Assembly: GCA_051294905.1 (NCBI GenBank)
Contig: CM119371.1
Coordinates: forward strand, 15,254,001-15,318,000
Length of the DNA stretch: 64,000 bases
Source of the DNA: Botryllus schlosseri
Lineage: Eukaryota
Direction: 5' to 3'
Part shown: positions 1 through 64,000 of the stretch, in pieces
How positions within the stretch are numbered: position 1 is the stretch's first letter
How the letters are laid out: each line of letters begins with the position of its first letter
Made by a program: the position numbers and the translations under genes
Notes under the pieces: generated by a model
What the model saw: the letters and a program-made list of their open reading frames with translations, nothing else
What the model was told of the DNA's origin: nothing
Databases searched by the model: none

Positions 1-370
1 GTTCATCATCATCGTCATTGGTTTATTAGCAATTTTATTAGTTCAATACACCACAAAAAATGCGATACAATGAACAGACAGGAAGTTACTGGAAAAGATG
101 AAGCGTTTTGGTTATCCCGAGGCTGCTGCTCGACAACTCGCAGGTGTGCCTGCAACATCCTCTCGATCAAAATGAGTTTTCAGCCAAGGATGCACAAGAG
201 CTGTTTAGCGCGAAAGAGAGAGAGATAGTTTCAATAAGCGAGCCAAGTTTGGTCTACAGACGTTAAATTTTTTCTCATTCCGAATTTTCATTCAATATTT
301 GCGAATTAACTAATTCTAATCTAACTTGTAGAGCTTCTTGGAGGTACAGAACTTCAATATACATTTGAAC

Positions 371-1219
371 AGTCTATCCATGTTGAAATGAACCCGAATA
401 TTTTCGGCTGACGCTCGTCAGGGGTAATCGTCAGCAACTAGTTGAGTATCGGAAAGAGCGTTGTATATCAACAATCGTATCACAAAATATGACGTCACCT
501 GCATGAAATTTCGAATGAGAGAGCGTTCAATGTACTATTTTTAGGTGGTACATGAACCCCTTTTGTTGACAGAGTTTTGGTTGGTGTATTTTGATAAAAG
601 TCGACTCCAAGGCACGCAAATGGAGATGTGAACATCCCCTTCCAACGACGTGAAATCTGTCGTCTCGATAATTACTCGCACAAATCGGATTATTCAACAA
701 ATGTTTGCTGATCGCAGAATCAGATCATCGGGATCGTGACAGCGTCCGCAGGAACGCATAAACAAGCGTGTCCCCAGATTTATCAGATCACATGTAACAC
801 GCTAGGTTAGAAGCTCACCCTTAACTCATCCGCCTAAACTTTATGCTGACCTATCGAAGGCCATTAATTCTGCCATCAGCAAACATCTGCTGGATAATCC
901 AATTTGTGCGAATAATTATCGAGACGACAGATTTCGCATCGTTGGAAGGGGATGTTCACACTTTTATTTGTGTGCCTTGGAGTCGACTTTTATCAAAATA
1001 CACCAACCAAAACTCTGTCAACAAAAGGGGTTCGTGTACCACTCAAAAAACAGTACATTGAACGCTGTCCCATTCGAAATTTCATGCTGGTGACGTCATA
1101 TTTTGTGATACGATTGTTGATATACAACGTTCTTTCCAATTCTCTACTAGTTGCTGACGATTACCCCTGACGAGTGTCAGCTGAAAATATTCGGGTTCAT
1201 TTCAATATGAATATACTAT
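371..1219. mobile_element. Foldback MITE with ~350-bp inverted arms (copy 1)
   Basis: 371-720 is the reverse complement of ~867-1219 (ttgaaatgaacccgaatattttcggctg... / ...cagctgaaaatattcgggttcatttcaa) with a ~146-bp spacer. Single arms also at 32166-32312, 39903-40151 and 42350-42710. Superfamily not assigned. Confidence 0.9.
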
Positions 1220-1428
1220 TCAATCTAATTTGGAAAAAATCGTGCAATAATAAATCTAATCTAATTTGGTAAAACTGTGTAGCTCTAATTCTAATCCAAA
1301 TCTCATTCGAAAAACCGTATATCCCTAATTCGAATCCTAATATATCATTTAAAACGGAAGATTTTCTAGTTTTCCAAGTCTGGTCTCAGAAGCAATTTGG
1401 CTGTTGACCAGCAAAATCTCATACTGAC

Positions 1429-3819
1429 CTTCATATCCATATTCAGGTGCCGAGGGTGGCTTTGGCGCAGCCCCGTTCCCACCAGATGATGGCGAGACGG
1501 GCCTTTTCCCGCTTTCAATATCTCGACTGGAAGAGCCCCTTGGTGGGGATCCTGGAATGCGGTTGCTGGAATCTGAATAGGGCATTACTTCTGATGATTC
1601 GAGTACTGGAATTATACGATCCTTGTCACTGAGACAGAATTTAGCAACAAAAATCATACTTTTCATAATATAGTGAAATCCTTGATACCTATTTTGAGGT
1701 TGGTTTCAATGCTCTGACCAGATTCGGGTTCATTTCAATATGAATACACCATTCGATTGTATTTCGAAGTTCTGTACCTCCATGAAGCTCTTGAGATTTT
1801 AATATGTATTTTCGAAATAGGTGCAACACTAGCTATTGATTGAGTCAAGTTTGATTGAATTTTATCGCTCGTGTTCCCGGCTATAGGACTTCCCACAACG
1901 CTAAATTTGCCATGCTCATCGGTCAACTACACTGCGCATGTGCATGTGAGCATGATGACAGGAGCTGCATATCTATCGTTAGGTTGGTTATCTATACTCC
2001 TACGGTTGGACTTACCTTTTGAAATCTGTTGAACCGTGGGTTCTGCTGCCGAGGTAAGAGAGTCCAATAAGGTTTGCACATGTTTCGCTTTCTCTTCCTG
2101 GGACCGTTCGGTCTCCTCACACCTGCTACTAACAAAAATTGACATATAGCAATTTTCGAAAATGAATCAAAATTCACAAACACATATAATTTACAGCATA
2201 TTTCGCAAGCATTTTCATACTTTGAGGTGATGGGAACGAAGGGGAAAAATAGGGTGTTTCAAAAACAGGATGTTTTAAATTATATCGGATTTATCGGGCT
2301 AAATCTATTCACAAATGCCTCTCCTGCAGGAATCAGATAATCTCGCACATATCAACAACTCTACACTCATGTACAAAGCCCCGCCAATGTCGAAGCGGGA
2401 TTTCGCATCATTTCGCATTTAAATTAGTAGCGACCTCAACTTGATACCATACAACTGAACCCTTTTGACAAATGGTAATGTATCCCGTCAGAATATGTTA
2501 TACCCAACATTGGTAGGTTCTGCACTGTGAACCTTTTTCATATATTACAATTTAAGCTTCATTATAAGATCTTTGGTTGAAATTGATTGCATTTCAATTG
2601 CGGTCCACTCTATGCATGGCGCTGGCAGCGTAAAAAAAATCACCATCAAACGAGCATGCACCTTGACAATCTCAAAATTTTCTGCTGTGAGATTGACCCG
2701 CCATCACACAACGTCAAAAGCAAAATACACTACATATAGGTAGTCGGCCAATGATGTTCATCCAACCAATTAACGAAATTGATATCGTTGTTTGATGTAC
2801 AAAATCTAGCAGGCGTACATGGTCAATCTTGACTTCATATATATATTGTACTATAAAAACCAAATCCGTGTAATTGGGGTGTTGGCTACTACTGTGTAAC
2901 TTGTGAATGGGGTAATATTAGCATCAAGTATAGAAACCCGCTTTGCACTCTGATCAATGAATGTCACACGCCGAATACATTGTCTGGACTGACCTAGACC
3001 GTTACGGTGTAAGCTAATATTCCTTGCAAGTCGTCGTCGAATTTGTTGGCAAAGCGACGACAGATATTGATTTCATGGGATCATTATATTATTTGATTGC
3101 CCCAGTTGATACATTTGGCGATATTTAAAACGTCAATATGTATTTCAGCATTGTAGCATTTTGTGGCCCGACTCGTCTCTAGGCATCGTGTACAACTTAT
3201 ACATTTGTATACGCTATCACTTCACTGAAATGTTGGGTTGGAACTAGCAATATGACGTCATGAGGTTCACGTTCGCGTTCACACAGAACCTTTTAAAAAG
3301 GTTCACGACACGAATCTGAACCTTTCAAAGGTTCACACCATCCCCATTCTCTACGAAGTACAACAATTTTATTCTAATATTTCTTACTGAGATTTTTCTC
3401 GTGCCAGGCAGGAATTGCTACGATAGGAAATCACATTTATACAATGTGTGTGCAATGTGAATACGGAATGCGACATAGGACAATTTCATCCCGGTCTGTG
3501 TCAAACTTTCCGCAAGTAGAATATGCCATTGTTGGGATAGATTTTAGTTGGGCGTCAAATATCGCCGATAAAAACTCCAGCAGAAAATTTTTAAAAACTC
3601 TTTCACCTGGGAAGAAATTTCTTTTTTAGTTGACGCACGCCTCCTGGTAGTAGGTTACCCATAGAATACGAGTCGTCGTTCGAGACCTCACTTTCGGTGT
3701 AGGAAATCTCATCACCTGAAAAAATACGCATGTTCTATCCATCCGCCCAAGATCATAGAAGGGAGACCAACGTCAAGTCATACGCACCTTCGCCCTCGCA
3801 TTCCTTGGATTCCTGGACC
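1429..3819 (-). CDS. Unit F (E1, E2, E4, E5; E3 deleted; presumably continues beyond the left edge)
   Basis: Exons 3788-3819, 3607-3715, 2016-2122, 1429-1572; E2 (ends phase 2) joins E4 (starts phase 2) in frame. Confidence 0.7.
2510..3346. mobile_element. hAT-like MITE lacking its left end (GAGGTTCACG family)
   Basis: Ends aggttcacaccatcccca. Colinear with the element starting tagggatggtgtgaac at ~62063-63100 and with the right end at ~34290-34478. Confidence 0.8.
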
Positions 3820-4808
3820 CTGTTTGTAAATAGGGAGGTTAAAATCGAACTAATAAAACTGTAAAGACGCTTCACTGGTACTCGAAACTGCCAATAGACA
3901 GCATTGGATAATAATGACAATGACATGAGTCATCGAACATGAATCGAGAAATGATTCCAACGTTTCAAGCCAAATATGACTTGATGAATATTTCAAGGAC
4001 CGAAACTATATGCTCATTGCCAGCAAGAGTTAATTTGTCTCGAGCCTTCTCAAGCAAGATTGGTCGTATTGAAGCATACAAAACTAACGTTGGCGGAACA
4101 AAGACATCTGTGAAGTCCAAATGACTCGGCATTTTCACCAAGGGCAATTGAATAGGCGTTGAAACAATGAGCGGGAGGGCGGCTGAAATCCAAGAATATT
4201 TGAAGCACTAAATCTTCATTTATTGGAGTCCTATTAGTTCGTCGTGGGGAGGTCGCCGTCCATCAACAATAAAGTCTATTTCACCAGGCTGTACACAGCT
4301 CGGGAGGCAGCGACCAAGACAAGCTCTGCAGTATCCTGAATACATTTTTATGATCCTAATAAAAATTGTGTCCGTGAGTAAAAAAGAGATTTTAAAATGT
4401 ATCATATTCACCATTGTTTGGAATGATGACGGCGAATTATTATTATTATTGATAATTAACCGACACTTTCTCATCGTCAAATACCAATACATCCACTGAG
4501 CTCCATGTATTAACAATGTAATTCACTGCTTTCAATTCAGAAATACAATTAATGAACCGCGGGATATACTCTTAAATTTATGACTCGGCCCGCCAAGCAA
4601 TTTTCTGCTTTCATTTGACACGAGGGGAAAACAATTGCATAACCCAGCCATATTGAATGTCTCCGGTCATATGACTTGGTCAGGTTAATACACAAAGAGT
4701 TACGTCATTATCCATGAATAACAAAATGACTCGAGTCAAGTCAGAGAAAAATTGCAACTCGAGTCACTACAACCAAGGGCAAAACTTTTTTACTGAGTAC
4801 AACCTCAC

Positions 4809-7800
4809 CTTGTTGACTTGGCCTTGGGTGTCGACTTGGACATGGCCTTCCCAGCAGGTTTTGCAGTTGGCTCCCGTGAACTGTGATCTGTCGTTGATTC
4901 TGCAACTGAATTTTGGTATCAAATATTTCCAATACTATATGTCCGCGACATTTTGAAGGACGCAATAAACCGTACAGTCATAATAGTTATTGACAAATAA
5001 AATACCCACGCTGGCATAGTAGCTTGTAGCCTGCAAACAACTTCTAGTTTTGATCACAAACAGAACAGCACCGAAGAAAATATCATAGTTAACACAGGCT
5101 CTCAGCTACATCAAGAAAAAAGAGGAATATTGTTTCAAATCTGTCCAAAGAAAATATATTTGGGAATGAAGTGGAAAGATATTTCGCAGCAGACCTTGAG
5201 AGCGTGGAATTTGATGTTTTGAGTTACTGGAAAAGAGAAATAATTTTGCTCATCCCAAGGCTGATGCTTGAGAACTCGTAGGTGTACCTGCAACATTATC
5301 TCTATCAAAGAGAGAACTGTATAGCGCGAAAGAGAGAGAGATAGTTTCAATAAACAAGCCAAGTTTGGTGTACGGACGTTAAATTTTTTCTCATTCGGAA
5401 TTTCAGTCAATATTTGCGAATTAACTAATTCTAATCTAACTTGTAGAGCTTCTTGGAGGTACAGAACTTCAATATACATTTGAACAGTCTATCCATGTTG
5501 AAATGAACCCGAATATTTTCGGCTGACACTCGTCAGGGGTAATCGTCAGCAACTAGTTGAGTATCGGAAAGAGCGTTGTATATCAACAATCGTATCACAA
5601 AATATGACGTCACCTGCATGAAATTTCGAATGAGAGAGCGTTCAATGTACTATTTTTAGGTGGTACATGAACCCCTTTTGTTGACAGAGTTTTGGTTGGT
5701 GCATTTTGATAAAAGTCGACTCCAAGGCACACAAATGGAAATGTGAACATCCCCTTCCAACGACGTGAAATCTGTCGTCTCGATAATTACTCGCACAAAT
5801 CGGATTATTCAACAAATGTTTGCTGATCGCAGAATCAGATCATCGGGATCGTGACAGCGTCCGCAGGAACGCATAAACAAGCGTGTCCCCAGATTTATCA
5901 GATCACATGTAACACGCTAGGTTAGAAGCTCACCCTTAACTCATCCGCCTAAACTTTATGCTGACCTATCGAAGGCCATTAATTCTGCCATCAGCAAACA
6001 TCTGCTGGATAATCCAATTTGTGCGAATAATTATCGAGACGACAGATTTCGCATCGTTGGAAGGGGATGTTCACACTTTTATTTGTGTGCCTTGGAGTCG
6101 ACTTTTATCAAAATACACCAACCAAAACTCTGTCAACAAAAGGGGTTCGTGTACCACTCAAAAAACAGTACATTGAACGCTGTCCCATTCGAAATTTCAT
6201 GCTGGTGACGTCATATTTTGTGATACGATTGTTGATATACAACGTTCTTTCCAATTCTCTACTAGTTGCTGACGATTACCCCTGACGAGTGTCAGCTGAA
6301 AATATTCGGGTTCATTTCAATATGAATATACTATTCAATCTAATTTGGAAAAAATCGTGCAATAATAAATCTAATCTAATTCGGTAAAACTGTGTAGCTC
6401 TAATTCTAATTCAAATCTCATTCGAAAAACCGTATATCCCTAATTCGAATCCTAATATATCATTTAAAACGGAAGATTTTCTAGTTTTCCAAGTCTGGTC
6501 TCAGAAGCAATTTGGCTGTTGACCAGCAAAATCTCATACTGACCTTCATATCCATATTCAGGTGCCGAGGGTGGCTTTGGCGCAGCCCCGTTCCCACCAG
6601 ATGATGGCGAGACGGGCCTTTTCCCGCTTTCAATATCTCGACTGGAAGAGCCCCTTGGTGGGGATCCTGGAATGCGGTTGCTGGAATCTGAATAGGGCAT
6701 TACTTCTGATGATTCGAGTCGAGTACTGGAATTATACGATCCTTGTCACTGAGACAGAATTTAGCAACAAAAATCATACTTTTCATAATATAGTGAAATC
6801 CTTGATACCTATTTTCAGGTTGGTTTCAATGCTCTGACCAGATTCGGGTTCATTTCAATATGAATACACCATTCGATTGTATTTCGAAGTTCTGTACCTC
6901 CATGAAGCTCTTGAGATTTTAATATGTATTTTCGAAATAGGTGCAACACTAGCTATTGATTGAGTCAAGTCTGATTGAATTTTATCGCTCATGTTCCCAG
7001 CTATAGGACTACCAATAACGCTGAATTTGCCATGCTCATCGGTCAACTACACTGTGCATGTGAGCATGATGACAGGAGCTGCATATCTATCGTTAGGTTG
7101 GTTATCTATACTCCTACAGTTAGACTTACCTTTTGAAAGCTGTTGAACCGTGGGTTCTGCCGCCGAGGTAAGAGAGTCCAATAAGGTGTGCACACGTTTC
7201 GTTTTCTCTTCCTGGGGCCGTTCGGTCTCCTCACACCTGCTACTAACAGAATGACTTGTGGCGATTTTCGAGATAAATTCAGTTACCGTAACACATATAT
7301 ATCACAGCATATTTCGCAAGCATGTTTCATAATTTGAGGTGATGCAAACAAACATATCACAACCAGGCGTGTATCCAACAGAGAAAAAAGGGGCCTTTCG
7401 AGAACAGGATGTTATAAATTATATCGGATTTATCGGGCTAAATATAAGCACAAACGCCTCTACTGCGGAATCAGATAATCTCGCACACAATAAATACACT
7501 ACAGGCATATACATAACCCAGTCAATGTTGTAGCGGGAGACCTTATAATTTCGCATTCAAATAAGTAGCAACCTTAACTTGATACCATACAACAGAAGCA
7601 GTTTCACAAATGGTAATGTATCCCGTAGCACACCCACCGAACCCAGTTGAATTATCATGATATAGCACCACTGTGGTTATCGTAGATAACAGCAGAAAGA
7701 GAAACACAGAGATAATTTGACCCTAATTACCAAATGCGAAGCAGCGCGATAAAGTTATAACACAAAGATCTTGCCATTTTACGTTCAATTAAGAAAATGA

Positions 7801-8034
7801 TTTTCGTTTCCGTATCAAATCAGATTTCACAAATTAAAATGTTCAATGCGGAATCTGTTATGTATTTATAAAATTGACCATGAATTAGCTCGGCTGTTGG
7901 AATAACAACTGCCCACCTTGCTGATGTTCTGGTACTGGGGCCTGCCAAATCCTGCTGTTCTCTCACCGCCCCGGCAAAGGGGCTGCGTCCATCATCTCCA
8001 TCGGAAAGAGTTTTCAGCAAAGGATGCAAGAGAG
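4809..8034 (-). CDS. Unit E (chimeric E3*, E4, E5, short E6)
   Basis: Exons 7917-8034 (118 nt, ALLHPLLKTLSDGDDGRSPFAGAVREQQDLAGPSTRTSAR), 7130-7236, 6544-6687, 4809-4905; open frame. Confidence 0.7.
5486..6334. mobile_element. Foldback MITE (copy 2, duplicated with the array unit)
   Basis: Nearly identical to 371-1219 at offset 5115. Confidence 0.9.
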
Positions 8035-8497
8035 CTGTATAGTGGAAAAAAGAGAGAGAGTTTCATTAAACCAGTCAAGCTTGGTGTGCAAGATGTTAAT
8101 CAATTTCATGTTGATTTGCTATGGTTGCTGCGGTATTTCATTCATATTTACGTATTAACTAATTCTAATGTAATTTGGAAAAATTGTGTAGCTGTAATTC
8201 TAATACTAATCTAATTTGAAGAAAAATGTATGTCTCTAATTCTAATTTAATTTAGAAAAACAGTGTAACTCCAATTTCTAATACTTATCTAATTTGGAAA
8301 AAAATTGTGTGATTCTAATTCTAATCTCATTTGGAAGAGCTGTGTGGCTCTAATTCTATTCCAATTCGAACAAAAAAGTGTGTATCTTTAATTCTAATTG
8401 TAATTCAAATCCATTTCGTGAAACTGAAGATTTTCTAGTTTTCCAAGTCTGGTCTCAAAAGCAATTTGGCTGTTGACCAGCGTAATCTTATACTGAC

Positions 8498-11400
8498 CTT
8501 CATGTCCATGTTCAAGTGTCGAATGAGGCTCTGGCGCAGCCTCGCTCCCTCCAGATGATGGCGAGACGGGCCTTTTCCCGCGTCTAATACCTTGCCTGGA
8601 ACAACCCCTTCGCGGCGATCGTGGAATGCGGTTACTGGAATCTGAATGGAGTGTTTATTCTGATGATTCGAGCCGAGTAATGAAAATATACGATCCTTCA
8701 CTAAGAGTGAATTTATCAACGAGAATAATAGTTTTCATAATAAAGTGGAATCCTTGAAACCTCGGTAGTTCGTAACACAGCGTATGATACACGTCGTACA
8801 AATCCATGCAAGTAGAGAAAACGACATTTCTCTGAAGTCATGATCAACCCGCAGAATTATCACCAAACTTGAACAAACTATCGGTACCAATCTTTGGAAT
8901 GATCCTCATGTTCAGACTTTGAGAGCTTTTTAAGGTTGGTTTCAATCATTGGCCAGTGTTGGGATCAAGTCACTACCTTCGAGTCACGAGTCATTTCGAG
9001 TCATTGCACATTTTGACTCGAGCCAAGTCACTTGAATTTTGGAGGTGACTCGAGTCAAGTCGAGTCGAGTCAAGTCAAGCCACGAGTCAAGTCACAATTC
9101 AAGTCAAGTTGCCTTTTCGAAGTATGAGGCATGCTTACGTCAATGCATTTTGCTAGCTGTCTGAAATACAGATTGAGTGGTTATTGATGCTGGATCTATG
9201 AACAAATATAGAGTGAAATAGAAACGCAAGAAGGCGCTTTATTACTCACATATACGTAGAAATGCTTAACTACGTAAGTATAATTGCATACCCTCTGATT
9301 ATTATAGTTACCAGCCAAAATAGAGAATAGAGAGACGAGTTGATAAGATGCAATACATTGCCCATTTACAAATTGATATGATACAATTCCAGTCTGCGTC
9401 GATGGTTGCTGGATGTGTAAATTATATTGGAATTCAATTTCAATAAAACAGGAGGCTTGGTTAAGTTAGGAACAGAGAACAGAAGTACACATTTGCTATT
9501 TAATTACTTTACTATACTAGTTTACGGCAACGTTAGCTGTAAGCTTTGATCACTTCGTTTGTGATCAATTTATTTGTGAGGGAACAATGGAGGCTCAGTA
9601 AAACGCACGATCATTGAATGATTGGTCGCTCTCATGGGTTACACCATCTTTTCGCGTATAATCCGAACGTATGCAAGATACAATGATTATTATCAACATC
9701 GATTGCTTGATGACTCGAAATTGACTCGTGAATTTTGCTCCGAGTCTCGAGTCAATCCACATTTCTGATACGCCGAGTCAAGTCAAGTCAAGTCATTTTA
9801 GCAAAGTGACTCGAGTCAAGTCAAGTCATACAAAAAAGGTGACTCGAGTCTGACTCGAGTCATCCCAACACTGTCATTGGCCAGATTTTAATATGTATTT
9901 TTGAAATAAATACAATACTAGCTTTCGATTAAGTCAACCTTGATTAAATTGTAGCGCTCGCGTTGCCAGCAATAGGACTACCGTAACTTTCCAAGTATAG
10001 TACGCCCCCATGGATAATGCGCATACTTAAAATGACATGCAAATTCTGGAAAAAAGCCTGCACCCATGTATAGTACACACACTGCATTCACAGTACATGA
10101 ATAGTTGTGTTTTGGTATACGATGTTATTGTGTTGGTGGTGTCACTGTTCAACAATCATGACGTAACGATCGCTGATCATTCAACAGTTAGCGGCATGGT
10201 CTCTAAATGATAGTAGATAGCAGATAAAGCCTGCGATAGTTCAGACCAGCGACAAGACATCTTGCGCACGAGGCCTATTACAGATGCGATTGCTCAGTCC
10301 TACGTTTATCTCGTGCGCACCAGGAATGTTGGAGATGCGATAAATTAGCGAGGATTGCTGAGCAGGTAAGGAGCAATCAATGACCTAATTTCACTCGCGT
10401 ACAAACGGCTAACCAACTTAACAGGAGATCACACGCTGTTGTGCAGTGCAGACGCTTCTCAGTAATTGGCAGCGCGTAACACTGATAATACGAATTACTG
10501 GGCACGATTGCTGAATGTGATGCGCGATTAATACGAACATGAGGAAAGGCGTGATTTCAAGTGTTATTTCGAGGGAGATTTTTTTAATGCTTGTTGCACC
10601 CGTGCACCCTCGATTTTAGGACTAAAAATCTGTAAAATTTTGTGCATTATACAGAGAAAATTTCGGTACTAATAATGCTGATTTTGCCCAGCTCAGCAGT
10701 CAACCGCATTGTACATGTGAGCGTGACGACAGGAGCCACTTATCCATCTTTATGTTGATAATCTATACTCCTACAGTTAGACTCACTTCTCGAAACCTGT
10801 TCTGCTGGCGGGAGAAAACTGTTTTGGTGCCGCTCTTGTGCTGCAGAGAGAAGAGAGTCCAATAAGGCCTGCAAAGGTTTCGTTATCCCTCCCATAGATG
10901 GTACAGTTTCCTCACACCTGCCATTTACAAAAAGTGACTTGTAGCAATTTTCCAAAATAAATTTCGTTACTGTAACACAGGGGTGGGCAAACTTTCGAGC
11001 TCGCGGGCCGCATTCAACATTTGAATCCATTCGCGGGCCGCACTATATAAAATTAGGATTATAAACTAAAACGCAGTATTGGTATTTGATTATATAGTGA
11101 GGACATGTATACTTATTTAAAACAATCCAAACATTGCTTTGATGATATCGTACACGCGTCAGAAACAGTGACGAGATTTCATAGGCTGGTCGACCTCAAT
11201 AACCAATTTGTTAAAACTATAGAGATGGAAGACGGTTGTCCTGATTCTTAGATCAGGATTGAATTTTATATCTGTGAAGAGAGATCTGTTCATAGATTGA
11301 CTAATTCCACTTTTGGTTCAGTTCGAGGAAATACAATGCTGACAGCATTCGTAACCATGTTAGCTTCAAACACGCTTCTACCATATGTGTGGATAAAACA

Positions 11401-12872
11401 TGAATACCATAATTTTACGCATACAGAGAACGAATCTACCAAAGACATGCGCGAATCGTTTTTTTATAAGCACATCACTGAAATATTTAAAACTGGAGTG
11501 GTCAATCTGAAATCACACTCGGAATCCGAATTATGTCAATCTCGATTAGGACTTCTGTGATGAGTAGAAGCTGCAACCTTTTAAACTGCGTGGGACTTGA
11601 GATCGGGCTGTAACGCCAGAAATTAAACATAAAAAATAATATAGGAAGCATTTACAATGGAACATGTGGTTCTCAAACTTTTCAAGACCTCCTCTTATGA
11701 TGGTAAAAGATTCCGCGCTCCCCTAATAGCGTCATATCACAAAATGAAACCAGGATGCTAGCAATCCTAATTCCTAACTGGTAGTTTGATGGCATGGAAG
11801 GTTACGACTGTGGATGAGAAATTTGTGAATATGAAATTTAGACTAAATACAGAGCAATAAATCTGAATGAGATGTTTATTTTTTAGTTGATCTCAGCTAT
11901 GCGCCTCCCTTCAGATGCTTTCACGCCCCCAAGGAGGTGCGCCGCCGCCAGTTTGAGATCCACTGCCTTAGAATTATCATGGTGAAATATACCAAGCAAA
12001 AGTTAAATCAAGTCCCTGCAATGATGCGATTTTTAATACGCATTTGATCAATATTTTTAATAAGTTTCTTTAGACTCTCGCGGGCCGCACAGAACGGTGT
12101 GGAGGGCCGCATGCGGCCCGCGGGCCGTAGTTTACCCACCCCTGCTGTAACACATATTTCGCAGCATATTTCACAAGCATGTTTTGTACTTTGAGGTTAT
12201 ACAGAACAACATACCACCACCAGGCGCGTAGTAAAGGGAGAAAAATAGGGGGTGTTTTGATACAGGATTTTTTAAATTATATCGGATTTATCGGGCTAAA
12301 TATATGCACAAACGCCTCTACTGCAGGAACCAGATAATCTCGCACATATCAACTCCGCCAATGTTGTAGCCGGAGACGTTATGATTTCGCATTCAAATAA
12401 GAAGGGGCCTTGACTTGATTTCATACAACAGAACCCGATTTTTCAATCTTTTTTATTCCGGCCCGTAGCACACCCACGGAACCCAGTTGTATCATTAAGA
12501 TAAAGCACAACTTAGGTAAGCGAAGATAACAGCAAAAACAGAAACGAAGACATAATTTGTCCTTGATTACCAAAAGAGAAGCAGCCCGATCAAGTTACAA
12601 CACAAAGATCTTGCCATTTTTCGGTCAAACAAGAACATGATTCCAATTCCGCATCAAATCAGATTTCACAAATAAAATGTTCAATGAGGAATCTGTTATG
12701 TACTGATAAAATCTAAGATGAATTAGTTCGTTTGTTGGAATACCAACTGCCTACCTTGCTGATGTTCTGGCACTCGGACCTGCCAAATCCTCCTGTTCTC
12801 TCATCGCCGCGGCAAAGAGACTGCTTTCCTCATCTCCATAGAAAAGAGTTTTCAGCCAAGGTAGCAAGACAA
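8498..12872 (-). CDS. Unit D (chimeric E3*, extended E4, E5)
   Basis: Exons 12755-12872 (118 nt, phase 1-2), 10787-10917 (131 nt = 107+24), 8498-8641; open frame. Confidence 0.65.
8954..9873. mobile_element. hAT MITE with GAGTC/AAGTC subterminal repeats
   Basis: TIR cagtgttgggat...atcccaacactg; exact 8-bp TSD tcattggc. Relatives at ~36063, ~42918-43584, ~52590-53035 and ~60125-60372. Confidence 0.92.
9981..10666. mobile_element. Tc1/pogo-like MITE in a TA target (unit D)
   Basis: ta|ccgtaactttcc...gaaaatttcgg|ta; absent from the homologous site in units A, E and F. Confidence 0.75.
10978..12144. mobile_element. hAT (Charlie-like) MITE with a nested second MITE
   Basis: TIR caggggtgggcaaac...gtttacccacccctg, exact TSD ctgtaaca, subterminal gcgggccgc motifs; nested gtggttctcaaact...agtttgagatccactg at ~11663-11966. 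Confidence 0.9.
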
Positions 12873-13250
12873 CTGTATAGTGGGAAATAGAGAGAGAGTT
12901 TCATTAAACCAGCCAAGCTTGGTGTCACGACGTTAATCAATTTCATGTTTGATTTGCGATGGGCTGAACTTGATTTTTGCTGCTAATTCTTTCTCATTCG
13001 CAATTTCATTCATATTTGCGAATTAACTAATTCTAATCTAATTTGGAAAAATTGTGTAGCAGTAATTCTAATCCTAATCTGATTTGGAAGAAATGTGTAG
13101 CTCTAATTCCATTCCGATTCGATCAAAAAAGTGTGTATCTTTATTTCTAATTGTAATTCAAATCCATTTAGTGAAACTGAGGATTTTCTAGTTTTCCAAG
13201 TCTGGTCTCAGAAGCAATTTGGCTGCTGACCAGCGTAATCATATACTGAC

Positions 13251-16200
13251 CGTCACATCCATATTCAAGTACCCAGGGAGGCATTGGCTCATCCCCGCTC
13301 CCACCAAATGATGGAGAGACGGGCCTTTTCCCGCATGTAGTACCTGGCCTTGAACAACCACTTTGCGGCAATCCTGGAATGCGGTCACTGGAATCTGAAT
13401 GGAGTATGATTCGAGTCGAGTAATGAAATTATACGATCCATGTCACTAAGGGTGAATTTATCAACGTGAATTATAGTTTTCATAATAAAGTGGAATCCTT
13501 GAAACCCCGGTAGTTCGTAACACAGCTACGATAAACGACGTACAATTCCATGCAAGTAGTGGAAACGACACCTCTCTGAAGTCATGATCAACCCACTGAA
13601 TTATCACCAAACTTGAACAAACTATCGCTACAATTCTTTGGAACGATCCTCATGTTCAGACTTTGAGGGCTATTTTAAGGTTGGTTTCAATGCATTGGCC
13701 AGTTTTTAATATGTATTTTTGAAATAAGCACAACACTAGCTTTCGATTAAGTTAAGTTAGATTGAATTTTAGTGCTCGCGTTGCCAGCTATAGGACTACC
13801 GTAACTTTTCAAGTATAGTACACCACCATGTATAATACGCATACTTAAAATGACAAGCACATTCTGGAAAAAAGCCTGCACCCATGTATAGTACATACAC
13901 TGCTTTCGCAGTACATGAATAGTTGTGTTTGGTATTCGAAATCATTCTGTTTGGTGTCACTGTGGAACAATCATGGCGTAACGATCTCTGATCATTATAC
14001 AATTCACGGCATTGTCTCTAAACGATAGTAGATAGCAGATAAAGCATGGGAGGCCTGCGATAGTTCAGGCCAGCAACAAGACATCTTGCGCAAGAGGTCT
14101 ATTACAGATGCGATTGCTCAGGCCACAGGTTATGTCGTGCGCACAAGGAATGTTGAAGACGCGTCTGTAGTGTTCAGGCCAGCGACGACATCTTGCGCAC
14201 TTGGCATGCTGTATATGCGAATGTTCAGGCCTGTCGGTGATGCGATAAAGTAGCAAGGATTGTCGAGCAGGTATGCAGTAATCAATAACCAAATTTCGCT
14301 CTCGTACAAACGGCAAACCAACTTAACAGGAGATCGCATGCTGTTGCGCAGTGCAGACGCTTCTCACTAATTGGCAGAGCGCAACACTGATAATACAAAT
14401 TACTGGGCAAGATGGCTTAATGTGATGCGCGATTAAAACAAACATGAGGAAAGGCGTGATTTCGAGTGTTATTTCGAGGGAAGTTTTTTTAATGCTCGGT
14501 GCACCCGTGCACCCCCGATTTTAGGACAAAAGATCAGTAAAATTTTGTGCATAATACATGGAAAATTTCTGTACTAATAATGCTGATTTTGCCTAGCTCA
14601 GCAGTTACCTGCATTGTGCATGTGAGCGTGACGACAGGAGCCGCTTATCTATCGTTAGGTTGGTAATCTATACTCCTACAGTTAGACTCACTTTTCGAAA
14701 CCTGTTGGGCCGTGGGTTTTGCTGTTGGGAGAAGATAGTCCAATAACTTCTTCGTGAATTTCGCTGTCTCTTCCTCAGATGGTACGGTCTCCTCACACCT
14801 GCTACCAACAGAAAATGACTATTAGAAATTTTCCAAAACAAATTTAGTTACTGAACACATATATTTCGTAGCATATTTCACAAGCATGTTTCGTACTTTG
14901 AGGTTATACAAACAACATACCACCACCAGGCGCGTGGCAAACGGACAAAATAGGAGGTGTTTCGATAACAGGATGTTCTACATTATATCGGATTTATCGG
15001 GCTAAATATATGCACAAACGCCTCTACTGCAGGAATCAGATAATCTCGCACATATCAACTCCGCAAATGTCGTAGCAGGAGACGTTATGATTTCGCATTC
15101 AAATAAGTAGTGACCTTAACTTGATATCATACAACAGAACCCGATGTTTTATTCTTTTTTATTTCGGCCCGTAGCACACCCACGGAACCCAGTTGTATCA
15201 TTAAGATATAGCACAATTATGGTAAGCGAAAATAAAAGCAGAAAGAGAAACAAAGACATCATTTGTCCTCGATTACCAAAAGAGAAGCAGCGCGATCAAA
15301 TTACAAAACAAAGATGTTGCCATTTTACATTCAAACAAGAACATGATCTCGAGTCCGTATCATATCAGATTTCACAAGTTAAAATGATCAATGCGGAATC
15401 TGTTATGTATGGATAAAATCTACGACGAATTAGCTTGGTTGTTGTAATAACGACTGCCCACCTTGCTGATCTTCTGGCACTCGGGCCTGCCAAATCCTGT
15501 TCTCTTACCGCCGCGGCAAAGGGACTGCGTAAAGGAATATCAATTTCTCACTAGTACTCGAAAATACCGATGGACAATGTTGGATGATGAAGACAATCAA
15601 TTCTAAGGATTCAAGTCGAGTAGGGAGAGATTATTTCTATGAGGGGGAATTTGGGCTCAAACTTAGGTCAATGGCGACCACGAGATGAAAAAGGTCGGGA
15701 ACCACTGGGCTAGAGTATATTCTGCCGATTAGGAGTTTTATTTCTGAATTAAAAGCAGTGGATTACATTGTCAGCATATGCTCCTGATTGGCAATGTTTA
15801 TATGGAGCTTGGTACATTTGACTCTCTGCATGGTTTCTATATCTTATAAATTTAATGAATTATGCTTACTCTTTACCAGGGTTGTTACCAAGTCACAAGA
15901 TTCTGAGTCACAAGTAAACCTCACTTTTATAGTTTTGACTTGAGTCAAGTCGAGTCATTTTCAATTCACCACCGAGTGAATTCGAGTCCAAGTGAGTCCG
16001 AGTCCAAGACATTGTGTTGACTGCTCAGTTTCCTGTTAGTCTTGCCACAGACACTGTTAATAACTCTGTTTGGTGATATCGAATAGTTTGCATTCATAAT
16101 ATACTAAATTTCCTCACTTTTAGCAGTTTTTGGTCGCATTTACAAGTACAAGTACCAATAGCCGAAATCCAATTAGCGTGATTACTAGGGCGGTTTTTTT

Positions 16201-17702
16201 TTACCTAAAAAAAAGAAAATTTTGACCTAAAAAATCAAAATTTGGACTTTTTTTGACCTAAAAAAAATGAATTTTGACCAAATTTTGACCTAACGTATGC
16301 AAATTAGGTGTTTTCCCAAATAATGTCAAAATTGTACCAGTTATCTACATTTCCGGTTGTAACTGGCTGTCCCAACGAAGTAGTTTGGCCTGAAAAAACG
16401 TTTTTGGCTTAGAAACAGGCGACTTTGTACATATAAAAAACAATATTTTACCGAAATCTGGCTCTATGAAGAATTCCAGTGGTTGCAATACGTATTATGG
16501 CGGAAATAATTTAGAAAAATTGTAGTACAACGAGAGATACTTTCCTATATTCTTGTGTAAAAAGTGCATGTCCTTACTTGCCAAGGACGTTCAACAGCAG
16601 CAGTTGGCTGACAACACTCAAGTTGTGCAATGTGCATACACTACTGGTGACGCAATATGTTGCTTCATTCTGACAATGTTGTCTATTACAATTTTTCATC
16701 ATGTGCTTCTCAATATAAGAATGATGCCCCAGTTAGGATATTGCGGTACGTTGACCATTGACCGTTGATGATTCAGTATGAGCAGACAATGCGCCGTGTA
16801 CAACAGTAGGCCTATAAAGTAGACTACAAGCTGTAAAATATCAAATGATACGTTCACAGACACTGCAAAATCTATGATACAAACGAAATAAAGACGTCAA
16901 AAAAATTTTGACTTTATGAACAATTTTGACAAATTTTGACCTAACGCTACAATTTTGACAAAATTTTGACAAATTTTGACATGTCAAAAAAAAACCGCCC
17001 CAGTGATTACTTTACTTTTCTTCGAAATTATAATGAAACGTCGGTCTTGGCCGTTAGAGTCTCGAGTCATATGACTTTGTACGAGTCATGCGCAATGACT
17101 CGAGTCCAAGTTGAGTCAATACACAAATTGACTCGAGGTGAATCATTTCCGTATTTTGAGAAAATGACTCGAGTCAAGTCGAGTCATCAGAAATCGTGAC
17201 TTAAACGGGACTCATGTCATGACATGACTTGAGTCTTTACAACCCTTTATCAAGTACAACAATTTGATTCCATATTTCTTAATGAGAGTTTTCTCGTGCC
17301 GGGCATGCATTGCTACAATAGGAAATCACATTTGAAATATTTGTGTGCAATGTGAATATGCAAGGATGGACAATTTCTGTTTCAAACGTTGCGCAAGTAG
17401 ATACATGCCATAGTTGGGGTAGATCTTATTTAGGCGTTGAATATTGCCGATACGAACGAACTCAAGCAGAAATTTTTCCAAAACTCCTTCACCTGGGAAG
17501 AAATGTCTCTCTTGGTTCAACAAAACCTGGTAGTAGGTTAGCCATAGAATACGAGTCGTTGTTCGACACCTCACTCTCGCTTGAGGAAATCCAGTCACCT
17601 GAAAAAACACTCATGTGCTATCCATCCGCCCAAGATTAGAAAAGGGAGACCAACGTCAAGTCATACACACCTTCCCCCTCGCATTCCTTGAGTTCCTGGA
17701 CC
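13251..17702 (-). CDS. Unit C (E1, E2, shortened E3, E4, E5; no E6)
   Basis: Exons 17671-17702, 17493-17598, 15462-15524 (new acceptor cctttacgcag, 63 nt), 14692-14798, 13251-13394; open frame. Confidence 0.7.
13799..14571. mobile_element. Same pogo-like MITE at the orthologous site of unit C
   Basis: Colinear with 9981-10666, same insertion point ggacta|. Confidence 0.75.
15877..17246. mobile_element. GAGTC-type hAT MITE with a nested hAT MITE (16186-17002)
   Basis: Outer cagggttgt...acaaccct; inner tagggcggtttttt...aaaaaaccgcccca with exact TSD gtgattac and ttttgac subterminal repeats. Confidence 0.88.
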
Positions 17703-18820
17703 CTGTTTGTGAATAGGCAGGTTGAAAACAAACTAATGAGAATGTAATGACACCTCATGGGTGCTGGATACTACCAATAGACAGTGCTGGATGATGATGC
17801 CAACAATATGAGTCATCGAACATGAATCGAGAAATTATTCTAACGATTCGAGTCAAGTATGACTTGATGCTTATTTCAAGTACTTAAACTATATGCTCAT
17901 TCCCAGCAAGAGTTATTTTGTCACGAGCCTTCTCAAGCTAGATTGGTCGTATTGAAGCATACGAAACTAACGTTGGTGGAACAGAGGTATCTGTGAAGTC
18001 GTGAATGACTCAGCATTTTCACCAAGTGCAATTGAATAGCAGGTGAAACGATGAGCGGGCGACCAAAAATCCAAGAATATTCGGAGCACTAAATCTTCGT
18101 TTACTGGAGTCGGGGGAGAACCCGTCCTAATAGTTTGTCGCAAGCAGGCCGCCGTGAAGTATAACTTAAGTCGGTATTATGGCAAAAACACAAAGACAGA
18201 CGCTCGGCTAAGGGAGGGCGCGTTTCGGAGGAAGAGTGCGTTTCGGAGGCACTGCTAGTTTCCATCAACGATAAAGTCTATTTAACCAGGCTGTACACTG
18301 CTCGAGAGGCAGCGACCAAGACAGGCTTTGTAGTATCCTAACCATATTTTTACTATCCTAATAAAAAATAGTCTCAGCGGGTTAACAAAGATTTTAAAAT
18401 GTATCATGTTCGCCATTGTTTTGAATTATGACGGCCAATAAATATTATTTTTGATAATTAACCGACACTTTCTCATCGTCAAATACCAATACATCCACTG
18501 AGTACCATGTATTAACAATGTAATTCACTCCTTCCAATTTAGAAATACAATTAAAACAACGTAGGATATAGTTAAAAAATTTTGATTCGCTCCACCAACG
18601 TATTTTCTGCTTTCATTTGGCCCGCGGGGAAAATAATTACCCACCCCTGACATATTGAATGTCTCGGCTCATATGACTTGGTCGGGTAAATACACAAAGT
18701 GAATCAAGTCGAGTTACGTGATTTTTCATGTATAACAAAATGACTCGAGTCGAGTAAAAAAAATTGCAACACGAGTCATTATAACACAGGGCCAAACTTA
18801 TTTACCGGGCACAACCTTAC

Positions 18821-21800
18821 CTGGACGACATAATCTTGGGAGTCGACTTTGACTTGAGCGTCGACTTCAACTTAGGCATCAACTTTGACTTGGGAGTCGA
18901 CTCGGACTTGGCCTTCCCAGCAGGTCTTGTAGTTGGCTCCTGTGATCTGTGATCTGTCATTGATTTTGCAACTGAAGTTTAGTGTCAAATATTTCCAATA
19001 CTATATGTCCGCGAAATTTTGAAGAGCGTCAACAAGAATATTCCTCTCGCTCTGAGAAATTCAATTCCAAACCGCCATCGCGTTACTTATACCGTACAGT
19101 CATAGTAGTTATTGTGACGAATAAAATAGCCATGCTGGCATAGTGCCTTGTAGCCTGCGAACAACCTGTAGTCAGAACAGCACCATAGAAAAAGACATAG
19201 TTAACACATGTTCTCCACCACATCAAGAAAAAAGAGGAAGATTGCTTCAAATATGTCCAAAGAAAATATAGTAGGGAATGAAGTGAAAAGATATTTCACA
19301 ACAGAGCTTGAGATCATGGAATTTCGCTACTGCTCTCCGTCTCCATCAAAAAGAGATTTCAGCAAAGGATGCACGAGAACTGTATAGCGCGAAAGAGAGA
19401 GAGAGAGAGAGTTTCATTAAACGAGCCAAGTTTGGTGTACAGACATTAATCATTCTAATGCTTGATTTGTTGAGCTGAACTTGAATTTTGCTGTTAATTT
19501 TTTCTCATTCGGAATTTCATTTAAGATTTGCGCATTAACTAATTCTAATCTGATTTGAAAAAAAAACATGTAGCTCTGCAAATTCTAATACTAATCTAAT
19601 TTGAAAAATTGTGTAGCTGTAATTCTAATTCTGAAGTAATTTGGAAAAAAATATGTAGCTCTAATTCTAGTACAAATCTAATTTGGAAATAATTGTGCCA
19701 TTCTAAATCTAATGTAATTTGGTAAACCTGTGTAGCTATTCTTCTAATACTAATCTAATTTGAAAAGAAATTGTGTATTTTTAAGTATAATCTAATTCGG
19801 AAATACTGTGTAGCGCTAATTCTAATTCGAAAAAAAACTGTATATCTCTAATTCTAATATTAATCGTAATCCATCCCGTATAACAAAAGATTTTATAGCT
19901 TGCAAGTCTGGTCTTAGAAGCAATTTGGCTGTTGACTGGCGTAATCTAATACTGACCTTCATATCCATTTTCAGGTGCCGAGGGTGGCTTTGGCGCAGCC
20001 CCGCTCCCACCAGATGATGGCGAGACGGGCCTTTTCCCGCTTTCAATATCTTGACTGGAAGAGCCCCTTGGTGGCGATCCTGGAATGCGGCTGCTGGAAT
20101 CTGAATAGGGCATTAATTATGATGATTCAAGTCAAGTACTGAAATCATACGCTACTTGTCACTAAGAGTGAATTTATCAACGAGGTCATAGTTTTCATAG
20201 TACAGTGAAATCCTTGAAACCTAATTTGCGGTTGGTTTCAATGCACAGGCAAGATTTGGGTTATGAACAGCAGGGGCCCGAAAACTGATCCCTGAGCACG
20301 TGAGCATGAGGACAGGAGCTGCATATCTATCCTCGGGTTTGTAACCTATGGTCCCATAGTTGGACTCACTTTTTGAAAGCTGTTGAGCCGTGGGTTCTGC
20401 TGCCGAGGGAAGAGAGTCCAATAAGGGGTGCAGACGTTTCGTTTTCTCACCCTCAGGTCGTACGGTCTCCTCACACCTGCTACTAACAAAAAATGACTAG
20501 TGGCGATCTTCAATAATAAATTCAGTTACTGTAACACATATATAACACAGCATATTTCGCCAGCATGTTTCATATTTTGAGGTGAGGCAAGCAAACACAC
20601 CACAACAACGCGCGTAGCCAACGGAGAAAAAAAAGGGCCGTTACGAAAACATGTTATAAATTATATTGGATTTATTGGGCAAAATATATGTACAAATGCC
20701 CCCACTGGAAGAATCAGATAATCTCGACATAATAACAACACTATACGCCTATACAATTTTACGTTAAAATAAGAACTTGATCTTGGGTCATTATCAAATC
20801 AGATTTCGCAAATTAAAATGTTCTATGTTCTGTTATGCATTTATAAAATTGACGACGAATTAGATTGGTTGTTGGAATAACGACTGCCCACCTTGCGGGT
20901 GTTCTGGTACTCGGTCCTGCCAAATCCTGCTGTTCTCTTCCTGCCGCGGCAAAGGGACTGCATGCTTTCTTTTTGCTGTTTGTTGATTGCAGGTTAAAAT
21001 CGAACCAACCAGAAACGTTAGGGAAAATATACTCCTAACTAGTACTCAAAACCACCATTGGATGACGCTGGATAATGAATACAATCATTCGGGTACTCGA
21101 ATCAGAATCGAGTAATAATTCTAAAGATTGAAGCCGAGTAGAGAGGGGAAATTTAGGCTCCATTCTCGGCCAATGGGTTCACAAGATAAAAAAAAGGCTG
21201 GTAACCACTGGGTAAGAGTATATTTTACGAAATGGGAGTTTTATTTCTAAATTGAAAGCAGTGAATTACATTGTTAACACATGCTCCTAACTGGAAATGT
21301 TTATATGGGGCTTGGTACGATAGCTACAGGTTTCATGATGACATGATATATTAGTCTCTCTGCATTGTGTCTATATCTTATAACTTAGACATTATGCTTA
21401 CTCTTTACCAAGTACACCAATTTTATTCTAATATTTCTTAATGAGATTTTTCTGGTGCCAGGCATGAATTGCTACAATACGAAATCACATTTACACAATG
21501 TGTGTGCAATGTGAATAAGCAAGGTCGTACAATATCATCCCGCTCTGTTTCGAACTTTGCACAAGTAGAATATGCCCTTCTTGGGGTAGATTTTATTTAG
21601 GCGTTGAATATTGCCGATACGAACGAACTCAAGCAGAAATTTTTCAAAAACTCTTTCACCTGGGAGGAAATTTCTTTTTTAGTTGACGCGCGCCTCCTGG
21701 TAGTAGCTTACCCATAGAATACGAGTCGTGACTCGACACATCACTGCAGGTGGAGGAAATCTCGTCACCTGAAAAAAAAAACATGTGCTAACCATCGGCC

Positions 21801-21872
21801 CAAGATCAGAGAAGAGAGAGCAACGTCAAGTCATACGCACCTTCCCTCTCGTTTTCCTTGGGTTCCTGGACC
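18821..21872 (-). CDS. Unit B (E1-E6) of the exon-cassette array
   Basis: Exons 21841-21872, 21660-21768, 20892-20975, 20370-20476, 19957-20100, 18821-18971; splice sites as in unit A, all open in the same frame. Confidence 0.75.
19535..19860. repeat. Intronic degenerate ~35-40-bp satellite (ctaattctaatctaatttggaaaaattgtgtag)
   Basis: Present next to every E5 copy with variable copy number (also ~1220-1345, 6335-6460, 8155-8410, 13020-13165, 23875-24048). Confidence 0.85.
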
Positions 21873-22889
21873 CTGTTTGTAAATAGGCAGGTTAAAATCG
21901 AACTAATAAAAATGTAAAGACGCCTCACTGGTACTCGAAACTACCAATGGACAGTGTTGGATGATGATGCCAATGATACGAACACTCGAGTCTGAATCGA
22001 AAAATTATGTTAATGATTCGAGTCAAGTACGACTTGATGAATATTGCAAGTACTTAAACTATATGCTCATTCCCAGCAAGAGTTAGTTCGACTCGGGCCT
22101 TCTCAAGTTAGATTGGTCGTATTGAAGCATACAAAACTAACGTTGGTGGAACAGAGATATCTGGGAAGTCGTAAATGACTCAGCATTTTCACCAAGTGTA
22201 ATTGAACAGGTGATGAAACGATGAGCGGACGGGTGGCTGAAATTCCAAGAATATTAGGCGCACTAATTCTTCGTTTATTGGAGTCGAAGGAGAACCCGTC
22301 TTATCAGTTTGTCGCGAGCAGGTCGCCGTGGAGTATAATTTAAGTCGGTATTATGGCAAAAAGACAAAGACAGACACTCGGCTAAGGGAGGGCGCGTTTC
22401 GGAAGCACTGCTACTTTCCATCAACAATAAAGTCTATTTCACCAGGCTGTAGACTGCTCCAGAGGCAGCAACCAAGACAAGCTTTGTAGTATCTTCAATA
22501 CATTTTTCATTATCCTAATAAAAAATCGTATCAGCGGGTTGAAAAAGCGTTCAAAATGTATCATGTGGTGTGGACCATTGTTTTGAATTATGACTGCGAT
22601 AATTAATCAACACTTCCTCGTTGTCAAATACCAACAGATCCACAGGCCACCATGTATGTAACTCACTGCTTTCCATTTAGAAATACAAATGAAACAGGAT
22701 ATAGGCCCACCAACGTATTTTCTGCGATCATTTGGCCCGCGGGGATAATAATCGCCCACTCCTGCCATATTGAATGTCATATGACTTGGTCGGGTTAATA
22801 CACAAATTGACTCAAGTCAAGTCAAAGAAAAATTGCAACTAGAGTCATTAGAACCCAGGGCGAAACTTATTTACAGAGCACAAGCTCAC

Positions 22890-25800
22890 CTGGACGACTT
22901 GGTCTTTGGCGTCGACTTTGGCGTCGACATGGCCTTTGGCGTCGACTTTGACGTCAACTTGGTCTTTGGTGTCGACTTTGGCGTCGACTGTGACGTCAAC
23001 TTGGTCTTCGGCATCGACTTTGACGTCAACCTGGCCTTGGGTGTCGACTTCGACGTCAGCTTGGTCTTTAGTGTCGACTTTGACGTTAACTTGGTCTTCG
23101 GCATCGACTTGGACGTCAACTTGGCCTTGGACGTCGACTTGGACGTCAACTTGGCCTTGGACGTCGACTTTGACGTCAACTTGGCCTTGGACGTCGACTT
23201 TGACGTCAACTTGGCCTTGGGCGTCGACTTTGACCTGGCCTTCCCAGCAGGTCTTGTAGTTGGCTCCCGTGATCTGTGATCTGCTGTTGAATTCGCAACT
23301 GAATTTTGGTGTCAAATATTTCCAATGCTATATGTCTGGGACATTTTGCAGGACGTCATACATCATACAGTCATAGTAGTTATTGAGACGAATAAAATAC
23401 CCATGCAGGCATAGGAGCTTGTAGCCTGTGAACAATTTCTAGTTATAATCACCAACAGAACGGCACTACTGAAGAAAAAGCCTTAGTTAACACAGGTCTT
23501 TTCACACATGCTCTCAACTACATCAAGAAAAAAGAGGAAGATTGCTTCAGATCTATCTAAAGAAAATATATTAGGGAATGAAGTGGAAAGATATTTCTCA
23601 GCAGAGCTTGAGAACACAAAATGTGATGTTTTGAGTTACTGGAACTCAGCTCAAGAACTCGCAAGTGCGCGTGCAACATCACCTCCATCGGAAAGAGTTT
23701 TCAGACAAGGATGCGAGAGAACTGTATGGTGGGAAAAAGAGAGAGAGTTTCATTAAATCAGCCAAGCTTGGTGTACAGAAGTTGATCGTTCTCATGCTTG
23801 ATTTGCTATGGGCTGAACTTGAATTTTGCTGCTAAGTCTTTCTCATTCGGAATTTCAATCAAAATATGCGAATAAACTAATTCTTATCTACTTCGTAAAA
23901 AATTGTGCAATTCTAATTCTAATCTGATTTGGTAAAACTGTGTAGCTCTTATTCTAATACTAATCTAATTTGGAAAAAATGTGTATTTTTAATTCTAAAT
24001 GAAATTTGGCAAAACCGCATATCTCTAATTCTAATTGTAATTCTAATCCATTTCGTTAAGTTGAAGATTTTCTAGTTTTCCAATTCTGATCTCAGAAGCA
24101 ATTTGGCTGCAGACCAGCGTAATCTCATACTGACCTTCATATCCATATTCAGGTGCCGAGGGACGCTTTGGCGCAGGCCCACTTCTACCAGGTGATGGCG
24201 AGACGGGCCTTTTCCCGTGTCTAGTACCTTGCCTGGAAGAGCCCCTTGGTGGCAATCCTGGAATGCGATTGCTGGAATCTGAATAGAGTATTAGTTCTGA
24301 TGATTCGAGTCGAGTACTGAAATTATATGATCCTTGTCACTAAAGACTGGGTCACATTCTCGTAAAATCGTACCTCGTACGATTCTCACTCTCTCACTAA
24401 ATTGGCCAAAACGAGAGATTACGTCATCGCTGAACGAAAAGTGAGAATAAAGGTAACGCATGTTGTCGCTGCCAAGCGTCAGCCGAGCCTCTTGCGACCC
24501 CTTATTGCAGCTATCAATTCTCACAATTTAGCTCGGCAAGTCCACAATACGCTCGTACGAATCGCTCTCTCCATGTAAGGTCTGTGTAAGGTCCGCGTAA
24601 AAAACGAGAGAGAGGAGGCTCTTTACGCCGAGCAAATGAGAGAAGAGAAGAGAAAGGAGAGAAACTAAAGAAATGCTTTACGCGCCCTATACGCCATACG
24701 ATTTTACGTACGTGACTGATGCTTAAGAGTGAATTTATCAACGAGAATTATAGTTATCCTAATCGAGTGATATCCTTGAAACCTCGATCGGTCATAACAC
24801 AGCTTACGATAAACGTCGTACAACTCCATGCAAGTAGCGGAAACGACACCTCTCTGAAGTCATGATTAACCCACAGCATTATCACCAAACTTGAACAAAC
24901 TACCGGCACCAGTCTTTGCAACGATCCTGATGTTCAGATTTTGAGGGCTATTTTGAGGTTGGTTCCAATAAACTGGCCTGATTTTATTATATATTTTTAA
25001 AGTACGACACTAGCTTGCGATGAAGTCAAGTTTGATTGAATTTTAGCGCTCGGGTTGCCCGCTATAGGACTGCCAATAACACCAATTTTGCCCGGCCCAG
25101 CAGTCGACCTCATTGTGTATGTTAGCTTGACGACAGGAGCTGCATATCTATCCTTAGGTTGGTAATTAATACTCCTACAGTTGGACTTACTTTTTGAAAG
25201 CTGCTGAGCAGTGGGTTTTGCTGCCGACGAATGAGAGTCCAATAAGGTCTGCAGACACTTCGTTTTCTCTTCCTTAGACCGCACGGTCTCCTCACACCTG
25301 CTACTAACAAAAAATGACTTGTAGCGATATTCGAAAATGAATTCAGTTACTGTAACACATATATATCAAATCATATTTCGCAAGCATGTTTCATACAGAG
25401 AAATAAAAGGGGGCGTTTCGCGAACAGGATGTTATAAATTATATCAGATTTGTAAGGCTAAATATATGTACAAATGCCTCTACTGCAAGAATCACACAAT
25501 CTCGCACATAATAACAACACCATACATAACCCCGCCAATGTCGTAGCAGGAGACCTTATGATTTCGCATTCAAATAAGTAGCAACCTCAACTTGATACCA
25601 TACAACAGGACCAGTTTCACACATGGTAATGCATCCCGTCAGAATATGTTATACCCGACGTTTCAATCTTTTTATATTTCAGCCCATAGCCATAGCACAC
25701 CCTAAGAAACCAGTTGTATTGTTAAGATATAGGCAATTCCTAATTAGCTGGTTCGTGGTACAGAACTTGAATATAGCTATCAATACAACATCCATTGTAA

Positions 25801-27145
25801 GAAGTGTGCAGCTAACTCTTGAAAAGAGGCACCCGAAAATTCTACGAGTTCAATGAATATTCTTTTATGATGGATGTTGTATTGAAAGCCATGATATAGG
25901 CCTAGCACCACTTTGATAAGCAAAGATAACAGCAGAAAGAGAAACCAAGGTATAATTTGTTCTTGATTACCAAAAGCATAGCAGCGCGATCAATTTACAA
26001 CACAAAGATCTTGCCATTTTACGTTCAAAGAAGAACATGATCTCGAGTCATTATCATATCAGATTTCACAAATTAAAATGTTCTATGTGCAATCAGTTAT
26101 GTATTTATAAAATTCACGAATTAGCTCGGTTGTTGGAATAACAACTGCCCACCTTGCTGATCTTCTGGTACTCGGTCCTGCCAAATCCTGTTGTTTTCTT
26201 ACCGCCACGGCAAAGGGACTGCGTGTTCTCTTTTTGCTGTTTGTTGATTACAGATTAAAATCAAACCAACCAGAAACGTTAAGGAAAATAAACTCCTCAC
26301 TAGTACTCAAACGCAACGTTGGATGGCGCTGGATGATGAATACAATCATTCGAGTAATCGAATCAGAATCGAGAAATAATGCTAAAGATTGAAGCCGAGT
26401 AGAGAGAGATGATTTCAACGAGGGGAAATTTAGGCTCCAATCTCGGTCAATGGGTGTACGAGTTAAAAAAGGTTGGTAACCACTGGGTTTGAATATATTT
26501 TACAAAATGGCAGTTTTATTCCTAAATTGAAAGCTATGGATTACATTGTTAACATATGATGCTGACTAGAAATGTTTATATGAGGCTTGGTATACGATAG
26601 CTACAGGTTTCATGATGACATGATACATTTGTCTCTCTGCTTTGCGTCTATATCTTATCATGTAGACAAATTATGTTTACTCTTTACCATGTACAACACA
26701 TGTATTCTAATACTCCTCAATGAGATTTTTCTCGTGCCAGGCATGAATTGCTACTATAGGAAATCACATTCAAACTATGTGTGTGAAATGTGAATATGCA
26801 AGGATCAAGAATTCCATCCCGGTTTGTTCCAAACTTTGCACAAGTAGAATATGCCATTGTTGGGGTAGATTTTATTTAGGCGTCAAATATAACCAATACG
26901 AACTCAAGCAAAAATTTTTCAAAAACTCTTTCACCTGGGAAATTTCTTTTTTGGTTGGACCACACTTCCTGGTAGTCGGTTACCCATAGAATACGAGTGG
27001 TCACTTGACACCCCACTGCAGGTGGATGAAATCTCGTCACCTGAAAAAGACGCGCATGTTCTATCCATCCGCCCAAGATCAGAGAAGATAGAGCAACGTC
27101 AAGTCATACATACCTTCCCCCTCGCTTTCCTTGGGTTCCTGGACC
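22890..27145 (-). CDS. Unit A of the tandem exon-cassette gene (exons E1-E6), low-complexity basic repeat protein of unknown family
   Basis: GT-AG exons E1 27114-27145, E2 26935-27040, E3 26153-26236, E4 25191-25297, E5 24135-24278, E6 22890-23298. Phases 2/1/2/2/1/1/2 join without stops: VQEPKESEGEGDEISSTCSGVSSDHSYSMGNRLPG..KKKFPSKKRTRSPFAVAVRKQQDLAGPSTRRSARCEETVRS..LLDS..NSSNRIPGLPPRGSS..GKRPVSPS..PEYGYEVANSTADHRSREPTTRPAGKARSKSTPKAKLTSKST...SSR. Start codon not established. Confidence 0.75.
22891..23240. repeat. Coding minisatellite of 30-bp and 12-bp units inside exon E6 of unit A
   Basis: Plus-strand unit ~GACGTCAACTTGGCCTTGGRCGTCGACTTT, about 11 copies; minus strand reads KSTPKAKLTS / KSTSKAKLTS. 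Confidence 0.95.
23500..23725 (+). pseudogene. Decayed hAT transposase C-terminal dimerisation-domain fragment, intronic and antisense to the array gene
   Basis: Translation NEVERYFS..CDVLSYWN..RATSPPSERVF matches the hAT C-terminal E..RY / D.L.YW / ATS..SERVFS motifs. Homologous remnants at ~110-210, ~5100-5325, ~19215-19385, and partial ones at ~7990-8040 and ~12830-12880. Confidence 0.8.
24344..24723. mobile_element. Probable PIF/Harbinger-type MITE, unit A only
   Basis: Inserted into gtcactaa|gagtg, which is empty in other units; TAA duplication; degenerate TIR agactgggtcaca / cgtgactgatgct. Confidence 0.6.
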
Positions 27146-27949
27146 CTGTTTGTAAATAGGCCGGTTAAAATCGAACTAATGAAAATGTAAAGACGCCTCA
27201 CTGGTACTCAAAATTACTAATGGACAGTGCTGGATGATGGTTACAATGATACAAGCAATCCAACCTGAATCGAGTAATGACTCTAATTATTCGAGTCAAG
27301 TATTACGATATGATTATTTCAAGTACGGTACTCAAACTATATGCTCATTGCCAGAATGAGTTATTTGTACACAAGCATTGTCAAGCTAGATTGGTCGTAA
27401 TGAAGCATATGAAACTCACTAACAACAGAGATATCTTTGAAGTCTCGACTGACTCAGTATTTTCATCAAGTGCAATTGAAGAGGCATGTTCAAGAGAATC
27501 ACAGTTTCAATACTATTTTTGCCGTAGATGCCTTGTATTACAAAAATACAAAACTTGGTAGAAATGAGATATCTGTTGTTATCGATCCAACGAATTTTCA
27601 CAAGTTTAACGAAAAAAAGACACAAAGTACGGTAATCTTTAATGTATTTTTATTTTATTTATACAACCATAAAGTCAATTAAAGAGACTGAAACAAAAGT
27701 CACGCATCACAAATCGCTGTGCGAACAAGTGCCAATTCTAGATGCTATACTCGCTGGATCTGAAAACAGACTTCCGCTTATAATTCTATCACATGAAGTA
27801 GAACATAATGCTGGTTATCTACTTCAAATCTAATTTGTGACATTTCCCTATACTCATATTCCTTCCAGGAGCAGTGCATGATGTGCATGTGCCGCTGGAC
27901 AAGGAAGATGGATATTTAGCTTTGTATTAGGCTTTCTAAATCTCGCATC

Positions 27950-28098
27950 GCCCTTCCAAGCTATGCCGGTAATGCTGAGCGACAAGCGGGGCAGTCATCG
28001 ATACAACTGTTAATAATCAAGCCTTTAGTCTAACCCGGGCGGGGATGGAGCCCGCCGACCTGCGATCAAGAAGCCGGACGCTCCGCCATGATGCTATC
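27950..28098 (-). mobile_element. Degenerate tRNA-derived SINE
   Basis: Head gatagcatcatggcggagcgtccggcttct...gggctccatccccgcccggg is similar to the 38.2-kb SINE, followed by tgccccgcttgtcgctcagcatta; 3' boundary approximate. Confidence 0.65.
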
Positions 28099-30885
28099 AA
28101 GAACATCACAGCAAATATCAAATGACAAGTGCTTTCTAGTTGGTCGAAAACCCAAATTCTTTTTCAAATGTGCAACTAGAAATAGAGCTACTCACTTTTG
28201 AAAATCCATATCCAAAGTATTCACTTTTTGAAATCTGAAGTTCGAGCTATAATCGCTGAATTCGAGAAGCAGACGTGACTCGCGTTCGTGAGTTAAAATT
28301 TCTGCGACGCCGCGCTTTTTCAAGCCTATTTATATACGAAGGCTCCTAGAGCGACACCTACTGGAATTTGTTGAAGTTTGGTGCATTTTTGTGATTTAAA
28401 TTCACTTTAAAATGTGCATAATTTTCATATCACAGCAAACAACATATTCATACACCCTATTTTATTCCACTCAATGCATTTCGAATGACTTTCATCAGGA
28501 CCAAACGTTAGTAATCAACTATTCAACTTCGAAATATCCGAATTGTGTTGCGCTTGTGACGTAACAAAGACCGACACAGTTTCTCGAGCGGCAATAACAA
28601 TTCACACTTCCGGTATGCAGGATGTCTTACATCCGCTCTACCTGTGGATGTGGTATAACGTTGAGTTAGACACACTTGACTACGAAATAGCCGAATAAGC
28701 ACACAACACGAATAAAATATTACCGTGTTGCAGTTTAATAATGGTGGATTCGATAATCTTTAAAGCTAGGGCTGCAGTTCAAACGCATTGTGCTGTACTG
28801 ATTACGTAAGTGTAAATTATATTCCGCTCATGTCCCCGGAATCGCTCAATCAGCCAGATATCGGTCCGCAACGGGATTTTGAGCGGCTCGCAGACGATTT
28901 CCGGTTTTACATGATACTGTGGCACGCGGGTCTACTACTCTACATACATTTGCGAGCATACATTTCCGGCCATGAACATTAACAAGATAAATCTGCGGTA
29001 CAATCTAATTTATGTTCACGTGCAGGATTTACCACGTCCTACACGCAGGCAAAGCTCAAAGAACTATAGTTGAAAACTTTGATCGACCACAGATGTCTCA
29101 TCGACTTCAACAACTATCAAAGTATAGGCTACATAACGTTAATAAATTCATTTACGATTTATTCCTTGTATAGGTGGCATTGCCGAAGCCAGGAGGGGCC
29201 AAAAGGGCCATGGGCTCTCCACAATTTTTCGGACTTTTTCGTAAATTAATATAACGCGAAAGATGTTTTAGCAGATGTATTCAACTTGAAATTTTTCCAC
29301 GCGCTTTGCGCGATATATAATTTGTATAGTTATTTGATTGTTTACTACTCGTCTCTCGATAAATCAAAATAAATAATAGGCCTAAATAAACATACGCCTG
29401 ATGTACAGAATTGAATGTGACTGTGTGCTGCCTGCGTTTGCGGAACTATTAGGCACCAGATTTTCGGCGCCAAAAAGACACCTAATGCAGATAGGTTTAG
29501 CTAACACGAAGTGCGATCCCAGAAAGATCGCCGGCGATAGAACCTTATTGGTCGAAGATCGCGCATACGGCCCAGTCTTTGCAACCTGAGTCCCAAGCGT
29601 ACCAATGCGACGAGCTGAGGCAATAAATATTGCGCCCGTGAATAAATGCAAATTTAGAATCGTGCGAATCCCACCATGGACATTTCTCTTTTACTAGGTT
29701 GCGGTACGTGTGAGCGATCCTTTAAGTGGCGACAACTTTCTCCGGAGCCGACCGGAGGTCACTAAATAACGGCATGCTTCAACCAAATAAGTACAAGTGG
29801 CCCGCCGATACGCTCACGTTCCCGACACTCGTGAATAGTCTTATCGTGTGGTATGAACATATAGCTCAATAGGAATCATTGCGTGCCTTCTAAATGTTTG
29901 AAGACACCGCCTTTATCAGCTCCACCAGTAAATCTTATATTGATAAGGTATATATGCAGGACCAACAGAGTCGCACTCAAAACCCCCAATAGGGGGAGGG
30001 GGCTTGAATGGAGGTCCGAAATTACGTTCATACCATCCCTAGAAAATATCTTAGTTACACCGGGGCCTACGATATTCGGTATCGTTTCGTATCGTAGGCC
30101 CCGGTTACGCAAATAAATCATTGAAATATCTATGGTCGCACTGCTGTGTCACTTCTGACCCAACAGGTCCCCGGACTTGAAAGAAACTCTACTCGTAATT
30201 TATTGATAATAAACTAAATTCCAACGTCCAGGTTTACAATTGAACATCTCATTAGATCACTCACAGCGCATACACAGGGATAACGCCAGATTACGACTAA
30301 AGCAAGTGTCAAGTTTTATCGTCGTTAGCGCCAACGTTTGATCGGCTCTTTGCCGTATTCAATCGGAAACCATCGTATTTTTGCCAATTCCATTATTCAC
30401 GACTTGCTAAAATTAAACCCATATACAGAGGTGGTCAGTAACGAAATACTTCTACTTTTTCGAAGTACTCAAGTAGTTTTCCTCTACTTCTGACACTTAC
30501 TCAAGTAGATCTGATTTTTCTACTTCTACTTCTACTTCGTGATATTTTGTGATCTACTTACTTACTTTTCGCTATTTTCAGTTTGTCAAGTAGAAGTAGT
30601 TTAATCCCCCAATACGAAAGATAGCCTGGGGAATTTAGGGGTTGTTTTCACGGAATACCAACATTTAATATTCATAGGTCAAGTAAAGCCCAGACACTTT
30701 GTTGCGCTTCGGCCTAGTAATGGAGTGACAAGTAGGTTTTCATGAAAATATCAGTGAATATAATTTGGGCACCGGATTTCTTGGTTCCTCTCACAACGCA
30801 TTGTCGCCCATATCAAATATTTCGTCACAATAAACATGGCCCACCATAACGTTTGAAACTACCGATTCGCAATCTAGCAGTTACC

Positions 30886-31344
30886 TAGGCTTACCATACG
30901 TCCTCTTTTAAGAGGATTTGTCCTCTTTTTTGACTTTTTTGAAAGTGTCCTCGGAGGACGCCCTTTTGTCCTCTTTTTTGAGATTTTATCCTCTTTTTTG
31001 CAAATTTAGGTCAGATTTAGAGGAAATTGCGAGTGATATGCCGCAAATTAGCGCATTTAGCGCATAAGTGAAGCTCCGGCGGGTATTTTGGAGGGAAAAG
31101 TGGTGATTTCAACTCTGAGCGAAAAGAAGACCTTTTTTTTTTTAGTCATCCACCTAGCAATGTGGAGTGAAAAACGTGTTTTTGAGCTCTGAGCGAAAAG
31201 AAGACCTTTTTTTTTTTTTTTTTATTCAACCGATCATGAAGCGGGTGAAATTTACCTGTTTTTGAGAATTCTTCTCCAGTTTTGCTTGTCTCAAATTTCT
31301 GAAAAAGTGTCCTCTTTTTTCATTTCCGAAATATGGTAAGCCTA
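30886..31344. mobile_element. hAT MITE (TAGGCTTACCATA termini)
   Basis: TIR taggcttaccata...tatggtaagccta, exact TSD cagttacc, tcctcttttt repeats; inverted copy at 48555-48968. Confidence 0.92.
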
Positions 31345-33124
31345 CAGTTACCGGTCATATCGTAATCTATGCGTGTCTTGCTAATCTGGAAAATCCAGCT
31401 TTTTTGAACGTTACACCTGTTTTACTAAATCACCTTTAAAGCTTTATGGACAAAAGACATGAAATATATTTTTCGCTCTTTAGAAGTGGTATTTGTATTT
31501 CAGTTTCAATTGCGAGCATTATACCTTGAGTTCTAATTACTTTCAATTCTTTTGTCTGCAGAACATACATGTTGAAGCATAAAAGCAAGTGGACTAAAGC
31601 CTCTATTTTCCCAAAATAAAGCTCCACTAAATATAACTTTTACGATCCACAATATTTGTTATTAACGTTTACTAATCGCGCAAAGTGATGACACCATATC
31701 CAATACAACTTCTACGAATTGTTCTTGGCCTAAACTTGAGGCCTTATAATATGGGGTAGGGTTACATGTCATGATATTCTCTAAAAACGGGATCTTCTAG
31801 TAAACAAAGGGTTAGTATCGCATTTTCATATCAATACTATAATTTGCATCCAATGATGCAAAACAACGCTTATTCTTTCGAAAATTGATACCTCCAGGTA
31901 TGCATCAATACGAATCAAGCTCTCTGAACCTGCAGCGTAGCTCAATTCGCATCTTTTGACAGTCCATGCGAACGAATTAAGACTGCGTTTTAAAAACTAT
32001 ACCCATATGGAGATCAACATGGGAAAGGTCGTAACACAGACACGTTTTTAAATCAGATCGTGAGATCATGCGCCCTTACTTCAATACCTCGACGATTACG
32101 CAGGTTAGGCCGTGCTCAGTCAACACGGGACTTGCTTTTGAAAGTGATCTTCGTAACTATCTTTAAATAGTATATTCATATTGAAATGAACCCGAATATT
32201 TTCGGCTGACACTCGTCAGGGGTAATCGTCAGCAACTAGTAGAGAATTGGAAAGAACATTGTATATCAACAATCGTATCACAAAGTATGACGTCACCAGC
32301 ATGAAATTTCGAACTATCTTTAATTTGACATATAAATACATTTTTGTTCATCTGTCATTATGGACGGAACCGGGAAAATAATTATTAATTCTACACTCAA
32401 ACAATTAAATAACACAATTACATAGTTATAGTTTTCGGGTTACGAATATTCGAAAAAAAAATACCGGATACTTTGTCCCATAATTGCGATCGTACCGAAT
32501 TCGTAGGATAACTTCATACTTTACACTTTCCCCCTTACTACGCACTGGACTCATATCAAATGGAGATAATAGCCTCGCGCCTCGAGTTTTTATATGTTGC
32601 AATAGTATTAAACTCATTTTGGCACAGCTATGTTAGCTATAAAATCGATGTTTAGGTAATTGCTAGAGTCTAGGATGTTAGGAATGTGACTGCTACTGAC
32701 TTTGTTAATCAAGGCGCCGTGAGAGTGACTTGCTCTGGTGTCATATTCGATGGATTACTGGAAACATCGCACTCATTCACAATCAAGGATGGGCTCTGGT
32801 GTCACGCGAATTGCTTCTCGCTATTTATTCTCGCAATCCAATAGATAATACAGCATCCAGTTGTTGGTTTTAGTTGGTTACGATTGTATTTTAATTATAA
32901 AAACGTTGGAAACTGTTTCGCATGGGGTTCGTATCACGTGCGCTGAAGTTATATCGTCTAGCAGACCTTTCTACTTTCATTCATAAAGTTATTTGTTTCT
33001 CTTGGGGCCTTCGATAACTTAGGTATAACGTAAGGTGTCGTAGGCCTCAGTTCTTGTGCTTTCATTTCCACTCTTACTACGCAGGAGATGTAGCCTATAC
33101 CATATTGACGTAAAATCTTCGCGC

Positions 33125-33649
33125 CCCGGGTTTTACATTACTGATCCGGCTTCGACACAGCTCCGGCCGTATCAGAAAAAGTTGCAATCCGGCTCCGTTC
33201 CGGTCCGGCCAAAATTGAAAAAATCCGACCAGATATCCAATCTGGTTCCGGTCCATGCTCCGGGCTAATACACGGTGTATAAGCGGGTCGCTATAATAGC
33301 CACTATCTATGGCGGCACGTTCAAATGTCGAATAGAGACTTGCGAAATAAAGATCCGCTAATGGGCCTCGAGTTTTGGGTTGAAGACATGAGCGGATTCC
33401 CAAATTTTGGGATCCGAATCTATCCGGATCTGGCTGGCAATGTGAGATTCGGAGTCCGGCTGGTGAAGGTCCAGTTCGGAATCTGAAAAAATCCTGCCAG
33501 AACAATGCTAATTAACCGTAATGCAGCAAAAAATCCGGTTAAAATCCGACAGTCACCGCATTTCAAAATCCGGATCGTGTCCGGCCAGGTAAAAATCAAT
33601 GAAATCCTGCTCCGGCTCCGGCTCCTGAACCGGACTGTGCCCATCTCTG
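33125..33649. mobile_element. MITE remnant with (A)TCCGG subterminal repeats
   Basis: Dense atccgg/ccggat motifs ending in hAT-like gtgcccatctctg; left terminus eroded. Confidence 0.65.
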
Positions 33650-33831
33650 CCTATTGCATACAATCCACTAACCCAGATATTGGGAGCTGCCGTTACGAGT
33701 AAAGGCAAAGGACAGCTCAGTTCTGATTCATATCAGCTAGCATTGGTTGATGCTTGAAGCATCGATATGGAAATCGTCATTTTTAATTTGACGTGTACAA
33801 AATTTCAAATCTTTATCAGATGTAGGGGAGA

Positions 33832-34990
33832 TGTGGTGCCGATAGATCTCTGGGACCGAAAATACTTGAAAAATTATCCATGAAATTCCATGATTACACT
33901 CCCTGAATTTGTCTACAATTACATGCTGACAGAATCTTTCGTCACATGCAAAAAGAAAATCGACCTGCGTGAGTTATGGGGTCTGTGATGAATGATTTAC
34001 GTTTTAGTGGGTGTAGCCTAAAGTAAATTTGGATCGACATTTGCATTTTTCTATATCACCTTTCAGACTAACAAATCCGCCATAATTTTTGATGTGAAGT
34101 ATAGGGCTTGTATCAGGGTATATAATGGCACATATTTTTTGAATCAATACCATCCTCAAGTGGACTATTTTCAAGTCAATTACAATATTTATGGGGTGGG
34201 GGACCTATGCATGGTACCATAGCCAAATCAAGCAAAATAGATGGACCAACTAATCACTTAACAACAGAAACTCGCCTACATATATATAGGCTGGCCCGAG
34301 TCATCGCTAGGTATCGTGTAGATTAATATAGGCTATCACTTCATTAAAAGATAGGGCTGGAATTAGCAATATTACGTCACCAGACGTCATGAGGTTCACG
34401 TTCACGTTCAACCAGAACCTTTCAAAAAGGCTCGCGTTCACACGAACCTGAGCATTTCAGAGGTTCACACCATCCCTAATAGGCTGTAAATCATAGTTTC
34501 CTGTGGTGTGTTATCGCTATTACGAGGTATTTGACAGTCAAAATGTCGATTTGCGGGTAATATGTATGTGGCAATAATTTTGTAAGTTTAGGTGTATATC
34601 AAAACATGGTTTTATGCCAACATTTGAGTTGATATAATTTATTTTATTCTTGAAGGTCGCGACGAAACATTCTTCATTGGCTTTCTGTAGCTTAGCTTAT
34701 AGTACATAACAAAACAGGTTAACAAAATTGAGTTTTTGAGCGTATTTCTCATAGGTCCCATGGTCACGGGCCTTTGGACCCACCGGGTGGGGACCGATGA
34801 CACGTTCGAGCAACAATTTTTAAACGTTTATAAATATTTTTTGAAAAGGCGGATATTCATATAAATGTCCGCGATCAAAGCTTGTATCGAAGTGTTGAGA
34901 CACCAAAAGATCCGCTATTCTCGGCTGAAGATTTGAGGGCCCGAAATCATTTTGCAATTTTTGATCCATCGGTACCACATCTCCTCTACA
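33832..34990. mobile_element. TIR element with a nested MITE fragment
   Basis: TIR tgtaggggagatgtggtgccgat / atcggtaccacatctcctctaca (21/23 match). Confidence 0.75.
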
Positions 34991-35381
34991 TTGTACATAC
35001 ATCTCGCCTAGCAGTAAAGTTCAAACCCCATTTAACTATAAACATAAAAAGATATCAATAATTACGCTTATTTGAAAGTAGGCAATGAGTTGATTATTAT
35101 CATCCACCGGCGGGGAGCTGACTCGTGATAACCTGACATATGGCTTGGCGATGGTCCTTCAATCATACTATACAACTATAGTTAACTTACCTACGTAGGT
35201 TAGTTAGCTATACTAGGCTACAACACACGCCGCTACTATCCACTGCGTGATAATAAGTAGTGGAATTTGAAATTTCGACGATTCTGCTATCAATAACCCG
35301 ATATGATATCGCACTATTTCTTTGTTCACGAATGTTCAGTTTATGTCATTCCACAAAAGAGAAAAAGTCATCTTTCTTTTG

Positions 35382-35990
35382 GAGAGAGAGAGAGAGAGAG
35401 AGAGTCTTTATTTTCATCCAACCAAAATACATAACAAACGGCAGTGATGGTGGTACAGAAAATATGCATACACAGTATTCGGTAGATAGGAATGATCGAT
35501 AAGACCGTGAAGGTCATCTACAGTCTGATCACACCAGCATCAAACAGGCGCACCTTGACTCTGAACAGTCTGGCTGTAAAAAATGTTTAGTTAAAAAGGA
35601 AAATAGAAGAAAAATTAAACGATGGTAGCAAATGATCAATGAAGCAATGTCTGGGCGAGGTAGGGCAACAATGTTAGTAGTATAACGACAGGCGGTGATC
35701 AAGTAGGTCTTTTTTGAATCTATTATATGGCAATTCACGGATATGTGGTGGTGATGCATTCTAGATGATAGGTCCCGAGTAGTCGATAGATCTCTTATTT
35801 AGGTTGCTATTGGGTGGGGGTAAGTAGATATTTCCCTTTGACGAGGATCTCGTGTAATGGGAATGGACATTTTTAGCAGGTATGAAAAAGTCATCAAACA
35901 CAGGAGGCAGACCATTGGAAAAATATTTGTGAACAACTTTTGATACTTCGAAGCGATATATCATCAACTCGCAGAATTCGATGCTCACGG
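35382..35990 (-). mobile_element. 3' end of a CR1/L2-group LINE
   Basis: LPPVFDDFF..NVHSHYTRSS..IYLP..NKRSIDYSGPII*NASP matches the post-RT C-terminal H.Y.TR...SI.Y.G..WN.LP motif (W mutated to stop); 3' UTR ends aataaa followed by (CT)n. Confidence 0.8.
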
Positions 35991-36555
35991 TAGTAACAGT
36001 AAGGCGATAAATTGGTACCTAAAGGTACAGATGAGACCATCCGTATCGCGAAGTAATCGATTCAGTGTTGGGATAAAGTCGATCACTACCTTCAGGTCAC
36101 AATTAAGTCATCTCGAATTATTGCACATTTTGACTCGAGTCAAGTTGAGTCACTCGATTTTTGGAAATGACTCGAGTTAAGTCGAGTCAAGTCAAGTCAA
36201 GTTACAATTCAATTCAAATTGTCTTTTCGAAATACGAGGTATGATTAAGTCATTGCATTCGCCATACAGGATAGAATATAGAATTAAATGGACATGCAAG
36301 AATGCGTTGTATAGCTCACGCATTCATAGAATTGCTAAACAACGTAAGTCAGCTGTGTATACTGTGTAAGGTGGGCCGGAAAATTGCCCTTTTTAAAAAA
36401 AAGTAAAGTAACACAAAATGTAGGCCAACATTTTTGGAGTCGGGTAGGCTATTTATCAGTTTTTCCGGATTTTACTCCAGTATCATAGGACTGAATATTT
36501 TGAAAAAGTTTGCTCTTTTCAGATTTCCAAAGGGTAACCCTAATAGGCCTTTAAC

Positions 36556-37075
36556 TAGGGCTGGGCAAAATCGAGTACCCAAGTGATTCGATTCTGAATC
36601 ACGTATTTTGCTTCGAGTCGAGTCGAGTATTCGAGTATCACTCAGTATGACGTCATAACATAATATACTATGTCGACGTTTAAATTATATGTACCTTTTA
36701 TGACACAACAAGAATATAATGTCTGTTATCCATCACTTTAAAGATACTTTGGTAATTTTTCGACCATACCGTTTTCATTGAACTTTGTGACAAATGTTGT
36801 GGGATGATCAGTACTTCGGAAATGTGTTATTTCCAACAACATTCCTAGCTTTGTACTATATGTTTCGCATGTTGGGACACGACTAATCAAGGTTTCAAGG
36901 CTTCTACAGTGGAAAATATTATGAAAACTATAATCCTCGTTGATAAATTAACTGTCAGTGACAAGATACGTATAATTTCAGTACTCGAAAAAATTGTCTT
37001 TTATTACTCGACTCGAATCATCAAAATTAGTACTCGATTCAGATTCGAGTACTCGAATCATTGTGCCCAGCCCTA
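36556..37075. mobile_element. hAT MITE with TCGAGT/TCGAAT repeats
   Basis: TIR tagggctgggca...tgcccagcccta; TSD cctttaac/cctataac. Confidence 0.88.
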
Positions 37076-38142
37076 CCTATAACCATTGGTGTACTGCAGA
37101 TGAATCTTGCAACAGCCAGAAGCTCGATACCAGAACATCAGATACTACCTTGCCACACCAATTCTACTATGATAATCTGTAGGAACAGTCATACAGAAGT
37201 GGAAATGTGAATCTCAGGGTTCGGTCATTTCCGTGATTCTACCACCCAATATTGATCGACTTTTTGTGTGTCGACCTTCAATGGTAACTTTAAGAACTCG
37301 CCCATGACTGGATCCTCATCCCATGATCAATTTTCCCTTCTAATTTTTGACGAGCTCGCGCAGGGCGCACACTCACCAACTCACTGCGCAGACCCTTGGA
37401 CAAAAGTGCGTAACGACTAAAAAAGAGTCATCATTTCGGATTATTTGTGCGCAACTTCGATGTTGTGCGCCGAGACCGTGTCAGTATAGAATGTAAACGT
37501 TTACATTCTATAGTGTCAGCACTGCGCATTTGCTCACCTGCGCAGCTTAGAGGGAACATTGCCCCTGACTTTGAGCAATCAGCACGGTCCCTTACATTTT
37601 GTCGTTGGGTGTGAACAATTCATTTTAATCTGGTACAGAACAGAAGAATGCCATTAGCTTTGACGCCATACAATGTTGTGTCCTCGTCTTGCTACACTAT
37701 CACCGGCCCATTTAACCAATATATTTTAGCCAGCTCGCGGTTTCACACCTTCGCGAATGCCCAGCCCATTATGCACGTTGAACAACAGCACCTTGGTAAA
37801 AGAGAGGCTCTCCTCGAAAACAGACCCTGAATTTCCCGATCTCCCAACCTACTATTGCTCGACCTGTTTTCAATTTATTTGTGACCCGAGACACGACTAG
37901 AAAGACTTTTGTATTACATCAATGCAGCTGGCGGGATGATCCGCGGGAGTCTCCAAGGACCGTAACGCTGCAGCTCGTATTTTATTTTTGAATGGACTTT
38001 TACTAAATAAAACTGTCTCTTTCTCATTGGAAGTATTACTTCTACTTGACTCGATGTAGTGGGAGAGAGATATGATATTCTTTTTCGCCTGCACCATCGA
38101 GATGCTTTGACGACGGAGTTGCGATATGGCCGTGAGGTCATC

Positions 38143-38293
38143 TAGTCTGCGCCCCCGTTTTATTCTCCTCCATACTATGCGTGATTGCTGCGTATACCAA
38201 TTTTCGAGTCTTTGGTATGACCCGGCCGGGGATCGAACCCACGACCTTCCAATCGAGAAGCCGGACGCATAACCATCGCACTATCTCGCTCGG
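38143..38293 (-). mobile_element. tRNA-derived SINE (Pol III A/B boxes)
   Basis: A-box-like tagtgcgatgg and B-box ggttcgatccc followed by gggtcataccaaaagact...aaattggtat, which resembles from memory the MetaSINE central domain; no cloverleaf end or CCA. Confidence 0.75.
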
Positions 38294-41200
38294 AGTACCA
38301 GAAGCGAAAAATTGTTCCTACCCGTGGCAGTACAGGAAGTAGAGAAAAATTACTCGAGTACTTCGAAAAATTGGAAGTACTTCGTTACTGAGCAAAGAGC
38401 TTTTCAAAAATTACTTTTTTCTCAAATCGTACTAGCTGCTTGATAAAATTGTTAGGTTACCTAATTTAAGCCTATACACAAAATGTGGTTCAATTCCAGC
38501 CAGTAACCGCTTTGCTACAGGAGAAGAAAGTTTCAATGTATTATATAAAAATAAATGATGAAATATTAGAAAATATTCTGTTCACCCAATGAAAGTGTTG
38601 GGATGTCTATATAAACGATTCTCACCAAATTTGGTTCAATTCCAACCAGTGGAAGCGGAGTTATTGCCGCCGAAAAATTTGGATTTGAATAATATAGTAT
38701 TTACGGTGACCGATTCTTTGTTTATTTATTATAGTTGTGCTCACCAAAAATACTTTTTTATTCAAATCCAAATTTTTCGAGTGCGCAATGACTCGAGTAC
38801 AAGTAGAGTCAATACACAAATTGTCTCAAATCGAGTCACTACTTTTCAATATTATTTTATTGTTCAAAATGTGGAAGAGAACATAGTCGATCGATAGGAA
38901 ATTCAAAGCGATTTGCACGTTGAAAAGCATAGAACTATCATAAAATCAGTGATGCAGCCCAAAGAAAAATCGACTATCCCAGATTAGATATAGTTCATGA
39001 TTCGAGTTGCTTCACAATAATAACAATAATTATATTTTCATCTGCCCAAGACACACACACACCATGAACAATGCGATATACAATACACACAATGCGATGT
39101 AATGAACAAATAGAAGCAGGACCGTAACTGCCGCACACCAAACCCCCAATTGGGGGGGGGGGTGTTTTTTGAAAATTTATGCAATTTTTCCAAATTTGTT
39201 CGCGCTGGGCATGATTGTCTTCATTATTTGGTACCCTTCCCCCAAGAAAAAATACGCATAATTAGAGAAATGGGCACATGGGCACTTCGGCATCGGCCAT
39301 CACCGCACCACGGATGTAGTAAGACATATAAAGTTATAGGCCATGTATGCATTCCCGATCATATTCACCGATTCAATCACGAGTTGCGATGAGGTGAAAT
39401 AAGCTGACCCGAACTTAACATTAGAACGAATATGGCAGAAACAGGGTGTCTGGCGTTCGGTTCATCACCGTATGGAGAGAGGGGGGGCTTATCAAGTGCT
39501 GTTTCGGTCCTGGATAGGATGCCGAAACGACCAGTTGCGATCTCCTAATCTGGTAACCACCTAAGCCTAGAGCCCGATGTCACAATATTCTTCGATGTTA
39601 ATCTTTCTTTGTCGCTATTTCTTTCTTTCTCCATCCTTTTCACTGGGCTTTTTTGTCGCTGTCAAGAACTGGAACTCGAGGGACAAGAAGCCCAGAATAA
39701 CCTCCGACGACTGGACTTGAACCCGGGCCGCTTGTGCAGATGGCGTCGACGCTCACCACTACTTTATCTTTCCTATGAGTGTCTGGAAATGAGACAATCC
39801 CAGTCTTCGACTCCTTTGCATCACCCGAAGACATGGCTCGGATATAGGCAGATGCGGCTATGAGTACAAAATTATGATACTTGATTTCATCTTTCATCAT
39901 TTGTGCGCCTTGGAGTCGACTTTTATCAAAATACACCAGCCAAGGCTGTGTCAACAAAAAGAGTTCGTGTATCATCTAAAAATAGTACATTGAACGCTCT
40001 CGTATTCGACATTTCGTGCTGGTGACGTCATATTTTGTGTTACGATTGTTGATATACGCTGTTCTTTCGAATTCTCTACTAGTTGCTGACGATTACCCCT
40101 GACGAGTGTCAGCCGAAAATATTCGGGTTCATTTTAATATGAATATGCTATTCGATTTCATCTCAATAAGCCAGGACTGTGATGACACAGAACTGCTCTT
40201 CGTCTTCCGATGCCTTCATGGAATCGTGCACGCAAGGAACATTCCTTCATGGGCATTTCTCAGATGGAATACGTTTTACAAAATTAGTTATGTTACATAT
40301 GCTGAAAAATTGTGATGAAACAAAGTTCAGTGTCACTATTATGTAATCAAGCAACAATTAGAATTCTATCGATACCATTTTAAACTGTAAACAAAAAAGA
40401 CTTTCGATCATAGGCGGTCACTGGTCAAAAATTAAAGAGGTGTCAAAATAACTGCAATATAATTTACAAAGTAGTGACAGAAAGGGTTGATTTTGAGAAG
40501 TAGATTGGAAAGAGTTGTCAGGGACTTTTATGTGACAGTCGAAATTGAAATTTGCATCCAATACACAATATCTATTATTGTAACAAACCTATGGAAATCC
40601 GAAACTAACTTACAATACTATGATACGGTGTCCATCAAACCCAGTTACAATATGTGGTTAGTAACGAAGTACTTCTAAATTTTCAGCATACTAAGGTAGG
40701 TTTTGCGCACCTAAGCTATCTACTCACAATGGTTATCTTTAGATGAGTTCAACTTTTTACTTGATCAATACTAGTCAGCCCTTCCTATCTTTCATAGTAT
40801 TGCAGTCTTGTGATGTATTGAAATGATGAAATTTTTAGCAATTAACTGATTTGAATTATGAACAAAACTACTTACTCCAGAATTCCTGCCTAAGCGTCGG
40901 AGGTTTATCTAGGCTCCTCGACACCTCATCAGTGTAAGCGGTGTCTTATAAAAAAGCCTAGCAGTGGACCGTGCTACAAGTAGTCAGTTACGGAATAAAA
41001 TGCAAATTAGTGTAGATTAAAAGACCATAGTAGTCGACAAACACCATGAATGCCACAAACAAACTTACTATATAGGCCTACATACACTTTGGATTTTGCA
41101 AAGAGTAGGGAAATGTTTGCATCAAATTTATATGTGAAATTGTCATAACACCAGGAAGAAATAGCCACTGTGACACGGTAGCTGCATATATATTCCAAAA

Positions 41201-44200
41201 TTGAACATATTTCTTATTTATATTGCCATTAGTCATGTTACGTTAGTCGCGAAGATGGATCCTGCAATTTTTCAAAGTAGCCTAGTCACCCCTGGTGCAA
41301 GCTGCTATAACCAATTCTAATTTTTGAACTGCTCGCTGCGGTACAGATCTTCATTTTCTACTTTTAATTGATAGATATTTACATAGTTGCTTCTACTACC
41401 GTAGTTACTACCATCATTGACTACTTTATCATAATCATTTTATTAAATTTTTAATCCGAAACAATACACCACAAGATTGCGATATGATGAAAAGATAGGA
41501 GGGTGCCGAAACGACTTGGGGTAGTCTTTTAATCAGGCACACCTTGGCCTACAGCATGTACTTTGAACAACTCTAGTTGTCATGAGGAATTCATGAATGA
41601 ACATTAGTAATTCGAAATCAAAATTGAGAGTCTGATCCAAAACAACCAAAAGAAATTAAAAATGAAAAAGCTGAAAAATAGCATAATTTGAGTCTACTAT
41701 TTCAGACAGACAAAACTACAACAACTCAGATACTGGCACTTCACAATTAGGAGACAATTCTGAATCGGAACGGCAGGCTTCGTTGGAAATACCGAATCAA
41801 TCAACGAAATTCACTAATAAATCCATCGCAATATAATCGGAACGTTTTACACAGTGAAGCATACGATTGTGAAGTTAAATAGAAATAATAATTCGTAAAC
41901 AATAAAACGGTTTTAAAATTTCATATTCACAATGAATACCCGTTACAAAACTTACGCTATGACAAATATGTGCATGTGCAATGTACTCAATTTGAGTGGA
42001 ATATATATGCGTTCTTTAAGTGGTGAACATGAACACATTTTAATTTGAATACCTGCAACTGATTAATGGTACAGAACTTGGACACGGCATTTAAACAGTA
42101 GGCCTACATTCATATTTTAGTGAATTAAAGAACTTTTCACGTGCCTCTTATCAATAACAACTGGCACAAGAAAGGATATAGAACAGAGTTGGATTCAAAA
42201 CCAAATGGCGTATTGTGACGTAATAATGAGAAGGACAAGAAGCATATGTGAAATGTTTTTCCAGTCAATAAAAATAACAATGCCCTGTTGAAAGACTTTT
42301 GAATTTGCAATTGGTTCACTAAATACTATACATTGTGTGGAAGCCATTAAGCCATTAATTCTGCCATCGGCAAACATCTGTTGGATAATCCGATTTGTGC
42401 GAATAATTATCGAGACGACCGATTCCGAATCGTAGGCCGAGGCCGTTCACAATTCCATTTGTGTGCCTTGGAATCAACTTTTATCAAAATACACCAACCA
42501 AAACTCTGTCAACAAAAGGAGTTCGTGTATCACCTAAAAATAGTACATTGAACGCTCTCTCATTCGAAATTTCATGCTGGTGACGTCATATTTTGTGATA
42601 CGATTGTTGATATACAATGTTCTTTCCAATTCTCTACTAGTTGCTGACGATTACCCCTGACGAGTGTCAGCCGAAAATATTCGGGTTCATTTCAATATGA
42701 ATATACTATTTAATTGTGTGGAAAGTAAACAACAACGATCAGTGTGCAATTGTGCCTATGCCTAAAGATAGGTCGCAGTGGTATAACGTGCTAATCAGGC
42801 CGTACACATAATTCAAGCCAGTTGCATCGAGAAAGAATACACAGCCACATACATACACAAAAAAAACTTCCGGTGTCAGATCAAAAGAAGGCAATACACA
42901 CAAAAACCTTTGCGCTCAGTGCTGGGATCAAGCCACTACATCTGAGTCACAAGTCATTGCACATTTTGACTCGAGTCAAGTCACACGATTTTTAAATGTG
43001 ACTTGAGTCAATCACTCGATTTTTGGATGTGATTCGATACAAGCCACAAAGTCTTGACTAATTTCCGGAGTACTAGGCATTATTCATGTCGTTACATTTT
43101 GCATGTACAAATTGAGCCACCATTAATTCCGAATAGAGAAACGAAATATGGAGTTAATTAGACCTTTAACGGGAACTTGTATGGCTCACATATAGGTACT
43201 TAAAACTGATAAACTACGTCGATAACTGTCAGCCATATAGATGGAATATGAAACCTCATAAAAATTGACACAAATTTATATGATGCTATACAGTATACAC
43301 ATTCCACCCATACGCCCAATTATCGTTGAGTAATATAAGTGTATCAACTATACAAGTCAAATTTAAATCACACAAGAGATTCTTTAAGGTGAGCACTGAA
43401 CACTCTTGCATGTAGAGCGACTCAATCGACACCGATTACTTGACTTGAAATTGAATAAAAAATTTGCATTCAGTCAAAAGTCAATCCATATGTTTAAAAC
43501 GCCGAGTCAACTCCATTCAAGTCATTTTTGCTAAGTGACTCGAGTCAAGTCCTCTGAAAAAGTGACTTGATTCTTCCCAACATGGTGAACATCGTTTCTA
43601 TAGACAACCAAACACTTTCATGGGGTGAACAGAAAATTTTCAAATTTTTTGTTATTTATTTTTATACAATAAATAGAAACTTTCGTCTCCTGTAGCAATG
43701 CGTCTACTGGTTGGAATTGAACCCAATTTGGTGCGTAGGCTTAGACTAGGCAACCTAACAATTTTATCAAGTAGCCAGTACGATTTGTGAAAAAAAAATC
43801 ATTTTTGAAGACCCCTACTGTCTCTGCATGCTAATAATATCAAATAACAATAACAATTAGGCTACTGTTATACATGAAATTGATTAATCACAAATTCAAC
43901 TTCAGCAGAGAGGCGCTCTTCGACAACCGTAGCAACGTAATTAGCAACAATCACAGGCTATTCATATTTCATTCATGATACGTAGAATAACCTTTAATTA
44001 ACAGAAAAACTCGAACGTTTTCGAACTATTCCTAATCATGAGTAGCTACTGAAAAACACTAACACAGAAAATTTTTCAAGCGACCAAAAGTTTGAGGGAC
44101 TGGCAACGACTAATAACGAATAGACTACAAGACAGGAAATTAAATGTATTCAAATGAATACACAAAGGGTTACAGGTGGGGAGATTATATGATTGCAGGT

Positions 44201-47134
44201 TAGAGATATAAGGGTTGGAAGCGGGTTAGGGCCCTTCAAATGAATACATGCGATCGATGTAGGCCTACCGCGTTAAAACACTGATGTGACGTCTTAATAC
44301 CGGCAATGCACTCATTACTATCAGGACAAAATGATACGAATATTCAAGTCTGACTGAAGCAAGAACAATATTATCGTATGACCTTATCGACAGAAGATTC
44401 CCGTTCAAACGAATCGAATAAAATCAAAAGTTGTGCTGCTGAGAAGCTGGTGTAATTCAACGCCCTACAGTGCGCAGTTGCAGCATTTCCCGATCAACGT
44501 TCGCAAGGGGATGGATTTTTTCAACAATATTGGTGCTTGTACTGGCATATTCTGCATATTATCCTGTCTCGCCATACTTGATCAGATTTGCATGATGTAA
44601 GTGATGACTTTGAAAATTCACGGCATTTAATTGTACAGTAAATCTTATGCAATGTTCATGCCACGAGGAGAATATTATTCGTAAGTTTCTCGCAGACTAA
44701 CTTCGAGCTAACCCATTGCTATTTATAACTTTGACAAACCATGTTATTTCGCCATTCTCGGAAAAGATTGCGCTATTGAAATGATATCAATATCGCTCAC
44801 GACCATATACTAAAAGAAAAATCTCTTTCTTGAGGCGCCCGTCATTGCGAATTATCATTTCTTCGCAGAGCGCAATATTTACCTTCACGGGCCGCACTTG
44901 TACTTCGGTTTCAGACTTCAGCGATAACACTATTTGTTCCTGGCAATGTTCCCTCTAATTTTTCACGAGTCTGTGCGCTTGCCCGGTCCTTTGTAGAACA
45001 GTGCGCTTCGAGTAAAAAAAAATCATCACTTCAGATTTTTGTGCGCAGCTTAGATTTTCTGTGCGCAGAGACCGTTTCAGCAGTGCGCATTTGCGCACGT
45101 GCGCAGCTTAGAGGGAACATTGTTCAAGTGCAATATTCGACTGATTCAACCGCAATAAAATACAACTACTACAATGTAACACCAAGTAATAATAACAGTG
45201 TTCAGTTTGAGCAAAGCACATCAGTAGTTCTAAACCTTTTCAATGCATGCCATTAATACAGTATTTGTAGATTTTAGGTTTTTCATTAGAGTGCACCAAG
45301 AACTGCCATCTGCGGAATCCTACATGGATTTTCAAGTCCGCCCCCCCCCCAATTTTTTTTCGTCCGTAACTTCTTTTTCTTCGAGTTTAGATCGAAAATG
45401 TTGATTTTTTTCAATTCCTTGGCCTCAAAATTGTATAATTAGACATTTTAATTGATTCTCCACCATCATTACAGCAAAAAATATGGATTTTAAGGATTTT
45501 TGCATGCAGCGCCACCTAGTGACATGAGAATTTTGAATCTCAGTATCTTTTGAACAGATGGAAATTTTTCAATCTAATTTTTTTTAATGTACCCAGAATT
45601 CAAAAAAGAACAACATTTGTAAATATTGGACAATTCTGAGGGTATGCATTACAGCCCCTGTTAAGTTATAATGGAATTAGCCTGTATATATAGAGAACAG
45701 ACACTTCCAAGGTCGATATATCCCTTAATAAAGACTGAACCACTTAGGAACACCTGAGGAGCGCAAAGTGGGGTAAGTGGAGCAGTAATAATCACAAATG
45801 GAAATGGAAGCTATGCAATCAGCTACAGCGCAGGTATCGCGCCAGCTTTAAACCGCAAAACCTGCCATACTGAACAGCGGACGGAGCGAAACAGCAGACC
45901 AAGACAAAATGACTCAAAACTAAACGGAGGAACAAGGTCCATGGAGCTTGTAATACAATATGGTGAACCGAGTGGAACTGCGGGCCAGGGGGACCAAGAT
46001 AGCATTCAATTTATTACTGCGAGTTTCACCTGTTCCACAGTCTACTCGTTCCGGCGTTTAGATATGAGTCATATGTCTTGGTCCGACGTGCAGTATTACA
46101 AATTCCACCATTTAGAGTCAGCTGGTATCAAAGTATGCTCACATATTAGCCAAACACCTTTCAAAAAAAATTATAGGTTTCGTACTCATCTTCCCGCATC
46201 TAATGATGCTTCAAGAAATTTCAGTACCCAAAATTAATAAACGGCCCCAGCTTGATAACGCGGTCATCTAAAAGAAGATACTTGTAGTCTTTCACATGAC
46301 CGCATGGAATAATGGTAGCAATTACAGATAGAATCTCGACTAATGCATTAGCTAAACATGCTTTATTAGAAGAGAGTTAAAATTTATAATTATCCAAATT
46401 CCAGTACCCAAAATAGGCCCCTTGCATGACCTCAGTTTGGCATAGTGTACTTCAGTATGAAGAATACCTAATTCTGCATGATGCAGGACCTTGACGAGCA
46501 GTAGACCACATTTTTGAAGCAAATAAAATTTTGAAATCTGCACCTTTCTCATCTGCACTAATCTGAGATTGATATTCCGAGCGCCAAAATACATATAGTT
46601 TCCTCACAGAGATTGTATAGAAGAAGAATCTGGCATTTCTGAGGGAGGGGAGTGGGTTCTGGTGCCCTGCCGGAGTGGAATTGGTGGCAACGTCACGCAG
46701 GATTTTCTGTTCAATTCCTTAATTATTCTATATAGAAAAGCTCTCATCACGCAGGATTTATTTCAAAAAATGGACAGAGATTCCATATAGGGTGCCCTGA
46801 CATTATTAGCAATTATTTTGGTATTTGGAATCAGTGCACGAAAACATCATATGATTATTAGGCTACCAACGTTCTGACCTGCTCATGATGTATTGCGCTT
46901 TAACAGGTGAAGCTTGTCTCGTCTGTGCCTCAGCTGTCCTTTCGCGCGTTATCATTTAAGTATAAACTTGCAAATTGCAGAATATTTCGAGTCAGTGCAG
47001 TGTGAGGATGTTTGAAATGAGTATCACTATAAGGTCTATAACAAAATAGCAATATTCATTGAACGTTTCTAGAATTTAACTCTACATATCTTGATGACAG
47101 GTGACACATTGTTTCAACAGGCATCCCTCACCGC

Positions 47135-49210
47135 CAGTGTTGCCACTCTAGGTTCCCGGAAAAACACAAGATTATGTCGTGAAAAAACACTAGATTGGCG
47201 AAAAAAACACTAGATTCGTAAATTGCTGGAAAAATGTTCCGTTGCCAAGTAATCATTATGACCAAGGTACAAATCGATAGATAAGAGGTGTTCCACACAT
47301 GAATTTGATACATATGCATGATATACTGCATGATTATTCAACGAAAATTAATGACAGAATTCAAAAGCACAAAAAAATCAAATATTGTCGCTTTCGAATT
47401 GTACGGCATCACAAAAATTCTCTTTCGATTTTACACCATCCATTAAACATTAGTATCCTTTCTGTGGCATCTTGATCACTACTGTACATTAGGGGTGTTC
47501 AAAAATAACTTTTTTTCCCGGATTCCAGCCATTCACTGATTAAATTGTCAGGTTACCCTAAGAAACGCTGCACACCAAATTTAGTTCAATTCCAACAAGT
47601 ATAAGACTCCGAAGATCTAATTAAGAATTTTAATTTATTAGGAGAAACTGAAAAAAAAATTCAATTTTTTTGTCAACCCCATGAAATTGATGAGCTGTCT
47701 TCAATGACGATGCAAAACAAATTTGAGTCAATTTCAACTAGTAGAAACCAAGTTATTTGAGTTTTTCTTTGATGAATATGGGATTAAGAATTATCATCAA
47801 AAAACTCAAATAACTCCGCTTCTACGGCTTGGAATTAAGTCAAATTTGTTTTGTATCGTTTTTGTGAAAGTGTGACAATTTCATGGGACTGGCAGAAAAA
47901 TTTTAAATAAAATTTTTTTGGTATTTTTGAGCAAATTCAAAATTTTCAAACTAAACGAAATCAGCGATCATCTGTTGAAAAGAATCCGAATTTGGTATGC
48001 GTCGTTTTTTTAAGGCAACCTAACGATTAAATGACGTAGCCAGCAAGATTCAGGAAAAAAGTGATTTTTGAACAACCGGGTACAGTATACTTCATTTCCA
48101 CCAATGCAGTGGAATGTGGCAATGCCAAGAGATTCGTCATGAGCTTCCCCAGTAAAGGAAATTTTGATTCACCGAATCCATTGTGCACAGATTTCAATTT
48201 TTGCAAAAATTCTGTTGGAGGGCATTGACTGATAACCCGCAGCTTATTTTGCGATCTTGCCAAAGCAGCCCATTCTTCCGACGAATCATAAACTTCATCA
48301 AATAATATCACAGAGGGAAATTGCACAGCTAGAGGAATGATTGATTTTACTATTCTTTGTATTGATAAGGCTGTTAACGGATTCAAGACACTTAAGTATG
48401 CTGTCCACGGCAAATGAAAATCATGCCCGAATCTGCAGACTGAGTTCAACAAGAAACCGCGAGTGTCAGAGCGAAATCGATCTTCATTTTATCAGAGACT
48501 CTCGCTCATAAGTATGGATTCACAGCGTGCCCTGTTAAGCAATTGCTTGTTACTTAGGCTTACCATATTTTGAAAATGCAAAAAGAGGACACTTTTTCAG
48601 AAATTTGCAAGATACAAAACCGGAGTGGAATTCTCAAAAACCGGTGAATTTTTCCCACTTTGCGGACGGTTGACTAAAAAAAAAAAGGTCAGATCTCAAA
48701 ATACCGTTTTTTACTCTACATTGCCAGATGGATGACTAAAAAAAAAAAAAAGGTCATCTTTTCGCTCAGAGCTAAATTCACCGTTTTTCACTCCGAAATA
48801 TCCAACGGACCGTCACTTCTGTGCTAATTTGCGGCATATCAGACCTAAATTTTCAAAAAAGAGGACAAAATCTCAAAAAAGAGGACAAAAGGGCGTCCTC
48901 CGAGGACACTTTCAAAAAAGTCAAAAAAGAGGACAAATCCTCTTAAAAGAGGACGTATGGTAAGCCTATTCTATTGTTACTACACCACTACATGGAATTA
49001 TCGAAAACAAACACAGTCAGAGACACTAAATCGCCTTATCAGCAATAAATTTAGCGTATAATTTAGTAGTCTAACGTTAGAATATTCATTGTTCGCACAA
49101 TTGCAGAAAAACACTAGATTAGCAATATTTTGCGGAAAAAAACACTAGAACACTAGGATGACCGAAAAAACACTAGATCTAGTGTTAAAACACTAGGAGT
49201 GGCACCACTG
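47135..49210 (-). mobile_element. Internally deleted hAT transposon with transposase remnant and two nested MITEs
   Basis: TIR cagtgttgccactc...gagtggcaccactg, exact TSD ctcaccgc, aaacactaga subterminal repeats. Minus-strand remnant ~48095-48450 reads EEW..L...KFPLLGKLMTNLLALPHSTALVE (hAT C-terminal motif). Nested elements at ~47482-48086 and 48555-48968. Confidence 0.9.
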
Positions 49211-49266
49211 CTCACCGCGCGAACCTTAAACGTTACCCTGGTCTGGCAGAAGGATCCTAATCTAAT

Positions 49267-50242
49267 GGTTGCCAGTAAACTCGCCCCAAAGTAAATTCGG
49301 CCCGTCGAATTCGGCCCTCGGTCACTTCGGCCGTCGGTGAATTCGGCCGTCGGTAAATTCGGCCCTCGGTAAATTCGGCCAGGGCCAGAGTAACAACAAC
49401 AGTTGCAATACCATTATCTAACCTGAACCCTAACCCTAATCCTAACCTAACCTAACCCTAACCCTAATCCTAACCTAACGCTGATCCTAACCCTAAACCT
49501 AACCCCTAACCTCCAAATCACTTCATAATATTATAATTATGTAATAAAATACACATTATTAGTTATTAGTTATTAGTAGGTTTAGGGTTAGGAATAGCGT
49601 TGGGGTCAGGATTAGGGTTAGGTTAGGGTTAGGTTAGAATTAGGGTTAGGGTTAGGTTAGGTTAGGATTAGGGTTAGGTTAGAATTAGGGTTAGGATTAG
49701 TGTTACGGTTCAGGTTAGATAATATTATAATTATGTAATATAATACACATTATTAGTTCGTAATACAATTTCACACAATGTTCTCCGAGGGCCGAATATA
49801 CCGATTGAATTCGGCTGTCGGTAAATTCGGCCCCGTAAACATCGGCATATATATATACATATATATATTTATACGCATACCCTGTTCTCCAAATCACTTG
49901 ATAATAATATAATTATGAAATTAATTCACATTAATAGTTGGTAATACATTTTTATAAAAAATTCTCCGGGGGCAGAATTGACCGAGTAACTAGTGAATTG
50001 ACCGGTGAATTCGGCCGTCGGTAAATTCGGTCCCCGTGAATATCCGCGCTATCTCCCGTGATTACGCGATCTACGCATACCCTGACATCCAAATCACTTG
50101 ATAATAGTATAATTATGTAATTAATTCATGTTAACGGTTGGTAATACATTTTAATACAATATTCTCGGTGGGCCGAATTTACTGATGTAATGGCCGAATT
50201 TGCCTGGGCCGAATTTACTTTGGGGCGAGTTTACTGGCAACC
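49267..50242. mobile_element. MITE with perfect 37-bp TIRs and internal telomere-like repeats
   Basis: ggttgccagtaaactcgccccaaagtaaattcggccc at both ends, flanked by aat; aattcggcc repeats; degenerate (CCCTAA)n 49425-49512 and (TTAGGG)n 49576-49718. Confidence 0.9.
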
Positions 50243-50413
50243 AATCTAATATAAGCAAACAACAATAACAACAGTACCTTAGTTATCTAAATATCTATAC
50301 AAGAACAAGCATGATCGAGGGGAACTCCCAAGTTTGTTCAGTAAATTTCTCCCGCCAACTAGCGACTAATTCAGAAAACTTGGTGATTTCAAGGTTAGCG
50401 GATGGCTTTAAAT

Positions 50414-51978
50414 CAGTGGTTCTCAACCGCCGGTCCGCGGACCAATGCCGGTCCGCCAGGTAAATTACAATTTTATACTTTGATTTCAAGATGCAATGTT
50501 GAAGGCTGGTCCATTGATGAAATAAATAAAACATCAAATTCTAAACTGATTCATAACTTTGTGAGGTAACATTAGGGCTTGAAACATGTTCGATTTGACT
50601 TAAAGTTAAAGACGTTTCATTTTACGACATGCAAGCGACAAATACAGAACAGATACGAGCTCCCTCATCGCCAAATAGCGCAATTTGATCATTGGTTTTC
50701 GATTCATTCATTTTGTGCAGGACCGTAACTGGGACACCCCAAACCGCTTAATTGGAGAGGGGCCGAGCTTGAAAGGGGCCCAAAATCATTTCGCCAATGA
50801 ACACAAATCAGCCTATTTATTTAAAACTTTTTTTCCAGCATTTTTCAATTTCTTTTCGCGCTTTGCACGAATTAGTGTGGCTAAATGTCTTGCTTATTAG
50901 GTGCCCTTCTCCGATAAATACGCATGATTTATAGGGATTTCGGCGTCAGCCAATACCGCGCGCCACGAGTCCACGACGCACCAACACATAATGAAGTTTT
51001 GGTTAACATGGGACTCCGAAAGGTGGAACACAAATTCGGCCGCGAGAAAACCGCTTCGGTTGTGAATGATCGAAAATTTGCGCCATTGGCGCGATCATTT
51101 TCGTAAACTCTCTGCTTACGCTGAGTAGAATAGTTGTGATCACAAGTACAGGTGAAATATCCACCCAACTGTAGGGTCTGGGGACGAATCCCCCGGAAGT
51201 TTGGCTTATCGCCCTGTGGGGGTCCCAAGACCAACGTTTTTGTGGGTGGGCTGAAGAAGTGCTTTTTCGTTCCGGATTTTTGGATGGCCGGTATAGCTGC
51301 TGTAATGTGTTTTCTTGCGGCACGCATTTTATTCGTAGTTGGCAGAGTAGCCTTCGTCTGGTGGCAGTGGGCATGAGCAAGGTAGCACGACAAGATGCTT
51401 GGTTCGACTCCGAAATGCTTCTACTCTCGATATTATCAAAGAGAAAAATATTATTGGAGTTGGCGTGGTCACTTAATCCCACGGCCTTCGGCGCGAGAGA
51501 CTGTAAACGACTCTCGGCGGTAGCACGTTTATCTGGCAAGGCAATTTAACCTCGACTCGGCAGACTCATTACCAATGTTCCCTCTAATTTTTGACGGGTC
51601 TGCGCGCATACTCACCAACTCACTGCGCAGACCCTTGGACAACAGTGCGTAACGACTAAAAAAAGGTCATCATATCGGATTTTTTGTGCGCAACTTACAT
51701 TTTATGTGCGCAGAGACCGTGCCAGCACTGCGCATTTGCGCACTTGCGCAGCTTAGAGGGAACATTGCTCATTACCATAAAATCACATGGATGCCATCAT
51801 GAATATAATTACCAACGATTAAAACCCTCTAAATGTCACTCTCTAGCACCATATAATTGCAAAAAACGGTTGTATACTTTACATTTTGGCCTCATTTCAA
51901 TTTTGAAAATTCACTGGTCCGCCAGACATTTTTTGAAATTTTACCAGTCCGCGAGGCGAAAAAGGCTGAGAACCACTG
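50414..51978. mobile_element. Charlie-like hAT MITE with nested insertions
   Basis: cagtggttctcaacc...ggctgagaaccactg, exact TSD ctttaaat. Confidence 0.88.
51573..51767. mobile_element. Small hAT MITE (CAATGTTCCCTCTAA termini)
   Basis: 15-bp TIR, exact TSD ctcattac; other copies at 37328-37561, 44944-45122 and 63870-64000. Confidence 0.92.
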
Positions 51979-52139
51979 CTTTAAATCTTAAAATATTATG
52001 GCCCGAAAATATGCAATGACATTCTTGCCTTGGATCACATGTATTTTTCGTTTTTTCAGTCAACCTTATTTCCATTGTGGCAACGCTCCCATAAATTTAG
52101 ACGACTACTTCACCTCGTAATCAAAAGCCTCCCTGACCT

Positions 52140-52545
52140 CACATCACTGACAACAACCATATGATCAGGAAAACACAATATTCTATAAACTATGCCGGAC
52201 CTGCAGTGAGGAACAGCATCTCGCCGGTTATCCGACAATCGTCGAGCCTACCCGCATTCATATTTCATAGAAGCAAATTTTACTGAATAGTCACCCCTCA
52301 AGATTACCGGACCACTACCTGACATAGCGATCTCGTTTACAGAAACATTCATCACTCATTTTGTCGCTTCTATGTTATCCTTCCTTTTATCCAGTGTGCA
52401 TGCCTCTTATTTACTTTTACATGCTGTAGGCCGAGGTGGTATCTGATTAAAATAGTAGCCTACTCCAACCCGTTTAGGCACCATTCTATCTTTTCATTAT
52501 ACGACAATCTTGTGGTGTATTAATTCGATAAAAATTTTAATAAAA
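52140..52545 (+). mobile_element. Decayed LINE 3' end
   Basis: RKTQYSINYAGPAVRNSISPVIRQSSSLPAF motif followed by a tail ending ttgtggtgtatt...aataaa; similar tails on the minus strand at ~33-100, ~41438-41530 and ~59610-59680. Confidence 0.65.
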
Positions 52546-54803
52546 TGTTGGTGACCCTTGCCGTCGCTGCGGACGAAATGCCGAATTCCCGGGGTTGTTA
52601 GGAGTCACAAGGTTCCGAGTCCAAGTCAATCAATTTTAATAGTTTTGACTCGAGTTAAGTCGAGTCGTTTTCAATTCACCACCGAAGCAAGTCCGAGTCC
52701 AAGTCATTGTGTTGACTGCTCAGTTTCCGGTTATAAAGTCTTGTCAAACCGACTTTTTATAACTGTTTGGTGATATCGAATGGTTCGCCTTTATAATATA
52801 CTAATTTTTCTCACCTTTAGCAGTTCCTGGTCGCATTTTCAAGTAACAGAGTACCAATAGACGTAATCCCAACAGTGTGGTTACTTTACTATTCTCCGAA
52901 ATTCCAATGAGATGTTGGTATTGGCCTTCTGAGTCTAGTGTCATTTGACTTGGTTCGAGTCCTGGTCAATGAGTCGAGTTGAGGAAATGACTTGAGTCAA
53001 GTCGAGTCATCAGAAAATCGTGACTCGAGTCATTGCCCAGGTAACACGGCCACTTGGGCACAACAAGGGACCAACGTGGGTCGATAGCAGGTGACCGCGA
53101 GGGAAACCACCTGGTAACCACAAAATTGTGGCGGCTATATCAGTCGGTATTAGGTGGGGTACCACGTGGGTGCCCCACGACGCCGGATAGGTGCCACAGC
53201 CCGCCGCCGCAATCCACCACTAGCCCTGTCTCCCACTTCTGTACTATCTCATCCACCAATATCATACCCCGAAACCTAATACAACAACATCTATTCACAC
53301 AGTCATCGGGCAAATCAGTATATTGCAAAATTTATACATGCAGAGAAACTGTACAGTTGGCGATAGTGAGTAGTAACAAATACACATACACAAAGATGAT
53401 TGTGTCACGGCAGAACATTAAACCCTTGTCTTTGTGGTGTTGCACGTTTGGTTGAAAAATTTGAGTGATCCACACAAGTAATTCGAGGTAGTAATTTGAG
53501 GCAGCGATGAAAAAATTATCAAAATTGGCAAGACTTGAAAAAGAAGCAATTACCGCAATCTAGCAAAAGAATACTAAAAGACATGGCAAGAATATGTACA
53601 AAGGCAGTGTCACATGAAGCAAGGTAATGCATGATAAAGAAATTGGAAAACCATGTGCAAAAGGCATCACATACAGCAAGGAATAGAATAATAAAAAACA
53701 TGGCAAGGATATGAACAGAAATCATTATTATATGAAGCAGTGATCAATTGAAATCGGTTACCGTAGTCACTCAATATGCAGGTCAAACTTGATTCGTCAA
53801 ATCATGACATTAATTAAAATCGGAAGAGGCAGCAGGTACGAGATCAGTTTTGGAATGTGAAGAGTTTGCAATGGGTATTGGGCAATTCCTCTTTACCCTC
53901 AACAGTGCAAAGATGTTCATTATCAATTTGTGTTCTAGGCCTAGGGAATTTCTGGGTGCGAATAATTTTGAATGCAACACACACATTCCCAAATTTTTCA
54001 ACTTAACACGTGGACCATTCTAATGGAAGGATAATGTCGTTCTATGCAAGGCAGATATTAAAACTAACAAGACGAGCCAACTTCAAATTCCCCGATTCAA
54101 CATAACGATAGACGTATGTTATTAGTTTCACAACAGATACGCAGAATTTCTCTGTGCAAATAAATAAGCATCAACATCGGCTACAGAAAACCATCCAATA
54201 TATTCAATGTAACATTCGTACATCGTACATTTGGGAGGTTTCCATCAAGATATGACTCGGCAAGGAAATTACACGACTGCACTCACCTACTCTTTCAGAA
54301 TTCTTCAATAGGTTTTGCCTACTTGCACCACTTACTCAAGCAACTATGTGTAGACTACTCCCAACTTCTACTTGAACACTGTGAACAGTTTACGAAAAAC
54401 TGACAACTTATTCTTTACAATTAGGATTTTGAAAGGTGGCTAGTAGTTTCAGGATAAGTTTGTTTAAACAACAGCACGAAAAAGCCTCTTTATCTATAGT
54501 GGACGCATAAATTAGTCATTTTGAATTAGCCTACAGAGATACATATTTCGAAATTAGCCTCCCCGATTAACTGCTAGATTATGGAATCCATTGAAAAAAG
54601 TCTACTCTCTGATACTACTCAATTCATTTTGTACTTCCACCTGAAATAGTTTTTACATGTCTTGGAAATTGCTCCTTCCACTTCAAATTTGGTAATGCAT
54701 AACTCCCACTTGAGCACCTCCGGCAATATTTCAATGTCTTGGTATATCCTGGCACAGAAACGTCCAGAGTGCAATAGCCACACAGCCGAGGTAGCTTGGA
54801 TTA

Positions 54804-57800
54804 TCATACAATCGGAACACTATTTGCGTGCTCACAGTTAAATGAAACGATTGATATTATGAATACGCCGCGCTTTTCTGGTTGAAGGTAACCCCAATGC
54901 TTCAGATTGTGGCACTCTTGACTCCTCTTTTGTCCGTACCTTGAACCGCCGGCACGATCTCTGGAGTTCTGAAGCCATTTTCGAATGGAGCTTTCAACGT
55001 CCTTTTCGGTGCATTCTTTTGTGGCCAAGTTCATCTTGACTGCAGCTGTTCAAGATAAATCAGTCCATAACTGAATAAAATACTTCAAATTCTATCGAGC
55101 AACATACCAAAAACACTATTAAAAATTACTGTATCTTTCAGACAGATTTTGTCATCCTTTCTTCCGAAGACACTGCAGCAATTTGCAAATTCATTTTTCA
55201 TTAGTCTTGGCATTGTCCGCCTTATGAATTCGTCAGTAGTATTTCCACCAACACCGATAAGAGCCTTCACCTATAAGAAAGTGCAGATTAGTACGCGCCT
55301 GCACCTTAATTGGCAGGGGTATTTTTTACAATTTGTTCAAATACTCCAGAATCACTTTTTACAAGCTGATCCATCTGTTTGAGTTCCTCGCCATCTTTAA
55401 TTGGAAACGCAGCAGGGAGTTCTGTAGGCAGAGACACTTTGAAGTGTGGCAGAATCAAGTCCATGTTTCTTTCTGTTTTGTAAACACTCTTTGACATTTG
55501 CTTGATGTCTTGTTGAACGTTAAGGACTTTATGGCCCATGGTTTTCAATGTAGCTTTCAATGTAGCTTGCAATCTAGCATCCATGGCTCGCAATGCAACA
55601 TCCATGCTGGCTTGCAATTGAGCTGATATGCCTGTAAGATAAAAATGATAATTTTTATTTTTTATATACTGCGGAAATAAAAATCATACACACCGCGACT
55701 GTGATTTGGAGTGGATTAGACGGAGGTTGCTATATCCTCACCAATGTCAATTTCACTGTCATCGAGAGATTTATCTGGTTCGCCATCCAAGCAGTCGGGC
55801 ACGTCCTCCCCAGCGTCTATTTCATCGTCGTCGAGAGAGTGGAGCGATCGATTGCTTTGTCCGTCTATGCTGGTAGGCTTTTTGACTGAGAAACCTAAAA
55901 TACAGCAAGACTGTAGAAAAAATGAACTATAATTAGATCGTCACCAATTTCGACCGATTCCAAATTCATATTTTTCCCATGGTGCCAATATATCTGTCCT
56001 AAAATACTTAACTTCATACTAATTTACGAATCTAATTTTGAAAATACTGTCTAGCAATAACTATAATATCCTTCAAGTAAAATAGTTGTCGGCACCGGCG
56101 ACATTCACAAAATAGATGACCGCCCTCACCAGCTTCTATTTCATCGTCGTCGAGAGAGTGGAGCGATTGATTGCTTTGTCCGTCTATGCTGGTAGGCTTT
56201 TTGACTGAGAAACCTAAAATACAGCAAGACTGTAGAAAAAATGAACTATAATTAGATCGTCACCAATTTCGACCGATTCCAAATTCATATTTTTCCCATG
56301 GTGCCAATATATCTGTCCTAAAATACTTTACTTCATACTAATTTACGAATCAAATTTTGAAAATACTGTCTAGCAATAACTATAATATCCTTCAAGTAAA
56401 ATAGTTGTCGGCACCGGCGACATTCACAAAATAGATGAGCGAAAAATGACTTTGTGCGACAATTTTGTAGTACGAATGTATCAAGTAGATAACAAGAAAT
56501 ATGGATGATGGCAAATGAGAAAGCATGTAATCTAATTAATCAGTATCACCACGAATCGGTTTTGAGTGTGACACCATATTGAGTAGCTTTCGTCGCGACA
56601 ATTGTTTTCTCATTATGTCGGTGTTTAAGCTGTATTGCTGCATTTTCGGATTAATGTCACTGGCAAAGCCTTGTTAGAGAAACGAATCAGCGCAGAAATG
56701 AATTCCAATTTACAGGCGTACACCAACACACCCTCCAATTTCGCGCTCCGATTACCTATCATGAAGCTAGCTAGCTCATGAATGGTTTTTTTAAAACGAA
56801 TATGGGTGCATATAATTTAGATTTCAGAAAAGCAGAACGTATATTTGGGCGCCTGGTCGGCAGAGGAGATCTAGGATGGTGCTTCTCAGCACCAGACATG
56901 GGGTGATTACTTCATGAATGTAATTGATTGCGATTACGATTACTTCTGAATGTCGCGATTACGATTACGATACCAGCAAAATCAGGAAGTAGTCGATCAC
57001 GATTACATTGGAAAAGTAATCACGATTACTCACGATTACATTTATTTTGCTTTTTATTTTGCTTCTTAGAACGAACCTTGGATGATATATTGGAACATAA
57101 TATAAGCATTGCGATGAAGAGGCCTAATGAGATAACAACTTTCTTTACTAATGATGCGTCATTTGCTTGTTACGTCAGAATGTACTAATTGCCCAACTTT
57201 ATAGGGGACGATTTATCGAAACCAGCGAGAGATAGGGGCCAAATCATGCTAGGCCCGATAGTTAGGCCATAGGCCAGCAATGATATCTTTCACTCCAGGT
57301 CTATTGCAGATGCTATTGTCTAGGCCAGCGATGATATCGTGCACACCAGGCCGAAGCCGCTAATGCACTATTCAGATACGATTGCGCAGTTAAGCGATAA
57401 TATAGCGTAAACTGGGCCTATGGCAGATGCGATTGTTGAAGCCTGCTGAACCAGGCTTGATCGAGACGCGATAAATCAGGCTAGCGACGATTGCCACGCG
57501 CACGAGAATGAATGACCCCATTTCGCGACCATCTCAGCGGAAGATCATCACAGATTCTTCTCGCTAATTGACAACACGTTTCTCGCAAATCCGGCGCGCG
57601 GAACACTGATCACACTTTTATTGAATTGCAACTGAATTATAGAGTTAGAAAGATCATTTCAACATGACGTGGTTTCGCTTTTCAAATAGGAAAGTACGAC
57701 CCCCGAAACCCCCGTGCCTGGCACACGCGCGTATCGAAATCGAAGACGTCTCTAACGAGGACGCATCGATTCGCCTTATTACTAATTACTGGTCACAAAT

Positions 57801-58299
57801 CACTTGGGCGTTTGAGCATTTTGTACGAGGTGGCCGCCACCTCGTAAATATGGTCACGAGGTGGCTGCGCCACCTCGTAAGTCGGCGCCGATGGTTGCAA
57901 GCATTGCCTTCCGATTCAATTAACAAAAGATTTACTTACATCCGTTCAGCAGGCAGTCCATCACACGATTCTGAAATCTCTGGATCTGTCTGGTGCAGCG
58001 ACCGATCCCTTTTCTTTTCCGCTTCTTCAAACGAAGCTAGAAAATATACAAAAAACGTAAAGATTAGCCTACTCGAAACTTGAAAACAACATACTAGCTT
58101 CGGCTATAATTTTGATCGCGTATGATGGCCAGGTCTCTTTAGGATCCGTAAAATTTTTCAGCAGGTTGTTAACTCTGCTTGACAATTTTGCGGGCGGCCA
58201 GAAGCACCTCTTTTTTCCCACAACCCATGTCTCTGGTACGAAAGCTGCTGAGTTATCGTAATTAATAAATTCAACAACAAAATATAGTCGTTGTGTCAT
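54804..58299 (-). CDS. Spliced DUF4806-like (BEN-like C-terminal domain) accessory gene of the EnSpm-like element, possibly interrupted
   Basis: Exons 58095-58299 (MTQRLYFVVEF..FVPETWV..CFWPP..PKETWPSYAIKI), 57940-58036, [unresolved], 56130-56213, 55742-55894, 55330-55631 (coiled-coil, FPIKD.EEL), 55108-55270 (LIGVGGNT..IRRTMPRLM..FGRKDDK), 54804-55045 (VESSIRKWLQNSRDRAGG); three 58-62-nt introns. Phase mismatch between 57940 and 56213. Family recognised by motif, not by search. Confidence 0.75.
55812..56438. repeat. 319-bp near-identical tandem duplication inside the DUF4806-like gene
   Basis: ~55812-56119 repeated at ~56131-56438 with few substitutions. Confidence 0.95.
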
Positions 58300-60687
58300 T
58301 ATGATTATGGACCTGTTAATGATAACACGAAGTATGAAGTCAGGATCAATACAATATCGGCCTACATATTGTCCCACACAAAACGGAGGAGAATCTTGAC
58401 ACCAAGCTTGCAAAAACATGATATCAAAATAATCGTTTTTAAAATCTGCACCTCACACTGTCACTGTGGATGTGGGTTGCGCATTTTTTTGCACATGCAA
58501 GTTATAAGATGATAAAGTCATCAAGTTCAAAGCTTTCAAAACAAATCATATTTTAATAATTGGCGTGATCAGATGTAAATGTCTGCGCGGTTTCACACTG
58601 GTGTCATTGTGGTATTTGAGTGCTTACATTGCTATGCAATAATCCAAATAATTGATCAGCCGATCTCTACTTATTTCATTACTCACGAGCTCGTGGAAGT
58701 TACAATGATAACAGCGAGACAATTCGCCCACCGCCATCGGTGGCATACAACGAATGCTGTGCAATGTACAAAAAATAAGCGGCAAAACGCATTGCTGCTG
58801 AAAAGCAAAACAAAACTGTGGCGCTTGCGCATTTTAGATGGACGCGCCTAGCGTATTAATTCAACTATGACATTTAAAAAATAGATAATACACCCTAATT
58901 GTGCATCGTGAATCCGAAATTATCTAGTTGGGCGTGACGCAAAGATCCGATCGGTGATCGGACTAGGCCTACTTTGCAAATTGTAATATTACGTGTAGAG
59001 CAACCCGCTTCTATTGCGGGTAGGGCTGTTCAACAGCCGCAATGGCGCGCTACAGTATTACCTACTACAGATAAATCTACACACAAATCTGTTTTTGAGG
59101 CCAGAGACGAGGGGTGCCTAATATCCGTACGTTCCTGATGACTACACTAATTGCCACTTAATATCCCTTTGACAAACTCAATCTTCATCATCCAAACGAA
59201 CGATTGATATAATTATCCATACGCATCATCTGAGCTGACATATCTCGCCGCACTGCAATAGTTGTCTTACGCAGACAGTCCACACTCGTGAAGCCGCCAT
59301 TATTGATTTCAACACACGCCACTCGACTCGCCAAGAATCGCGGCGGTGTCTCTCACATGAGAACTCGCGAGCTTGCATATGATTGGCTTACTTGTCACGA
59401 CTGAGTGATCCCTGGAGCGACTAGAAGAAGTTTTCTTTCATTGGGAGTCTGGGACTTATTCACAAACATACTCGCAACTGTAAAACATCGCAATTGTGTG
59501 AACAATTCGAGTCGCTCCCGGCGTGCGTTTTAGTTCACTTATGTGTCGCATACGGTAAATTTATCTACTATTCAATTCATATAGAGAAAGGATAATGGTC
59601 TCCTGGAGTTTATTATTAAAAAATCTCATCATTTCAAATCACCACAAAACTGCGATACAGTGAAAAGATAGGAAGGTGTCTTTGTGACGGAGTCCAAGTC
59701 GCAATGTTCCACCGACTATCATTGCGAAATAATAAATCCAAGTGTGCCTTACAACGGACGAAAAAATCCTGCTGTGGGAAAAATATAGCTATCGACGGAA
59801 AACTTGTGGGTCCAATGTGGGAACGGTGTGAGATATCGACACATCTTCATTGACGAAAATCACAGGCATAAATTATTTATTCACATATATTTATTGCGTA
59901 AAAGACTTCATGAGTTAAAATTAGTAGATATAAACGAGTTCATTTAGTGACGGGATCTATGTGGGCTTAGTGTGGTATTTCCGGGCCTATCATTGACTCT
60001 AAATTCCTCTTGGGCTCGATGTGGGTACCATGTTATGAAACCATTTAATTTTATCACCCCATCAAACCACCTAAATACCACGTGGGCACCAAGTGTGCGT
60101 GTTACCTGGGTGGAACCCTGTGCTAAGCTCTCTGTTCAATGGTGGTATCGAATGTATACCATTTATAATATACTAATTATCCTTACGTTTAGATGTTTCT
60201 GGTCGCATTTTCAAGTAACAGTACCAATAGACCAAATCACAAGAGTGCGTCGAATTTACAATGAAATGTCGGTCTTGCTGTCTGAGTCTTGAGTCATGCG
60301 CATTTCCGAATTATGAGATAATGAGTCGAGTCATCAGAAAATCGTGACTCGAGTCGAGTGATTACAGCCCTGATTTTCAATTTGTCAAGTAGAAGTATTA
60401 TATTAGAGACTAGAGAGAGAGACTGAAGAATTTCACAAAAATTCAGTACGGCACACTGCATGGTGTGGCTAATATCTTTTTACAAAAGTATATGTGAATA
60501 TATTTTAGGTAGCGGGTTATGCCTGGTTCCGTTCACAGTTTTCACACCACATTGTCGCCAATGATATGGCATGCTTCATTACAGTAAACATATTTGTTAT
60601 TAGCGTATACTAATCGAGCAAAGTATTTACACCGTATCTGACAAAAGCTCTCCTGATTGCTCTTCGTCTAGACCAGTGGTTCTCAAC

Positions 60688-60873
60688 CAGGGCCGTAACA
60701 GCACTTCGTCAGCCCCCCCGAAACTTTGGTCGTGGGCCCCCCCATAGGGTTATAGACCGAACTTCTGGGGGGCTTGGCCCCCAGACCCCCCTCCGGTGAT
60801 ACCCTGTTTACCACTGTTTATGATATGCGTTGGGAGTTTGTTTAGTGCTTGGGGTGCGGTAGTTACGGTGCTG
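60688..60873. mobile_element. hAT MITE inserted into the TIR of another hAT MITE
   Basis: cagggccgtaac...gttacggtgctg with TSD ttctcaac/ttctcaat inside cagtggttctcaa. Confidence 0.8.
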
Positions 60874-61574
60874 TTCTCAATCTATTTTCTCCTCGCGGAC
60901 CGGTAATATATCAGGTGTGGCCAACCTTTTTTCCATTCACGCGGCCGCACTTCGGCTACTCATGTATAGCCTATACGGCCGCATTCTAACTGGACGCCAA
61001 ATGCCCATATTATAGGGTCTATGTTCATTTCTGGTGAACTCCGGACTAATATATCTAGTCATGTAGGTTTGCTATACGCACCGAAATCGCGAGTGGTCAC
61101 TGGTCACGTTCTGGGTCTGGACAATGTCGCGCGAAAATTTTTACGGATTTACTAATGAATTTGTGATTAATATATTAGTAGTTTTCCATATTACTATCAA
61201 ACATTTATCCTTTCTCAGCCCATTTATGTGATTAGATTCACCGGTATAGTTGATGGAGGCACTGGCGTAGCAGCCACTTGGCGGTTCTGGCTCTGCGCCA
61301 GGGGCGGCAGGCTCCAAGGGGGCGGCAAAATGAGTCTGCACAGTGCACACAGCCGGCTAAAAGCAGCGTAATTGGTAGTCATGTAGCTGGCGTTCCATGA
61401 CCTAAAATTTAATCAAACTGATCTCAATCGAAATCTAGTGTCGCGCTGAATCCGAAAACACGAATTAATATGTTAACATGGCAATGGAACCACTCCGGGA
61501 AAGCCGTCAAGGCCGATTGTTCCTAACAATCGGAGCGCTGCAATGCAATGACCAATTGATCATGATAACGTCAA

Positions 61575-61979
61575 ATGCTGAAGCGAGTGATAGATACGCG
61601 ATGGAGCGCACATCACGCCGCTGTAAAGGCCCTTCGTGCAAGTTTTGATGAAGCTTTGGATGCTCTTGAGGAACTAGGTAATCCCAACGAAAATCTTACT
61701 ACACGAGGTGACTCTAACACTATTCTGGAAGCGATTCAGAACGCACGATGCATGTTTCAAGCTTTGGACAGATTTAAACCTGAAGCTGAAACTAGGTTTA
61801 CCGGCATACACCACTTAAATGATATGTTTGGATTTTTGAATACCCACGCGCTGCTGCGAAGCGAAAGTCGCAATTTTTCCACCAGCGCTTTTAAAAGCAC
61901 TTATCACGACGAGGTGGACTTTTTGAAGTTAGCTGCGGAAATTGACAGATTTAGGAGGCTGCGTGGTGCGGAGCAGTGA
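61575..61979 (+). pseudogene. Internally deleted hAT transposase fragment (ZMYM1/Tip100-like)
   Basis: LKRVIDTRWSAHHAAVKAL...ALDALEEL...RF..I..L...FGFL...Y.DEVD...LAAEI follows the central-to-C-terminal motifs of this hAT group, with an apparent internal gap. Confidence 0.8.
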
Positions 61980-64000
61980 AATCAAGTTTGATCGTAGTGC
62001 AACAGCGTTTGATGTTTCACAGTGGCCGGGCCCAGTTAATGCAAAGCTACTTGACTCGACACTAGGGATGGTGTGAACGTGAGGTTCACGTTCGCGTTCT
62101 GTGTGTGAACCTCGGAAATTCAGAGGTTCGCGTTCACAACAGAACCTTGGTAGGTTCTGCACTGTGAACCTTTTTCATATACTACAATTTTCACTTCATT
62201 ACAACATCGTTGGTTCAAATTTATTGCATTTCAACTGCAGGCCACTCTATATGCATGGCGCTATAGGCATAAAAAAATCATCACTAAACGAGAATGTACC
62301 TTGACAATCTCAAAAGTTTTACTTGCTTTGTTGCACAAGTTTGCTCGAAATATCCAACTTTCCGTTTGTAAATATTTATTGACTCTCTGCTGCGAGCTTG
62401 ACCCACAATCACAAAACATCACGATCGGCATAAGCTATACGTAGGCCTAGTCAGCGAATGATGCTTATTCCACTAATCAGTCTAGCAGGCGTATGGGGTC
62501 AATCTTTACTTCATATGTTTACTGGATCATTAAAACCAAATCGGTGCGATTGAGGCGTTGGCTACGGCTGTATAACTTGTTAACGGGGTAATATCGAGAG
62601 CAAGTATAGAAACCCGTTTCACACTCTGCTCAATATCAATGTAGCAATACTCAGACGCCGAATATATTTTCCGAACTGTCATACGAAAAAGGTGACTCGA
62701 GTCTGACTTGAGTTAAGTCATGACTCGACTCATCCCAACCCTGCTACAAGGCTATAATCTGCATCTTCCTTGCCTGACGGCATATGCACATCATGTAGCC
62801 TATATACTCATGGTATGGTATGCATATACGCAGATCGTGTGTATGTATATCATGAGTCGATGTATATGCCGCAAGAACATCAAAGACAAAAATGAACTAC
62901 GTCCCTTCCTTCCCTTATATTCCCTGGTATATAAGTCCTCGTCAAAATTGTTGGCAAAGCGACGGAAGATATTGATTTTATGAGATTATTATATCATTTG
63001 ATTGCCCCAGTTGATACATTTGGCGGCGTTTAAAACGTCAATATGTATTTCAGCTTTGTGACGTAATGCTGCCCGAATCGTCGCTAGGTATCGTGTACAT
63101 CAGTGGTTCTTAACCTTTTTTCGTCCAGCGTCCCCTTTCAAAAATTATTATGCCCCAGCGCCCCCCCCCAACTTCATATTTTAAGGAATGTAATAAAGAC
63201 AATGAGTAAGAGGGAGGGCCGTAACAGCCCTTCGTCAACCCCCCTAAAAACGATTGCCTTGCACACCCATAGCGTGATAAACCGAACTTCTGAGGGCTTC
63301 GCCCCCACGAACCCCATATCGTGATTTTGATGGTCGGCAAAGTTTGTGTGGCCTGGTCGCCCTAGGTACCAAAATTTTCTATAATACATAAATGAATAGG
63401 TGGTAATTACATATATAAGTCGCTATAAACTTTTTATCCTCTCAGCCCACGTAATCAGATTTACCAGTAGCACTGAGTGAGCTGTTGTATAGGAAAATAA
63501 AGGGCACGTAATTAATAATTAAACATATTTGGGCGTGCCCGCAGGTACAATTATTCGTTACCAGGGCCGTAACAGAACTTCGGCAGCCCTCCCCCCAAAC
63601 AAAAAACGTTGGTCCTGGGCCCCCATCGGGTGATAAACCAAACTACCGGGGGACTTCACTCCGCTATTTGCTGATAGCCTATTAGGTATCTACATTGGGT
63701 GTCCATTACCTGAGGCAGCTATTCTCGCCTAGTCGCGCGAAGTGCAAAAAATTTCACTAATTAATGATTGAAATGGTCAATATCATCGGGAATTGCATGT
63801 AAATTGAGATCAATTGTTATCCTTTCTCTGCTCACGTAAACACATTTACCGGTAGAGCTGAGTGAGGTGCAATGTTCCCTCTAAGCTGCGCACGTGCGCA
63901 GTGCTGACACGGTCTCTGCGCACAGAAAATCTACGTTGCGCACAACAAATCCGGAGTTATTACCTTTTTTTAGTCGTTACGCACTGTTGTCCAAGGGTCA

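Follow-up and report, generated by a model that had tools for sequence, protein, structure and literature searches.

Within single genes, multi-exon cassettes of a few kb are repeated in LPA (kringle IV type 2) and in nebulin and titin (super-repeats), where any copy number stays in frame because the coding length of the cassette is a multiple of three. Those cassettes encode folded domains under purifying selection, whereas at the locus described here pN/pS is ~0.9 and frame and composition seem to be all that is kept. In primates, the Olduvai (DUF1220) triplets of the NBPF genes form intragenic tandem higher-order repeats of ~4.8 kb, with several small exons per repeat and each domain encoded by a two-exon doublet; in outline, their amplification was in frame, copy number varies by paralogue and spread was by segmental duplication (PMC9584774, PMC9313022, PMC13028154).

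The locus was studied in a 64,000-nt window of the Botryllus schlosseri genome (the whole stretch of DNA that was analysed, to which positions refer unless a contig is given). It resembles NBPF in its kb-scale, head-to-tail, multi-exon units, which preserve the frame and vary in number between paralogues. Sequence likeness to NBPF is absent, however, and the DUF1220/Olduvai Pfam profile was unmatched in the translations of exon types E2-E6. The cassettes here have six exon types and encode a product predicted to be disordered throughout; their amplification is older (units are 70-93% alike), and expression of the locus is putative. The kind of gene is known from the NBPF Olduvai triplets, and this member of it is new and apparently undescribed. 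We consider it probable (roughly 0.6) that the window contains most of one member of a lineage-restricted family of five loci, each of which is a single gene.

All 28 exons of the initial annotation were recovered on the minus strand at the lengths and places it gave, and its claim of intact GT-AG sites holds for each of them (AG acceptor and GT donor). Joined, they form a frame of 3212 nt that is indeed open, with 0 stops in frame 1, compared with 48 and 22 in the remaining frames. The exons of the window copy are:

27114..27145, minus strand: unit A E1, 32 nt
26935..27040, minus strand: unit A E2, 106 nt, encoding a serine-rich acidic stretch and a conserved Met
26153..26236, minus strand: unit A E3, 84 nt, encoding the basic stretch KKRTR
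25191..25297, minus strand: unit A E4, 107 nt, conserved hydrophobic LLDSL motif
24135..24278, minus strand: unit A E5, 144 nt, invariant KRPVS core
22890..23298, minus strand: unit A E6, 409 nt, 30-nt tandem repeats giving a 10-residue K/S/T unit
21841..21872, minus strand: unit B E1, AG/GT, in frame
21660..21768, minus strand: unit B E2, 109 nt
20892..20975, minus strand: unit B E3, 84 nt
20370..20476, minus strand: unit B E4, 107 nt
19957..20100, minus strand: unit B E5, 144 nt
18821..18971, minus strand: unit B E6, 151 nt
17671..17702, minus strand: unit C E1, AG/GT, in frame
17493..17598, minus strand: unit C E2, 106 nt
15462..15524, minus strand: unit C E3, 63 nt, 5' side shortened with frame kept
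14692..14798, minus strand: unit C E4, 107 nt
13251..13394, minus strand: unit C E5, 144 nt, followed directly by the chimeric E3* of unit D with no exon between
12755..12872, minus strand: unit D chimeric E3*, 118 nt
10787..10917, minus strand: unit D E4, 131 nt, 24-nt in-frame insertion
8498..8641, minus strand: unit D E5, 144 nt
7917..8034, minus strand: unit E chimeric E3*, 118 nt
7130..7236, minus strand: unit E E4, 107 nt
6544..6687, minus strand: unit E E5, 144 nt
4809..4905, minus strand: unit E E6, 97 nt
3788..3819, minus strand: unit F E1, AG/GT, in frame
3607..3715, minus strand: unit F E2, 109 nt, joined in frame to E4 as unit F has no E3
2016..2122, minus strand: unit F E4, 107 nt
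1429..1572, minus strand: unit F E5, 144 nt, the gene continuing past the window start

The tandem units are ~4-7 kb long (typically ~5 kb), lie head to tail and contain up to six exon types each. By type, the lengths are 32 nt for E1 (four copies), 106/109/106/109 nt for E2, 84/84/63 nt for E3 with two chimeric exons of 118 nt, 107 nt for E4 (five copies, and one of 131 nt), 144 nt for E5 (six copies) and 409/151/97 nt for E6. The array had been described as six cassettes; whole cassettes are repeated, but the array is a mosaic in which A and B are complete, C-D-E form a composite and F lacks E3. The donors of the E6-to-E1 junctions (^ marks the exon border) are CAG^GTGAGC (22890/21872), CAG^GTAAGG (18821/17702) and AAG^GTGAGG (4809/3819), and the acceptor at all three is ...ACAAACAG^GG. 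The presence of inserted repeats in the introns is backed by very high DNA-run depth at three intervals (8551-9852, 15712-17664 and 25477-26127), which mark intronic high-copy insertions. Homology links the 5' part of the unit E E3* to intron 5 of unit A (7990-8704 matches 23677-24343), and by analogy we expect the acceptor and 5' part of the unit D E3* to derive from the same intron sequence. A 'SERVF'-like motif might point to exonised hAT-transposon sequence in E3*, but on the opposite strand Pfam matched no hAT transposase or dimerisation domain, nor anything else, in window:7906-8214:+ or window:23487-23756:+. A longer E5 exon, for which the frame stays open past the donor in some copies, was rejected, as a stop lies four codons beyond the donor in 13 of the 30 copies.

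The bounds first proposed, 1429-27145, do enclose exons, but the gene as now modelled begins at ~28300 and has 12 further exons past the window start. At its 5' end we identified:

28327..28336, minus strand: TATA box TATATAAATA, putative promoter, inside a ~180-nt block with 96-100% identity across all five arrays
28196..28305, minus strand: exon 0, a 5'UTR of ~95 nt free of upstream ATGs, with the start codon at 28209-28207

The coding part of exon 0 is 14 nt (MDFQ plus 2 nt), its donor is AAAA^GTGAGT at 28196/28195 and its phase is compatible with E1. The position of the TATA box suggests a transcription start at ~28305. The surroundings of the TATA/exon 0 block are ~88-90% alike between C1 and C16, and the block itself occurs exactly five times in the genome, once at the head (5') of every array. 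Two other first-exon candidates (28979-28948 and 28428-28406) were set aside, because the donor of 28209-28196 is the best of the three and because this candidate has the TATA block that is conserved. Extension of both ends gives 41 exons, 4640 nt and 1547 aa, from ATG to AGG^TGA with all splice sites AG/GT. E6 of unit F and units G, H and (in part) I are at C1:15237610-15253697, and the predicted stop lies 11.3 kb beyond the window start. A conserved AATAAA occurs ~756 nt past the last E6 in three arrays. We also noted a candidate terminal exon, an open stretch of 41-44 codons ~620-640 nt downstream of the last E6, the acceptor of which is weak.

All exons are phase-compatible, and therefore the reading frame of an mRNA of this gene would run from the ATG across all cassettes. 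Translation would end at the last E6 donor if left unspliced, because AG^GTGA then reads as Arg-stop, as is the case for the E6 donor of unit A. Each member of the family would thus comprise one TATA promoter, a short ATG first exon and then about six to ten cassettes of ~5 kb. Supporting one gene per array are the single TATA/ATG exon in each of the five arrays, compared with at least 35 copies of E5, and the unbroken frame from the ATG.

Tunicates have spliced-leader trans-splicing and operons, and each cassette, or each of the blocks A, B, C-D-E, F, G and H, could instead be a cistron of its own. Its 5' end would come from an internal promoter or from spliced-leader addition at the acceptor of E1, its start would be the E2 Met and its stop would overlap the E6 'donor'. 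The in-frame Met is kept in 20/20 copies of E2, which together with trans-splicing would allow separate cistrons and counts against the one-gene model. Every intact E6 ends in AG^GTRA (Arg-stop when unspliced), and for E1 plus the part of E2 upstream of the Met the stop test is weak (2.3 expected, P about 0.10). The donor-stop overlap is without weight, however, because a phase-2 donor with GTRA yields a stop automatically, and the G at donor +5 is retained in 17/17 intact E6 although a stop codon would not require it. E1 and the 5' part of E2 lack any indel in 20 copies, versus ~5 predicted from intron density over 85 nt. Each array has a single promoter/ATG exon, phased with E1, and no canonical poly(A) hexamer (AATAAA/ATTAAA) occurs within 600 nt past E6 of units A and B. 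Thus, we regard separate cistrons as unlikely, and retain the reading of one gene per array.

The genome contains five arrays. E5 has at least 35 full copies, all within the arrays, plus five weak or partial matches elsewhere. Four arrays were compared in detail, and the C17 array at 1.83-1.86 Mb was seen through search matches. All E1 copies (20/20) are 32 nt with AG/GT and all true E5 copies (30/30) are 144 nt; E6 varies from 97 to 793 nt, with length 1 mod 3 and a donor close to AG^GTRAGG in 17 of 18 copies. Consensus-like acceptors and donors are kept for all six exon types, in 20-30 copies each. The growth by whole-cassette duplication that had been proposed is borne out by the number and make-up of cassettes, which vary among the arrays examined: the C16 array has one extra unit and lacks E5 of unit E, and in the C17a array unit A is missing, as are parts of B, E, F and G. 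Damage in the other arrays affects E3 of unit C (C16), E2 of unit H (C16, C17) and E6 of unit H (an inverted C1 copy). Unit order and quirks are common to the four arrays examined, so the amplification of cassettes preceded the copying of arrays. The array probably arose by unequal tandem duplication and was afterwards copied whole to other places.

Coding blocks had been proposed to be under selection for frame, and indel phase, missing stops and the contrast at exon borders show that they are. Excluded before counting were the frameshifted E3 (C16), the degenerate E2 of unit H (C16, C17) and nine BLAST hits of low similarity. In four of the five arrays, 9/9 exon indel intervals are multiples of 3, compared with 28/109 in intron flanks of +-150 nt. 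Among 397 unique exon variants, 16.1 that create a stop were expected and 0 were seen. Stops are present in 0/120 exon copies, whereas within 20 codons outside the borders, in the same frame, they occur in 3-20 of 20-30 copies per border. Neither chance nor the youth of the copies accounts for this pattern of indels and stops. The amino-acid sequence evolves almost neutrally (pN/pS = 0.88 overall), and therefore selection is on frame and composition and not on sequence. Frame, splice sites and composition would be kept by selection, and individual residues hardly at all.

The same contrasts between exon and intron in indel phase, stops and borders contradict the idea that the array is not a gene, but a macrosatellite or a composite of mobile elements in which pieces happen to be open and flanked by GT-AG. 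The many repeats in the introns and the presence of more than one open frame in E5 and E6 fit that idea. However, E5 is confined to five arrays apart from the five weak or partial matches, and splice-site consensus is kept across six exon types, so we judge it very improbable.

Reads were mapped from three RNA-seq runs labelled as the same species, at a sampling of 6-13% of the reads (1.1-1.9 thousand million letters per run). Exon-only bins received no depth, the predicted junctions received no joint, and ~98% of the aligned reads were partial matches to intron repeats. Run X1 was rejected as RNA, since its contigs cover introns and it is therefore DNA. A single transcript spliced from all cassettes, and a function for it, are therefore predictions. 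Expression is presumably limited to tissues or stages outside those sampled.

The lack of exon reads in these subsampled runs would also be expected of a recently dead family, in which the arrays are unexpressed relics and the intact frame is a leftover or the result of gene conversion. In the comparison of positional orthologues between C1 and C16 (~252 exon substitutions, several in-frame length changes), pN/pS is 1.02; a value near 1 is pseudogene-like and, with the scattered damage in other arrays, counts against the one-gene model. An annotated homologue is also lacking from the collections searched. Yet the frame is kept through changes that postdate the separation of C1 and C16, in retained exon copies without a stop, the promoter/first-exon block is far better preserved than its surroundings, and none of the 41 exons of the window copy has a stop or other defect such as a decayed pseudogene would show. 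We consider a dead family unlikely, slightly more so than separate cistrons, and continue with the single-gene reading.

The predicted 1547-aa product is basic (pI ~9.9, 266 K+R versus 170 D+E), rich in Ser, Lys and Pro, and has 56 S/T-x-x-D/E and 38 S/T-P sites. It falls on the disordered side of the Uversky plot and is non-membrane (maximum 19-residue hydropathy 1.06); from our own reading of the hydrophilic N-terminus, a signal peptide is lacking. The components of each unit are a cluster of serines and acidic residues, NLS-like stretches that are basic, the short hydrophobic motif LLDSL, the core KRPVSPS and a K/S/T-P tail that varies in length. The product is probably nuclear, and we would guess that it functions as a phospho-regulated nuclear or chromatin scaffold.

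The initial annotation recognised no known family, and Pfam, protein and profile searches gave none. Exon by exon, the translations of E2-E6 matched no Pfam family at E up to 0.1, the LisH, SRP40, Treacle and linker-histone domains included; a match to ACP53EA was at chance level (14 bits versus a cut-off of 25). Pfam searches of several ORFs from introns and flanks gave nothing usable. The E5 peptide had no match among longer proteins, nor did the E5 profile among proteins of 25-83 aa, and the best score in the ESM Atlas (0.81) was under lead level. The sole match of an exhaustive profile search (1.84 thousand million representatives), P0001, is a long repeat protein of bacterial type in which GKRAVSAS recurs, and was rejected as a chance likeness to the KRPVS core. 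Lacking an E5-like protein in the public collections searched, the locus has no independent gene model. Acidic serine clusters alternate with basic stretches rich in Lys/Pro/Ala in nucleolar phosphoproteins such as Nopp140 and treacle and in the K/S/T-P tails of histone H1, as they do here. The likeness to Nopp140 and treacle extends to repeated units, basic charge, disorder and NLS-like stretches, and is one of composition, not ancestry.

A more speculative proposal, which we consider doubtful, is that the array is a length generator, producing from one promoter a ladder of disordered proteins that range in size from one to eight units. Cassettes are frame-symmetric and each E6 donor doubles as a stop (AG^GTGA/GTAA), so skipping of a cassette, retention of an intron or polyadenylation after any E6 could yield variable lengths. 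Selection would then act on length, charge pattern and phospho-sites and not on sequence. If true, the family would be young and lineage-born and would supply polymer-like scaffolds of the nucleus or of condensates; it would perhaps be germline-specific and would be one that has recruited former intron sequence as a new exon (E3*).

On the single-gene reading, the locus shows that an open frame of 1500 residues can escape both three RNA-seq runs and standard annotation by homology. Strict selection for frame together with a pN/pS near 1 is the mark of a disordered protein selected for composition; such proteins are hard to find and hard to distinguish from pseudogenes. If expressed, the gene would be a clean non-primate case of growth by amplification of multi-exon cassettes. 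With five paralogous arrays at differing stages of gain, loss and decay, the rules of this growth become measurable: which rearrangements survive, how an intron becomes a new exon and how the frame is kept despite drift.

The window is eukaryotic DNA (~40% G+C) and was placed at C1:15254001-15318000 of the 495-Mb assembly, C1 being contig CM119371.1. Window positions 1-27500 are occupied by units of ~4-7 kb arranged head to tail, with 70-93% similarity between them. Each unit is a cassette of up to six exon types, E1 to E6; units A-F lie inside the window and units G, H and I beyond its start. All 28 exons of the initial annotation were recovered on the minus strand at the lengths it gave, all flanked by AG at the acceptor and GT at the donor. 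Their ordered join is, as had been claimed, a 3212-nt open frame with 0 stops (the other two frames contain 48 and 22). The proposed extent, 1429-27145, holds for these exons and is too short for the gene, which extends upstream to a putative first exon (exon 0) and past the window start. There is firm support for these exons being gene-like.

The genome contains 35 full copies of E5, every one inside five arrays:

C1, analysed window, minus strand: array 1
C1:15549132-15595000, + strand: array 2, ~275 kb from array 1, inverted and near-identical
C16: array 3
C17: arrays 4 and 5, namely the one analysed (C17a) and one at 1.83-1.86 Mb known from search matches

The inverted C1 array lies head to head with the window array, with exons and flanks 98-100% identical and introns of differing length. 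Its E6 of unit A has one more 30-nt repeat, and its E6 of unit H carries a frameshift. It represents a very recent segmental duplication in inverted orientation, or else the second of two haplotypes in one assembly.

Extension of both ends, which the initial annotation had proposed, yielded a promoter/ATG exon block upstream and further units downstream:

28365-28185, upstream of unit A: block 96-100% identical in all five arrays
28336-28327, minus strand: TATA box, TATATAAATA, inside the conserved block
between the TATA box and the ATG: ~95 nt without ATG, in the conserved block
28209, minus strand: ATG, with G at -3 and at +4
from the ATG: coding part of exon 0, 14 nt, ending in AAAA followed by donor GTGAGT
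downstream, past the window start: E6 of unit F, then unit G (five exons), then unit H (six exons)
after unit H: partial unit I (E5, E6 and a 2.4 kb tail)

The surroundings of the conserved block are ~88-90% alike between C1 and C16. Exon 0 is compatible in phase with E1, and the block has exactly five genome copies, each array having one at its 5' end. Upstream of the promoter, a 459-nt insertion (30886-31344) is missing in both the inverted C1 copy and C17a and has a 79% alike copy elsewhere in the window.

From the ATG to E6 of unit H, 41 exons give 4640 nt with 0 stops and all sites AG/GT. Left unspliced, the last E6 donor reads AGG TGA, for a product of 1547 residues. An AATAAA lies ~756 nt 3' of the last E6 and is conserved in three arrays: C1, where it follows the unit-H E6, and C16 and C17a, where it follows the final E6; within 600 nt 3' of E6 in units A and B there is neither AATAAA nor ATTAAA. 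The reading frame would end at the unspliced last E6 donor, with AATAAA downstream as putative polyadenylation hexamer. Unit I, followed on C1 by ATTAAA, is a second copy of the 3' end of unit H, in a frame that does not match E6 of unit H. The gene's final 5 kb (part of intron 4, E5, E6 and the 2.4 kb tail) occurs as a tandem duplication at ~90% identity (C1:15235200-15242800), and the resulting partial unit I has no in-frame join to E6 of unit H.

To tell selection from young duplicates still undecayed, we aligned all E1-E5 copies of four of the five arrays, including 150 nt of flanking intron at either end. Left out before counting were a frameshifted E3 (unit C of C16), degenerate E2 copies in unit H (C16 and C17) and nine low-similarity BLAST hits that are not true copies. 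In exon columns all nine distinct gap intervals have a length divisible by three (3, 3, 9, 3, 3, 12, 3, 15 and 24 nt), as the initial annotation had said of the length differences, vs 28/109 in the flanking introns; by our own arithmetic, the probability of 9/9 at the intron proportion is ~5e-6. At intron density ~30 gap intervals would be expected over the 512 exon columns, vs the 9 seen. None of 397 distinct exon variants creates a stop (16.1 expected; Poisson P ~1e-7), and the model's frame is free of stops in all 120 retained exon copies. Within 20 codons outside the exon borders, stops occur in 3 to 20 of 20-30 copies per border; one lies four codons beyond the E5 donor in 13/30 copies, which fixes that border. 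The length of E6 ranges from 97 to 793 nt and is 1 modulo 3 in 17/18 copies, and 17/18 end in AG followed by GTRAGG. These indel, stop and border contrasts support the proposed selection for frame.

Amino-acid change is close to neutral. Over all pairs the pN/pS ratio is 0.88 (corrected values for single exon types, 0.68-1.44), and for positional orthologues it is 1.02 (C1 vs C16), 0.56 (C1 vs C17a) and 0.77 (C1 vs the inverted C1 copy). Taken with the frame contrasts, these values indicate that selection has kept frame, splice sites and composition, and hardly the residues.

Unit order and several quirks are common to the four arrays examined:

unit C: without E6
units D and E: begin with a chimeric E3 (E3*)
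units F and G: without E3
unit D: 24-nt insertion in E4

Thus, cassettes were amplified before the whole array was copied. Later changes are array-specific: the C16 array has an extra unit and lost E5 of unit E, and C17a lost unit A and parts of other units. The growth by whole-cassette duplication first proposed is supported. The neighbours left by the changes are phase-compatible, as would be about half of random intron-to-intron joins (our arithmetic from exon phases). In E3* of unit E, the acceptor and ~first 45 nt (8034-7990) are homologous to intron 5 of unit A (7990-8704 matching 23677-24343) and the remainder to E3 (7663-7988 matching 25903-26224), so that a former intron became exon, in frame, at a duplication breakpoint. 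The intron-5 piece may be hAT-like, a resemblance that Pfam did not confirm.

Other repeats were noted. Intron 5 of every unit contains a 40/79-nt tandem array (CTAATTCTAATCTAATTTGGAAAAA…) (6366-6450, 8159-8358, 13027-13109, 19539-19826 and 23877-24047). The introns between E5 and E6 in units F and E hold pairs of inverted 357-nt arms, ~92% alike (365-720/867-1223 and 5480-5835/5982-6338). Each carries an open frame of 65-95 codons (…SAISKHLL.NPICA…); the arms probably represent a mobile element, although Pfam returned nothing for them. Elsewhere are two opposed blocks of interstitial telomere-like repeats, (CTAACC)n at 49418-49511 and (TAGGGT)n at 49577-49719, and two tandem 319-nt copies, 98% alike, at 55805-56438.

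Several observations argue for one gene: one promoter/ATG exon per array vs at least 35 cassette copies, a frame unbroken over seven E6-to-E1 joins, E1 acceptors kept in 20/20 copies, E6 donors kept including a +5 G not required for a stop codon, and no indels in E1 or in columns 1-79 of E2. The cassettes could instead be separate genes, given an in-frame Met in E2 (20/20 copies) and E6 donors that would every one read as a stop, as does any phase-2 GTRA donor. The stop test on the stretch before this Met is weak (2.3 expected, P ~0.10), and trans-splicing, which would suit separate genes, occurs in tunicates.

Reads from 6-13% of each of three RNA-seq runs with the same species label (X9, X11 and X13) were mapped to window 7900-27400, alongside an older run, X1, which was rejected as RNA because its contigs cover introns and which is DNA. 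RNA depth is confined to 8551-9852, 15712-17664 and 25477-26127, and ~98% of mapped RNA reads continue into unlike sequence. DNA depth there is in the thousands, vs 4-70 for unique sequence, which marks these stretches as high-copy intronic elements. The RNA reads on them come from both strands, and many loose read ends fall at element borders (8953/8954, 9823, 15977 and 17193). In this sample, exon and unique-intron bins have zero or near-zero RNA depth (including 13108-15060, 20269-20919, 21571-22221, 22873-23523 and 26779-27400), and no joint matched a predicted junction, the check first suggested for the model. Thus, the locus is silent or nearly silent in the sampled runs, which counts against the model without refuting it. 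Of the one large gene originally claimed, the frame stands, unbroken over 41 exons, and matching RNA joints were missing from these runs; the one-gene reading, with a single transcript through the cassettes, is reasonably supported, and we put its probability at roughly 0.6-0.65.

The architecture, in which a multi-exon cassette has been amplified in frame within a gene, is of a kind already known. Examples are the Olduvai triplets of NBPF genes, LPA KIV-2 and nebulin. By sequence, the present gene belongs to none of the three.

The predicted product matches no known family, as first stated: Pfam on the exon translations and a search of E5 against longer or similar-length proteins in a word-indexed collection found nothing, and an Atlas search gave no lead. 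An exhaustive profile search gave one match, judged spurious. The predicted sequence agrees with the expected disorder and S/P/K-rich composition (disordered side of the charge-hydropathy plot; S 17%, K 10%, P 10%). The pI is 9.9, and maximum 19-residue hydropathy is 1.06, with no hydrophobic segment; by our reading, the N-terminus does not appear signal-peptide-like. A second frame is also open in all six E5 copies of the window (1429-1572, 6544-6687, 8498-8641, 13251-13394, 19957-20100 and 24135-24278), continues ~20 codons past the donor, and is probably an effect of composition. Each unit of the product would comprise:

E1-E2: acidic serine cluster
E2-E3: basic NLS-like stretches
E4: short conserved hydrophobic LLDSL motif
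E5: invariant KRPVS core
E6: K/S/T-P tail from 30-nt repeats

The whole product contains 38 S/T-P and 56 S/T-x-x-D/E sites. Our best guess is that it may serve as a nuclear, phospho-regulated scaffold.

Follow-up and report, generated by a model that had tools for sequence, protein, structure and literature searches.

Can a dead transposon, read on its opposite strand, become part of a coding exon? The window analysed here, a stretch of 64,000 nucleotides of Botryllus schlosseri (GCA_051294905.1, contig CM119371.1, positions 15,254,001 to 15,318,000), raises this question, because an earlier note proposed that in units D and E of a tandem-unit gene an antisense hAT transposase remnant was exonised and thereby rescued the reading frame at two junctions. 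We suggest that the resulting hybrid exon, X, is probably a real and fixed exonisation, predicted to be included in mRNA, since it is intact in eight copies. The relevant features are collected in Table 1.

Host gene and hybrid exons

The host gene is present in five copies in the genome and encodes, as judged from its predicted exons, a low-complexity protein rich in S, K, P and E. Two further candidate exons lie at its 3' end, where no Pfam domain was found. No protein relatives were found for E5, in a search limited to proteins of 84-2000 aa, or for a downstream 97-aa frame. An Atlas search gave no usable match for E5 and only weak unnamed matches for the downstream frame, and a literature search did not find a description of the gene.

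The hybrids consist of 45 nt of antisense hAT remnant and 73 nt of E3, starting from nt 12 of E3. In brief, X(D) and X(E) are each preceded by AG, followed by GT and free of stops, and they are entered from phase-1 E5 donors at 13251 and 8498, respectively. Coordinates, lengths, phases and translations are as the earlier note gave them. Its deletion is likewise borne out: both junctions lack E6, E1, E2 and the native E3 acceptor.

With both hybrids in place, the predicted chain of 45 exons stays open over 1,628 codons. Skipping X alone leads to a stop at codon 657, but the chain is still open, over 1,470 codons, when X and the next E4 are skipped jointly. X thus preserves the X+E4 module, not the whole gene, and the description of X as exactly what is needed to rescue the frame was overstated.

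Table 1. Features discussed in the text, with positions counted from the first letter of the window
Feature	Positions	Strand	Remarks
Host gene	1..28209	-	Tandem exon-intron units E1-E6; extends past the window's left end
Predicted first coding exon	28196..28209	-	ATG, 14 nt, phase 0>2; found in 5/5 gene copies
Unfused intronic hAT remnant, unit A	23417..23785	+	Homologous AG before 23721; closest relative of fused pieces
Unfused hAT remnant, unit B	19146..19449	+	AG before 19379; phase-1 frame stops after 17 codons
E3 of unit C (predicted)	15462..15524	-	63 nt; shortened by separate deletion of native acceptor
E5 upstream of X(D)	13251..13394	-	144 nt, phase 1>1
Truncated hAT dimerisation-domain remnant, unit D	12829..12936	+	Sense; left by deletion
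Predicted acceptor of X(D)	12873..12898	-	CT tract, and AG native to hAT repeat
Hybrid exon X(D) (predicted)	12755..12872	-	118 nt, phase 1>2; antisense hAT 12872-12828; E3 body and native donor 12827-12755
E4 downstream of X(D)	10787..10917	-	131 nt including 24-nt in-frame insertion, phase 2>1
E5 upstream of X(E)	8498..8641	-	144 nt, phase 1>1
Truncated hAT remnant, unit E	7989..8099	+	Sense
Predicted acceptor of X(E)	8035..8060	-	
Hybrid exon X(E) (predicted)	7917..8034	-	118 nt, phase 1>2; antisense hAT 8034-7990; E3 body 7989-7917
E4 downstream of X(E)	7130..7236	-	107 nt, phase 2>1
Unfused hAT remnant, unit F	5022..5397	+	AG before 5316; 26-nt deletion directly after AG
Unfused hAT remnant, unit G	1..279	+	AG before 200; runs off window

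Origin of the antisense segment and its acceptor

The remnants in the gene share 77-84% DNA identity with a dispersed repeat. Three of five dispersed copies tested exceed the cut-off for Pfam PF05699 and the other two match below it, which upholds the hAT origin claimed earlier. Among the gene's own pieces, one of four remnant pieces of a paralogous gene matches PF05699 below the cut-off (17.2 bits, E 0.0043), the unit-A remnant of the window has no Pfam match, and overall one of the five pieces tested matches, below cut-off, and four do not. Among the 48 matches listed for the repeat (40 of 423 candidates scored), 25 are places outside the gene. Twenty dispersed copies that were compared have approximately 400-800 nt in common and unrelated flanks. 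Judging by these similarities, the 45 nt and the AG derive from the C-terminal dimerisation region (PF05699) of a hAT transposase.

The acceptor AG is the antisense of the E-L-Y-S codons directly after SERVFS, within the region coding for the dimerisation domain, and dispersed hAT copies carry an AG aligned with it. It therefore lies inside the transposase coding remnant and not, as first described, in the remnant's flank. The CT tract with the AG occurs at 16 genome sites, every one inside the five gene copies. The host gene family alone has this tract and a 4-nt insertion, and we rejected the tract as part of the transposon family. Without the 4-nt insertion, entry in phase 1 meets a TGA at codon 6. 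We consider it most likely that antisense hAT sequence supplies the acceptor of the 118-nt exon.

On the plus strand the remnants are truncated, with stops and frameshifts. The sense-strand transposase frame is not kept, and therefore this is not a domesticated transposase. A literature search gave no paper on an exapted hAT transposase exon in ascidians. The segment contains an HPWL motif that resembles the end of a kinase; an old terminal kinase exon was rejected, as the segment aligns to the hAT repeat.

The genome holds eight hybrids, with seven distinct sequences, spread over all five gene copies. All eight are 118 nt long, open and bounded by AG and GT, and they share an identical breakpoint (45 + 73 nt). 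Because of these shared breakpoints a single deletion, duplicated later, is most likely; two independent fusions, and with them separate rescues at two junctions, were rejected. In a tree of 120 nt the fused pieces group with the unit-A remnants (support 0.95) and are not resolved as one clade.

Based on these observations, we think there is a good chance that one deletion fused the antisense hAT remnant to the E3 body of the following unit, activated the dormant acceptor of a 118-nt in-frame exon, and was followed by duplication to eight. In the order that we infer, a hAT copy carrying the AG would first have inserted antisense into the E5-E6 intron of an ancestral unit, after which the CT tract and the 4-nt insertion would have arisen in place. 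The silent acceptor may then have spread through unit duplication. The deletion would subsequently have taken out E6-E1-E2 and the E3 acceptor. With the E3 donor now 118 nt downstream of the AG, the two would have become recognisable as an exon. Tandem and segmental duplication would finally have multiplied the hybrid.

Conservation, RNA data and alternative readings

Across the eight hybrids the exon has accumulated 45 parsimony steps (22 in the hAT part, 23 in the E3 part), approximately the rate of the intron, yet it contains neither stops nor indels, against 12 gap events in the flanking introns. Under neutrality the whole exon would stay free of stops and frameshifts, with AG and GT intact, with a probability of roughly 0.004-0.006; by this estimate its frame and splice sites are kept beyond neutral expectation. 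For the hAT part alone, the probability of escaping both stops and frameshifts is approximately 0.13-0.16, which is only weakly significant. E4 behind the hybrid, which needs a phase-2 donor, is intact in all eight cases through 58 steps (probability of no stop 0.076, of no frameshift 0.09-0.16). The last 11 nt of the hybrid acceptor, a window picked after the data were seen, show no step, against four in the E4 acceptor and three in the E5 acceptor, which places the hybrid acceptor on par with its neighbours; none of 184 windows of 11 nt in the adjacent intron is invariant. Pairwise, and thus not independent, pN/pS values are 2.8 in the hAT part (few sites, no significance test), 0.89 in the E3 part and about 0.79-1.0 in the other exons. 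Amino-acid constraint (pN/pS < 1) was not found, and it is apparently the frame and the splice sites, rather than the amino acids, that are under selection.

The unfused remnants (n=28) are decaying. Later indels lie inside the 45 nt in 11 of them, and the 11 acceptor nt that are invariant in the hybrids show background-level change here (1.55 steps per column vs 1.15). The AG itself is lost in five and survives in 23; the earlier note had pointed to a similar acceptor in unfused units, where it would have to be silent or alternative. The survival of the AG counts against the fusion-exon reading, and the silence of these sites needs explaining. Use of the AG in unfused units would meet a stop or leave the frame, and any such product would therefore be lost.

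The acceptor had been called strong. On a generic matrix set by hand, the 118-nt AG is the top of 33-46 AGs in every copy; the gene's established acceptors score low on this matrix, and the word strong is not borne out as used. Real acceptors of the host gene are pyrimidine-poor, and the available part of PMC13326754 contains nothing on ascidian acceptors. What stands of the proposed antisense exonisation is the likely acceptor source, the open frame in 8/8 copies and the absence of change in 11 nt; the two events, the flank and the rescue are not borne out.

Five of seven RNA runs were informative. Three bulk runs have zero depth over 12393-12853 and 14698-15619, and two single-cell runs have zero depth over the E3 part of X, E4 and E3'; two other single-cell runs yielded 0 reads (X15) and 2 reads (X13). 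Among the joints listed there was no splice junction, neither 13251-to-12872 nor 8498-to-8034 nor any other, and exon depth was essentially nil. Run X1 was rejected as possible RNA; it is DNA-like, with intronic pieces at a depth of approximately 10 and repeats at approximately 20,000.

An alternative that agrees with ours on the origin, and differs in how often X is included, is that X is used only within an optional X+E4 cassette, E5 also being able to join the next E5, with both forms in frame. The open chain left without X and E4 is consistent with this, as are the tolerance of phase-neutral exon losses in the gene family and the mostly alternative use of transposon-derived exons in Ciona (available part of PMC2911107). 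X and its E4 are, however, intact in 8/8 cases while orphaned E3 copies elsewhere have decayed, and substantial inclusion is therefore needed; we regard mostly skipped use as unlikely. It is quite improbable that the hybrids are open by luck in a gene family that is silent or has died recently. The five informative runs without exon coverage, pN/pS near 1, a frameshifted E6 in one paralog and the failure to find a protein homologue speak for a dead family; against it, E5 is 144 nt long in 34/34 copies across 180 substitution steps, where the intron rate predicts some 10 frameshifts, the full chain has no stop, and every whole-exon loss observed is phase-neutral. That the E3 donor pairs with an acceptor inside the E3 body (e.g. 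the CAG 25 nt before it), with the hAT sequence staying intronic, is very improbable. In its favour are the in-frame AGs found in 8/8 copies at distances of 79, 43 and 25 nt from the donor, the pyrimidine-poor real acceptors and the lack of amino-acid constraint in the hAT part. Against it, these AGs stand in purine-rich context, two as GAG, and their use would account neither for the lack of change in the 11 nt at the hAT AG nor for 45 nt free of stops and indels.

Returning to X as an included exon, we tentatively go further, in a reading that could well fail. X may be a constitutive phase adaptor assembled through a datable series of events (transposon AG, microsatellite tract, 4-nt insertion, deletion), which founded a shorter three-exon unit, X-E4-E5, that expanded in the gene family and added a hydrophobic 15-residue antisense-transposase motif to a disordered protein. 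In that case the 28 unfused sister copies would be a built-in control, a nearby donor alone turning the acceptor on.

Relation to known transposon-derived exons

The mechanism itself is already known. If the splicing is true, the locus amounts to a clean natural experiment in how exons are born: a cryptic acceptor at 36 places appears selected in the eight with a donor 118 nt away and drifting in the other 28, and exon definition could be tested directly by minigene in an invertebrate. Deletion-activated transposon exons have been described as disease alleles (available parts of PMC4190880 and PMC5441408); in this gene such an exon appears to have been retained and multiplied.

A match in mechanism, as far as the available part of the article goes, is a COL4A5 deletion with exonisation of a neighbouring antisense AluY (Nozu et al. 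2014, PMC4190880); the available part of PMC7786948, a background source, refers to the COL4A5 case. There, too, a host exon lost its 5' part to a deletion, which moved the exon's donor close to a cryptic acceptor within an intronic transposon lying antisense, and the fusion exon has a transposon 5' part and a host 3' part. X shares the acceptor AG in an antisense intronic element, its use being predicted, and the deletion that fused this element with the donor-bearing 3' part of a host exon is seen in 8/8 copies. The AluY exon stems from a retrotransposon, was seen in cDNA of one patient family, and brings a premature stop and disease. X, in contrast, comes from the coding remnant of a DNA transposon, is in frame, exists in eight copies in a tandem-unit gene family and is known from DNA sequence.

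In a second COL4A5 case the acceptor of a bipartite exon derives from LINE-1 (Nozu et al. 2017, available part of PMC5441408). This exon resembles X in being deletion-activated, with acceptor, pyrimidine tract and branch site taken from a dead transposon that first mutated in place. Both its halves are intronic and it carries a stop, whereas the 3' half of X is host exon and the frame is open.

Sela et al. 2010 described exonisation of transposable elements in non-mammals, with DNA repeats in zebrafish and C. elegans and nine cases in Ciona intestinalis (available part of PMC2911107). As with X, DNA-transposon sequence gives splice sites to host genes in either orientation; unlike X, these cases are mostly alternative and often frame-breaking, and that part contains no hybrid that arose by deletion, changes phase and was amplified along with its repeat unit. 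Of the PF05699 region of the hAT transposase, X uses the opposite strand.

A probable hybrid exon in the host gene

We confirmed two hybrid segments, X(D) and X(E), in which an antisense hAT remnant is joined to the body of exon E3. As the earlier note had claimed, both are open 118-nt segments of phase 1>2 after a phase-1 E5; each is followed by a phase-2 E4. Nucleotides 1-45 of X match the intronic remnant of unfused units, in which the remnant is not joined to E3; the other 73 nt correspond to E3 minus its first 11 nt. We found X eight times across five gene copies (2, 2, 2, 1 and 1), in seven distinct sequences, with 118 nt and an open frame in 8/8. Because the breakpoint is common to all copies, the simplest history would be a single deletion that was later duplicated; the fusion described for units D and E stands, but most likely not as two separate events. 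In a short tree the fused pieces group with unit-A remnants (support 0.95), without resolution as one clade.

The minus-strand host gene, built of tandem exon-intron units, spans bases 1-28.2 kb of the window in a genome of 495.5 Mb and 219 contigs. Its 45 predicted exons give 1,628 stop-free codons, with AG/GT at all internal exons; the 3' end of this predicted chain is provisional. The predicted product contains 18% Ser, 11% Lys and 10% Pro, homologue searches with E5 and a downstream 97-aa frame and a domain search found none, and literature searches found no account of the gene. The gene overall maintains its reading frame: E5 measures 144 nt in 34/34 copies, although its 180 steps predict about 10 frameshifts.

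Skipping X alone puts a stop at codon 657 of the predicted chain, and skipping X together with the next E4 leaves it open (1,470 codons). Phase-neutral exon losses are tolerated within the gene family. The frame rescue proposed earlier thus holds in part: X would retain the X+E4 module, but need not have saved the whole gene.

Positions of the host gene copies, probable hybrid exons and open frames
Feature	Position	Strand	Remarks
X(D)	12872-12755	-	118 nt, phase 1>2, open
X(E)	8034-7917	-	118 nt, phase 1>2, open
Predicted ATG exon	28209-28196	-	
Exon types			E1 2>1; E2 1>2; E3 2>2; E4 2>1; E5 1>1; E6 1>2
Gene copy	C1:15.237-15.282 Mb	-	
Gene copy	C1:15.549-15.593 Mb	+	
Gene copy	C16:18.513-18.555 Mb	+	
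Gene copy	C17:0.108-0.132 Mb	+	
Gene copy	C17:1.829-1.860 Mb	-	
Open frame	57649-58452		putative piece of another gene or transposase
Open frame	55306-55683	-	same
Open frame	61569-61979	-	same
Open frame	48027-48488	-	same

Proposed assembly of the acceptor

The intronic remnant is 77-84% identical to a dispersed repeat. The cut-off for PF05699, the hAT dimerisation domain, was passed by 3/5 dispersed copies tested; the remnants within the host gene have degraded too far to reach it. The predicted acceptor AG of X comes from the repeat itself, antisense to codons directly after the transposase stretch SERVFS, which places it within the coding remnant and not in the flank, its source according to the earlier note. 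Nine aligned dispersed copies have neither the CT tract nor a 4-nt insertion that lies within the exonic portion. Together with its AG context, the CT tract is present at 16 sites, each of them within the five gene copies. One late type of unit in the host gene lacks the insertion too, and without it the phase-1 reading runs into TGA at codon 6. From the repeat-native AG, the gene-specific CT tract and the insertion we infer stepwise assembly before fusion: tract and insertion would have been gained in place around the AG, and the fusion would have followed.

The AG giving 118 nt scores highest among 33-46 AGs in every X copy on a generic score set by hand. Established acceptors of the gene receive low values on this scale, so the word strong calls for caution. 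In-frame alternative AGs lie 79, 43 and 25 nt upstream of the X donor.

Constraint on the hybrid exon and its probable use

X diverges at about the intron rate: its 118 nt took 45 parsimony steps, and 258 intron columns took 87. It has no stops and no indels; its flanks have 12 gap events. Simulation and Poisson estimates put the neutral probability that the whole X stays free of stops and frameshifts and keeps its two splice dinucleotides at about 0.004-0.006, against 0.13-0.16 for the hAT part alone; both values are rough, since few events underlie the indel rates. The E4 that follows each X depends on the phase-2 donor and is intact in 8/8. The final 11 nt before the AG, a window picked after inspection of the data, show no changes, the neighbouring E4 and E5 acceptors four and three; no invariant window of this length occurs among 184 in the intron. 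With pN/pS of 0.79-0.96 in established exons and 2.8 (few sites) in the hAT part of X, amino-acid constraint appears to be absent from both.

The caveat raised earlier concerned a similar acceptor in unfused units. BLAST, without demanding an AG, gathered 28 unfused remnants. Their same 11 nt show 1.55 steps per column versus a background of 1.15. The AG is gone in five (three events), later indels lie within the 45 nt in 11, and the insertion is missing in four more. The acceptor stretch in these remnants behaves neutrally.

Three bulk RNA runs (92% likeness) had zero depth across 12393-12853 and 14698-15619, with no splice junction among the 15 joints listed (79 further joints lay beyond the listing). 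In four single-cell runs (82% likeness, 12400-15620), two of them informative, reads fell almost wholly on intronic repeats and neither of two listed joints was a splice junction. Because host gene expression was undetectable in the five informative samples, RNA neither confirms nor contradicts the E5-to-X junction. We consider it probable, from sequence, that the hAT-derived acceptor is substantially used; the earlier reading of antisense hAT exonisation rescuing the frame is partly supported.

In the COL4A5/AluY fusion exon, a deletion moved a host donor close to an antisense Alu that harbours a cryptic acceptor (PMC4190880), the mechanism proposed for X. A LINE-1 bipartite exon (PMC5441408) is related. 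Zebrafish and C. elegans offer known instances of DNA-repeat exonisation, and nine TE exonisations have been reported in Ciona (PMC2911107). Compared with these cases, X is in frame, apparently fixed and amplified, and accompanied by 28 unfused controls.

Paralogs and other elements

Whole-exon losses observed among the five gene copies are all phase-neutral: E3 alone, E5 alone, the E1+E2 pair, or an E1-E3 block (paralog C17a). The segmental duplication reaches at least 24 kb beyond the units. Paralog C1b is inverted, about 270 kb from the window's copy, and 98-99.7% identical outside the units. E6 (window 23280-22890 (-) and homologous exons) contains an internal K/S/T/P repeat of 79 to 775 nt across copies and keeps phase 1>2 despite this variation. 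The single exception is the C1b E6 at C1:15586799: at 215 nt, versus 235 nt for its counterpart in the window, it has lost the frame through a true lesion or an assembly error.

Unit C (window 15524-15462 (-)) and paralogs C1b and C17a have lost the native E3 acceptor through another deletion, distinct from the one in X. An internal CAG behind a new T/C-rich run gives a predicted 63-nt exon, phase 2>2, in the three gene copies. Downstream of the host gene, L047:7231-7621 (-) holds an unrelated hAT remnant above the PF05699 cut-off.

Of the window's unit duplications, the youngest (84-2488 versus 5222-7626) is 92.7% identical over 2.4 kb. A repeat of about 360 nt forms inverted pairs at 365-720/867-1223 and 5480-5835/5982-6338 and is further present at 32162, 39898 and 42351; it is a putative MITE-like element, copied along with this duplication.
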